From Octopus sinensis (taxonomy: Eukaryota), in assembly GCF_006345805.1 (NCBI RefSeq), contig NC_042998.1, forward strand, positions 68,696,001-68,760,000: a DNA stretch of 64,000 bases, in the 5' to 3' direction. Position 1 is the stretch's first letter. Each line of letters begins with the position of its first letter. A program made the position numbers and the translations under genes. Shown piece by piece: positions 1 to 64,000 of the stretch. The notes beneath the pieces are model-generated. The model searched no databases, was not told where the DNA came from, and was given only the letters and a program-made list of their open reading frames with translations.

Positions 1-229
1 CAGTGGCTTAGCATATTTGAAAAATCCGAAGAATAAAAATTGTGTTACATACAAAATTAAGAGGAATGACCACTAAAGTGGACACCTAATATGCTAAACA
101 TAGATGTCAAATCGCCATTACCACGAAGAGTTTGTTCTCAAGAAAAATCTCAGAAAAACACCAAAATGTAAAAATGAGCAAGACAAATGAAAATATACGT
201 AATAAAAAACGATTACCTACGAGAAATGA

Positions 230-760
230 CCCTATTGCTTCTTTGCCAGGAGTTGAGGTGGGAGTGCCTGATTTCAAACTGTTTGTAGACCAATCAATAC
301 AGGGTAGATTAAAATCTCCCATCATAATTATGTTATTAGAATGGCACTGTTGAATAAAGCATTTAATGTTGTTAAAGCATTCATTAAAGCGCAGTATGGG
401 TGTTTGAGGTGGCCTGTACAGCCCACCTATTATCAGGTTATTGGTTTTGTTGTGAACAGTGACCAATTCACAGTAGCCGTTAGAGAATTTCATATTTCCA
501 TCTGCCGAAAATGAATCATACAGGAAAGTGACAGTTACACCCTTCCTTCTGTCGACTCGATCTGCGCGGATGGTTGTGAAATTCCTCGCTTTCCCTTCGA
601 CTTCCAAGTGAGAGTTGTCAAGGTGGGCCACGGTAAGAATGAAGAAAGTGATGTGGTGTGGATGGTTACCAACCCAATCCTCAACGAATTGGATCTTCCA
701 TTTTTGCGCATTGATGGAAGAATTGATACCTTGTGCATTGAATAGAAATGTAGAGATTAG
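230..760 (-). mobile_element. Non-LTR retrotransposon AP-endonuclease fragment (CR1/L2-like)
   Basis: ORF 107-838 carries APE motifs NAQGI, IRADR, IIGGLYRPP and IIMMGDFNLPCIDW. Confidence 0.85.
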
Positions 761-1808
761 TGTAGTGGCAGGCTTTGACTGTTGTAGGGGGCTTTTTTTA
801 TTGTGCGTTAGTGACAGCAATGTGGGGAGTTGGTGCACAGGGTAATAGCATAGGATGGTATTGAGGGATTGCCAAAAGGTTTTTTTTTTTGTATTTCTTT
901 TGTCAGACTCAAAGCTAATACCACCTGGCTTGACTGTAATGACATCAGTGGATTCAAATAAAGCTTGAAGAGTAGCGGAGAGAGCAGGGTACGCCCTCGT
1001 CCGTGAAAGGATTCATTATAACCGTTGGAAAAAGCATGAAAACAAGATGAGGATACCTATCCGTCCATTATAAATAAAGAAAAGGGTATATTCAATATTA
1101 ACTTAGTATTTAACAAACGACCAGCATTCTATTTTGGCGGCAACAGCATTTCGAGCATTAAATGGTTCAACGACAAACATGATAAACAGTTTGATATTGT
1201 AGAATTCTACGCTTCAATAACGAAAGTTCTCTTATAAGTGAGATAAGCGCATTAGCCGGCGCAGAGTAAGAAGCAAATTGTTAGCAAAGTTGCACAGCAA
1301 GTTAGTTCCACACTCCATTTTGTTTTTGTTAATTTTTTCTAAATTGGTTCCAAAAATACTTTTTGATTAATTCTAAATTACAATCCTTAATAATTATATA
1401 TATAGAACATATATATTATTAAATATGACGTATAATATCATATATGCCATATTATTTTATTATATTTTCAATTCACTCATTTTTTTATATGATTCTAATT
1501 ACTTTATTTTCATTGCATTAAGTGAATTAGATTTTTTAATTTTTGATTTATTCATACTCTTGTTCATACATACATGCCCACAAACACACTTAACACACGC
1601 GCACGCACGCACACACACATTCACACACACACACACACACATATCATGATGATGATGATATGACGGGTTCCCTTGTCGTGACCGACAAATGAGTGTTCAG
1701 TAAAATAAAGCTTTAATCATATTCTATGGACACGAATGTATCTTTTGAGGCCTGGTGATGCCTTGCAAACCTTTTGGAAAATGGAACAAGTTGAGAACGC
1801 AGTTTGCT

Positions 1809-1809
<1 letters not shown>

Positions 1810-1840
<31 letters not shown>

Positions 1841-2135
1841 TGTATGTATGTATGTATGTATGTATGTATGTATGTGTGTGTGTGTATGTGCAGATTTATA
1901 TGTTTTATGTATGTATTCTCATGCATATAGTTGCATATCTAGACATGCTCATATATATTTAAATGATAAACTTCTAGAAAGTTTTACAGATTTTTACAGT
2001 TCCAGTGATGGATTGGATCTGTAGTCTTCGAATTAGCTTTCTCCTTTCTGGTTTTGAGAAGCCTAATTTCTCAAGATTGGTATTTAGGCAGTGTGTTACA
2101 TATCCCAGGGCCCCAATAATTACAGATATAAACCT
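1810..2135 (-). mobile_element. R4/Dong-type RLE LINE 3' end with (CATA)n
   Basis: [49 protein letters not shown] plus a 3' UTR near-identical to the copies at 33.2 kb and 46.8 kb. Confidence 0.85.
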
Positions 2136-2149
2136 ATGTATGTATGCAT

Positions 2150-2660
2150 GCAACTGATAATTTGGAGAGGTGGTGCACAAGACCGCAATGGATGGAGAAA
2201 GATAGTGCATGATGGTTGTTCAAGGTTTGAGAGGGAGAGAGTGAAATATGAGAGAATTAGGAGGGGGCTTTGAAGGGGCGAACCTGTGGAAAGTGAGAGA
2301 GTGTTGCTTTTTATGTGTGTGGTTTGTGGGAGGAGGTGTTTGAGTCGTGCAGGCCTGGTAAGCCATCAAAAATCTCACAGAAATCTACCCATGATAAACA
2401 GTGATGTGGCTATTAAAATTCACAACAGAACATGTGTAAAATGTGAAAAGATGTGCCTCTCAGTTGGATGTCTAAAAAGACATGTTAAGAGAGTGAATAT
2501 GGTGACACCTGTTTCTCCTGCCAGCCAGCACAGTTGTCTAGTATGTAATAAAATGTGTAAAAGCTTGGCTGGGCTTAAAAGTCAAATAAGGGCATTGCAT
2601 GGCAACAATCATGAATCATTTCAGTAAGTCTTCTTGGCAATAGCTTTTCTCGTGTAATGA
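2150..2660 (+). mobile_element. RTE-like LINE 3' end with C2H2-type zinc fingers
   Basis: AQDRNGWRKIVHDGCSRFERER (RTE ORF2 C-terminal pattern) followed by CVVCGRRCLSRAGLVSHQKSH, CVKCEKMC...LKRH and CLVCNKMCKSLAGLKSQ. Confidence 0.7.
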
Positions 2661-2675
2661 GGAGCTGTGATAGCT

Positions 2676-2744
<69 letters not shown>

Positions 2745-3356
2745 CGTGTGTCAATCAATAGATGGATGATTGCGAATACGGTGACCTTAAAGATTGGTCG
2801 AAAGAAATATGAACAGAAAGCTAGAATTCAATAATGGAAAAGACTAGAAAGGTGGAACGAAAGGGAACGCGTGTGAAGGAAAGAATTGAAGAAATAAATT
2901 AAAATAACAGGAAGAGAATCAAGAAAAGTAAGAGGAAAAGGGACAGTAATCTATAGTCGTTAGTGAAAAAGAGGGCGAGAGAGAGAGGAGAAACTGAGAA
3001 AGAAGAAGAGTAAAGGGAAGACGGTTAAGAGAGAAAGAGAAGTAATGAGAGGGAGAGAAAGACAGAAATAGAAGGAACGAAAGGGTTTGAAGATATACAG
3101 AGGTAAAAGGGGAGACAGAATAAGAAAGAGACTATATACAGAGAGTTCTTTTTTTTTACTATTAACAAGTTTGGTTTTCATTCTGTTTTTCTAATACCTT
3201 TTTCTATGCTTTATTTTCTTCATTTGTATTGGTAATGATATCAGGTTTCTTAGCTGAGGTATCGAGCCGTAAAGAAATTGTATTGAACAGCAGTTTGGTT
3301 TAATAGCTTCTTTAAATTAAGTGGGACATGTAATTGTACCGTGTCGATAGTTTCAA

Positions 3357-3397
3357 ATGTCAACCGAATACGATTCAGACGAGACTAACATTTCGGA
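3357..3397 (+). CDS. Possible first coding exon (MSTEYDSDETNISE); speculative
   Basis: tcaaATG context and a GA|GTCAGT donor give the phase 2 that exon A needs. The acidic N-terminus is atypical for a signal peptide, and there is no independent support. Confidence 0.15.
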
Positions 3398-3472
3398 GTC
3401 AGTATGTCAGCTTCGCAACAGCACCCCCACTTACACACACACACACACACACTCTCTCTCTCTCTCTCTCTT

Positions 3473-3514
<42 letters not shown>

Positions 3515-3831
3515 TCACACACACACATGTGTGTGTGTGTACACAGACACATGTGTGTGTGTGTACACAGACACACAAAAGAAATCGATGCTAGATGTGT
3601 CGAAACAATTGTCGGGATTAATGAATTCTCATGTATTCCATCTTCTGTCTTCCATTTATTATACACACACACACACAAACAAACACACGCACATATATAT
3701 ATATGTATATGTGTGTTTGTGAGTGTGTGTATAAACAGACAGATAGGTGTATATATGTATGTGTAGGTATCTGTGTATGCATATATATATGTATATATAT
3801 ATATAGATATATATAGATATATAGACAGACA

Positions 3832-3902
<71 letters not shown>

Positions 3903-3904
3903 GC

Positions 3905-4095
3905 TTTCTTCCAAGGAATCTAATGCGCTTGGCTTAGATTTTCTTTTGGGGTTGGCCAGATCGGAGCAATCTCAAGATAAATCAGCCGAAATTGCGGTTC
4001 TTGACTGAAGATTGAAGGCTTCAAATGTCCCGTCCGTGCTTTTAGAATCGTCTCCTAAATGTTTTACGTTCTTGACCCAGTTTGTATTTTTTTAC
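3905..4095 (+). mobile_element. Dispersed repeat, probably a Penelope-like terminal repeat (second copy at 6520-6700)
   Basis: The two copies share ccaag(g/a)aatctaatgc...gagcaa...cagccgaaatt...gactgaagattgaaggcttc. Classification is inferred. Confidence 0.5.
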
Positions 4096-4168
<73 letters not shown>

Positions 4169-4183
4169 TATATATATATATAT

Positions 4184-4287
4184 AGGTGCAGGAGTAGGTG
4201 TGTGTTAAGTAGCTTGCTTACTAACCACATGGTTCCGATTTCAGTCTCACTGTATGGCACCTTGGGCGAGAGTCTTCTACTATAGCC

Positions 4288-4320
<33 letters not shown>

Positions 4321-4352
4321 TGAGTGTGTGTGTGTTTGTCCCCGCAACATCG
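4184..4352 (+). mobile_element. SINE family S1 (tRNA-type head), partial
   Basis: GG(T/C)GCAGGAGT..GTAGCTTGCTTAC..CCACATGGTTCC..TTCAGTC..GGCACCTTGGGC head. Confidence 0.8.
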
Positions 4353-4492
4353 ATATATATGTATATATATATATATATACGTGTGTGTATGTATATATAT
4401 ATACATATACATGTATATACTTACATATATATATATGTATATGTGTACATATATATCATATATATATAATACATATATATATGTATATGTAT

Positions 4493-4526
<34 letters not shown>

Positions 4527-4546
4527 ATATATTATACTATATACAA

Positions 4547-4581
<35 letters not shown>

Positions 4582-4592
4582 ATTATATATAT

Positions 4593-4636
<44 letters not shown>

Positions 4637-5301
4637 CACGTACATAGTGAATAGCAGAATTTATAGAACAGTTCAATAAAATCAATTGTTGTGAAGGATG
4701 AGTTTCTAATATTTTGGGTCATTGACCTCTGTCGAAGAGCAGGGGAGAGTGAGGGGAAACAGAGAGAGAGAGAGAGAGAGGACGAGAGAGGACGAGAGAG
4801 AGAGAAAGAGAAAGGGGGATGCGAGAAAGGAAGAGAGATGAGTGTAGAGGGATAGATAGCATGATAAATAGAGGGAATGAGAGTGAGAGAGGGTAGTTTT
4901 ATGATCACTTTTGTCTTCTTTCTTTTGCTATGTTTGCTTTTACTTGTTTCAGTCATTGAACTGCGACCATATTGGGGCACCGCCTTGAAAGGTCTAGCTG
5001 AGCAAATACCTATATACTTATGTCTTTAAGACCTGGCACTTATTTTGCCCCTATTCTTTTGCCAAACTCCTAAGTTATGAGGAACTAAAGCCGGTTGTCA
5101 AGTGGCAGTGGATGGAGAGAGGAAAACACAAACGCAATGACACACGCATACATATTCTTATACAACGGGCTTCCACACAGTTTCCATCGATGAAATTTAC
5201 ACACCAGGTATTGGTCGTCCGATCCAGATTGCGGGTTTTTCCTTCACACCTTCTTTTGTCTTTGATAGATGCCGAAATAATTTAGAAATTAATTGAAAAT
5301 T

Positions 5302-5366
<65 letters not shown>

Positions 5367-5924
5367 CACATATACATATACACACAGACACACACACACA
5401 CACACATTTTTATATATACATATATATATTAACTTTTCATTCAAAATGGAGACGGGTAACAATACCTCTACGTGGTACACTTGAACAATTGTGAAGATCT
5501 TTTTACATGAAACCATTGGTTGTTTTGTTAACCCACAAATAAAGCGTGTGTGTGTGTGTGGATGATTATCTTAACATACAGGAGTTCCTTTTATAGGAAT
5601 TACGATTCTTGAAATAAATAAAAATGAATAACAAGAAATAAAACGTTCGTATTTGATGGTCTTCTTTCCAAAACTTAGAAACACCAGATTAAACGGCTCA
5701 AACCCAAAACAGAAATAGGGTCCAAAGGAACATACATTCATAGAAAAGTTTATACAAGAAGTGTTAGCGATAAGTTGACGGTACGAATATATTTAATAGG
5801 TATTTAGTGATATGAAACATATCACGTATGTGCTTAAATTTCATTTAATATGTTATAGGGTTGGGGTAAAATGAGTAATTTCTGATTTTTCTGTTATCTT
5901 TTTTTTTTTTTGAAATTATGGAGA

Positions 5925-6110
5925 CAGGTGCCTTAGACGTTAGAGTGCTACACTCACGATCGTAAGATTGTGGTTTCGACTCCTGGACCGAGCGACGTGT
6001 TGTGTTCTAGAGCAAAGCATTTCAATTCACTTTACTCAAGTCCACTCAACAGGCAAAATGAGTAATCTTGCGATGAACTGGCGTCCCGTCCGGTTGGGGA
6101 ATATATCTGT
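5925..6110 (+). mobile_element. SINE family S3 (CORE-like central domain)
   Basis: CACTCACGATCG...GGTTTCGACTCC...GTTCTAGAGCAAAGCA...TCCACTCAAC...AAAATGAGTAA. Confidence 0.7.
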
Positions 6111-6519
6111 ATATATATATCCCTCTTCCCCCCCTTCTTCCCCCTCTTCTTCCCCCTCTTCCTCCCATCCTCTTTAATTCCTTCTTTCTCTCTCTCTCTT
6201 GGTCATTGCTTCTGTCCTCTGCCTTCCATCCTCTTTAATTCCCTCTCTCTCTGTCTCTCTGTCTCTCTCTCTTATCCTCTTGCAACCTGCTGCTTCACAA
6301 GCCATTCCGTTGGCGATCGCGGCTCCCTCAACATGTGTCCCCTCTGCCGAAAAGGTAATTGTTTCCACGCTTGCTGATGAGTTGTTTTTGTCTCATTTTG
6401 TCTAAAAGTCGTAAGACACCCGCTGTTATCCTGTTTTTAACCATTACTGTTTTCAATTTTGTTTTTCGTTTCTTGTATTTATATTCGTCTCTGTTGCGTT
6501 TACATTCTTTCCTTCTACC

Positions 6520-6700
6520 AAGAAATCTAATGCCCACAGCTTAGTTTTTTCCTTGGGGCTGGCCGAGTTGGAGCAAATATCAGAATTAAACAGCCGAAAT
6601 TTGCCATGATGATTCGGTTTCTGACTGAAGATTGAAGGCTTCGAATAACTCGTCTGTTTTCCGTATTCGTCCCTTCGTGTATTTCACGTTCTTTATATAT
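6520..6700 (+). mobile_element. Second copy of the 3905-4095 repeat
   Basis: Shared blocks as described for 3905-4095. Confidence 0.5.
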
Positions 6701-7516
6701 AAATTTTTATTCCTATATATATATATATATATGCCACGGAAACCGGGAAACCGGCCCTAGATGAATATTTAAAAATTTTTTGGCATTTCTGATCTTCCCA
6801 ATGTCTAAAGATGGATTTTGATGTGTATGACTCCCCCCACCCTTTTTGTGTGTGTAATTCTAGAAAACTGAAGAGGAAAATTTACCTTTTTTGTCTTACT
6901 CATTTTGCCCCGCCCAAGTTTGTTTTCTACATGCTCAAAGAAAACGGTGATAATTTTCTAAAATAATGTTCTGAATATGTAATAGTGTTTTGAATGCATT
7001 AAGAGAAGGTCATTTGCTTAGCTGATATAGTTTCTGTAAGGTAGTGAACATTTGTAAAAAATGTATTTTATTTCAAAGTAAAAAATGCAGGAAATATTAC
7101 TCATTGTGCCCGCCACCGTTTATGTATTTATGGATATTGAATAAAAAAAAGTGCATCAAATAAATGTATATAACTATATGTGTGCGTGTATATATATATA
7201 CATATACATACACAAACACACACACACGTGTCTTTTCACAGATATCAAATTTAAGGAAAGTTTTGATATATGTGTTTGCAGATATCGTATTAAATAGTAT
7301 ATTTGATATATTTGTGCTTACAGCTATCAGAATAAAACATATAATTTATGTGTGTGCGTGCGTATAAATTTATGTGTGAGAGTGTGAGAGAAAGAGAGAG
7401 ACAGAGAGAGACAGAGAGAGAGAGATGGAAAGAGATTGTACAGATAGTTTACAAATACCAAACTGAATGATATTTATGTGTGGTGTATGAAAGATATAGA
7501 ACGAGATAGTAATATA

Positions 7517-7617
<101 letters not shown>

Positions 7618-7640
7618 CATACATACATACATACATACAT

Positions 7641-9520
7641 AGAAAACTTTTCTTTTTCAAACTAATCGCTTTGTAAAAGGCCAATCTTAAGATTCAGAAA
7701 ATAATCCAACAGCTCTAATGTTGAAAGTTATCAACAATGTCACAGAAGAGCACATGGAATCATGTGATTTTAATTATTGGAATATTAATACCCTCATATA
7801 CACAGCTGAAATAACTCTTAAAGAACACCCAGGGGAAGCCTCTTCTTTACATGGTAATGAAAGTACCAAACCGAAACAACCTAGGTGGAAAATAAAATTT
7901 GAAGAAAACAACAACAATTTACGCCGCCATATTGGATGGTTAACAACGATAATAAAATGTAAGAGGAACAATGAGTTTACACCTCATCAGTGACATCTTT
8001 TAAACAAACTAACAAAATTGTATGGTGACTCTTCACAACAAGCTCTTGAGGGGAGTTTAATTACTCTAAAACACGAGAAAAATCAATCTCCCAGACACAA
8101 AATTTGTGCATCAATGGTCTCCCTATCCCTTGGTATTGATAAAAATATATAATACCAAGGTGCTGTGAATAAAGATAGAGTGACTCATGAATATTACACC
8201 AGACTAAGAAAAATATGGCAATCCGAACTTAACAAATGTTTACACTTAACAAATGTTTTGATGGGAATGTTCCACCAGTATTCTTTGTGCTGGTATTTGT
8301 GTACGCATTCAACAACAGGGAGGTTCTCTATATTTATTCCAGGACAGTCTTTTTTCTGAATGGCATTGTAAATTGTTTTTGCAACAACGTCATGTCGCAT
8401 TGGGAGGTAGTACTTTGAAGACATTTTCGGGTAACTGCTAATCACATGTTTGATGTCTTCCACAGCAATATGACAGCCTACATTTTCCCATTTACGGTTG
8501 CAGCTTGGAACTCCAAGGCTTCACTGTCTCTTTTGTTGATTAGGCATTTAGTAGCAATCTCCTGTTCTTGGATTGCAAATGCATAACCTTGTCAGTGTTA
8601 TTATCTTCAAATCTACGACAAAAATACTCATGTTTGGTCTTCTTTTGGTATGCTGAGCGTTTCACTTCCAGGTCTTCTTGAGGTACGCTTGTCCGGCTGA
8701 TTTGGGGTTGTATGGGAGGCCACCAGGAAGGGAGTACATGTAAAATATTGTTTTCTTCACTTTTCAGCACTAAGTTAATGCATTTATTTTTGCTTCTGTT
8801 GTTTAGAAAGTGTTGCCTGAGAGAGACTATGCGACAATTCGAAGGCTGCCTGCACTGATCTCAAGCCCCTTCCTCCTTTATCTCTTCTTCGGTAGAACCT
8901 GATAATATCACTATTTCGGTGTAGATTTCCAGTTGATATTAAAATCTTGCAGGTTTTGATGTCTATGGAGTGGATTTCTTCTACAGACCAGTCAAGTATC
9001 CCAAATGTTGAAATCAGTATGGTATTGCAAATGCATTGTGAGATATTGTCTTGTTGTAAAACGCTCAGCATACCATAAGTGTAAACAAAACAGGCCGGAT
9101 AGTGTTGTTTGAGACAGACAAGAAAAAGTATGTCATCTGTCCGGCTGATGTGAATATCTCTTTGAAAACCAAAGGGAAAGAAAATAACTATAGGCGACTG
9201 CTTCGAAACCGCCAGCTTCTATATCCAGATTACAAATTTACATTTGTACCAGTAATAATTGGAGTGCTTGGCTTTGTAAGTGCTTAGTCATCAGCCTGTT
9301 TTGATTTTCAGTAAAGAAATCAATCAACTGATTCGTACATTACAAATACAATCTGTAAGCGGAGCAGTAAAACTGGGCAAAACTTTTCTCAGGTTTAAAA
9401 TGTGATATTGTTTTCGTTATCTACATTCCAAAGATAGAGCTTTGTGTCTCTGTTAGAAGCCAGATCCTTCTTCAGAGGAAGAATTTAAATGATTGAATAG
9501 AAAAGAGACATACATACATA
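7641..9520 (+). mobile_element. Degenerate R4/Dong-type LINE with internal inversion (about 8237-9075 on the - strand)
   Basis: + strand: KQPRWKIKFEE..LRRHIGWL and YYTRLRKIWQSELN. - strand: FGILDWSVEEIHSIDIK..GGRGL and RHDVVAK..YWWNIPIKT. + strand again: NRPD..CPADVN..YPDYKFTFVPVIIG. (CATA)n lies at both ends. Confidence 0.85.
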
Positions 9521-9589
9521 GACAGAAATAGTTAAATGCTTATATATGTATGTATGTATACATACCTATATAGGCTTGGTGATGCGAAC

Positions 9590-9880
9590 AGGAAAAATAG
9601 AATTCAAGACATGCGAGAATTTACTAAAAAAAACAAAAGACGAAGACGGGTAAGCAACAAACATATGTATTATTTTAACGTACGGGAAGTGAGAAAGTCA
9701 TTTACGTTTCGAGCCTACGCTCTTCGACAGAAAGGAACACAAAAATAAACAGAGAAAGGAAATAGAAAAAGGTATAAGGGCTAGCGATCTGTCATGGCCA
9801 ATGCCGGACAGAAGGGTCACACAGGAGAGTTAGGAAGAAGGGGAGATAATAAAGTAGTGGTGGTCCCAAAACGAAGGTGC
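9590..9880 (-). mobile_element. Penelope-like terminal repeat with HHR-like motif
   Basis: Reverse complement matches the 14350-14520 copy and includes CTGTCGA-A-GAGC-gtag-GCTC-GAAACGTA. Confidence 0.6.
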
Positions 9881-10002
9881 CCGTGCGTGTGTGTGTGAAA
9901 GCGTGTATGTGCGTGTGCGGGCTCAAGGGCGAGAATTTCGTGCGCTAGTTTAAGTACTAATGCAGGAAACCCCGGGCCCTGGAGTTATTCTGTTGTTTCT
10001 GC

Positions 10003-10225
10003 TATAAAAATATATATATATATACAGAGGGTTTTCTTAAATTATTTTTACAACAGAAACTATGCATCGACTAGTTGTGTTCCGTGCAATCAATGGAACG
10101 CATATCGAAATTTTCGGACGTGTCTTATAAAACTTCATTTGTTTACCTATGTTTTCCAATAAACCTTGTTGAGTTATTCTTATTTTGCAATATTTTTCTG
10201 AATTTTTCAAATTGTAAACGTAAGG
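10003..10225 (+). promoter_or_regulatory. Possible TATA box and non-coding 5' exon ending at a GTAAGG donor
   Basis: TATAAAAA at 10003-10010 and a strong donor AAC|GTAAGG at 10220, 241 nt before the exon A acceptor. No in-frame ATG, so this could only be UTR. Confidence 0.2.
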
Positions 10226-10266
10226 TCTGGGTGCCTTTGTAAATTGCAACGGTAATTTCTACCTCT

Positions 10267-10299
10267 GTGTGTGTGTATGTGTGTGTGTGTGTGTGGTGT

Positions 10300-10375
<76 letters not shown>
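10267..10375. repeat. (GT)n upstream of exon A
   Basis: Direct inspection. Confidence 0.97.
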
Positions 10376-10377
<2 letters not shown>

Positions 10378-10460
10378 CATGCGTGTGCGTGTTTACTGAT
10401 ACTATTTACTTCAAACTGAAGTCAGCACTAAATAATAACGAACATTTTACTTGCTTTCAG

Positions 10461-10816
10461 AATAATATTCTCTGTCGTTGGCTTACTTGCTTCTCTCCGT
10501 TGGATTACGGCTTGGGGCAACGTCGACACGAACTCACCAAACGACATCTGCAGGGCTGACTCAGCAGACACCATGTGTCCGTGGAAACATGTTTTCTCAG
10601 ATTTTGCTCAGCGGTTACATTTGATTGAAATGGCTTTTAAAGACCAAGTAGTAGCGCGAGAAGCCATGGCGCAAGAAGTTGTCAACCAATCAGATTTGAA
10701 CGGCGTTCTCGATCAGAAACTCTCTATTTTTATTAACAAAGTTGAAGATTTACATCTACGGATCAACAAAGTGGAGAACAAGTTACTTGACCTTCATGCT
10801 CGGATTAACTCAGACG
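10461..10816 (+). CDS. Exon A of an uncharacterised single-pass membrane protein (hydrophobic leader plus coiled coil)
   Basis: Acceptor ttgctttcag|A at 10460 and donor GACG|GTCAGT at 10817; 356 nt = 1+118 codons+1. Open frame IIFSVVGLLASLRWITAWGNVDTNSPNDICRADSADTMCPW...VLDQKLSIFINKVEDLHLRINKVENKLLDLHARINSD with 4-3 hydrophobic heptads and an NQS sequon. Confidence 0.85.
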
Positions 10817-10822
10817 GTCAGT

Positions 10823-11710
10823 TCATTACTATTTATTCATTATCATTTATTCATTTCTCTTTATTCATTTCATTATCATTTACTCATTGTCATTTATTCA
10901 TTACCATTTATTCATTATCACTTGTTCATTATCCTTACTTTTCATTTATTCATTTTATTTAATCATTATCATTTATTCATTGTCATTTATTCATTATCAT
11001 TTATTCATTATCACTTGTTCATTATCCTTACTTTTCATTTATTCATTTTATTTATTCATTATCATTTATTCATTGTCATTTATTCATTATCATTTACTCA
11101 TTGTCATTTATTCATTATCATTTATTCATTATCACCTGTTCATTATCTTTCATTGTCATTTATTCATTTTTATTTATTCATTATCATTGTCATTTATTCA
11201 TTATCATTTATTCATTATTACTTGTTCATTATCCTTTATTGTCATTTATTCATTTTTATTTATTCAATATCATTTATTCATTGTCATTTATTCATTATTA
11301 TTTACTCATTGTCATTTATTCATTATCATTTATTCATTATCACCTGTCCATTATCTTTCATTGTCATTTATTCATTTTTATTTATTCATTATCATTGTCA
11401 TTTATTCATTATCATTTATTCATTATTACTTGTTCATTATCCTTTATTGTCATTTATTCATTTTTATTTATTCATTATCATTTACTCATTGTCATTTATT
11501 CATTATCATTTATTCATTATTACTTGTTCATTATCCTTCATTATCATTTATTCATTGTGATTATTTATTATCATTTATTCATTATCATCTATTATCATCT
11601 ACTATTTATTCATTATAATTTGTTCATTTTTATTTATTGATTATCATTTATTAAATGTCATTTATACATTACCATTTATTAATTATCATCTGCTTATTAT
11701 CATTCATTGT
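10823..11710. repeat. TCAT-rich minisatellite (TTCATTATCATTTA-like) with about 93- and 208-bp higher-order periods
   Basis: The landmark atcacctg occurs at 11131 and 11339; cttgttcatt occurs at 10921, 11014, 11221 and 11429. Confidence 0.95.
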
Positions 11711-12639
11711 CATATATTATCATTTATTTATTATTGTTTAAACATATTTATTTTATTTGTTATTCAATTATTCCTTACCCATATATTCATCGCCTAATGG
11801 ACACGGGTATTGAACTATTTTCTCAAAGGTCATTAAGTACAAGCCCGCTACTAACATTATTCAGTCTGAATTTCGTTCGCCGTCTGTCTCTGGGTAATAG
11901 ATCTCCGAACAAAGGGGCAAATTGGTAGAGCTGTTAAAGTGTTGGATAGAATATCTCGAAGTAGTTTTTCCAATATCCTGCACTCTAAGTTCAAATATCG
12001 CAACGTTAGCTTTGTCTTTCATCCCTTTTGGAGTCGATACAAAAATGTACCAATCCAGAGGAAGGTAAGATGACGGAACTGTTCTCGTTCTTTATGTTCC
12101 AGCAGCAACGTCCATGATAATACTGGTTTCACTGTGAACCAACCAAAGTCGGCATTCTTTCCATTGGATGAATATTGGTGCCATGGAGATATGCAACTTA
12201 CATATATGGGAAACAGCTAGTTTTCCTCAAAACACTTTACTCAGCCCTTCACTTACATGTACAGATTAAAGGTCACCCTTGACCAAAGGAAGCTCTTTAT
12301 AGTTACCTGATCATTCTAATCCATCTCTAGGCAAATATTCATCTGGATCATCTGGAAATACCATACTGTTGTATCTGGAATTTAATTCTGTAACAACTAA
12401 ATAATTATTGCGTCTATTATATGCTGTTGTATAAATACGCAACTACGACGTTTTGGAAAAAATGCAAAACTTCATGTTGTAAATAACAATCTCTTGATAC
12501 TGTCACATTCTATGGCCAGTTTCCTTATAGTAGTCAGCCATGTCAAAAATGAGTGGAAGGAGAAAGGTAAAGAGATCAAGGATCGCGTGAAAGACTCTTG
12601 TTGAAATATGCACAAATATTAAAATTTAAATGAAAATTT

Positions 12640-13620
12640 AAAATATTAGCAGTGCTATACTATATAAAATGCCAACATCCTGTAGGATATAGGAAACATA
12701 ATAAAACATAAGGAAACTTAATAAGAAAAATATCAGGAAGACAATAAAAAACATTAGAAATATAAACCATATCCGAATTATATTAGAAAGAACATCCAGC
12801 TACTGCAGGTTAGGGGAAACACTTATATGTTAGATAAAAATAACCTATTATTGGGGATGTAATAATGGACTCCATATGGTGTAAATTATCGAAAGCGTAG
12901 ACGGAGAATAGGACGGGAAGAGCATAATTTTAGTCCACACGCGGTGGGGTACGTTGGATGTAGGTTCTGACAAATGTTCTCTAAATGGACTAAACAGTGA
13001 TTTACTTTGAGGGAATCAGGATTTTAGGATCGGTATTAAAAGTTCCAGGTCCTAAGGTTTAAGACAAAGAAGATAAGGTAGTCCCCGAGGGGAAATGTTG
13101 AAGCACGTGAAATTTTCCCTTAAGTCCTATTGTATTTATGCGGATTTCTTATGAAAATGTATTTACGTTTGCCAACATGATTATCCCTGGTGTTTATGAT
13201 TTCGGGTGCCTCCATGGAGCACAGGTTGCACTCGCCACCTCCGCCCATATAAGGTGAAGCAGTTCTCACCACAGATCAAAAGATTCCGTATGGTCTTTTA
13301 CCAGAATTTCAAGTCCCATACCAGTTCTGCCAGAGATGTAAATTTGTGCTTAGTCGGGTTCTTAAAAGACTGGACACAGAACAAAAATCTCCGCTTAAAC
13401 TGAGATGATGTGACTCCTATATAATGAAAGGCTTCTGTATTAGTCGAAACAGTGCCCTTATAAATTATGGTCTTTCTACGGCACTGATTAACTGCCGGGC
13501 ATTTAGAAAGGATTTTACATGGAATGTGGGGTAACTCATCGGACGGAATTTCATTAAGTCTCCAGTTCCACCTAAGTTCTGCGCCAACGACTGTATGATG
13601 GAGTACGATAATTTAACAGT
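12640..13620 (-). mobile_element. Penelope-like element, GIY-YIG endonuclease end (frameshifted)
   Basis: - strand pieces IIYKGTVSTNTEAFHYIGVTSSQFKRR, TSLAELVWDLK and ASPYMGGGGECNLCSME match the PLE C-terminal YIG..F..R and PY...C.LC pattern. Confidence 0.7.
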
Positions 13621-13668
13621 GCATCTGTTAAATATTTTGTGCTATCTACGCGTAAGTGTATGTATGTG

Positions 13669-13752
<84 letters not shown>

Positions 13753-14114
13753 TTATAGAGTTTCAGCTTTGCAGTCTTCAGTAAACAGTAGATAGCCGAA
13801 ACTTCGAATTAACTGTCAACTATACGCTTATAAAAGTATGTTAAATATGTCACTCTACTGACTCATAGAACGATCTTTCAAATTAATGCTTATTCTTTAA
13901 TCTATACAGCTTTACATAAAATGAAACGTTTGTATGTGTGTTTGTATCTATATCACAATATGTATTGAGGAATGAGTGTGTGAGGATATGTGTGCGTGTG
14001 TGCGTGCCTGTACTACAAACCACTTTTAAAGATCTTAATTGGCAAGCGTTTTAAAAGCCAATGATAATTATATAATAGAATATTATACAGAGAGAGAGAA
14101 AGAGAGAAATTATT

Positions 14115-14325
14115 TTACTCGTTTCAGTCATTTGACTGCGGCCATGCTAGAGCACCGCCTTTAGGCGAGCAAATCGCCCCCAGGACTTATACTTTGTAAG
14201 CTTAGTACTTATTCTATCGGTCTCTTTTGTCGAGCTGCTAGGTTACGGGGACGTAAACACACCAACATCGCTTGTGAAACGATGGTGGTGGAGGACAATC
14301 ACAGCCACAAACATATACATATATA
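14115..14325 (-). mobile_element. SINE S1, 3' half
   Basis: Reverse complement of ACGTCCCCGTAAC...GGCGGTGCTC..AGCATGGCCGCAGTCAAATGACTGAAAC. Confidence 0.85.
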
Positions 14326-14349
14326 CATACATTACATAAAAATATTTCT

Positions 14350-14520
14350 ATTTTCTATTTTTTCTATTATTTTCTCTCCCTGTTTATTTCTGTTCCTTTC
14401 TGTCGAAGAGCATAGGCTCGAAACGTAAAAGACTTTCTCACTTCCCGAGCGTTAACCTAATTCATTTGTTTGTTGTTTACACACCCGTCTTCGTCTTTTG
14501 TTTTTTCATAAATTCTCACC
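14350..14520 (+). mobile_element. Penelope-like terminal repeat with HHR-like motif at 14395-14432
   Basis: cttt-CTGTCGA-A-GAGC-atag-GCTC-GAAA-CG-TA-aaag; same family as 9590-9880. Confidence 0.6.
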
Positions 14521-14594
14521 ATGCATATATATACATACACATATATACATACATACACACACACAGACACACACACACACACATACACACACAT

Positions 14595-14631
<37 letters not shown>

Positions 14632-14863
14632 CACGAAGAGCAGACATGCATATTCTAAATATCTTAATTAGTATTAATTTCTTTAACGTAACATATTTTT
14701 TTCAGTTTGTTTTAGGCAGCTTAACCAAGCCCATACTGGAGCAGAACCCTCAAAGTAATAATAATGTTCGATGCATGTTTAAAACTTATTGATTGTTTCG
14801 TCACTTATATTGTGTCGGAACATTATTTGTTACTTTGCTTTTACCGTTTTCTTTCTCTTGTAG

Positions 14864-15042
14864 AATCCGTAGGGTTTTTGGTTATCGTAATCTTGGTCAT
14901 AGAATTGGTTATGAGATTTCAGCCGAGAATTCGACTTCTTCAGTTCTGGTTTAAAGAGAAAAACTTATCTTCGCCATCATCGTCTTCTTCGAATAAACAA
15001 GCTGTTGATTTAAGACGTGAATCGCCTTCATCTTCGTCCAAG
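14864..15042 (+). CDS. Exon B: transmembrane helix and Ser-rich juxtamembrane linker
   Basis: Acceptor tttctttctcttgtag|AA and donor AAG|GTAAAC; 179 nt = 2+59 codons. The phase-1 start matches the exon A end. Reads ESVGFLVIVILVIELVMRFQPRIRLLQFWFKEK...SSSSK, with basic residues after the TM. Confidence 0.8.
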
Positions 15043-15174
15043 GTAAACATAGCCCTCTCATTCAAATTCACTTATTCATTATCATTATAGACATTGCTGT
15101 TGTTGTTGCTGTTGTAATTATTATTGTTGTTGTCGTTGTTGTTGTTGTTGTAGTTGTTATCGTTAGTAGTAGTA

Positions 15175-15390
15175 TTATTAATTCGTCCATCATTGTCGAC
15201 AATGACCAAAGACATTACAAGGGAGAAAAAAACGTGACACGATGTGTTCGGCTGTGGCCAACCAGTCCGATGTGTGCTCGGAAGGGCTCTGTTGCAGGTC
15301 GGGCACTGATAGTCTATTAGGACCAAAGGCAAGGTGTTGGCTCATGCCCCGCATAGTTCGTGTTTTTTTCATGCTCCTTCAATCCTGTTC
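15175..15390 (-). mobile_element. RTE (BovB-like) LINE 3' end
   Basis: YQCPTCNR zinc knuckle and the tail SLVIVDNDGR(I). Confidence 0.7.
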
Positions 15391-16089
15391 TGTTCCTGGT
15401 GGTGGTGGTGGTGGTGGTGGAGGAGGAGGTGGTGATGGTGGTAGGGCAGGGACTGATTTGAACAAAACTCTAAACAAATTCCTTGTTTCGTACTTGTTTT
15501 TGTTTTAGTTGTTTTTGTTGTTATAATATTCGCCACATTCTTCGGGTATTTATTCTGTTATTCCTTTAATCTTTGTATTTTTTTGTTCTTTTATTCTTTA
15601 AACGTGTCTCGGTCGTTTGGGTGCGGCAATGCTGGAGCAACACATTGATTTAGTCGAATAAATTGGACCCGACCCCGGTGCTTATGTGAATACCTGAAAA
15701 GACTAGAGCGGGGAAGAAATTCTAGAAGGTGAGGGTGACGGAAAGGAAGAACCAGGCTTAGAGGATTAGGGAGGTGTGGGGTCGGTGGGGTGAACACAAC
15801 AAGGGTGATGAGAGGAGGAGGAGGAGGAGGAGGAGAAACGACCGAGACGACAATAAAAAAAAGCTTCTTCCCGGGACATATAGACTGATAGGGTCGGTTT
15901 CCGGTTTCCTTGGCGCATATATTCCACCCCACCTGGAGGGGACGCCAATCCGTCACAGTATTGCTCATTTTTGCCAGTTGAGAAAGAATGTCTGAGTGGA
16001 AATAACATAAACCCCACGAATTGTAATACACACACACATATACATGTGCGTGTGTGTGTTTTTGTGTGTGTGCATGTCTATGTATGCAT

Positions 16090-16325
16090 GTCATTGTTCA
16101 GTTTTATGTCAAGAACTCTTGCCAGTAGAGAAGGAGCCGATTTCTAACCTAGATCCAAGGCTCCTTCATTGGAATTTCAACATCAACAACAGGCTATTTT
16201 TGTTTGAATATGTGTATGTATGTATATATCTATGTATGTTATGTATGTATGTATGTATGTATGTATGTATGTATGTATGTATGTATGTATGTATGTATGT
16301 GTATATATATATATATATATATGTG

Positions 16326-16385
<60 letters not shown>

Positions 16386-16850
16386 TGATGTATGTATGTA
16401 TATATATATAAATGTGCAGATTTGTATGTTTTGTTTTTACAGTTCCAGTGATGGATTGGATCTATAGTCTTCGAATTAAGTATGTATGTATGTATGTATG
16501 TATGTATGTCTCTTCTATTTTTAATTATAATAAATCTTCCACCGAGGAGAGAGCGGGTTTCCAACAAAGATACAAGGCTCCATCTTTGGGATGTAGTTAA
16601 CACAGATAAATTCGCATTGGAACTTGAGAAAAGTCTTGCATATTTTTACTGTTCCACTCACAGATTGCAATTGTACTGTACGAATTAGCCGGTCAATTTC
16701 TCTATGTTTCTATGTATGATAAAGAAATAAGAATGAACCCGTGATTTTCTGATCTGTCTATTGTTATTTCTTCACACGGTTATCTCATTGATACATAAAT
16801 GGATTGACAAAATTCTTGGAACAGTCACACATCTGTTTAACTTCGCAAGG
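16090..16850 (-). mobile_element. Two head-to-tail R4/Dong-type LINE 3' ends separated by (CATA)n
   Basis: HREIDRLIRTVQLQSVSGTVKICKTFLKF at about 16620-16710, then a second copy [14 protein letters not shown] with the terminal hairpin GAAGGAGCC...GGCTCCTTC. Confidence 0.8.
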
Positions 16851-16924
16851 ACTGACCTGTTCATTGATTGTGAATATTTATGTATTCTTTCGAGCTCTCT
16901 ATTATCCCATTATAGCCATGTATG

Positions 16925-17000
<76 letters not shown>

Positions 17001-17380
17001 TATGATGGACTCCCTTGTGATAAACGACAAATTAGGGTTCCGTTACTTCTTGCTGAACAACCTGCGAAGATGAGTTGTTTATAAGGATCCAATGTTCGTG
17101 CTGTGCATTAGCTCAATTCCTTCATCAAATCGATATTACCTGAACAGATGCACAGGTGTGCCACGCGTCAGGTGTCGAAGTGATTGCAGAGCGACGTGAG
17201 ATGAAGTGTTTTGTGCAAGAAGACAACGCACGTTTCTCATTTTTTAATCCTTGAAGAGAACTTTTTTCTTGGTTGTCAGTAAGTAATAAATATATTAAGA
17301 ACGTTGACGATTTTAACATCCGTTCGTCCGACATTCTAACAGAAACAACAAATCTTCCACAAATTACATCAAAGGACTAA

Positions 17381-17826
17381 CATGGGGCTGTCAAATTATG
17401 TTGACAACATACTATCACTTTATCGTGCTGCTACTGCATAAATCTCTCTGAGAGATTTAGAAATATATTATTTCTATTTAAAAAATCAGTGAATGTATAT
17501 GTATATATACATATATGTTTTCAAAAGCGGATAGGCACCGACAGCTAGCAAACCATGCTACTCCAGACTGGTGATGAGCAATGACCCTGAAACTAGTCTC
17601 TAGTTGCTAGCTTGGCAGGGTGGAGGAGCTTGTCTCCACTTTGAAAACATAAGGACACAGGAAATGTATCAAGTCCAACAGGAAACAGTGTTTCCTAGGG
17701 CTAAATAACAGTAGAATGTTTCACTTTCATGGGACTGTCACATTAAGTTGACAACATGCTATCATTTTATCGTGCTGCTACCGCATAAATCTCTCTGAGA
17801 GATTTAGAAATATATTGTTTCTATTT
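17381..17826 (+). repeat. Partial tandem repeat, 347-bp period (about 98 bp duplicated), with degenerate HHR-like motif
   Basis: catggggctgtca...atttctatt at 17381 recurs at 17728. GTGATGAG...GAAACTAGTC lies at 17571-17598. Confidence 0.7.
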
Positions 17827-17924
17827 TTAAGGACTGACGCGTTAAATAATGGAACTCTGGCTACATTATATCTAAATATATAGAGATTCGAGAAATTACA
17901 ACTTTTACAATGGATACTGGAGTG

Positions 17925-18250
17925 GCTCATAGGCGCAGGAGTGGTTTATAGGCGCACGAGTGGATGTGTAGTAAGCAGCTTGCTTTATAACCTCATGTTT
18001 CCGGGTTCAGTCCCACTGCGTGCCACTTTGGGCAAGTGTCTTCTACTATAGCCTCGGGCCGACCAAAACCTTAGGAGTGGATTTGGTAGACGGAAATTGA
18101 AAGAAGCCCATCATGTGTGTGTGTGTGTGTGTGTGTGTCTGTGTCTGTGTCTGTGTTTGTCTCCCCAACATCGCTTGATAACCGATACTGATGTGTTTAC
18201 GTTCCCGTAACTTAGCGGTTCCGCAGTCAAATGATTGAAACAAATATAAG
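17925..18250 (+). mobile_element. SINE S1 with duplicated head
   Basis: Repeated gagtgg...ataggcgca start followed by the standard body. Confidence 0.85.
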
Positions 18251-19299
18251 AATAAAAATCTAGAGAGTAAGACATTACTTAAACTTACTTAGAATCATCA
18301 CAGACATCAGATGTAAGGGATAGAAAGAAACAGAATTAGTAAACAAACAATATCATTAAACTAATCATTACGTGGGTCTTAATATGTCAAATCATAAAAA
18401 CAATGCAGATAAAACTTTACTTAGCATCATTTTAGTTTGCACGCAGCCGACATTTGCAATGAAACAAGAAGAATCAAAATGAGAGACTATAGTGTCATGC
18501 GGAGTCAGAACAGAGTTTGTAGCCGCGGAAAGCTCCAACACCCACATTAGATGTTTCTTTTCATCACTTGTTTACAGTAAGTCGACAGAATGAAGGAAAA
18601 TATTTACTATCATTTAGTGAAGTTTTGGCATCTGATAAGCAAGTAATCGATAAATAAATACTCGTGACATTGATCGTACTTTTATCCCAATAATTATGAA
18701 GTTCTATTTAATTAGATGGTTTCAAGAGTCTGAGTTCTTGATATTAAAGTATTGATGTATGCACTTTTACCGTCACATATTTGTAATTAGAATTTCTATC
18801 TATCCGAATACTGTGTGTTCAGATAAATGGAAATACAAAGTCGCAAGAAAAGAAGTATGTAAAATAGTGACACTATAAATCTATGTTATGAGAGAATTTA
18901 TCCATTTACAATAGAAAATAAAACGAAAACTATGCTTTCAGCTTGTCCCGTGGAGGCGACGGACTTAGATTTCGAAGTGAAGAACAAAGATATTCTTTGT
19001 ATTAGGCTAAATGGAGACTTTGAACGACGTCACAAAATTTTAATTGAAAGATTTGCACCGGCTTTTTGTCTGTTTCTTTTTTATATTCTTAATTCGCTCA
19101 GAAAATTGGATAAAGGAAATACAGTTAAGGAAAGAAAAGAAGTATCTAGAAGGTATTTATTGTCATATGCAGCGTGGAATATTAATTAAGTCGTCATTCA
19201 AATTATTTAGCTTGAAGCATTGCAATCGCAGCAATGTCGGACAGAGAAGATAATTGCGTTCAGTTAAATAGAATTTACAATTCGCCTTTCCTTTTGCTC

Positions 19300-19488
19300 T
19301 TTTACTTGTTTCAGACATTTGACTGCCACCATGGTGGAGTACCGCTTTTAGTCGAATAAATCGCCCCCCAGGACTTATTCTTTGCAAGCCTAGTACTTAT
19401 TCTTTTGGGTCTATTTGCGGAACCATTATGTTACAGGGACGTAAACACACTAGCTTCGGTTCTCAAGCGATGTTGGGGAGACAAACAT

Positions 19489-19525
<37 letters not shown>

Positions 19526-19528
19526 ATA

Positions 19529-19562
<34 letters not shown>

Positions 19563-19720
19563 GACTGGCTTGTTTCAGTTTCCGTCTATCAAATCCACAC
19601 AAAAGGCTTTGGTCGGCCCGAGACTATAGTGGAAGACACTTGCCCAAGGTTCCATGCAGTGGAACTGAACCATTTTGTTGGTAAGCAAGCTACATACCAC
19701 ACAGCCACTCTTGCACCTTG
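19300..19720 (-). mobile_element. SINE S1, full length
   Basis: Both halves present, separated by an internal microsatellite. Confidence 0.88.
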
Positions 19721-21315
19721 AAAATGGTAAGACTATTCTGTCTTGATAGTTTTAGCGATGAGTGGTGGCGTTATTGCCGTTCTCAAAAATATTGACAGTT
19801 TTGAGAAATAACTTCGGCTCAATGAATGAGGCCAAGTTTTAGACGCATCAAGCTGGAATTTTATTTTGTTGGTTCAAAGACACATATCGTCCAATTTCAT
19901 TATATATTTGTGAACCTTTACGCACATGTCCGAACTTGTACTTGCTATGGATTCACCCGGGGTGGGTTCAGTCAGCTTCAACCAACGAGTCATATTCTGA
20001 GTTTCAGTGTGAATACATGTTCACATGTAATCCCAGGTCACATGCATACACTTTTGAGTTAGTGTGATCCGTAACAGCTCATCTTGCCGTCAATTATCAA
20101 CCGTTCCAGAAGTTTCGCTGACCCAGACACCTCTGATTAAGGTTCGGGAGACATGCTTTAACAAAAGCTAAAGGAAGTTAAGGGATAACTCACTACCAGT
20201 GGTCCTCCAGCACGCCGGACACCAACCCGAAATAGCAGAGAGCCCGTGTCAGAGCATTTACGTGGCCTCTAACTTGCTAAAAACACGAAAAAATCTTACT
20301 CAACTTACATCATACTATCAAAAAATGAAGGACACGTTACTTAAAGTAAAAAAAAGCATAGCCATCACTCGCAACCAAGTATGGACTAGTAGTATGTACC
20401 ATACCTTCGTAGATTGTTTCAGGTGCCTGTGAGATCACAAGCAGACATAAACCCGCTTACCATTCACCTAGTTGAACATCAATAATGTGACATTTGGTGG
20501 GGGTGAGAGAAGGGGCTATACCAGCATTAGGCTGGCAGGTACTGCCTTTCAGCTAAGTAGAGTGGAGCATTGTGAAATAAAGTGCTTTGCTCCAAGATAT
20601 AACGTGTCGCTTGATCCAGAAATCGAACCCTCGACCTTATGTTCGTGAGCCCAATACCCTTAATCCCAGACCACAGCGTCTAACCAATAAACCACAGAAA
20701 AGCGGTCTATAATTTTCAATGAAAAGCAAAGATTTAAAAGCAAGAGGACAGTAGGACCAAGCCTTATCGAGGAGACCTATGATAAAGAGTGTTCCAGCCG
20801 TGACCGTCCTATCTTCTATTTAGACATTTTGCATCCAAAACTACTTTATGCAATGTATCCTTCCCATTTTTTAAGACGGTGGGAGTATGATTTGAGGGAA
20901 ATCTGTCTGTTATTTCTCGCAACGGCGTAGAATCTTTTTTGTGTTTCAAATGATAATAATTACAGCACTTAATGAATGCGAAAGTATATCATCGAACTGT
21001 CAATCAATTGTAAACATTGGGAATCAGTAATTAACAACTGGTTAGGCAGATCACGTTCTGAAGGAAATGAATATTTTTGTTTTATTTACTGAAATGTAAA
21101 GATGAAGGATTTTCTGGAAAAATATTCCATTACGCTATTTATTTTATTTCGTGGTTTCAGAAAGACAAGTTTCAAATTTTACCATCTTTGTTATTATTTG
21201 GTTTCAAGAAAAATGTTTTGTTATTAATAGGGGTTTTATAATGTTGAAAATGTTTAAAATGTTGAGATGAATGATGAACTGGTTTCGGTTTACGTTAGAG
21301 ACGAGTGTGACGCAA

Positions 21316-21381
<66 letters not shown>

Positions 21382-21851
21382 AAAGATTTTCTTACATTAA
21401 AATTTATCAATTATATAAAATAAATCCTTCGAAAACAGAATGATAAAACCTATAGAAAGAAGTATTTGTATTGTGTTGAACGCTTTTCGCTATTTTCAGC
21501 TTTCCAAGCACACGTGTTTTAAGGTAATCTTTGGTAAAGATATTAACTATAACCGATTTAGTATCGGCTCAGAATTCTTATGAAGTATTCTTCTCTTCCC
21601 TTTCATAGTTGACCATTTTCTTCTTTTATTTTTTTTTAAAGGGAACATTGTGAATTTTCCATTTGCACAAAAGTCTAGAAATTCACATGGAACACATCTA
21701 AGAGATGAATCTTTGATTTGTTGATTATGTACCCTAACCCGATCTATAAATTTTGATACCGTTTGGCCGTTCTCTTTCTCTCTCTCTCTCTCTTCTCCCT
21801 CTCTATCTCTCTCTCTCCCCCTCTCTCTCTCTCTATTTATCTATCGGAAGA

Positions 21852-22225
21852 TATGCGCAGGAGTGGCTGTGTGGTAAGTAGCTTGTTTACCAACCACATG
21901 GTTCTGCGTTCAGTCCCAGTGCATGGCACCTTGGGCAATTGTCTTCTACTATAGCCTCTCGGGCCGACCAAAGCCTTGTGAGTGGATTTTGTAGACGGAA
22001 ACTGAAAGAAGTCAGTCGTATGTATACATATGTGTGTATACATGTGTGTGTGTGTGTGTGTCTGTCTGTATTTGTTCCCTCAACAGCTGGAGCGTTTACG
22101 TCCCCGTAACTTAGCGGTTCTAGGCTTACAAAGAATAAGTTCTGGGGTCAATTTGCTCGACTAAAAAAAGGTGGTGTTCCAGCATGGCCGCAGTCAAATG
22201 ACTGAAACAAATAAAAGAATAAAAG
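21852..22225 (+). mobile_element. SINE S1, full length
   Basis: Head, body and GACTGAAACAA tail. Confidence 0.88.
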
Positions 22226-22344
22226 AAACTATCTATCTAAACGACATGCTCTGTATTTATGCCAGAATAAACTGAATAAGTCCCCGTTATCTTGGAAGAC
22301 ACCATGTTTCTTGGTATTATGTACGTCAATGTGTGATGTAGTAG

Positions 22345-22850
22345 TCGAGGCGCTGCACTCACGATCGCTAGATCATGGGATCGGTTTCCATACCAGGCGG
22401 CTCGTTGCGTTCTTGAGCAGAACACGTCATTTCACATTGCTCCAGTTCACTCAGCTGTAAATGAATAACTCTGAGACGGAATAACCTTCCCATCAGAGGA
22501 AATAATCTTCCGATCAGAGGAATAACCTTCCGATCAGGAGAATTAACCTTCCGATCAGAGGAATAACCTTCTGATAAGGAATAACCTTCTGATCAGAGGA
22601 ATAACCTTCCCATCAGAGGAAATAACCTTCTGATCAGAGGAATAACCTTCTGATTAGAGGAAATAACCTTATGATCAAAGGAATAACTTTCCGATCAGAA
22701 GAAATAACCTTCCGATCAGAGGAAATATTGACCTGCTCGCCAAGCCAGTGGGCGGGTGACGTAATTCGTGAGCCAAAACGATGCAAACGGCATTTGTACA
22801 ACGATGTACAACAACATCCGATAGTCTGGTCGATCACGTGATCACGTGAT
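22345..22850 (+). mobile_element. SINE S3 carrying an internal 12-copy minisatellite
   Basis: The head, CORE-like block and GATCACGTGA tail align with the 48735-49015 copy. Confidence 0.8.
22478..22720 (+). repeat. 20-bp minisatellite, 12 copies (GGAATAACCTTCCGATCAGA)
   Basis: Units counted directly; contiguous, no spacers. Confidence 0.95.
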
Positions 22851-23507
22851 ACACTTCATTGTACATTGTATCGAAACACTGAGAAACACGAACATATCTC
22901 CTTGGAATTCAGAACAATAAATATCTGTGTACACCAGAGGGAAATAAGGAATAAATACACAAAGACAACTAAACGAAAGAATTCGTATTTTGTCACGTAA
23001 TCAGTTAAGACGTGGAATTCTTGTCTTGTAATTATTTTTTTCTGTTTTGCTGTCTTTTGCCAAATTTACCAAAGCGTCTTCAGTTTCAGCTGCATCAGTT
23101 AGAAACCATCTAGGAAGCCTTTATGCGGTCGTACGATGCGCTAGAAATAGCAGTCGAATTACTCTTAAATCTTATACTGTCGTCTTTTATGAAATAGCAT
23201 ATTGAACATGTATGTGTATGTATGTGTGCGTGTTTGCATGCGTGTGTGTGTGCGTGTGTCTGTGTCTGTCTGTTTGTGTGATTACGTCTTATAGATTCGC
23301 ACAACCAAGTGTGACCGTGTATATTATTTAGAATATATCAGGTGTGCAGAATCTTTGGAATGTCTTACAGATTTTGTCTGTGTAGCCGAAAGACTGCATT
23401 TGGGGGATGCGCGTCAGTTTCTTTTGTTCTTTCTTAGGAAATTCTAGCATATCTAGGATTTTAAGCGTTTGTGTGCGTGAGCGTGCAGGGGGGTACGAGT
23501 GAGTGTG

Positions 23508-24776
23508 CGCGTGAGTTTACCCAAAAGTGTCCGGAAACGTTCTCTGTGGGACAAGCCCGTTGTAGTTCAGGTTTCCACCGCTAAAGGCCACTTGAAGCGA
23601 CCCTCAGGCATCAGTCTGCTGATCGGCGTCGTCGTCTAATGTCGTACTGTCACGTGGTGCGTCTTTGTTTTGCAGTACTTTTACCCTGTTCGTCGATTTT
23701 TTGCGATTGCTGAAACGAAGGAACTGCGTGTTTCCGTAAAATTCTGTTTTCTACCGGAGAAAACGGCAGCTGAAACAGTTGTCATGCTTCAAACAGCTTA
23801 CAAAGATGCTGCCATGAGCAAAACACAATATTACGAGTGGTTTCCACGCTTTAGGAATTGTCACTGATCGCTTGAAGACCAATCTTGTATAGGACGACAG
23901 CCGACCTCCCGAACGAATGAAAACATCATGAAAATTCATGAACTGATCTTGGAGGACCGTCACCGAACAATTGACGAAATTCGTTGATATGACTGGTGTG
24001 TCCTGGATCTCCTGCCAACGAATTTTGAGCGAGGAATTGCGAATAAAAAGAGTTGCAGCAGAATTTCTGCCACGCTTGCTCACGGAAGATCAAAAGCAGT
24101 AATTACTGAATGCGTGTCATGAACTGAAAGAACAGTTGAAAGTTCATCTGAACCTTTTTTCAAAGGTCATCGCTTGTGACGAAAGCTTATGTTACGGCTA
24201 CGACCCGGAAACGAAGCAGCAACCAAGTCAACAGAAGCATTCAATGTCAACACGCCCTAAAAAATCGCGTCAAGTGAAATCCAATGTCAAGATGCTGCTG
24301 ATTTGTTTCATCGAAAGGAATTGTCCACACACAATTTTACTTGTCAGTTTTGAAGCGTTTGTGAGACACGATGAGATGGAAAAGTGGAGAGTGGTGGTTT
24401 CATCATGACAATGCGCCTGCGCACACCACTTTGACTGTGAGACAGTTCTTGACCAAAAATGGCATGACCCCGCTTACCCGCCTTTCCTATTCACACGATC
24501 TTGCTCCCGGCAACTTTTTTTCTTTTGATCCTCCGAATGAAAAAGTCCTTAAAGGAGAACGTTTTGTAGATGTGGAAGAGGTGAAGAAAAAACAACGGAG
24601 CGTTAAAAGGCATCACTTTGCAAGCGTTCCAGAACTGCTTCGAATTGTGGGAAACGCATCTGGACCGATTCATTGTTCGAATGGAGAATACTTTGAAGGC
24701 GATAAAAGTGTAACCGTGTAAAACTAAGTGAATAAAATAATAATGCAAAATTCTTGTTTCTTTTGGGTACCCACCT

Positions 24777-24780
<4 letters not shown>
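23508..24780 (+). mobile_element. Near full-length degenerate mariner transposon
   Basis: LRVSVKFCFL.EKTAAETVVML, KVIACDESLCYGYDPETKQQ, WWFHHDNAPAH and YSHDLAP; degenerate TIRs share TACCCAAAAG; terminal TA; multiple frameshifts. Confidence 0.92.
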
Positions 24781-24842
<62 letters not shown>

Positions 24843-25025
24843 GTGTTGTGAATTTATTGAAAGAAATCCCATAAAACAACAATTTTGTTAAAAATGGAGA
24901 TGTTAAAATATATAAGAGAATTTTAATTCATACAGAGGATCGTTTTGTACAGCGATATAAAAATCATGCAAATTTATGGTGGAATAGAATTAAATTAAAT
25001 TGAATTAAGTATATATATGTGTGTG

Positions 25026-25067
<42 letters not shown>

Positions 25068-25765
25068 TGTGTGTGTATGTATGTATGTATGCATGTATGC
25101 ATGTATGCATGTATGTATGCATGCATATATGCATGTATGTATGTAAATGTACATATGTATGTATATTTTTGTTTAACCCTGGGCTTATCCTGATCGACCA
25201 GAGAAATAATCAAAGGTATTCCAACCCATCTTATTTCCTTCTTTCATTCATAATGTCTTTACATTATTTATGTCGTCAGCTAAGAACGTAGGATGTAATT
25301 GGAGTGGCATTTGACTGCTATTTTTAGGAGATTAAAACCAACCACGTAGAGATTCCACGCTGCAAGGAGGAGGAACTGTCAATCAAAATGTTGTGTAATT
25401 AAACATGATAATTACACAACACAAAATATTGTTAATTAACGAGGCCACTAATTGTTTCTTGATGTTATGTTTACTATTGTTGGTTTCGCTGTCGATATTA
25501 TCGTTGTTGTTGTCATTGTTGTTGTTGTTGGGGCAGTTGTGTAATTAACTGTTCTAGCGTTGTTGTTTTTGTTATTGCTGTTGCTGATGTTGGTAGTAGT
25601 GGTCGTGGCGGTGATATTCTAGTTATTGTTGTTGTTGGTAATGGTGGTGGTGATGGTGATGGGTTTGGTGACAACTGGGTCAATGAAGCAGAAGGGTAAA
25701 AGTGAAAACCGGTGTGTTTATAATATATTTTGAATGTGTAGTAATGATTCTTGAAATAAATTTGG

Positions 25766-25819
<54 letters not shown>

Positions 25820-25879
25820 ATATATATATATATAATATATATATATATATGTGTGTGTATATATATATATATGTGTGTG

Positions 25880-25912
<33 letters not shown>

Positions 25913-26146
25913 ATGTATATATATACATATGTATATAGATGTGCATATACGTATATATGCATGTGAGTGTGTTAATGTTTGTTTTTCTGTTCAGTTGTGA
26001 TAAAAACAATTTTACATTAATCTGATGGATTATTCTATGCTTTTAAAGAGTCCAAATGTATAATTCTTAAATAAGAATATTATTAACAGTGACTTCGAAG
26101 TATGTATGTATGTATGTATGTATGTATGTATGTATGTATGTATGAA

Positions 26147-26240
<94 letters not shown>

Positions 26241-26722
26241 CATATATATATACATCTTTGTGAGTGTGTATACGTTACACATATACACATGTATAAAAAT
26301 GTGTGGAGAGACAGAGGGAGACACAGAGAGAGATCCCTGATAATCGAATATATATATGAAGCATTTGAGTACTGGTCACAAAGAAATGGGGAGAACAGCA
26401 TTATCGTAAGGTATTTTAATGGAGGCCACATGAATTTTTAGAAACCCTAGAATACTGCTACAGCAACTTTGATCCTAAATCTGTTGCATATCAGGGTAGA
26501 CCTAGGGTTAAGCAACAACAATAGCAACAACACCAGAATACACTTGAGCAAATTAATCATGTTGTCGCTTAAACGATGTAAATGTATTTATAAGGTGCTC
26601 GACTTAATAGAAATAACAGGCAATTCCCATCAAATCAAACTCGATACCTAGTATCAAATTGTATTTTGATAATTTAAATCACGTCTAAAGCATTTCATTA
26701 TGTAGACGCATATCTGCCAATA

Positions 26723-26800
<78 letters not shown>

Positions 26801-27013
26801 TATATATATATATATATATATACACATACATATAAATATACATACATATATATTAGTCATTATTCGGTAAAACCTTATAATTCTGTTTACAAAATTTTTA
26901 CTCGTCACCGTTTTTAACTTATGCAAAATAAATATATATACTTACGTATATAATATATAATCTCATATGTATTGACACATATATTATGCATATATATATA
27001 TATATATATATGC

Positions 27014-27075
<62 letters not shown>

Positions 27076-27283
27076 TATATGCATATATATATACATATAT
27101 ATATGCATATATAAATATATATTATATATATATATGCATATATATACGCATATATATATGTATGTATGTATGCATGTATATACGCAACAGTAACAACATT
27201 AGTACATCTATGGGACCATTTAATCATTTACACATGTTTAGCCAACATCAATACATACATAGTATTTATTTTACGCACGCACG

Positions 27284-27332
<49 letters not shown>

Positions 27333-27444
27333 GCACACTAAGTAATATTTTTTACAGACCGTCTTCCACTAAAGCAACAACAACAACATAAATAAATAAT
27401 AATAAATGCACTAGGTGACCCTTTATTTTGTTTTGTACTTTCAG

Positions 27445-27835
27445 AATGGTGTCTTGAACTTTTCCCCCAAACATGGAATTTCTCTGCGTAACGAAGTTTG
27501 CGTAATAATGTTTAAGAAGGAGAGTGAAAATATCTACGCCACATTAATGGAAACCCTCGTTAAACAGCTGGACAACACTCGTCTCGCAGTGCGGCCATTT
27601 TTGGCTGTCGAGGGACAAGACAGTCTTCGACATCTTCCTTATAGTAAAATATTCTTGGTGTTTGCCGAATGTTTGCCAAGTAAGAGGCCGGCATCTCCAA
27701 GTTCCCCTTCTTCCACTTCTGTTGCTTTGACCCCTTCCCCCTCTTCCCCATCCTGTCCTACTTCATTACAAACTAAAACCAATGAACAGGTTGAATTACA
27801 GATAGCATCCCTTAAAGTAATCAAGGCCCTCGGAG
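27445..27835 (+). CDS. Exon C: N-terminal part of a cytoplasmic alpha/beta (TIR/SEFIR-like) domain with an S/P-rich insert
   Basis: Acceptor ttttgtactttcag|AAT (phase 0, matches exon B) and donor GGAG|GTAAGA; 391 nt = 130 codons+1. Reads NGVLNFSPKHGISLRNEVCVIMFKKESENIYATLMETLVKQL...KIFLVFAECL...EQVELQIASLKVIKALG. Confidence 0.88.
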
Positions 27836-28429
27836 GTAAGACAAAGCTCTTGGTTACGCAACTTTATCTCAGAAGTTCTTTTCTGCTGTTGCATGCTGAC
27901 GCACACACGCATACATATATGTACGCCCTTACATGTTCACGCACATGCACATATGTATACAAATACATACACAAACAATTATTGTTATAGGTGTTATTTA
28001 GTCCGAGGTCAGCCGTTATCAAGCAAGTCTACGATCAAAGGCAACCTAGTCGTGGCCATCGCATCTTTTTCTTTTCTTTTTAAATAGCACTCAAGGCTTC
28101 TTATCCAGCTTGCCCTTCTCTAAGACAGTAGCAAGATATAATTTGAGAGAGATTCAGCTTATATTTCTAGCAGATCAAGCAAAGACGTAGAGGCTCCCTC
28201 GTTGACTTGCGTAATTTTCAAAGAACGTTAAGTGTTCACATAATTTAATGGGACTCATAATTTAAGAGGGTACATAAATTTAGGGGTCACCTGATTGATA
28301 GTTCTGAATGCTTCTTGTATGTGTGCGTGTGTGTGCGCGCGCGTGCGTGTGTTAATAACCAAGAATGTTATTCTTGTTTCACTTCATTGTGTCGCATGCA
28401 GGATGGTAGATGGTAAATTCAGTAGCTAA

Positions 28430-29270
28430 GGGGATAAACATAGAGGGGACAAATAAGGACAGACAAATAGATTAAGGCGATTACATTGACCCCAGTGCGT
28501 AACTAGTACTTAATTTATCGACTCCGAAAGGATGAAAGGCAAAGTCGACCTCGGTGGAGTTTGAACTCCGAACGTAAAGACAGATTAAATATCGCTAAGC
28601 ATTTCGCCCGGCGTGCTAACGTTTCTGCCAGCTCTCCGTCTTTTTAAAATATTCTTTTCTATTCTAGGCACAAGGCCCGAAATTTTGCGGAAGTGGACCA
28701 GTCGATTAGATCGACTCCAGTACGCAACTGGTACTTAATTTATCAGACCCGAAACGATGAATGGCAAAGTCGATCTCCGTGGAATTTGAACTCAGAACGT
28801 AAAGACAGACGAAATACTGCCAAGCATTTTGCCCGCCATGCTAACGTTCCTTATATCTTTATTGCCCACAAGGGACTAAACATAGAGAGGACAAACAAGG
28901 ACAGACAAAGGTATTAAGTCGATTACATCGACCGCAGTACGTAACTGGTACTTAATTTATCGACCCCGAAAGGATGAAAGGCAAAATCGACCTCGGCGGA
29001 ATTTGAACTCAGAACGTAGCGGCATACGAAATACCTATTTCTTTACTACCCACAAGGGGCTAAACACAGAAGGGACAAACAAGGATAGACAAACGGATTA
29101 AGTCGATTATATCGAATCCCAGTGCGTAAATGGTCTTATTTAATCGACCCCGAAAGACTGAAAAGCAAAGTCGACCTCGGCGGAATTTGAACTCAGAACG
29201 TAGCGGCAGACGAAATACCGCTAAGCATTTTGTCCGGCGAGCTAACGTTTTTGCAAGCTCGCCGCCTTCT
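28430..29270 (-). mobile_element. SINE family S2, multimeric cluster (about four core units)
   Basis: The core GTTCTGAGTTCAAATTCCGCCGAGGTCGACTTTGCCTTTCATCCTTTCGGGGTCGAT recurs four times on the - strand. Confidence 0.88.
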
Positions 29271-29734
29271 TCAGTCCAAAATATTACAATTTTTTAACAA
29301 AGACCACGGTTTTTTTTTTTTTTTTTGTGGTTTTGGGAAGGTTATATTTACCTAATTTTCGTCAAGTTTCCGCTTCTCTTAACGACAAAATAAATAAAGT
29401 CAAGGAATAATTAAACTAATTGCCCTGCTACAAGCAATATCAATAAATTGGTTAAGTCTAGGTAATTAGCTAAGTGTATAATGAAAAAGACCAGTTAGTC
29501 ACACTAAATATTGATCCTTCGATTTGACTTTTTACAAGCTTTTGTTATTGGCAAGAAGAAAACCATTCCTAGAAAGTAAAATATTCCATCAATATTATCT
29601 AATGCCATAAATTCTGTATATTTTCCATATTTCGGTAGCATTAATTATTGAGTAATGGCACTAAATTACGTAATCAAAATAATTATGAAGATTAATGTCA
29701 TATTAAGTATTGATTACTCACAGAATAAAGTGGT

Positions 29735-29900
29735 GATCTGGCAGAATCGCTTGCACACCGGACAAAAACGCTGATCGACATTTCGTCTGTCATTACGTTT
29801 AGAGTTCAAATTCCACCAAGATCTGCTTACTTTTTATCCTTTCGGGGTCGATAAAATAGTGCCAGTGGCGCACTGGGGTCGATGTAATCGACTTTCTACC
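29735..29900 (+). mobile_element. SINE S2, diverged monomer
   Basis: CTGGCAGAATCG...GAGTTCAAATTCC...CCTTTCGGGGTCGATAAAATAG. Confidence 0.75.
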
Positions 29901-30220
29901 CCCTTTCTTTTACTTTAGGTTTTGTGTGTATAGCAGAAAGGATTTTACTAATATGGATGAAATGTAGCCGCAAAATTCGAGGAGTGGGGCTATAATTGAT
30001 TACATTTACTTTAATATTTCGCTGGTTCTTAATTTTATACTCCGACTCCGAGAGGTTAAAAAGAAAAGTTGACTTTTGTGGTATTCAAAATCCGAGCGTA
30101 AAGAGATAAAACTAAATAGACGCAGGGATTGCTGTGCGGTAAAGATCACTTCAGTCTCACTGTGCAGCACTTTGGGCAAATGTCTTCTATTAAATATGTA
30201 TGTATGTAACATATATATAT

Positions 30221-30660
30221 AGGCGCAGGAGTGGCTGTGTGGTAAGTAGCTTGCTTCCCTACCACATGGTTCCGGGTTCATTCCCACTGCGTGGCACCTT
30301 GGGCAAGTGTCTTCTCCTAGAGTCTCGGGCCGACCAAAGCCTTTGGTAGACAGAAATTGAAAGAAGCCTGTCGTATATATGAATATGTATATATATATAT
30401 ATTATATATATATATATTATATATATATATATACGTGTTTGTGTGTGTGTAGTGTGTATATGCTTGTGTGCCTGTTTGTCCCCCAACATCGCTTGACAAC
30501 CGATGGTGGTGTGTTTACGTCCCCGTATCTTAGCGGTTCGGCGAAAGAGACCGATAGAATAAGTACTAGGCTTCCAAAGAATAAGTCCTGTGGTCGATTT
30601 GCTTGACTAAAGGCGGTGCTCCAGCATGGCAGCAGTCAAATGACTGAAATAAGTAAAAGT
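30221..30660 (+). mobile_element. SINE S1, full length
   Basis: Close to the family consensus seen across copies in this window. Confidence 0.9.
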
Positions 30661-31189
30661 GATGTGTGTGTGTATGTATGTATGTAAGTATGTATGTATG
30701 TATGTATGTATGTATGTATGTATGTATGTATGTATGTATGTGTGTGTATGTTTATCCTACACACACACACACCACTGCTTGACAACCACTGTTGTTTGAT
30801 TCCTTCCAGATAACTTAGCTGTTCGGCAAAGGAAACTGATAGGATAACACCAGTAATATACTGGACTATTTTAAAACTAATGTTAGCTTATCCCAACACT
30901 ATCTGTTGTTGCTAAAGCTGTTGTTGTTGTTATTGTTGTTGCTTGCCCCAAATCTAGTCTCAAATTCAAAGTATTTACACTTCAAAGAAGTATTATTTTT
31001 AATGTTGCCCCACTTAATATTTTCTATTGATAAAATTATTATTGGCAAAATTTGGAGTTAACGAGCAAGCAAGAGAACATAATTTCAACGTCTGCTTCAC
31101 TGAGACGTCTCGCAGGCTTCTCCCTTGGGTGTAAATACCGAAGGAGGATCTGAGTACAGGCTGATAAGAAAGGAAATCTCTGTATAATG

Positions 31190-31395
31190 AGAGTTTCAAA
31201 TTTTGGCACAGGACCAGTAATTTCGGCGGAGGGGGTTAAGTCGATTACTTCGACTCCAGTAGTCAACTGGTATTCATTTTATCAATCTCAAACGGATGAA
31301 TAGCAAAGTCGATTTTGGTGGCATTTGAACGCAGGAGGTAAAGTGCCGCTTAGTATTTTGCCGGGTGTGCTAATGATTCTGCCAACCCGCCGACT
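31190..31395 (-). mobile_element. SINE S2, diverged monomer
   Basis: Reverse complement of head, core and AAATTTTGGCACA tail. Confidence 0.7.
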
Positions 31396-31419
31396 TAAAT
31401 CTCTGTATAAAAAGAGTAC

Positions 31420-31755
31420 AAACCCCCTTCGGTCATGAATGGCCATAGGATTGCACCGAGAAAGTTACCCATCGAGGTACAAATCTGGGCCAGGTTGTTA
31501 ATGGAAGATCAGCAGTCGCCCATGCATACCAGCTTCTCCTCCCCACACCACTGAGGATCTCCAAGGGAAATTCAAAGGTCGATACAGCCTGGAACCACTG
31601 ACGTCGCTACTCATTTCTACAGTTCAGTAAACTGGAGCAGCGTGAGTTAAAGTGTTTTGTTCAAGAACACAACACAGAACTGGGTCCGGGAATCGAACTC
31701 ACTATCTCGTGAGAGTGAGCCCGACGTTCTAACCACTGAGCCATGCGCCTTCACA
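31420..31755 (-). mobile_element. SINE S3-related copy
   Basis: Reverse complement of GTGTTGTGTTCTTGAACAAAACAC...CTGCTCCAGTTTACTGAACTGTAGAAATG. Confidence 0.65.
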
Positions 31756-31890
31756 AATCTCTGTATAATAACGTTATAAATGCTAGCTCGTTGGTTGGTT
31801 GGTCGGTTGGTTGGTCGGTCGGTCGGTCGGTCAGTTACTTGGTTGGTTGGGAAAAAATCGCCAACGATACACACGCGGTGACATATTGAA

Positions 31891-31936
<46 letters not shown>

Positions 31937-32154
31937 CAACAGTGAACAGGTCGCGGTCTTAAAGCGACGAAAATATTTTGACAAATTAAATTTAAATGTT
32001 GAAGTGAATCTAACGGTTTTTGTGTGTTTCTTAAATGGCTTATAAACACCTTCCACGCTGCAATTGTTTTCGTTCCAGCACACGATCTCAGATCGGGTCA
32101 CTTGCTATACAAGTACATCTCCGTAAATATATATATATATATAATATATATATA

Positions 32155-32204
<50 letters not shown>

Positions 32205-32365
32205 CAATGGGCTTCTTTCAGTTTCTCTCTGTCAAATCCGCTAACAAGGCTTTGGTTGGCCCGAAGCTATAATAGAAAAAAATTTGCACAAGGTGCCACG
32301 CAGTGGAACTGAACACGAAACCACATGGTTGGGAAGCAAACGTCTTACCGCAAAACCATGCCTGC
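32205..32365 (-). mobile_element. SINE S1, 5' half
   Basis: Reverse complement of head and GAAAGAAGCCC. Confidence 0.8.
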
Positions 32366-32379
32366 ATTTTAGTCACTGA

Positions 32380-32760
32380 TATTGGAAAAGTATTTGATAA
32401 GCATTTGTTGGAATATGGGCACGTTATTCAAAATTGCTATTATGGTTCATGACGTGGCATGAGCATTGTCACAGTTGTTGGTTCTACACCATACATTGTT
32501 TTGCAGCCTGTTTTATCGTTTATTCTGCATAAAAATGTTTGCTAATATATTTTTTTTTTCTGGTTGATTTCCATTTTCTCTCTTATTTCCTTGTTTTTGT
32601 TGGCTGATACTGAGTTTTTATTTCGTTGTGTGTGGTAATGGATTGTTATGATTGAAATTCTCCCATGTTTTTGTTAGGCTGGTTATGTCAGTTGGGTAAT
32701 CATGAGATTTTCAATTGTTGCTGTTTTCGATGTGTTTCTTTTTAACTTCTACAAGCATTT
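32380..32760 (-). mobile_element. Highly degraded Penelope-like RT C-terminal fragment
   Basis: Fragments such as TIIAILNNVPIFQQMLIKYFSNIS resemble the PLE region after the RT; many stops. Confidence 0.4.
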
Positions 32761-33153
32761 TATTGCATGTGTGTACTTCAGTATCTAAATAATAGATTGG
32801 CAATGACTGAGCGGACATGTGATCGAAGGCGTTACAGTCATGGCCATCCCGTCTTTTGCATATTAAGAAAAACATTAGTCAGTACCAACTTTAATTTTTA
32901 CACGATAGGATGTGATTTGATAGAACTTAGTTGTTATTTCTAGCATATTGAGTAACCATACAGGTTTCTTTCTTGGTTTCTATCTATGTCGGTGATAGAG
33001 GTAATGTTGAAATCAGCAAACTGTAATTATGCTTTCTGGGGGTACGAACCTCGAGATTTTGATTTCAATTCCCACTACGTGACATATCCAGCCAGTATCT
33101 TTTACCATAATCTCGGAGCGTACCAAAAATACGTACGTACATACATACATACA

Positions 33154-33184
<31 letters not shown>

Positions 33185-33187
<3 letters not shown>

Positions 33188-33515
33188 CAATGATTTGGGA
33201 TAGAGAAGAGAAACTGTGCACAGCTGTGGGAATTAGCTGCCCAGCGGATGTTGACATAAATCTGAAGATCAGTGAAAAAGAGAACACCTATGCTGAACTA
33301 TTGAGAAATCTACATTTACTCTATCCAGATTACAAGTTCAGGTTCATACTTGTAATTATTGGGGCCCTGGGATATGTAACACACTGCCTAAATACCAATC
33401 TTGAGAAATTAGGCTTCTCAAAACCAGAAAGGAGAAAGCTGATTCGAAGACTACAGATCCATGCCATCACTGGAACTGTAAATGACTGAGCGGATCTGTA
33501 AATCTGTAAAACTTT
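33185..33515 (+). mobile_element. R4/Dong-type RLE LINE fragment starting at (CATA)n
   Basis: MIWDREEKLCTAVGISCPADVDINLKISEKENTYAELLRNLHLLYPDYKFRFILVIIGALGYVTH. Confidence 0.88.
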
Positions 33516-33746
33516 TGAGTGAAACTGGGTGGATATAAGCTACCCTCCGTACACTTTCTGCATGGCAATTCTTTTGACAAAGAAGTGCTTTGATTGCGGT
33601 AATAGCAGAAGGCAGTTTCTCAGAGTGCCGTGCAATGGAACTGAACCGAAAATCACGTGATTGTCAAATGAAATCACGTGACTGTGAAACGAACTTCTTA
33701 AACACACAGCTATGTTTTTTTAATTAAAATAGGTTTGCGAGTTTAC

Positions 33747-33799
<53 letters not shown>

Positions 33800-33944
33800 C
33801 ACACATGCACACATATATATCTATATATATGTGTGTGCATACATACATTCATGCACACACACACATACGCATATCATATTTAGAGTAGTCGTTGGTTATG
33901 CCCAGTAAGAAATATATATATGTATGTATGTGTGTGTATATGTT

Positions 33945-34125
33945 TGTAGCCCGAACCCACCCCAACATCGCTTGACAACCGATGCTGGTGTGTTTACGTC
34001 CCCGTAACTTAGCGGTTCAGCAAAGAAACCGATAGAATAAGTACTAGGCTTACAAAGAATAAGTCCTGGGTCGATTTGCTCGACTAAATGTGGTGCTCCA
34101 GCATGGCGACAGTCACGATTGGAAC
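33945..34125 (+). mobile_element. SINE S1, 3' half
   Basis: AACATCGCTTGACAACCGATGCTGGTGTGTTTACGTCCCCGTAACTTAGCGG. Confidence 0.85.
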
Positions 34126-34214
34126 ATGTATGTGTGTGTGTGTGTGTGCGTGTGTGCGTTTTTTTATACGTATGTGCGTATATACATATATACACATATA
34201 TATATGTGTTTGTA

Positions 34215-34400
34215 AGGAAAGCTTGCAAAATCGTTAGCACACAAAATGCTTAGCGCTATTTCTCCCATCTCTTTACGTTTTGAGTTCATATTCCACCAGC
34301 GTCAACTTTGCTTTTCATCCTTCGAGATCGATAAAATAAATACCAGTCATATGCCAGGGTTGATGTAATTGACTAAGCCCCTGCACTCTAAATTGCTAGC
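34215..34400 (+). mobile_element. SINE S2, diverged monomer
   Basis: CGTTAGCAC...GAGTTCATATTCC...TTTTCATCCTTCGAGATCGATAAAATAAATACCAG. Confidence 0.7.
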
Positions 34401-34859
34401 CTTGAACCTCTTGCAAAGGACCGGTGTCCCGTTCAGCAGGAATGTTGTCATCTTGGTCATTTGTTTGCCATAGAAACCGACGAACAGGTCTTATAAATCC
34501 TGGAGGCTGGGGGAAAGTGTGTGTGTGTGTGTATGTGTCTGTGTTTGCGTGTGTGTGTGTGTGCACGGAGTTATTGTTCATTTTAAGTTGGAAGATGAAA
34601 TAATATGTATTCCCTCGCTTCTTCTATTCATAAACACGAATGTCTCGTTTTGTATGTGTGCGTTTGTATATGTGTGTGTGTGTATGTGTTTGCCTTTATG
34701 TGTGTGCTCTTGCATGTCTGGCTCCATGTGTGTGTGTGTGTGTGTGTTTATTTTTCTTGTGTTCTACCCGAAACTTCAATGCTATAATCTCGAGAATATG
34801 TTTATACTATCCGCATTTATTATTCCTTCTCTCATTTTTCCTTCTTTCTTCCTTTGCAG

Positions 34860-35086
34860 CAAACGCCATAGTGATTATCACAAATGACGAAGGCTCAAAA
34901 AGACTTTCTGGCCATGTGTTGTACAACGCCCAACTTCGAATTATTCAATCCCAGGATATGTTGCAGGAACTCGCCTCTAAAGGAAAATTATTCAGTATTT
35001 GGAAAGAATTAACGTCACATCAAATTAGCCACATGCGAAAAATACTACTGTCGACATTGAACCCAAGATATGGCGGCTGTAAATGA
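34860..35086 (+). CDS. Exon D (terminal coding exon) of the same gene
   Basis: Long polypyrimidine acceptor ttttccttctttcttcctttgcag|CA (phase 1, matches exon C). Reads ANAIVIITNDEGSKRLSGHVLYNAQLRIIQSQDMLQELASKGKLFSIWKELTSHQISHMRKILLSTLNPRYGGCK, then TGA at 35084-35086. Confidence 0.88.
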
Positions 35087-35321
35087 AGACAAACATTTAA
35101 GAACAATTTTTTAAAAACAAAACCAACAAAACAAAAAAATCTTTCCTTCTTACATATGATTCACTTCCTGTATATTGACCTCTTTCCTTCACACACATGG
35201 TTCACTTCCGGTATATTGACTGACCTCTGTAACTCGCAAATCATGCTTGCTCTTCAGGGCGTCTCTTTCTTTTAAAGTATAGCGTGACTAAACGAAAGAA
35301 AAATATAATATAAACAACAAC

Positions 35322-35446
35322 AATAAAACAACTACTGCTACTACAACGACACCAAAAACTACTACTACTTCTACTACTACTACTACTACTACTACTACTT
35401 ATCACTATTAATATTATTGTATACTAGGTATCTTTCTAAGAATAAA
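35322..35446 (+). terminator. Candidate polyadenylation signals of the gene
   Basis: AATAAA at 35322-35327 and 35441-35446, 240-360 nt after the stop. The region is AT-rich, so chance occurrence is possible. Confidence 0.3.
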
Positions 35447-35758
35447 CGCTACAACCAGCGCCACAGATACTACTACTACTACTACTAACACTACAACTGC
35501 TACTACTACTACTACTACTATAAAAAGAGAAAGTGATGATGACAAAGAGGAATATTGATATTAGTAATTATACTAACTATAATTAATATTTCTACTATGA
35601 ATAGGTAGTGTTACTGCTAATACCAATGCTTTCATTATTAATACTACTAATAATAATAACAATAATAATTTTATTAATTTTATTAAAGCTAATCATATTA
35701 GTACTACTACTACAGCTATTATTGCTGCTACTACTACTATTTCATCAACAATAACAAA

Positions 35759-35807
<49 letters not shown>

Positions 35808-35835
35808 GTTATTATTACTACTACTACTACAACAC

Positions 35836-35867
<32 letters not shown>

Positions 35868-35880
35868 TTACTACAACTAC
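35330..35880. repeat. (CTA)n/(TAA)n/(TTA)n low-complexity tract downstream of the gene
   Basis: Direct inspection. Confidence 0.9.
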
Positions 35881-37078
35881 GTGCTGAAGTAGAACGGAAA
35901 ATTCAAAATGGTACAATTTTTTTTCCTTTGAGACAATAGATAAAGTATACCAAAGAAGAACTGATGAAGAGAGATTGAAATTAGAAGCGCTAGTGAGTTA
36001 GAGACAGTCATGTTATGTTTGTTGTTAGAAATAAAAAGAAAAAGTGGGAGCATTTATCGGTAAGAAGGAACAACAACGAAACGTTTTTTTTTTTTAAATC
36101 ACTAAGAAACAGTTAATGAACGGCAATTAAGTCTGTAATGTCCGTACGCTTGAGATCAGACGATCGACAGGGTAGGAACATTACGGAATATAAACAAAAA
36201 AAAAACAGAAGGAGGAGGGGGAAAAGAGTAAGAGTGTGGTGAGAAGATAGACTGAGGGGGGAAGAGAAAGATGGGGAGCATGAAAGAGAGAAAGAAAGGG
36301 TTCTACAAAGATTACTGAATTTATTGCTTGTATAATGAATGAACCAGATAAAAATGCTAATGAATCTGGTGCCTTCGTTTCGAGCAATACATTCTACTTG
36401 TTAACGGACAAATATAGCACTTATTTAACTATAAAAATATTATCGTGTTTTATCTTACTATTTATAAAATCACGAGACTTAGAAAGAACCTATGAAGGCC
36501 ATCGAATCATAGAAATTATAGGAGATCAGACATGTTTTTTTTTCTGATGACTCTTTTTTAAAAAAAAATATTCAGAATTTGTTTTATGTGTTTTTTTGTC
36601 CAAAACAACAAACCAAATAATCTGAAATTATGGCCGGTTGATTCTTTTCCAGAATCCATAAACTGCTTCTTAGTAACAAAAAAAAACACCAAGTCAACAT
36701 CTACTGAGAAAAAAATGTGATACGGTTTCGTTCCTCACCATCTCTTTCTGAAATGGTACATACGCAAAGGTAAAAATGGGAAAATTAAAGAGCGTTAAAG
36801 ACAGGGGCCGGTAGTTAAGTGACTAAATAATATTTAAATTTAAACTCGAAGGGATTTCTTTTTAAACCCCCTGTTAAAGTTACTTTTTTTGTAGATTCAT
36901 ATATAAAAATGCCTCCGATTCAGAACCTCTGCCACTACATTGTTTCTTTTTTTTTTCTACAAAATTTTATTGATTTCACTTTATGGTTATAATAACAACA
37001 ACAAAAGCAACAACAACAATAATAATTATTATTATTATAATAGTAACAACAACAACAATAATAATAATAATAATAATA

Positions 37079-37109
<31 letters not shown>

Positions 37110-37149
37110 CTTTTATGTAGTAGTAATAATAATAATAATTCTTTTCTAC

Positions 37150-37298
37150 TCTAGGCACATGGTCCGAAATTTGGGGGAGGTGGGCCAGTCGATTAGATGA
37201 CCCCAGTACTTAACTGGTACTTAATTTATAGGCCCCGAAAGGATGGAAGGCAAAGTCGACCTCAGCAGAATTTGAGCTCAGAACGTAAAGACAGACGA

Positions 37299-37300
<2 letters not shown>
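37150..37300 (-). mobile_element. SINE S2, 3' part
   Basis: Core reverse complement. Confidence 0.8.
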
Positions 37301-37366
<66 letters not shown>

Positions 37367-37834
37367 GGTTTCTTTTTCATTCAATTGAAGAAGCGTTACG
37401 TAAAGAGAGATATGGAAATCTATGTTGCCATTCCTATCTTCATTCAAACCTACCTTCTACCAAAACAACAATTCCGTTCTATTTCATCCGTTTTATTCAG
37501 GTTAGTTCAACAAACAGTTTACACTCGCATTTATTTATTTTATCTTTGATCTCTTGACTCAAACCTCGGACTGCAGCCAAGGAGAAAATTTAAGAGTAAA
37601 TACGATTAAAGGTAGAATAATGAAATGAAGTTATACGTGTGGAACACAGTATTAATATTAAGTTTTAATGAAACATTTTAAGAAATCAATTAAGAGTATG
37701 TTAATTAAACATGAACCATGTTGAATAAATTATGAGGCTTTATATAGTCGTCTCTTAGTCACTTTCATCATACAGACATACATGTACGGACGGAAATCAC
37801 CATACATTTCATTATATAGGAGAGTGAGGCAGAA

Positions 37835-38025
37835 GACTGGCAGAATCGTTTGTGCGTCGGACAAAATGCTTGGCGACATCACTTTCGGCGTTATGTTCTG
37901 AGTTCAAATGCTGCCGAGGTCGACTTTGCCTTTCATCCCCTTCAAGATTGATAAAATAAAGTACCAGTCAAGTACTGGAAGTCGATGCAAGGGACAACCA
38001 TCTTTTCCTTAAAGAATTGCTGGAC
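37835..38025 (+). mobile_element. SINE S2 monomer
   Basis: CTGGCAGAATCG...GAGTTCAAATGCTGCCGAGGTCGACTTTGCCTTTCATCC. Confidence 0.8.
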
Positions 38026-39291
38026 TTGTGCCAAAACATATAAGAATTCTATTGGGCAGCGTTGTAATAAGGTTTATAATAGGGCATGGTTTATTAACAG
38101 TAAAATATTATTCTCTTTCATTAATTTAAATTTCAATTTCAAAAGGTATTTTTTTATTTACAAAAAGTTAAATCGAATATATTGTCTATTTCGACAAATT
38201 AGTTTGTTTTTAACGGTTGAACTCGAAACATAAAGCGATACATACTAGCATGTAAATATTGGTTTTGAAAACCTTTTGGACAGAAAATGTCAAAGGTAGC
38301 CCGTGGGGCAGCAACCAATATTTACACGCCATTATTTATAGCTTTATCTACTTTGAGTTCAGTCATTAAAAACGAATTATTTCACGCTCTCTCGAAGTTT
38401 TTCAATTCTTATGGCGGTAACTATTTAGTTTGTTGTATTTTATCATTAAGATAATTGTAAAATCTCTAGGAACACCTTAAAAGATTTTCATGGTAAAATT
38501 TTAAACGTTTTAGTGAATGAATCGTGGTTATGGTACCTTATCCTGTGGTCAGTATATTCACTAAGTGTACACAACATAATCTTTGTCCAATCAATTCTTT
38601 AACTTCAATTCTTTGCCAAATATTCAACACAATAACACATTTCCCTTTCTTGAATTTAAACTAATATCGACCCATAAAAAAAGTTAAAGATTGAAAAAAA
38701 ATTATCCTTCTGGTTTTATTTTCACCAAAATCAGCAATTTTCTTCTCTTTATATTTTTCTGATATGAACTAATGCCATAAATCTATTCCCTGAAATGACA
38801 AAAATCTTTGGCACCTCTCACGAACCATTCGGTGACAGGAAGGAGTAATCTAGCATATCCGTACACGTGTGTATATATACATATATATAAATATATTTAT
38901 TTTGGTATGTGAAATAAACCCTTTCTTGTCAATGAAGGAGGAAAAGGAAAACTAGAAATGCCAGTACATTAAAGAAATATTTTTGAGGCGAAACGGAAAA
39001 TATAGGCATAAAAAATTTTAACACGAATACACATTCACAAAAAAGTAACTTTACAAAAATGGTGAATTTTCGGTTTCTGAGGCCTCTGGGAATTAAATGT
39101 TGTACAGATTATAAGAAAAGAAGCAACACAGTTTTATTGACAAATATTTTGAAAAAATATTCGAAAAAAATGGTGTTTGGAAAAATAAATTTAGAAAAAC
39201 GACTGTAAAAAAATATTTTGTGTTATCTTTTAAATTTTTTGTGATTCTATACATGAATAATCATCGACATTTACTTTTAAGTATATATGTA

Positions 39292-39384
<93 letters not shown>

Positions 39385-39944
39385 GCATATACATATATAT
39401 ATATTTATACGTGTGTATGTCTGTGTGTGTGTGTGTGCACGCGAGCGTGTGTGCATGTGTGTGTGCGAGTGTGTGCGTGCGTCTTCTCTACCACGTGCAT
39501 ATATGGAATCAACTGTTGTCGCTGTTTTACCAAATTATCCACGTGACCTCAATTGACGAATGGAAGCCCGAACATGCCCCTCTGGAAGCCATTTTAAAAT
39601 TCTTTTTACATTCTTTTCTCTCCGACTCTGTACATCGCATATCTCTGCAGGTGCATATCTGCGCCAACGAAACTTTAAGCAATGTGGAGCTGAATCAACC
39701 AGTTTATACATATATATGTATTTATACATTAAAATATTTATAAACTCCATCCATGGATTATTATTATTATAACTATATCATAAATACATATACATAGATA
39801 CACACACTCACACACACATATATGTCATAAATACGTACAATACATACACATACATACACACATACATACATACATACATACATACATACATACATACATA
39901 CATACATACATACATACATACATACATACATACATACATACATA

Positions 39945-40758
39945 CATGGTGCGGTGAATAAAATGTTTACATTATGCGAAAATGAAAATAACAGTGACAT
40001 TTCATTTTAACAGATATATCTACCAAAATTGCATAAAAATATCTTGAAGTACTAAAGAGTAAATTTATTTAATAAAATCGCCATTGGATTCAACCACAGC
40101 CTCCGGGCGACATCGGAATCTCCTATAACTCTTATGGATGGTCTTCTTGTTTAAGTTGGTGAATGCTGCCATAATCTTTGCCATCAGTTCATCTTTGGTA
40201 TTATAAGGAGTTTTGTTGGTCTCTCGCACAGCTGTGCCCCATACATAATATTAAAGGAGTTGCAGTCTAGGGAGTTAGGTGGCCAGATGTTAGGGCTGAT
40301 ATAGTCGCAGAAATAGTCTGATAGCCATGACTGGGTTCTCCTGCTTCTGCGGCATGGTGCAGAGTCTTGTTGCCAGACATAGGGTCTTCCAACAACCACC
40401 CGCTTGACCCAGAGCAGCACTACCTTCTCAGCCACTTGATGTAGGCCTCCGTGGGAAGAGGAATGGATGCATAGCTTTGCCATCGCTAGTGATCACTCCA
40501 AACACCATGATGTTGACCGAATGTTTGATTTTTAATCACTCTCGGCACATGTCCTCAGATTGACACCCAAACGTTCTGAAATATTCATATTGGTGCTTCC
40601 GGCGTGTTCTAGCAGAATGAATTGAGTCATGGTGCTGTTTTTCTCACAGACAGTACCCATCTGACCCTACTATACTGTGTAGTGGATAAAATCAAAAACA
40701 ATGCGCATGTGCGAAATAAAAATATATAAAATGGCGACAATTTAACCATCGCACCATG
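39945..40758 (-). mobile_element. Internally deleted Tc1/mariner (maT/DD37D-like) element
   Basis: TIRs CATGGTGCG...CGCACCATG flanked by TA. Peptide YVWQQDSAPC...TQSWL...IWPPNSLDCN resembles the QQDSAPAH and WPPxSPDLNP motifs. Confidence 0.8.
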
Positions 40759-40773
40759 TATGTATTATGTATG

Positions 40774-40807
<34 letters not shown>

Positions 40808-41029
40808 TGTATGTATGTATAAGCTATGCCTAAAATAGGCATTCCACATATTAAAACACAACTCATCGACACTACTAAATAAATATAAGGAGGCCTTCAA
40901 CCACCGCCTTTTTCATAACTTCAAATTTTACTACAAATCTAAATGCAACCTAAATAACCACACAGCATATATCCACAACACTCCTTAGGTAATCCCCAAC
41001 AACCCTACTTAACTTTCCTTTATTATTCT

Positions 41030-41249
41030 TTTATTCTTTTGTTTGTTTCAGTTATTAGACTGTACCCATGCTGGAGCACAGCCTTTAGTTTGTAAATCGA
41101 CCCCAGGACTTATTCTTTGTAAGCCTAGTACTTATTCTATCGGCCTCTTTGGCCGAGCCGCTAAATTACGGGGACGTAAACACACCAGCATCGGTTGTCA
41201 AGCGATGGTGGGCGGACAAACACAGGCACACAAACATATACACACATAC

Positions 41250-41296
<47 letters not shown>

Positions 41297-41527
41297 TGTA
41301 TGTATGTATGTATGTATGTATGTATGTATGTATGAATGTATGTATATTTAATTATATATATATACGACGGTCTTCTTTCAGTTTCCGTCTACCAAATCCA
41401 CTCACAAGGCTTTGGTCGACCCGAGGCTAAAGAAGAAGACACTTGTTCAAGGTGCCACGCAGTGGGACTAAACCCGGAACTATGTGGTTGGTAAGCAAGC
41501 TACTTACCACACAGCCACCCCTGCGCT
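41030..41527 (-). mobile_element. SINE S1, full length
   Basis: Both halves with internal (TATG)n. Confidence 0.9.
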
Positions 41528-42195
41528 TCCATTTTAATTTTTAATCTTTAATATTTTAACTCCCCTATCTCACTTTAAGGATCTCAATCATATCACACTT
41601 ATTCACATATCTCACATTTATTCACTCCTTACCTTCTCATCTCTTCTTATCCTTCCCCCGCTGCTCTCCCATCTTCCACTCACATTATCTTGACCAACAA
41701 CTAACACTCCTTTTTTCACTTCTTTCACTCTTTCTTCGCTTTTTTCTTTATTTTTCATTTTTGTCTCTTTCTTTTTTCTCTAATTCTTTTCTCTTCCTGT
41801 TTTCAATTTGACTAATCTCCTCATTCTAATCATACACATTTTCACTCACCCACCCACCCATCTATCCACATATACTACCAATACATTCTCAAATTTTAAT
41901 TCACACTGCAAAACCCTTTCGAATGAGCAACACAGACTCCACGGCTCCATACTTTGAAATGACTAAACATGAACTACTATTGGAACTTACATACCAGTAC
42001 AGGAAACTTTTTTACCACTTCTATACACCACTTTCCTCGAAAAATGGAACTGCAACTACAATACCTTTATATATTTTATATCTTATTTCTACTTTCATTT
42101 TTTTATTTCCCTCTATATTCTCTCTCTCCTCCTTTTCCAGTATAATTCCTTATTTCGAACTCAAATATTTACCCCTATTTAACCATCTCACATCG

Positions 42196-42242
42196 TCTCT
42201 GATGAAGGGATATCCATAATATCCCAGAAACAGCTGTAAGAG
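42196..42242 (+). ncRNA. Minimal type I hammerhead ribozyme motif
   Basis: tct-CTGATGA-a-GGGATAT-ccata-ATATCCC-a-GAAA-CAGCTG-TA-aga: palindromic helix III, GUA cleavage triplet, 3-bp helix I and an A.A mismatch at the base of helix II. Confidence 0.6.
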
Positions 42243-42308
42243 TATATATCTTTCCTTATAAATATTCTAAAAACTCCTCACATCCTTAGCTTGTTATCTT
42301 ATTTTGTG

Positions 42309-42390
<82 letters not shown>

Positions 42391-42397
42391 ATATATA

Positions 42398-42449
<52 letters not shown>

Positions 42450-42700
42450 CAAAAATAAGGGTGAAAAAATTAGATATTAATTTAGTAACATCAATTTAAC
42501 ACCAAGTGATTTAGCGCATAAAAACTGGGATTCAATAAATATTAATACACAAATATAAGAGAGAATCCACTATGTGGACGCTCTTGAGCTAAAAATAGAT
42601 CCGCAATGGTCTCAACCACCAAGAATTGTTCTCAAGGAAAATTAGCACAACTATGAACGTAAGCGAGCAGGACAAATGAAAAATAACAAAAATGTAGATT

Positions 42701-42779
42701 AACCCTAGACAATTGTTTCACTGTTAATAGATTATGCAATTTTACTTACACAATAAATCCAAAGCTCATCAGTAGGATT
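42701..42779 (-). ncRNA. Hammerhead ribozyme, - strand copy
   Basis: Reverse complement of the 43401-43479 motif. Confidence 0.8.
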
Positions 42780-43400
42780 CGTCATGAATATAATTTGCTG
42801 AACTGCACGCCAGATTTTAACACAAAGTCAAACATACGAGTAGTTCAGCCTATTATATTCGCAATTATGATTCAAATGCCTCGTTATAGCGCGCCAAAAT
42901 TGCCGGAAACAAATACTGCATAAATAATTTACTGCAGTATAATTAAAATCAAAAATAAGGATGAAAAAATTGGATATTAATCTACATTTTTGTTATTTTT
43001 CATTTGTCCTGCTCGCTTACGTTCATAGTTGTGCTAATTTTCCTTGAGAACAATTCTTGGTGGTTGAGACCATTGCGGATCTATTTTTAACTCAAGAGCG
43101 TCCACATAGTGGATTCTCTCTTATATTTGTGTATTAATATTTACTGAATCCCAGTTTTTATGCGCTAAACTACTTGGTGTTAAATTGATGTTACTAAATT
43201 AATATCTAATTTTTTCACCCTTATTTTTGATTTTAATTATACTGCAGTAAATTATTTATGCAGTATTTGTTTCCGGCAATTTTGGCGCGCTATAACGAGG
43301 GCATTTGAATCATAACTGCGAATATAATAGGCTAAACTACTCGTGTGTTTGACTTTGTGTTAAAATCTGGCGTGCAGTTCAGCAAATTATATTCATGACG

Positions 43401-43479
43401 AATCCTACTGATGAGCTTTGGATTTATTGTGTAAGTAAAATTGCATAATCTATTAACAGTGAAACAATTGTCTAGGGTT
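43401..43479 (+). ncRNA. Type I hammerhead ribozyme with intact core
   Basis: AATCCTA-CTGATGA-(46-nt helix II region)-GAAA-CAATTG-TC^TAGGGTT: 7-bp helix I (one G-U), palindromic helix III and a GUC triplet with predicted cut after 43472. Confidence 0.82.
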
Positions 43480-43628
43480 AATCTACATTTTTGTTATTTT
43501 TCATTTGTCCTGCTCGCTTACGTTCATAGTTGTGCTAATTTTCCTTGAGAACAATTCTTGGTGGTTGAGACCATTGCGGATCTATTTTTAGCTCAAGAGC
43601 ATCCACATAGTGGATTCTCTCTTATATT

Positions 43629-43731
<103 letters not shown>

Positions 43732-44811
43732 TATATATATAAAGGAAAGAAATAATAGAGTAAAAAATAAAAGGGAGTATGATTCGACAGCTGTTTAATG
43801 ACCACTACACATGGTTCGATGCAACATAGATATAGGATTTAAATTTAAATTTAGCAACGGTTTACCTTATAATAGGACCTAATAGGAATGCCTGAGCCTA
43901 GAATTGGTAGTATACCATAATACTACCAGGTATCTGGTAATTCTGAGGGTGAAGGTGCTCTATTTTGTACTCTAATGCGTTCTTAATGGAATACACCTCA
44001 GATATATATATATATATAAAGAGAAGAAAATGAGAGATGTATGTATTTGTATATACTTCTCGCTTATGCACAATGAAAATCACTCAGATGTCATTGGTCG
44101 GCCCAGTGTAAAGACTCCAACGTGTTCCCCATTTCAAGTTACCCCCGATAATCTTAAATAAATTTCAAATTACCCTCGGCGATAACATTAACCCAGTTTC
44201 AAATTACTCATGTGTTACTTTCATTACCTATCCTCTCTGATTGCACAAGGATTATAAATTGTAACGCTTATTAATATAAATTCAAGATTGTAAGCTAACC
44301 TTCAAAATGTGAAAATAATTAAAAAAATATTGGATTTTTAAACATTCCCTAACATATTTTATGATGCTTTTTAAAAAAGACACTTTAAACATCAAAGATT
44401 CTGACTCTCCAGTTTTTAAAGATATAAACATCGAATTCTTCTTTTTTTTTTTATCTTTAACGAGAAACTGGTTTCATTTAGAGGATTGACAACTGCATTA
44501 CTTCTTTTTTCCCCCAAATATATTTCGTTCGTATTTGAAGTTCGTAAATATACATTTTGTTGTATTTGATTTCATTTGACATCATTAGTTTTTGTCACTT
44601 TCTGTTAACTTAAATCTGTAATTTCTGTTCGAATTTATTAAAGATTAAAATATAATTACAAATATATTTATACATTTATACATTTAAATGAAATCGAAAT
44701 ATTATACAAAGCTTGATATGTGACAATACACATGCGATTTAAATGTAAGCGAAATATATTTACATGCAAAAAATATATTAATAGACTTTAAATACGAACA
44801 ATATGCGTGTG

Positions 44812-44923
<112 letters not shown>

Positions 44924-45002
44924 TACATACACACACACATACACATATATATATACACTCATACATACATACAGGCTACTGGTTACTGCATTCATATACC
45001 AC

Positions 45003-45290
45003 AGATGCAGGAGTGGCTGTGTGTAAGAAGCTTGCTTCCTAACCAGAGAGTGCCAGGTTCAGTCCCACTGCGTGGCACCTTGTGCAAGTGTCTTCTACTA
45101 TAGCCTCGGATCAACCATTGCTTGACAACTGATGCTGGTATGTTTACGCCCCTATAACTTAGCGGTTCGGTAAAAGAGACTGATAGAATAATTACTAGAC
45201 TTACAAAGAATAAGCCCTGGGGTCGATTAGTTCGATTAATGGTGGTGCTCCAGCATGGCCGCAGTCAAATGACTGAAAGATGTAAAAGAA
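45003..45290 (+). mobile_element. SINE S1 with internal deletion
   Basis: Head joined directly to the 3' half. Confidence 0.85.
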
Positions 45291-45504
45291 TATATACGTA
45301 ATTCACACACACAAAACAGACTACATACGCATGTCCCTAACGCATAAACAGAAATCGCTCAAATTCTTCTTAGCTCAAAGTACCGCGCTGTGGAACTGAA
45401 CGTGAAACCATATGTTTGCCAAGCGAAGTTGTAAACCACACAGCTACGCTTACGCCAATGTATATATTACTTTATAGTTTATATTGCAATTTATGTACAT
45501 TAGC

Positions 45505-45885
45505 AAGGCGGCGAGCTGGCAGAAACGTTAGCTCACCGGGTGAAATGCGTAGCCGTATTTCGTCTGCCGTTACGTTCTGAGTTCAAATTCCGCCGAGGTC
45601 GACTTTGCCTTTCATCCTTTTGGGGGTCGAAAAATTAAGTACCAGTTACGCACTGGAGTCGATATAATCGACTTAATCCGTTTGTCTGTCCTTGTTGGTC
45701 CTCTCTGTGTTTAGCCCCTTGTGGATAGTAAAGAAATAGGTATTTCGTCTGTCTTTACATTCTGAGTTCAAATTCTGCCGATTCGATTTTGCCTTTCATC
45801 CTTTCGGGGTCGATAAATTTAGTACCAGTTACGTACTGGACCCTTCCCAAAAATTTCGGGCCTTGTGCCTAGAGTAAAAAAGAAT
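45505..45885 (+). mobile_element. SINE S2, two-unit copy
   Basis: GGCGGCGAGCTGGCAGAAACGTTAG head, two cores and AATTTCGGGCCTTGTGCC tail. Confidence 0.9.
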
Positions 45886-46035
45886 TAGTCTGGTTGGACA
45901 CAGGCTACTGGTTCACTGCATTCATAATGGCGATATTGACAAGGGAGCATCTGTATCATTTGGATGGAACAAATATCTCAAAGTACTTTGTTTTAACATA
46001 CATACATACATACATACATACATACATACAAACTT

Positions 46036-46528
46036 AAGCGCAGGCGTGGCTGTGTGGTAAGAAGCTTGCTTCCCAACCACATGGTTCGGGGTTCAGTCCT
46101 GTTGCGTAACACCTTTGGCAAGTGTCTTCTACTATAGTCTCGGAATGGCCAAAGTCCTGTTTCAGTCATTACACTGCGGCCAATCTAGAGCACCGCATTG
46201 AATAATTTTAGTCGAATGAATCGACTCCAGTATTCATTTTATAAAAGTCTGGTACTTACTCAACACTTTTTTGCCGAACCGCTAAGTTACAAGGCGTAAA
46301 CACACCAGCACAGGCTGTCAAGCGGTGGTAGGGACACACACACACACGCGGAGATATATATTTATATACACGAGGGGCTTCTTTCAGTTTCTGTCTACCA
46401 AATCCACTCCCAAAGCTTTGGTCAGCCCGAGGCTATAGTAGAAGACACTTGTCCAAGGTGCCACGCAGCGGGACTGAATCCAGAACAATGTGGTTGGGAA
46501 ATAAACTTCTTACCACGCAGCCACGCCT
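46036..46528. mobile_element. Convergent SINE S1 pair: + head (46036-46145) and - copy (46160-46528)
   Basis: Two copies of the head in opposite orientation. Confidence 0.85.
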
Positions 46529-46559
46529 GATGAGAAATACAAAAAATTAAAATAGGAAC

Positions 46560-46772
46560 ATACCCATACATACATACATGCAAACAAACATCAAATATAC
46601 CCTTCTCTAGGTGTTGAAATTCCAATGAAGAAACCTCGAATCTAGGTTAGAAACCAGTTCTTTCTCTATTGGCAAGAAATCTTGAAATAAACTAAATAAT
46701 GATATACATACATACATACATACATACATACATACATACATACATACATACATACATACATACATACATACA

Positions 46773-46803
<31 letters not shown>

Positions 46804-47397
46804 GTAACACACTGCCTAAATACCAATCTTGAGAAATTACGCTTCTCAAAACCAGAAAGGAGAAATCTAAGACTACAGATCCAATCCATCACTGTAACTG
46901 TAAAAATCTGTAAAACTTTACAGAAGTTTATCATTTAAATATATATGAGCATGTCTAGATATGCAACTATATGCATGAGAATACATACATAAAACAAAAC
47001 ATACAAATCTGCACACATACATGCATACATACATAGAGAGACCGTACATGCATGCATACATACATACATACGTAGAGAGACCGTACATGCATGCATACAC
47101 ACATACATGCATAATACATACATACATACATACATACATACATACATACATACATACATACATACATACATACATACATACATACATACATACACACCTA
47201 CATACAAGTGCAATCTGTGAATGTATCTTTGTTGGAAACTGGCTCCTTCTTCAGTGGAAGATTTATAATAATTAAAATATAGAAGAGACATCCAAACAAA
47301 TATACCCTGTTGCTGATGTTGAAATACCAATGAAAAAGCGTTGGATCTAGGTTAGAAACCAGCTATTTCTCTATTGGCAAGAAATCTTGAAATAAAA
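46560..47397 (+). mobile_element. Two tandem R4/Dong-type LINE 3' ends in (CATA)n arrays
   Basis: The terminus ggcaagaaatcttgaaataaa at about 46690 and 47397 is followed each time by (CATA)n. YVTHCLNTNLEKLRFSKPERR starts right after the CATA array at 46801. Confidence 0.85.
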
Positions 47398-47827
47398 CAT
47401 ACATACATACATACATACATACATACATACATACATACATACCACGCCTAGGAACTTTAATATAAACTTGTTTATCCTTATTTTACCAACATTTCTTCAA
47501 GGCGGTGCCCCAGCTTGGTTGCTACATTGGATTTACTCTCAACCAATCGTTCGTGTGTTAGGCCGCAAATGTAATAAAGAAATTCCTGTTGCTGTTAAGC
47601 CTCAGGTTCATGTTGAGTAGATCAATAATGGTTTCTTATTCCAAGACCAGCAATTTTGAGGAGACGGGCGAAGTCAATAACCATCGATTCCATTACTTGA
47701 CTGGTACATTATACTACTGACTGCCGAACGAATGAAAGGTAAAGTTAACCTCGATGGATTTGAACTCAAATTGTAAAGAGCCTCGAGGAATGCCCCACAG
47801 CTTATTATCCAACGATGATGTACATAC

Positions 47828-48190
47828 AGGCGCAAGCGTCGCTTTGTGGTAAGAATCTTGCTTCCCAACTATATGGTTCTCGGTTTAGTCCCCCTATGTG
47901 GTATCTTTGGCAAGTGTCTTCTACAAAAGCCACGGGTCGACCAAAGCCTTGTGAGCGGATTTGGTAGATGGAAACTGAAAGAAACCTGTCGTATATCTGT
48001 GTGTGTGTGTTTGGGTGTGTGTGTGCATGTATGTGTCTGTGTGTGTATGTTTTTGTTTCTGTGTTTATCCACCACCGCCACTGCTTGACAACCAGTGTCG
48101 GTTTGTTTACGTCCCCGTAACTTAGCGGTTCGTCAAAGGGAAACCACTAGAAAAAAGTACCAGGCTTTGAAAATATAAGTACTGGAGTCG
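47828..48190 (+). mobile_element. SINE S1
   Basis: Head and body present. Confidence 0.85.
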
Positions 48191-48734
48191 ATTCACTCTA
48201 TTAAAAGTAAAAGATACATATTTATTGTTTGTGCGTTCCGATAGATTCGAACATGAATGTGCTAATCACTGTTGTTTTTCGCCACTGGAGAGCAACCTCT
48301 CCTTTCAGACGAAAGTATATTCATAACAAACTTGGTTCATTAGAGTAAGGTGACTTTCAAACACCGGTGTTTCTATTTTTTTGCGTCTCCTCAACCAAAG
48401 CTACCAGGAATTGTCATCGTGCTGTCTTTCGTGCTGTCATCTTTCTGATTCTTGTTGTTCACCGCGCACATGACGATTTATTACATCATCAATCAGTTTT
48501 GATAATTCACAATGATAACAACAACAACAAGTATAATAATGATTTTAAATTTTGGCACAAGGCCAGCAATTTTGGTGCGAGGAGGCAAGCTGGTTACATC
48601 GACACCAGCGCTTGGCTGGTACTTTATTTGATTTGACCTCGGCAGAATTTAGTACTCGGAACGTAAATAGCCTGAAAAAGTACTGAAAGAATTTTCCTTT
48701 TCTGATGATTCTATCAAGCCCTTCTTCCTAGAAG

Positions 48735-49015
48735 TTAGGATGTTGCACTCACTATCACCAGATTGTAGGTTCGATTTCTGGGCGTATAGCCCATTGTCCC
48801 CTTGAGCAAAACACTTCATTTCATGTTGCCCCAGTCAGCTGTAACGGGTCACCCTGGGATGGGGTAACCTTCCGATCAGAGTAGAATGTTGTTCTGCTTG
48901 CCTAGGCAATGGGGTGGTATCATTCGAAGAGCTAAAACGATGCAAAGCGCATTGGGATCAGCGATGTATAACAGCATCCGATAGTTTGATCGATCACTTA
49001 ATCACGTGAATAATA
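48735..49015 (+). mobile_element. SINE S3, single-motif allele
   Basis: Contains one GGTAACCTTCCGATCAGAG. Confidence 0.75.
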
Positions 49016-49111
49016 AGAAACCCAAGGTTTACACAAAACTGACCGTGAGGTGCAACCGAAACACGAAACAAAGGAATATGAATTATTTTAGCCAGGCTTA
49101 AAGGTTGATGT

Positions 49112-49116
49112 TATCG

Positions 49117-49169
<53 letters not shown>

Positions 49170-49765
49170 GCTGCTGCTGCTGTGCTGCTGCTACTGTTGT
49201 TGTTCTTATCGTTGCCATAACTGTTGTTGCTAATGTGTTGCTATTGCTGTTGCTAATATCGTTGTAGGCAGTATAGTCGCCGACATTGTTGTTGTTATTG
49301 TTGTTGGTGGTGGTGCTGATGGTGGTGGTGGTGGTGATGGTGGTGGTAGTGGTTGTGGTGGTGGTGGTTTTGGTTGGTGTGGTAGTTGTGGTGGTGGTGG
49401 TTTTGGTGGTCGCTGGTGTGGCTGTGGTGGTGGTGCTGGTAGAGGCGGCGGTGGCGTTGGTGGTGGTGTTGGTGGCAGTGGTAGTTGTGGTGGTGGTGGT
49501 GGCAGTGGTGGTGGTGATGATGGCGGCGGCGGTGGTGGTTGTTGTTGTTATTGCGGCTGTTGCTATTGTTGCTGTTGTCGATGTTATCGTTGTTGCAGTC
49601 ATTGTCATCGCTGACGTAATCATTGTTGCTATTGCTGCTGCGGCGGCTGTCGCTGCTGCTGCTGCCCCTGCTGCTGCTGCCCCTGCTGCTGCTGCCCCTG
49701 CTGCTGCTGTTGTTGTAGTTATTGTTGTGGCCGACGTTATCATCGTCGTCGTCGTCGTCGTCATT
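49112..49765. repeat. Compound trinucleotide tract (GTT/GCT/GGT) with (GCTGCTGCTGCCCCT)x3
   Basis: Direct inspection; explains the long low-complexity ORFs. Confidence 0.9.
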
Positions 49766-50344
49766 ATTGTCAACTGTTGCCTCTGTAAAAACGATAACGC
49801 CTTCTAAAAGAATGTTTTTGTCATTCAATGAATTGTGCTCAGTTTAAAGTACTGTAAACTTTTTGTTGAAGTACATAACAGGGTGGTATCCACTATGAAC
49901 CGGATGGCAGGGTGTAGAAGAAATTTAACTTATAGAATTACTCGTATATTAACACACGCACACACGCACACACACATATGTATATGCATACATACACATA
50001 TACATACGTGCACACATGCACAATTTCAAGCAGTGGACACAAAACTAAGTCAAGCACATGCAAGCTCACACTCACACATACATACACACATATGTATAAA
50101 TATTGTCATAAGCACACCCATATAGACACATACGTACAACACCCACAAACATATATATATATAGGGCATACACACAGGTTAACACGTTCGGGTATAAAAT
50201 GATACGTACACATGCGTATAAATATATAGAGTTGTGTGCCTGTGTGAGCATTTATGTATCTACCTATCTATCTATATCCACATATATACACATATATATA
50301 TACATATATATATACATATTCGCATGTATATATGCATATATATG

Positions 50345-50421
<77 letters not shown>

Positions 50422-51033
50422 ATATGATTGAACGCCACGCAATCTCTTCCAAGTAAGTTTTATCTATATAATTCTGATGCGCACTCAATACGATCTTTTT
50501 ATTCTTTCGTTTTTCTCTCTCTTATCCTTTTACCTCCTCTTCTCCCACTATTCTTTCCTATTACTCTGTCACTTTCACTCCCTCATTCCTCCTCCCTTGC
50601 TCACGTGGCTCCCACGTGACCATCGGCAATCTTTCTTTCTCTCCGTTGTAGCTGGAACAAGAAAGACGTGTTCTTGTTTGTCTCCAGTCCTAGCTTGATT
50701 TACACGTTCACTACCACAACCTCGTTTAGGCTTAGCAGCCCTTCTTGTTTGTTTTTACTGTCCTGTTTGTGTTACCTATTTTGACCCTCCACAAAATCCC
50801 AAATTTTATTTAATTTGCTTTGCGGGAGCAACTGTTTCATCGAAAGCATATATTGTTATTAAATGCTCGAAATGAAAGACTAGAAAAGTAGCCAACAACT
50901 GACGAAGGGTCATTTTTTATGTTTGTTTTGTTTTCCATTTGTGTCTTTCGTTGTTCGAAAGAATAGTTCATGTTCCACGTATTCGTGCTTCGTACTTTTT
51001 TGTTGTAAATGTTTCATGACGTCCTGTGCCCAC

Positions 51034-51102
<69 letters not shown>

Positions 51103-51463
51103 GTACAGATGTAAGTAGGTACATATACGTATGTATATACGCTTATATATATATTATTTATATCATATATATACATATATATATGTATGTATTATGTATA
51201 TACATGTATATATATATATATATATGTATGTATATGTATATATATGTGCGTATATATATGTATATATATGTATATACATATATATGTATGTGTGTATGTA
51301 TACATATATATATATGTGTGTATGTATATATATATATATGTGTGTATGTGTGTATATATATATACACATATATTTATCTATCTATCTGTCTGACTGTCTG
51401 TCGACACAGCCAGACAGACAGATAGGCAGACAGACAGATAGACAGACGGACGGAAGGACGGAC

Positions 51464-51535
<72 letters not shown>

Positions 51536-51718
51536 TCTTACGCAGGCGCAAGCCTGCAAAAGTCTACATATAAAATGTGAAATCTTAAATTAAGAGTTAA
51601 ATACGTTAAATTTATTTTAGTAATAAAATATAGATTTGACATGGCGAGAAAGCATCTGATAGCTAGATAATCACTTGGGAATATGGGTGTAAGAGCTGAA
51701 AGATTGCATTATTTGTCA

Positions 51719-51719
51719 T

Positions 51720-51758
<39 letters not shown>

Positions 51759-51814
51759 GTGAGGAGGAGGAGGATAACGACGACGGCGACGATGATGATG
51801 ATGGTGATGATGAC

Positions 51815-51845
<31 letters not shown>

Positions 51846-51940
51846 GTGAGGATGATGATGATAATGATGATAGTGATGGCGATGATGGTGGTGGTGATGG
51901 TGGTGGTGGTGGTGGTGGTGGTGATGATGATGATGATGAT
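51719..51940. repeat. (GAT)n/(GGT)n tract
   Basis: Direct inspection. Confidence 0.95.
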
Positions 51941-52430
51941 CTTTTCTTTATTGGTCACAAGAGCCGAACACAAAACAAAAAGAAACAATACAAAACACAG
52001 GACAAGTGAGATTTAGCACAAAGATTCGTGTATACAATAGAAACAATAACAAGTAACAATAAAAATCAAAGAATAAAAATCCCCCCAAAAGCAGGGTGTT
52101 CCTCCCGCGTCCAACCACCAAAAGCACCTCAAGAAGACACCACTTTCCTCCTCAGCTCCTCCGGCCTACAAGCGCATATGTTTAGAGTAAGCCTGTATGA
52201 ACGGGCTATCCTCAACACATTCGCCCACCTTTTAACGAAGGCCTTGAGGGTCGGCATTTCCTTTTCCATCCTCACTTTCTTCTTCAAGTGAAATTCATAA
52301 AAGTTGATGCGGGTTTGACTGAAGAGGAAAGTGTTTGTTTTCAGCCCTTTCAACCTCGTCCGTCCTCGACACTTACATCCTTCGCCATAGCCACCAGACA
52401 GAAGTAAACAGCCTTCCCTTCCCGGTCGAA
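51941..52430 (-). mobile_element. Tx1/L1-type LINE 3' end
   Basis: GLKTNTFLFSQTRINFYEFHLKKKVRMEKEMPTLKAFVKRWANV (ORF2 C-terminal pattern, recognised from memory); AATAAA at 51947-51952 on the - strand followed by (ATC)n. Confidence 0.6.
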
Positions 52431-52436
52431 AGAAAA

Positions 52437-52520
<84 letters not shown>

Positions 52521-52521
<1 letters not shown>

Positions 52522-53119
52522 TGGTCTCCAAGTGCAGTCTTCTAGCGCCTACAGAGTATCTCAACAGGCACGATAAACTGCACAATATATTCACTGGGTA
52601 ATCTGCAAAAACCTGGATTTGCCCCATGAAAAAAACTGGTGGGAACACAAACCACCCCCAGTGCTTGAAAATGACCACATCTCACTCCTCTGGAACTTCA
52701 CCATTCAAACTGACAGAAAGATAGATGCAAATAGGCCAGACATCATATTGAAAGACTTCAAACAAAGAACATGCCTCCTCATTGATATGACTGTCCCAAT
52801 CGATATAAACGTATCTGTCAAGACCTACCAAAAACTGAGCAAATATAAAGATCTTGAAATAGAAATCAGCAAAATGTGGAACCTGAAGACTAAAACAACA
52901 CCTGTTGTCATAGGTGCCCTGGGAATGATAGCAAAAGGGGCTGATAGCTACCTAACTCAGATACCAGGAAACCCAAAAATGGCAGAAATTCAAAAGATAG
53001 TGCTCATGGGAACTGCTCATATCCTACGCAAAATACTTTCTATGTAATCTCAAGGTTTCTTGAGGTCTCCGGGTGAGACTTGGAGCCAACTTGTACAAAT
53101 ATAAAGCAAAAGTCAAACA

Positions 53120-53120
<1 letters not shown>
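52521..53120 (+). mobile_element. R4/Dong-clade LINE zinc knuckle plus RLE domain, flanked by (AAT)n
   Basis: VVSKCSLLAPTEYLNRHD...WNFTIQTDRKIDANRPDII...LIDMTVP...KLSKYKDL...PVVIGALG: a PD-(D/E)xK restriction-like endonuclease. Confidence 0.92.
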
Positions 53121-54125
<1,005 letters not shown>

Positions 54126-55571
54126 GGCTTGGGAGATTAAGCAGTTGTGGTCGATGAAAAAGGTTTATTCATACAAACGTAACTGAGACGAAATATGTCA
54201 TAAATAACAGTGACAAGCAAAATATACACCGCCGGTAGTTGATGTTGACAAACAACGGTAGTAATTTTATTCAGCTGAATACACGTCATTCATTGGTTGA
54301 AATTACCGAAATACGACAATTTTAACACGAAAAAACTTCGTAAATATAAACTTTTCTCAAAAGTGCTGAGTAAAAGATGCTTTATATGACACATTCTACC
54401 AGTGTCCAAAGTTTGAAAGTGTTTAGTTACAAAAAGTTAATTTCTAAATCTGCCGGTCAAAATGTAAAGATCCTAATTTTCTTATTGCTCATTGCACTTA
54501 CAATATGTGTTTGTGTGTGTGTGAGTGAGTGTGTGTATGTGTGTATTGTAAAGTCCCAGTCAATATAATGTTTACAGTAGATTTGATTCTACTCTCAGCG
54601 TTAAGTTACTCCGCCAGTAAAAGCCTTGTTGGTGTTTTAAAGTAGCTTTAAAATAATATTAATTTAACATGTGTGAGTATATGCAACTATGTGTGTTTTG
54701 TGTGAGTGTTGCGTGTGAGTGTGTGTGTATATGTGTGCGTGTGTGTGTGTATATAAGCGTGTACACATATTTTGCATACATATTTCCGTATCGTTTTTCA
54801 TCAACCCCGGCATGCCACGTCCCCTGGGGACACTTTCTTACTTAAGCCTCAATGAGCACCGAATCATACACAGAATATAACCAGATATGGAGTAGCTTAA
54901 TAAATTGTGTTGCCAGATATGTGCGCATGTGTGTGTGTGTGTGTGCGTTCGCGTGTGTATGCGTGTGTGTGTGTGCATGTATGTGTGTAGCACAGAGGAA
55001 TGTAAAAGTTTTCTTGTTGAAACTCTGCAAACGTGGCAGAATTCTTCATTTTTGTTGAGTTTAGAATTCTCCGTACATTCCAGATTCGTTTATTCCTTTC
55101 AATCATTTGAATGCGACCATGCTGCAGCACTGCCTTTAATGTATATTTTTGTTAGTCTATCTCCATAGTTACTCCAGCATGTTCATCGACATATGATGAA
55201 AAATTACCCAATATCTTTCTTCTTTTTCGAAAAGGCGGTATGAGATCTGAGGGAGATTTGGCTATTATTTCTAGTCTGTAAAACGACCACTTAGCAGCTC
55301 CCTTGTTGTCTGGAAATGGGTTACGTTTGTTTCACTGACATTGCTAAGAGAACATAGTCATCTGTTGTTAATTCGTCTCGGTACAACTTCTGTTATGATG
55401 TAACTATTTGGTTAGGACAGAAGTTCGTACCGCTTTCCAATTGGTGGCGTTTAAACAAGTGATTTGGATTCTCTCGAGACAGAAGTATATAACAAATATT
55501 TTCTGAAAGGAACATTTCGACATGTCTCTTTATATTATTATTGAGAGGATAGTTTATTTCTACCGTTTGTA

Positions 55572-55825
55572 TTGGGCTGGTGCATAATTATTTCGGCTTT
55601 TTTTTCAACAAATTTTATTCAACAAAAACAATAACAACATTTAACAAAAACATCTTTAAATGACGGTCTGAACGTCTACCAAGTAAATGGGAAGCAGTAA
55701 TTAGAGTAGATGGTGAATATACTCCGGAATAATCGTTTAAAGATGTTTTTGTTACATGTTGTTATTGTTTTTGTTGAATTAAATTTGTTAGAAATAAAGG
55801 CCGCTATAATTATGCACCAACCCAA
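55572..55825. mobile_element. Mariner-derived MITE (254 bp, about 90-bp TIRs, TA target duplication)
   Basis: TA|TTGGGCTGGTGCATAATTAT...ATAATTATGCACCAACCCAA|TA. The interior encodes the transposase tail RLPSKWEAVIRVDGEY. Confidence 0.85.
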
Positions 55826-55959
55826 TATGTTAGAAATAAAAATGGCGGAAAATGAGACGTATTTTCGTTATTTCATGCTCTTTTATTTTCGGAAAGGAAA
55901 AACGCTGTACAAATAGCAAAATAAGTATGTGCAGTTTATGGGAATGGTGCGATAGCAGA

Positions 55960-56345
55960 GGCGCAGGAGTGGCTGTGTGGTAAGTAGCTTGCTTACCAAC
56001 CACATGGTTCCGGGTTCAGTCTCACTGTGTGGTACCTTGGGCAAGTGACTTCTACTATAGCTTGTGAGAAGATTTGGTAGACAGAAACTGAAAGAAGCCT
56101 ATCGTATATACATATATATATGTATGTGTGTGTGTGTGTGTGTATTTGTGTGTCTGTGTTTGTACCCGCAACATCGCTTGACAACTGACGCTGGTGCGCT
56201 TACGTCCCCGTAACTTAGCGGTTCGGCGACAGAGACCGATTGAATAAGTACCAGGCTTACAAAGACTAAGTCCTGGGGGGTCGATTTGCTTGACTAAAGG
56301 CGCAGTCAAATGACCGAAACAAGTAAAAGGATAAAGGAACAATAA
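55960..56345 (+). mobile_element. SINE S1 inserted in the mariner
   Basis: Full copy interrupting the transposase N-terminus. Confidence 0.88.
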
Positions 56346-56639
56346 AAGACTAAGAGAATCGCAAGGTTTAGGTGTGGAAACATCTGGAAAATTGAACGTT
56401 TCGGGAGACCTACAGTCGTTGATGATGACCAAATCGAAACGCTAGTCAAAAATAATCCCAATCACACGTCGCGAGACATTGAAAAGATATTCCACATATT
56501 TCATTCGAGCAACTTTATAAGGCTTGGTTATGTGAATCGCTATGAGTATCTCAGAATTTAACGGAAAAGTTTATTAGACCGTATCTGCGATTCTTTGCTC
56601 AAACTCAACAAAAACGATTCATATGAAAAATAAATAAAC

Positions 56640-56801
56640 AGATGAAAAATAAATTATTTACATTATTTACATTTGATGGATATTTGCCCTCATCTTGTTT
56701 GTTGTTAACACAACTTTTCGGCTGATATACCCTCCAGCCCTCATCAGGTGTCTTGGAGAAATTTCGAACCTGGGTACTCATTCCTAAGGTATTTTTTGAT
56801 G

Positions 56802-56805
<4 letters not shown>
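56640..56805 (-). mobile_element. Penelope-like terminal repeat with HHR motif at 56707-56752
   Basis: GACAC-CTGATGA-g-GGCTG-(10 nt)-CAGCC-GAAA-AG-TT-GTGTT; helix III appears mutated in this copy. Confidence 0.6.
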
Positions 56806-56895
<90 letters not shown>

Positions 56896-57195
56896 GAGTG
56901 AGAGAGCAGTGCATGCCATCAAAGTGACACTGGGGTAAAATATACGATGCCCAGTATACCCATCATGACTACCCGTCTGATAAAGGTACACTAGGCACAT
57001 GCATCACAACCATATGTGCGCGACATGGTGATCTCATATCAAGATAAACAGCACATGACCTTGCAGGTGGGGCCCAGTTAGAATTTTGTTCTGGTCAAGT
57101 AGCCCATCCCGCTCAAAAGGTCCCTGAATAAGGGTTGTTTAAGGATGTTGAACGAAACACCCCTGTTTCCAAAGGTGAATTATTCAAACCCCAAT
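56896..57195. repeat. Unclassified insertion between (TTA)n arrays, inside the mariner
   Basis: Interrupts the mariner coding sequence; higher complexity than its microsatellite flanks. Confidence 0.5.
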
Positions 57196-57207
57196 ATTAT
57201 TATTATT

Positions 57208-57284
<77 letters not shown>

Positions 57285-57301
57285 CATCATCATCATCATC
57301 A

Positions 57302-57340
<39 letters not shown>

Positions 57341-57894
57341 TCAATGCCTGGAATTGGACTCAGAGAAAAATGAATTGTTTACAACAATGTGGAGCGAAAG
57401 AGGTCCTGGAGGAAAGGAGATGAACCTCCTTTAACCACTATCCAAAGTCAGTATCCAAAGAAGGCGATACTCACTATGTGGATGAGGGTGAAAGGAATTG
57501 TGCATTACGCGCGTCTTCCGTAAAAACAGATGCTAAATTCAGACATTTGTCTGAATTCAGCGTCCAAGGAGACTGATTAAAGAAGGCAACCAATGAGAAT
57601 TGGCCACTCGGAAGAATGTCGTCTTCCTTCGGGATAATGCTAGATTTCATGTTTCCTTTCAGACCTGGCAGACATTTGTTCTTCTTGGCTGGGATATCCG
57701 AACACATCAACCGTACTCACCTGACCTTGCACCTTCAGGTTACCATTCATTTCGATCCCTACAAAAGTCTCTTAATGAGAAGAACTTCATTTCTTTGGAA
57801 GATTGTAAAAACTATTTAGACCAAGTTTAGGAAAGATTGGATTATGGAGCTGCCTCAAAAATGACGGAAGGTTGCAGAACTAAATGTAACATAC

Positions 57895-58145
57895 ATGGTT
57901 GGGAAATGCAAGCGCAAGACCACCTCCTACGAACAGAACGGGTTTGCAAGGACACAAGAGAAATGCGAACTGCGCAAGTCAAGATCCAACTCCTCGCTTT
58001 TAGTTTCAGCAGACGACCAGTGCTCGACCAGCGGCAGATCCCTCCGAGCAAGCATCGGACTGACTGGTCTCAGCCGGTCACACTGTGACCCGTCTTCTTC
58101 TATGTGATATTCTTGGTCATCGTCCACAACAACAGACGAACTCAT
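57895..58145 (+). mobile_element. RTE LINE 3' end
   Basis: DQCSTSGRSLRASIGL..L..H knuckle remnant and the tail SWSSSTTTDE. Confidence 0.65.
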
Positions 58146-58427
58146 ATTACAAATATCTAAATATTTTTTTAAAATTTTATTTAAGAACCGGGACGAACCT
58201 TTGTTCCGGCTCAGGGTAAATGAATACGACCGGAAGTTTAGTTGGGGGAGTTTTATTGATTATAAAACGATATATATTCATTAACGCCAGAAGGAACTCT
58301 TGTTTTTTAAAGAGATTTAAATGAATTGTTCATACATTTGGAATGTGACGCCAATTAATCCATCTGAAACTGGATGAATTTCCTGAATGGAATCAAAGTT
58401 GTGGAGCGATAGCGTGGGTGAGTGTGG

Positions 58428-58524
58428 AGAAGAAGAAGAAGAAGAAGAAGAAGAAGAAGAAGAAGAAGAAGAAGAAGAAGAAGAAGAAGAAGAAGAAGAA
58501 GAAGAAGAAGAAGAAGAAGAAGAA
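58428..58524. repeat. (GAA)n, about 32 copies
   Basis: Direct inspection. Confidence 0.97.
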
Positions 58525-58589
58525 GGTGTGGTGGGAAGAAAAAGAACAGCAACTTGTTGAAGAGGATAAAATATATGAAAAGCAACAAA

Positions 58590-58620
<31 letters not shown>

Positions 58621-59899
58621 TTGTCCTTTTTGTTCAGTGAAATATTTCTGATTTTTTAAATTCAATACTTCACTTGAAAAGTTGTTAAAAAGTGAAAACA
58701 AAATAAGAAAACTACTAGAAAAAATAATTCGCATTACTTTCTCTCTCTCTCTCTCCCTCTCTCCCTCTCTCTCCCTCTCTATCCCTCTCTATCCCTCTCT
58801 CTCCCTCTCTCTCTTTTTCTTCTTCTTCTTCTCTCTATATATTTACTTATGTATCTATCTATCTCCATCACTCTCTCTTCATCCCTCCGTTAATGTCGTC
58901 TGCTTATACAGTCAATCGTGTACTGTTAATGGTAAGCTTTAAAATCTCGGCTGTAAATATTTCTTAATCTCCATAAAGACGGGAAACGTTTCAATTACTA
59001 TCTCTAGAGATTAAACAGGATTTTTTTTTCTTTTAAACAAAAAAAATTGTATACATATACATGAAGGGTGGTGGAGTGGTGTGGCTGGGATAACGTCGAA
59101 TACTATGGCGATGAAATGACGGTTGGGATAGTGTTGAACAAAATAACGGTGAAATGACAGAGCTGGGAAAGTGTTGGACAAAATGGCCGTAGATAGAGAG
59201 AGGTGGTGGAGTGTGGAATAAAACGACGGTGGATTGACAGAGCTGGGACAGAGTCGGACAAAGTGATAACTGATTGGTAGAATTAACTGGTTGAGCACCA
59301 AACAAAATTATGGTAAACTGGTAGAACAGTTACATTACCGGATAACAATTCGAATCTCGATAAAGTCAACTTTATTTTTAATCCATCTGGAGCGTATATA
59401 AATAACAGCCAATGAAAACCACTGCCACCCTAGATATAAGCAGTGGTAATTTGTCTCTCTTATAAATGAAAGCTTACGTCAACACATATTTCCATTGAGC
59501 TGGTATCCCATTGACATCAGGTGTCTTATTCTTGGTTATGTATAGCAGATCATAGAACAAATTATAATCGGATTAAGAATTCTATAAGTCAGACACTTAA
59601 ATCTTTAATCAACTTTTATTTTTGCTGGTTTTTGTTTTTAATTTCAAAATCGATATAAATATATACATGTGTGTGCATGTGTGACTGTATGTGTGCGTAT
59701 GCGAGTGTATGTATGTGTGTGCGTGTGGAGGCGTAAAGTTGTACATAGTAGAAAGGATGCATGAATAGGCAAACAATTAGTTACAGTTTTGAACATGGCA
59801 TTTATTTATTTAAACATAATTGCAGAACTGTTACAATAAAGCTGTTAGAAAAGAGTGTATCATAGAAATAAGGGAATAAGAAGGAGTGTTTCTAGAATA

Positions 59900-60170
59900 C
59901 ATGCATATACGGCACATTTTCTAGCAGATGAAGATAGGATTTCCATATTGTAGAGGACTATCCATGTCTTCTGAGATGCTGGTGCGGTCAATGGGGAAAG
60001 CTTGGTTTGCAATGTTTGCAGTCGTGTTTGCTTGTCAAAAGCAGAGCTCTTTAGCCATCAACGGAGCCGCAAATGCAAAATATAAGTTAGTCCTAGAGCG
60101 CACAATGTTCCTGAAGGTCAGCAATGGTCTTCCTCGGTCACGAGTGGACGGCCATCGTCTTATATATATA
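59900..60170 (+). mobile_element. RTE-like LINE 3' end with one C2H2 finger
   Basis: LVCNVCSRVCLSKAELFSHQRS, the same pattern as the finger at 2.3 kb. Confidence 0.6.
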
Positions 60171-60350
60171 GTATTAATAAAATTGGAGATGGAATGTGTA
60201 TTAGACTTTTATTAAGCACAACACATGTTTCGATCCGTTGTTTTGCGTCTCTTTTGCGTCGCCATGTTTACCGCTATATGTCCATCAAATGGACACAGCT
60301 GGGGTGGGACAGAGTCGGACAAATGGTGACTGATTGGGAGAATTATATAC

Positions 60351-60472
<122 letters not shown>

Positions 60473-60522
60473 TATATATATATATATATATATCAATATG
60501 TATATATATATATATGTATATA

Positions 60523-60607
<85 letters not shown>

Positions 60608-60719
60608 ATGCTCGAAAGAGGAGTAGATAGACAGCTGACTGATGAAGGGTCTTTCTTTATGTTACTTGTCCTGTTTTCCATTTGTTTCTCTCGTTGTTTG
60701 CGTATCGACCTCATTTGCT

Positions 60720-61130
60720 TTCGTAATAAAGCAAATGAGTGAAATAAAGAGTCTTGCTCAAGAACACAACACACAGCCGGTCCGGGAATTGAATTCACTA
60801 CCTTATGATTGGGAGACCGAGGTCTCACCATTGAGCCATGTGCCTCCTACCCCCACCCCACCCCCATATATATATGAACTGTGCTGCGTGTTGTGTTCTT
60901 GAGCAAGACACTTTATTTCATATTGTTCCAGTTCACACAGCTGTAAAAACGAGTTGTGACGTCACTGGTGCCAAGCTGTATCAGCCTTTGCCTTTCCCTT
61001 GGGTAACATCAGTGGTGTGGAGAGGGGGGAAGGTATGCATGGGCAACTATTGATCTTCCGTAAACAACCTTCTCCAGACTTGCGCCTCGGAGGGTAACTT
61101 TCTAAGTGCAATCCCATGGTCATTCAGGAT
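60720..61130. mobile_element. Divergently oriented SINE S3 pieces (- 60720-60840, + 60880-61130)
   Basis: GTGTTGTGTTCTTGAGCAAGAC occurs on both strands. Confidence 0.7.
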
Positions 61131-61242
61131 GTATCTTTGTATGTATGTATGTATGTATGTATGTATGTATGTATGTATGTATGTATGTATGTATGTATGT
61201 ATGTATGTATGTATGTATGTTTAGCTGTGTGCTGGTGCATGC

Positions 61243-61400
61243 GTGGCTGTGCGCAAGGGTGGCTCTGTGGTAAAAAGCTTGCTTCCCAACCACATGGTTC
61301 CGGGTTCAGTCCCGCTACGTGGCAGCTTGGGCAAATGTTTTCTGCTATAGTCTTTGGCACATCAAAGTCTTTTAATCGGATTTGAGAGATGGAAACTGAA
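61243..61400 (+). mobile_element. SINE S1, 5' half
   Basis: GTGGTAAAAAGCTTGCTTCCCAACCACATGGTTCCGGGTTCAGTCCC. Confidence 0.8.
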
Positions 61401-61450
61401 AAAATCCACGTGTGTGTGTGTGTGTGTGTGTTCTTCTCTCTGTTCCCCAC

Positions 61451-61483
<33 letters not shown>

Positions 61484-61511
61484 TGTATGTATGTATGTAT
61501 GTATGTATATG

Positions 61512-61552
<41 letters not shown>

Positions 61553-61669
61553 CATATACATAGAGAGAGAGTGGGGAGGAGGGAGAAAGAGAGAGAGGGA
61601 GGGATAGAGGGAGAATATACAGGGAGTTTTCATCAATTAATGTAATGTAATAGGAAATATGAGTTCTTT

Positions 61670-62160
61670 GTTTGGTTTACCACTGACAACCTGGCTTGAA
61701 CTGCAACTCAGAAATGTGGTACCGAAATTTTCTAGAAGTAGCGGTTAGCCAGACGATTTTTAAATACCTACCTCACGACTCGCTTGGTTGTACAGATTTT
61801 CGTGGACTTTGGTGATACGTTTCTAGCACTCTGTCTTGCTTTGTGGGGGCTGCCGATGTTCGTGGTCTTCTGGAACACTTCTTGTGGACATTCTGAACAG
61901 TTCCACTGGCTTCAAACTTAACTCTAATTCAAGTGATGGGAAGTCGCGTTGGTGGATCTGTTTGAAACTCCCTCCTAAACTGTCTTTGCACTTCAACTGC
62001 ATTTTTCTCATTTCCAGTAGCATTTTAGAATGAGTTTTCTCTGTTCAAAGCTTAATCTAATTGCCATCATTAATTCCAATGGGTTTCACCTGAAAATAAA
62101 AAGTATTAGTTGATTTATCAGTTGTTAAAGTGTGTATACATTTTTTGGGGTACACCCTGT
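61670..62160 (-). mobile_element. 5' half of a Tc1/mariner-superfamily element (DUF4817-type HTH)
   Basis: Terminus TA|CAGGGTGTACCCC; peptide MAIRLSFEQRKLILKCYWK with frameshifted FQTDPPTR and TVQNVHK downstream. Confidence 0.72.
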
Positions 62161-62199
62161 ATATATATATCCGTTAGGCAGCTGATAGTGGATGCATAT

Positions 62200-62460
62200 G
62201 ATTGATGTGTATGTTGACTGTGAAGTTTTCCTATCTGGCGTTCTCATGATTCTAAGTTATCTTTCATTGAAATTCTAGTTCTTGTAGAGTTAAACTTGTG
62301 TGGGGTTTCTTGATATCTTGGTTTATTGTGGTTTGGTTTTGTTTATATTATGCCATACATTGATATTTCGTGGTTGCCCTTCATAGGAGTTCAAATTCTG
62401 GTAAGGGTTGTACTTGTTTCCGAATTAATAATTTATGAAAGTTTTGCTGAACAGAAATAT
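62200..62460 (-). mobile_element. Degraded Penelope-like RT fragment
   Basis: Weak peptide resemblance only; many stops. Confidence 0.3.
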
Positions 62461-62781
62461 GTATACGTACAAAGGGTGTTGTCTTACTAAGAGCAACATG
62501 TACATGTATGTATGTATATGTATGTAGGCGTGTATGTATGTGTAAGCCTTGTCTTCAACGGCCATAATATAAACCAAACTGTTATAATTTACTTCTAGAT
62601 TCTTGCTTTTTCTTCAAAATATACATTCCTTAACTTTTTACAATTCTATTATTTACTAGTTTCAAATTTTGGCACAAGGTCAGGAAACCAGACGCTCGTA
62701 TACAAGGTCTATTATTTGCAAAGTATTATGTATAATACACACACATACATACACACTAACATATATATTGAATATTTACGT

Positions 62782-62841
<60 letters not shown>

Positions 62842-62874
62842 ATATAATGTACATACATATATACATATATATAT

Positions 62875-62881
62875 TATAATA

Positions 62882-62917
<36 letters not shown>

Positions 62918-62940
62918 TGATAATAATAATAATAATAATA

Positions 62941-62971
<31 letters not shown>

Positions 62972-62985
62972 TATTATTATTATTA

Positions 62986-63033
<48 letters not shown>

Positions 63034-63040
63034 CGTTATT
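62875..63040. repeat. (AAT)n abutting (ATT)n (palindromic microsatellite)
   Basis: The motif switches strand at about 62970. Confidence 0.95.
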
Positions 63041-63367
63041 AATATATATACATATATATATCCGTTTTGCTATTTTGTTGACACATTTTTAACAAATATT
63101 TTTCACATTTGCTTATGTTAAAATTCCTTTTTTTTTAATATATATTTATGCTTATATTTTACATCATGGTTATGTACGAGAGTTCATGTATATGTATGTA
63201 TGTATGTATGTATACATATTTATATATGTATACTTACATTTGTATATCATTATGCAATTTAAGAAACAATATAAGCGGTTCCTTTTTTTTCCATCACAGT
63301 TTTCCCCCCATCGCCTCCCCGCATTGTCATCGCCCTTCACTATCCCTCGGCAGATGACTCCCTTTCA

Positions 63368-63772
63368 AAGGCGGCGAGCTGGCAGAAACGTTAGCACGCC
63401 GGACGAAATGCTTAGCGGTATTTCGTCTGTCGCTACGTTCTAAGTTCAAATTCCGCCGGGGCCAACTTTGCCTTTTATCCTTTCGGGGTCGATTAAATAA
63501 GTACCAGTTACGCACTGTAGTCGATATAATCGACTTAATCCGTTTGTCTGTCCTTGTTTATCCCCTCTGTGTGTAGCCCCTTGTGGGCAGTAAAGAAATA
63601 GGTATTTCGTCTGCCTTAACGTTCCGAGTTCAAATTCAGCCGTGGTCGACTTTGCCTTTCATCCTTTCGAGGTCGATAAATTAAGTAGCAGTTGCATACT
63701 GAGGTCAATCTAATCGATTGCCCTCCCCTTCCCACAAAAAATTTCGGGCCTTGTGCCAAGAATAGAAAAGAG
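63368..63772 (+). mobile_element. SINE S2, two-unit copy
   Basis: Same organisation as 45505-45885. Confidence 0.9.
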
Positions 63773-63884
63773 GACACCCTTTTAGTCCTTTGTTTTACCC
63801 CGTTCCTTCTTGACTTACTTCTCCTTCAAGTTCCTCTAATCGTTTAGCTCCCCTCCTCCTCCTCCTCCTTTTCCTCCATCTCCT

Positions 63885-64000
63885 CTTCTCTACTACTACT
63901 ACTACTACTATTACTACTACGACTATTACTACTACGAATATTACTACTACTACTACTACCCCTACTAATACTTTAACTGCTGCTGCTGCTACTACTACTA
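63885..64000. repeat. (CTA)n tract running to the window end
   Basis: Direct inspection. Confidence 0.9.

What the first reader, a model, noticed from the sequence alone, without database searches (positions are those of the whole stretch)
10461..35086. Hidden four-exon gene: coiled-coil ectodomain, one TM helix and a TIR/SEFIR-like cytoplasmic domain
Seen: four exons spread over 25 kb join in frame with canonical splice sites into about 383 aa. The leader is hydrophobic. The N-terminal part has two Cys, an NQS sequon and a clean heptad (L/F/V/I at 4-3 spacing over 34 aa). The TM contains one Glu and is followed by basic residues. The C-terminal ~190 aa alternate beta/alpha: VCVIMF, helix, AVRPFL, helix, KIFLVF, S/P insert, EQVELQIASLKVIKAL, ANAIVII, helix, KLFSIW, helix. 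Established: TIR and SEFIR domains are five-stranded flavodoxin-like folds, and TIR NADases carry a catalytic Glu in an ELxxA-type helix after strand C. Inference: ELQIA sits at that position. This may be a non-Toll, non-IL17R receptor that oligomerises through a coiled coil instead of LRR or Ig domains. I do not recognise the gene, and the fold assignment rests on secondary-structure pattern only.
Basis: partly seen in the sequence, partly recalled or inferred. Interest (0 to 1): 0.75.

Follow-up and report, generated by a model that had tools for sequence, protein, structure and literature searches.

The report
Mollusc-only two-pass membrane protein gene
The four exons are real and form the last four of five coding exons of an octopus gene for a two-pass membrane protein found only in molluscs; its inner domain has a common flavodoxin-type fold, and a Toll-receptor-type (TIR/SEFIR) identity or NAD-cleaving activity could not be shown.

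Summary
Observation confirmed. Four + strand exons (10461-10816, 14864-15042, 27445-27835, 34860-35086) join in frame through AG/GT sites into 383 aa. They match full-length mollusc proteins (E down to 4e-207) and an intronless cephalopod transcript contig.

The gene is not hidden and not complete. Orthologues are annotated as "uncharacterized protein". They carry about 54 more N-terminal residues on an exon that lies 32.6 kb upstream in a relative and was not found in this window.

The hydrophobic "leader" is therefore a first membrane helix. The protein is a two-pass hairpin: N-terminus inside, a glycosylation-sequon-bearing helical hairpin outside, a second helix with a conserved Glu, and a C-terminal domain inside.

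AlphaFold models of that domain (pLDDT 84 and 90) show a five-fold beta-alpha pattern. Foldseek gives only weak, generic hits (TM 0.53 or less). TIR domains rank no better than flavodoxins and pseudo-GTPases.

Pfam, PDB profile searches and hhalign give no TIR or SEFIR signal. The proposed catalytic Glu is Asp in 29 and Glu in 6 of 44 family members.

All 30 named relatives checked, plus the eight first-search hits, are molluscs. No Pfam family covers the domain.

Verdict: a real, conserved, uncharacterised mollusc-restricted family. TIR identity is unproven. Interest is moderate.

The parts
10461..10816 (+). Exon A, the second coding exon of the gene. Its first base completes a Gly codon begun in a missing upstream exon. 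It encodes the end of TM1, a Cys-containing linker and the helical hairpin.
   Evidence: Acceptor ttcag|A and donor GACG|gtcagt. tblastn to P0001 residues 55-172, 84% identity, E = 6e-63.
10462..10515 (+). C-terminal part of transmembrane helix 1 (IIFSVVGLLASLRWITAW).
   Evidence: Aligns to the hydrophobic segment that starts after 25-54 N-terminal residues in full-length orthologues.
10549..10578 (+). Two conserved extracytoplasmic cysteines, C30 and C39 (the C...CPW motif).
   Evidence: The CPW motif and the upstream Cys are kept in every orthologue that covers this region.
10582..10806 (+). Helical loop. Helix 1 is W41-V74. The turn carries the invariant N75-Q76-S/T sequon (10684-10692). 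Helix 2 is V82-I115, with an unbroken a/d heptad that runs into TM2.
   Evidence: Heptad count 17 of 23 in one register. N75 and Q76 are invariant, and RL.L.E.AFK.QV.AR is invariant. The hairpin geometry is inferred from the two-pass topology.
14864..15042 (+). Exon B. It encodes TM2 (S120-F137, 14866-14919) with the buried Glu E132 (14902-14904), the basic stop-transfer sequence RFQPRIR, and a Ser-rich linker.
   Evidence: Acceptor cttgtag|AA and donor CCAAG|gtaaac. E132, R136 and P139 are invariant in orthologues. tblastn E = 6e-24.
27445..27835 (+). Exon C. It encodes the conserved SPKHG motif, strands A-C and helices A-C of the cytosolic alpha/beta domain, and a disordered S/P-rich insert (27670-27762).
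   Evidence: Acceptor tttcag|AAT and donor GGAG|gtaaga. tblastn E = 6e-61. AlphaFold secondary structure. Column make-up at the Glu: D 29, E 6, other 9 of 44.
34860..35086 (+). Exon D. It encodes strand D with the NDEGSK motif, helices D, strand E (LFSIW) and helix E with the invariant Gln. The TGA stop is at 35084-35086.
   Evidence: Acceptor tttgcag|CA. tblastn E = 2e-38. S144 is kept in 43 of 44 members, Q186 in 44 of 44, and D141 in 37 with Glu in 6 more.
10817..14863 (+). Intron between exons A and B. It opens with an 887-bp AT-rich tandem array at 10822-11708.
15043..27444 (+). Intron between exons B and C (12.4 kb). It is rich in microsatellites and holds a decayed mariner/Mos1-type transposase remnant at 23640-24718.
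27836..34859 (+). Intron between exons C and D (7.0 kb), with SINE-like tandem units at 28431-29219.

Best explanation
**Shown.** Window 10461-35086 holds coding exons 2 to 5 of a five-exon octopus gene. The gene is conserved across cephalopods, gastropods and bivalves. Everywhere it is annotated, it is an uncharacterised protein.

**Topology, inferred from sequence rules.** The product is a two-pass membrane protein.
- A short N-terminal tail sits in the cytosol. Most of it is encoded on an exon upstream of the window.
- TM1 acts as a signal anchor.
- An extracytoplasmic loop of about 100 aa follows. It has a Cys pair, then two roughly 35-residue amphipathic helices joined at a conserved N-Q-S/T sequon. 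These helices must form an antiparallel hairpin, and the second runs straight into TM2.
- TM2 carries an invariant buried Glu and is followed by a conserved basic cluster.
- A Ser/Pro-rich linker leads to a C-terminal cytosolic domain of about 165 aa.

**Fold of the domain (AlphaFold).** The domain shows a five-fold beta-alpha pattern of flavodoxin type. I infer from the secondary structure, not from coordinates, that its best-conserved residues lie at the C-terminal ends of the strands. These are C20/F24, D/E76, D141-x-G-S144, Y153-N154, S177 and Q186. In this fold class that edge is where ligands or partners bind.

**Mechanism (inferred, not shown).** The heptad hairpins of two or more chains pack into a helical bundle outside the cell or in the lumen of the secretory pathway. 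The buried Glu mediates packing within the membrane, either with TM1 or with a partner subunit. The state of the bundle is passed through TM2 to the cytosolic domains, bringing them together. Those domains then act as a partner- or small-ligand-binding signalling or scaffolding module through the conserved acidic/Ser patch. Paralogues in bivalves and gastropods put the same C-terminal domain behind much longer coiled coils. This fits a modular 'coiled-coil stalk plus cytosolic module' family.
For: **Gene and exons.**. Orthologues score E = 4e-207 to 1e-67.

**Transcript support.** A 1594-nt contig from run SRR20545816 carries an uninterrupted 431-aa orthologous ORF that is colinear across all three junctions. 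A second isoform, P0003, has a 25-aa insertion exactly at the B/C junction.

**Missing first exon.** It lies 32.6 kb upstream of the second exon in locus L001 and was not found in the window.

**Purifying selection.**, compared with intron identity.

**Topology.**
- Orthologues have 25-54 residues before the hydrophobic segment.
- S-D-E is invariant before TM2 and R..P(R/K) after it.
- The loop has an invariant N-Q-S/T and a conserved Cys pair.
- The C-terminal domain has a single conserved Cys.

**Fold.** AlphaFold gives pLDDT 83.9 / pTM 0.79 and pLDDT 89.7 / pTM 0.87, with the order bA-aA-bB-aB-bC-aC-bD-aD-bE-aE. Foldseek hits are flavodoxins, flavodiiron flavodoxin domains, NrdI, WrbA, TIRs and CheY-like proteins.

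**Family.** There are 136 representatives at E <= 1e-3. All 30 named members looked up are molluscs, as are the eight hits. Paralogues have long coiled coils before the domain, and no Pfam model covers it.
Against: - No experiment and no RNA-seq from this species was available.
- Topology rests on sequence rules, not on a predictor or an assay.
- I could not inspect model coordinates. Strand order and the clustering of conserved residues are therefore inferred from secondary structure only.
- Subcellular location is unknown.
- One paralogue model (P0084, Mercenaria) has Ig and fn3 domains before TM1. These would be cytosolic under this topology. That means either a fused gene model or a problem for the topology in that branch.
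- The orthologue group is slowly evolving and looks single-copy per species among the hits I examined. That fits a housekeeping membrane role as well as a receptor.
- Oligomerisation and signalling are conjecture.
Confidence: 0.6

Rival explanations
1. The C-terminal domain is a very divergent member of the TIR (or SEFIR) superfamily. It signals by homotypic assembly once the coiled coil brings copies together. It may also cleave NAD+ using the acidic residue at the start of helix C.
For: - The secondary-structure order is the same as in TIR.
- TIR domains recur among the best Foldseek hits in both searches. RRS1 scores E = 2.6e-3 with TMt 0.54, one bacterial TIR scores 9e-4 with TMt 0.52, and RPS4, RUN1, SNC1, SpbK and SARM1 also appear.
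- The position is acidic in 35 of 44 members.
- The domain sits after a membrane helix, as in TLR, IL-1R and IL-17R.
- The hhalign test is weak. A MyD88 profile finds the true TIR of SARM1 at only 4.4% probability, so a very remote TIR would be missed.
Against: - No TIR, TIR_2 or SEFIR Pfam hit at E <= 10 in any of 44 members, nor in the whole protein.
- The PDB profile search found no TIR.
- hhalign gives 0.2-0.8% against the MyD88 profile, TLR2 TIR and SARM1 TIR.
- Foldseek scores for TIRs are no better than for flavodoxins, lumazine synthase, IRGQ or CENP-M, and every TM-score is 0.54 or less.
- The box 1, box 2 (RDxxPG) and box 3 motifs are absent, read directly.
- The candidate residue is Asp in 29 of 44 and non-acidic in 9 of 44.
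- The best-conserved residues lie elsewhere.
Confidence: 0.2
2. The domain is a degenerate nucleotide-binding (pseudo-GTPase-like) module. It has lost the P-loop and serves as a protein-binding platform, as CENP-M and IRGQ do.
For: - IRGQ is the best PDB hit for the cleaner model (E = 3e-4, TM 0.45). CENP-M and G-alpha chains also appear.
- Some motifs loosely recall G3, G4 and G5. There is an acidic residue at the end of strand C (D/E in 41 of 44), (N/R/K)-D after strand D, and a conserved Ser on the last strand.
Against: - There is no Walker A motif. The bA-aA loop reads FKKESEN.
- A helix lies between strands B and C. That implies a parallel crossover rather than the antiparallel b2-b3 hairpin of G domains.
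- TM-scores are as low as for every other hit.
- No Ras, GTPase or AAA Pfam signal at E <= 10.
Confidence: 0.1
3. The protein is not a receptor. It is a structural or organising protein of an internal membrane (ER, Golgi or nuclear envelope). Its luminal helical hairpin sets spacing or tethers partners, and the cytosolic domain anchors it.
For: - High conservation across Mollusca, at 36-45% identity with many invariant motifs. This fits a core cellular role better than a fast-evolving immune receptor.
- Paralogues carry 350-730-aa coiled coils between the two membrane helices.
- No ligand-binding domain is seen in the loop.
Against: - No sorting signal was identified.
- Tandem paralogue clusters and lineage-specific expansion in bivalves and gastropods are typical of environment-facing families (adjacent accessions on one contig).
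- The conserved polar patch on the cytosolic domain suggests more than anchoring.
Confidence: 0.15
4. A chance set of open frames in repeat-rich sequence, or a dead pseudogene.
For: The window is full of microsatellites and transposon debris that produce long spurious ORFs. No start codon lies in the window.
Against: - Orthologue matches reach E = 4e-207.
- A spliced transcript exists in a relative.
- There are no stops or frameshifts. The exons are more conserved than the introns, with a third-position bias in the differences.
Confidence: 0.01

Closest known systems
TIR domain superfamily (Pfam PF01582/PF13676; TLR, IL-1R, MyD88, SARM1, plant and bacterial TIRs)
   Same: - A five-fold beta-alpha, flavodoxin-type domain of about 150 aa.
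- It is placed in the cytosol after a membrane helix.
- An acidic residue often sits at the start of helix C.
- TIRs appear among the top Foldseek hits.
   Different: - No sequence or profile similarity.
- No box 1, 2 or 3 motifs.
- The acidic residue is mostly Asp and is not invariant.
- TM-scores of 0.54 or less are no better than for unrelated flavodoxin-like proteins.
- The ectodomain is a helical hairpin between two membrane helices, not LRR or Ig domains on a single-pass chain.
SEFIR domain (Pfam PF08357; IL-17 receptors, Act1)
   Same: A cytosolic alpha/beta domain related to TIR that follows a membrane helix and works by homotypic contacts.
   Different: - No Pfam SEFIR hit at E <= 10.
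- No SEFIR structure appears in the top 50 Foldseek hits of either model.
Flavodoxin-like fold in general (flavodoxin, NrdI, WrbA, CheY-like receivers)
   Same: - The order of secondary-structure elements.
- The best and most numerous Foldseek matches.
- Conserved residues lie near the C-terminal ends of the strands.
   Different: - No FMN-binding or phospho-acceptor motifs.
- TM-scores are only 0.35-0.52.
- No sequence similarity.
Pseudo-GTPases IRGQ and CENP-M
   Same: - A small alpha/beta domain without a P-loop.
- IRGQ is the top hit for the cleaner model.
   Different: - The secondary structure implies an all-parallel sheet.
- TM-score is 0.45.
- No sequence similarity.
Bacterial two-pass sensors (methyl-accepting chemotaxis proteins, many sensor kinases). 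This is a resemblance in architecture only.
   Same: An N-in, TM1, extracytoplasmic helical bundle, TM2, cytosolic output module layout. The outer helix runs directly into TM2.
   Different: - No HAMP, kinase or MCP signalling domain.
- The protein is eukaryotic and restricted to molluscs.
- No homology is claimed.

Membership tests
TIR domain superfamily | Significant match to TIR profile models (Pfam TIR or TIR_2) or to solved TIR sequences | tested here: not met
   - No Pfam hit for the 383-aa model at E <= 1.
- No TIR family among hits at E <= 10 for 44 domain members.
- The profile search against PDB sequences found no TIR at E <= 10.
TIR domain superfamily | Profile-profile similarity to TIR | tested here: inconclusive
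   - hhalign of A3 and A4 against a MyD88-TIR profile, TLR2 TIR and SARM1 TIR gives probabilities of 0.2-0.8%.
- The controls show low power. The MyD88 profile finds TLR2 at 96.5% but the true TIR of SARM1 at only 4.4%.
TIR domain superfamily | Five-stranded parallel sheet with alternating helices (bA-aA ... bE-aE) | tested here: met
   AlphaFold secondary-structure order in two models, pLDDT 83.9 and 89.7.
TIR domain superfamily | Structural match to TIR that is clearly better than to other flavodoxin-like folds | tested here: not met
   TIR hits score E 9e-4 to 1.2e-2 with TM 0.32-0.54. Flavodoxins, flavodiiron domains, lumazine synthase, IRGQ and CENP-M score the same or better.
TIR domain superfamily | Box 1 (F/Y-D-x-F-I-S-Y), box 2 / BB loop (R-D-x-x-P-G) and box 3 (F-W) motifs. 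The motif definitions come from my own knowledge. | tested here: not met
   Read from alignment A3. Strand A is x-C-V-I-S-F. No RDxxPG motif is present. The nearly invariant Pro lies two residues before strand C. The last strand reads F-S-x-W/Y.
NAD+-cleaving TIR enzymes | Invariant catalytic Glu at the start of helix C | tested here: not met
   The column of E295 (ELQIA) holds D 29, E 6, S 2, G 2, A 1, T 1 and others, of 44. In gastropod orthologues it is E, D, D, D.
NAD+-cleaving TIR enzymes | NAD+ hydrolase or cyclase activity | not testable with these tools
   Needs a biochemical assay.
SEFIR domain | Match to Pfam SEFIR or structural match to IL-17R or Act1 SEFIR | tested here: not met
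   No SEFIR hit at E <= 10. No SEFIR chain in the top 50 of either Foldseek search.
Flavodoxin-like fold (SCOP c.23 class) | Three-layer alpha/beta/alpha sandwich with five beta-alpha units | tested here: met
   for secondary structure. Most Foldseek hits are of this class. The 2-1-3-4-5 strand order was not checked.
P-loop GTPase / pseudo-GTPase | Walker A (GxxxxGK[ST]) after strand 1, and an antiparallel b2-b3 hairpin | tested here: not met
   The loop after strand A is FKKESEN. A helix separates strands B and C. No GTPase Pfam signal.
   Full-length orthologues have 25-54 residues before a hydrophobic segment of about 20 residues. Exon A lacks a start codon. The first coding exon is separate and lies 32.6 kb upstream in L001.
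Mollusc family of this protein (unnamed) | Colinear match over TM1, loop, TM2 and C-terminal domain, with the invariant motifs RL.L.E.AFK.QV.AR, SDE..GF, SPKHG, NDE.SK, LYN and SHQ.SH.RKI | tested here: met
   Alignment A1 has 84 invariant columns in seven sequences from cephalopods and gastropods.

The most novel reading that the evidence does not exclude
This gene is the conserved founding member of an undescribed, mollusc-restricted family of two-pass membrane receptors. The extracytoplasmic coiled-coil hairpin drives oligomerisation. The cytosolic domain is a new superfamily-level offshoot of the TIR/flavodoxin-like fold and signals through its conserved acidic/Ser patch, either by homotypic assembly or by acting on a nucleotide-type ligand.
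Probability: 0.2. Interest if true: 0.7.

Novelty: new variant of a known kind. Interest (0 to 1): 0.45.

Why it matters
**Annotation.** The window shows four of the gene's five coding exons. This corrects the truncated O. bimaculoides model, which starts in an intron because exon A falls in a run of N in that assembly.

**Biology.** The gene belongs to a family seen only in molluscs. The searches found 136 representative proteins, and every named one I checked is a mollusc. The C-terminal domain folds with high confidence but matches no Pfam family. Bivalves and gastropods have placed it behind coiled coils of up to about 700 residues.

Lineage-restricted membrane proteins that combine a conserved buried charge with a conserved cytosolic module are good candidates for unknown signalling or membrane-organising systems.

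If the domain proves to be TIR-related, the known set of immune-type signalling modules in a phylum with heavily expanded innate immunity would grow. If it does not, it is a new domain family worth a structure and a name.

Tried and rejected
- **Missing first exon.** tblastn with the N-termini of two cephalopod orthologues found nothing in the window better than E = 0.04, and that hit lies in low-complexity sequence. I conclude the exon lies upstream of the window. This fits the 32.6-kb first intron in L001.
- **Cassette exon.** The 25-aa cassette of isoform P0003 was not found in the B-C intron.
- **Direct family searches.** All came back empty:
  - Pfam on the whole model.
  - Pfam at E <= 10 on 44 members.
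  - PADLOC on 43 members.
  - PDB sequences searched by phmmer and by profile.
  - Rfam on the window.
- **Spliced protein for structure prediction.** Structure prediction turned the spliced window protein away because it is not contiguous in the window. I used the 97%-identical O. bimaculoides domain instead, plus an insert-free Gigantopelta orthologue.
- **Foldseek against viral structures.** Only generic alpha/beta hits.
- **Word-indexed search with the domain profile.** It returned few hits. The exhaustive representative search was the useful one.
- **Last protein search.** I spent it on MyD88 TIR to build a TIR profile, but it returned only vertebrate MyD88. The hhalign test therefore has little reach, as the SARM1 control shows.
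- **Literature.** Searches for 19 accession or locus names of family members found no paper.
- **Pseudo-GTPase reading.** Considered and ranked low (rival confidence 0.1): no P-loop, and a helix lies between strands B and C.
- **Signal-peptide reading.** Considered and rejected because of the position and length of the hydrophobic segment.

Full report
**1. What is in the sequence**

The window is AT-rich eukaryotic DNA, full of microsatellites and transposon debris. On the + strand, four open stretches are bounded by canonical splice signals:
- exon A: 10461/10462-10816
- exon B: 14864-15042
- exon C: 27445-27835
- exon D: 34860-35086, ending in TGA

The sites read ttcag|A...GACG|gtcagt, cttgtag|AA...CCAAG|gtaaac, tttcag|AAT...GGAG|gtaaga and tttgcag|CA. 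The intron phases agree, and the join gives 383 codons plus a stop.

**2. It is a real, expressed, conserved gene**

A search of 5.8 billion proteins gave eight hits:
- A 435-aa octopod protein, 84% identical over the whole model (E = 4e-207).
- Two cephalopod proteins assembled from sequencing runs (69-74% identity).
- A 298-aa O. bimaculoides model, LOC106867245 (94% identity).
- Gastropod proteins from Babylonia, Pomacea, Batillaria and Patella (36-40% identity, E about 1e-70).

All named hits are 'uncharacterized' or 'hypothetical'.

Each exon matches these proteins separately (E from 6e-24 to 6e-63). The orthologues are colinear across all three junctions.

One cephalopod orthologue is encoded without interruption on a 1594-nt contig assembled from run SRR20545816. 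I read this contig as a spliced mRNA. A second isoform carries a 25-aa insertion exactly at the B/C junction, which marks that intron position as conserved.

The window is syntenic with O. bimaculoides chromosome record CM046602.1, at about 90% nucleotide identity in introns. Exons B, C and D are 99.4, 97.4 and 96.0% identical, with no indels. Twelve of the 20 differences fall on third codon positions. The window therefore comes from a close relative of O. bimaculoides, and the gene is under purifying selection.

**3.

Exon A has no start codon before M38. Its first base completes a Gly codon.

Full-length orthologues have 25-54 residues before the hydrophobic segment. In the genomic locus of the 435-aa orthologue the gene has five coding exons. 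The first encodes residues 1-54 and lies 32.6 kb upstream of the exon that corresponds to exon A. No match to that exon exists in the 10.4 kb of window upstream of exon A. It most likely lies outside the window.

The hydrophobic 'leader' is therefore the end of a first transmembrane helix of about 20 residues, not a signal peptide.

Several conserved features point to an N-in, loop-out, C-in hairpin:
- The residues before TM2 are acidic (invariant S-D-E).
- The residues after TM2 are basic (invariant R..P, then R/K).
- The loop has a conserved Cys pair and an invariant N-Q-S/T sequon.
- The C-terminal domain has a single conserved Cys.

This topology is an inference from sequence rules.

The loop has two helices of about 35 residues each, joined at the sequon. 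To return to the membrane they must form an antiparallel hairpin.

The O. bimaculoides model is truncated. It begins at an ATG in the intron just upstream of exon B. In the DNA returned for that locus, the region where exon A should lie is a run of N.

**4. The C-terminal domain**

An exhaustive profile search of 1.84 billion representative proteins found 136 relatives at E <= 1e-3 and 77 at E <= 1e-10.

Besides the orthologue group, the last 165 or so residues recur at the C-terminus of proteins of 400-1022 aa. In these, the parts before the domain are membrane helices plus long coiled coils. One model also has Ig and fn3 domains. No Pfam family covers the shared domain.

All 30 named members looked up are gastropods or bivalves, and the eight hits are cephalopods and gastropods. 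Several members have adjacent accession numbers on one contig (Haliotis, Mercenaria, Sinanodonta), and two Solemya members share a contig. This suggests tandem clusters.

Two AlphaFold models were made from 43- and 44-sequence alignments:
- The O. bimaculoides domain, which is 97% identical to the window. It gave pLDDT 83.9 and pTM 0.79, with the S/P insert disordered.
- The insert-free Gigantopelta orthologue. It gave pLDDT 89.7 and pTM 0.87.

The spliced window protein itself was not accepted by the tool.

Both models give the order bA-aA-bB-aB-bC-aC-bD-aD-bE-aE.

**5. Is it TIR or SEFIR?**

Foldseek against the PDB found only marginal matches, with best E values of 3e-4 to 4e-4 and TM-scores of 0.54 or less.

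TIR domains do recur: RRS1, RPS4, RUN1, SNC1, SpbK, SARM1 and one bacterial TIR. But they score level with flavodoxins, flavodiiron flavodoxin domains, NrdI, WrbA, lumazine synthase and the pseudo-GTPases IRGQ and CENP-M. The viral structure library gave nothing specific.

Sequence methods gave no signal:
- No Pfam hit for the whole protein.
- No TIR, TIR_2 or SEFIR hit at E <= 10 in any of 44 members.
- No TIR in a profile search of PDB sequences.
- hhalign probabilities of 0.2-0.8% against a MyD88-TIR profile, the TLR2 TIR and the SARM1 TIR. The TLR2 and SARM1 sequences were checked letter for letter against PDB entries. The MyD88 sequence was checked by its PDB score (E about 1e-100).

The controls limit this last test. 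The MyD88 profile finds TLR2 at 96.5% but the genuine TIR of SARM1 at only 4.4%. A very remote TIR relationship cannot be excluded this way.

The proposed catalytic Glu (E295, window 27793-27795) is not conserved as Glu. Its column holds Asp in 29, Glu in 6 and other residues in 9 of 44 members.

The best-conserved positions are elsewhere (domain numbering, counts out of 44):

| Position | Count |
|---|---|
| C20 | 40 |
| F24 | 41 |
| P66 | 42 |
| D/E76 (end of strand C) | 41 |
| D141 | 37, plus 6 Glu |
| S144 | 43 |
| Y153 | 39 |
| N154 | 36 |
| S177 | 41 |
| Q186 | 44 |

By their place in the secondary structure, most of these sit at or just after the C-terminal ends of strands. That is where flavodoxin-like domains bind ligands or partners. 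This placement is an inference, because I had no access to coordinates.

**6. Most likely function**

What is shown is a conserved, mollusc-restricted, two-pass membrane protein with a confidently folded cytosolic alpha/beta domain of no known family.

What I infer is this. The amphipathic hairpins of two or more chains pack into a helical bundle on the extracytoplasmic side. The invariant Glu in TM2 mediates packing within the membrane, with TM1 or with a partner. The cytosolic domains, brought together, bind a partner or a small ligand through the conserved acidic/Ser patch. The Ser/Pro-rich linkers would be regulatory.

The architecture resembles bacterial two-pass sensors in layout only.

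The rivals are:
- A very divergent TIR-type module (about 0.2). NAD+ cleavage is much less likely than that.
- A pseudo-GTPase-like platform (about 0.1).
- A structural role in an internal membrane (about 0.15).

A chance or pseudogene origin is excluded.

**7. Novelty and verdict**

The gene is already predicted in public annotations, so it is not 'hidden'. But it is uncharacterised. Its O. bimaculoides model is truncated. Its C-terminal domain is not in Pfam, and I found no paper naming any of 19 family accessions or locus names.

I rate it a new variant of a known kind: a flavodoxin-type cytosolic module on an unusual two-pass coiled-coil scaffold, restricted to molluscs.

Interest is moderate at 0.45.

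Noticed in passing
window 10822-11708: An 887-bp AT-rich tandem array starts six bases after the exon A donor site. Its unit is 14 bp (TTCATTATCATTTA), with a 208-bp higher-order period. It produces spurious ORFs of 180-270 aa in all three + frames (FIHYHLFI...).
   Followed up: partly
window 23640-24718 (+): A decayed mariner/Mos1-type transposase lies inside the B-C intron. The HTH_48 domain scores E = 1.2e-8 at 23640-23864, and a later piece carries the HHDNAPAHT motif. The reading frame is broken into at least three pieces.
   Followed up: partly
window 110-1012 (-): A 301-aa open stretch with a LINE endonuclease/reverse-transcriptase N-terminal domain (Exo_endo_phos_2, E = 8e-7). A C2H2 zinc-finger-like ORF lies nearby at 2274-2624 (+).
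   Followed up: partly
window 1977-2219 (-), 9060-9284 (+), 33229-33486 (+), 52577-53044 (+): Several copies of one retroelement-like coding tail (...LLYPDYKF.F..VIIGALGYVTHCLNTNLEKLGFSKPERRKLIRRLQI...). The two copies tested have no Pfam match. One copy sits in the C-D intron.
   Followed up: no
window 28431-29219, and e.g. 63330-63557: SINE-like units of 184-225 bp in tandem. Related copies are scattered through the window and give the recurring translated string ...FQFPSTKS..ALVGPRL on both strands.
   Followed up: no
L003 (O. bimaculoides CM046602.1) 3149-6138 and 10001-10100: RefSeq model LOC106867245 (298 aa) starts at an ATG in the intron just upstream of exon B. It lacks the first two coding exons. 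The position where exon A should lie is a run of N in the DNA returned.
   Followed up: yes
protein P0003 (cephalopod, sequencing-run assembly): An isoform with a 25-aa insertion (AGKTPSGTNQKDPQSRGFSSARPYH) exactly at the exon B/C junction, which implies an alternative cassette exon. No counterpart was found in the window's 12.4-kb intron.
   Followed up: yes
protein P0084 (Mercenaria mercenaria XP_053372610.1, 1000 aa): A paralogue model with Ig and fn3 domains before TM1, then a coiled coil, TM2 and the shared C-terminal domain. Under the N-in topology the Ig and fn3 domains would be cytosolic. Either the gene model is fused, or the topology differs in that branch.
   Followed up: no
paralogues in Haliotis cracherodii, Mercenaria mercenaria, Sinanodonta woodiana, Solemya velum: Family members have adjacent or near-adjacent accession numbers on the same contig. 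This suggests tandem gene clusters and lineage-specific expansion in bivalves and gastropods.
   Followed up: no
protein P0001: The best hit is labelled 'LOC115232463 [Argonauta hians]' and comes from assembly GCA_054771915.1. The organism label and the LOC-style name looked oddly paired to me. I did not check this.
   Followed up: no
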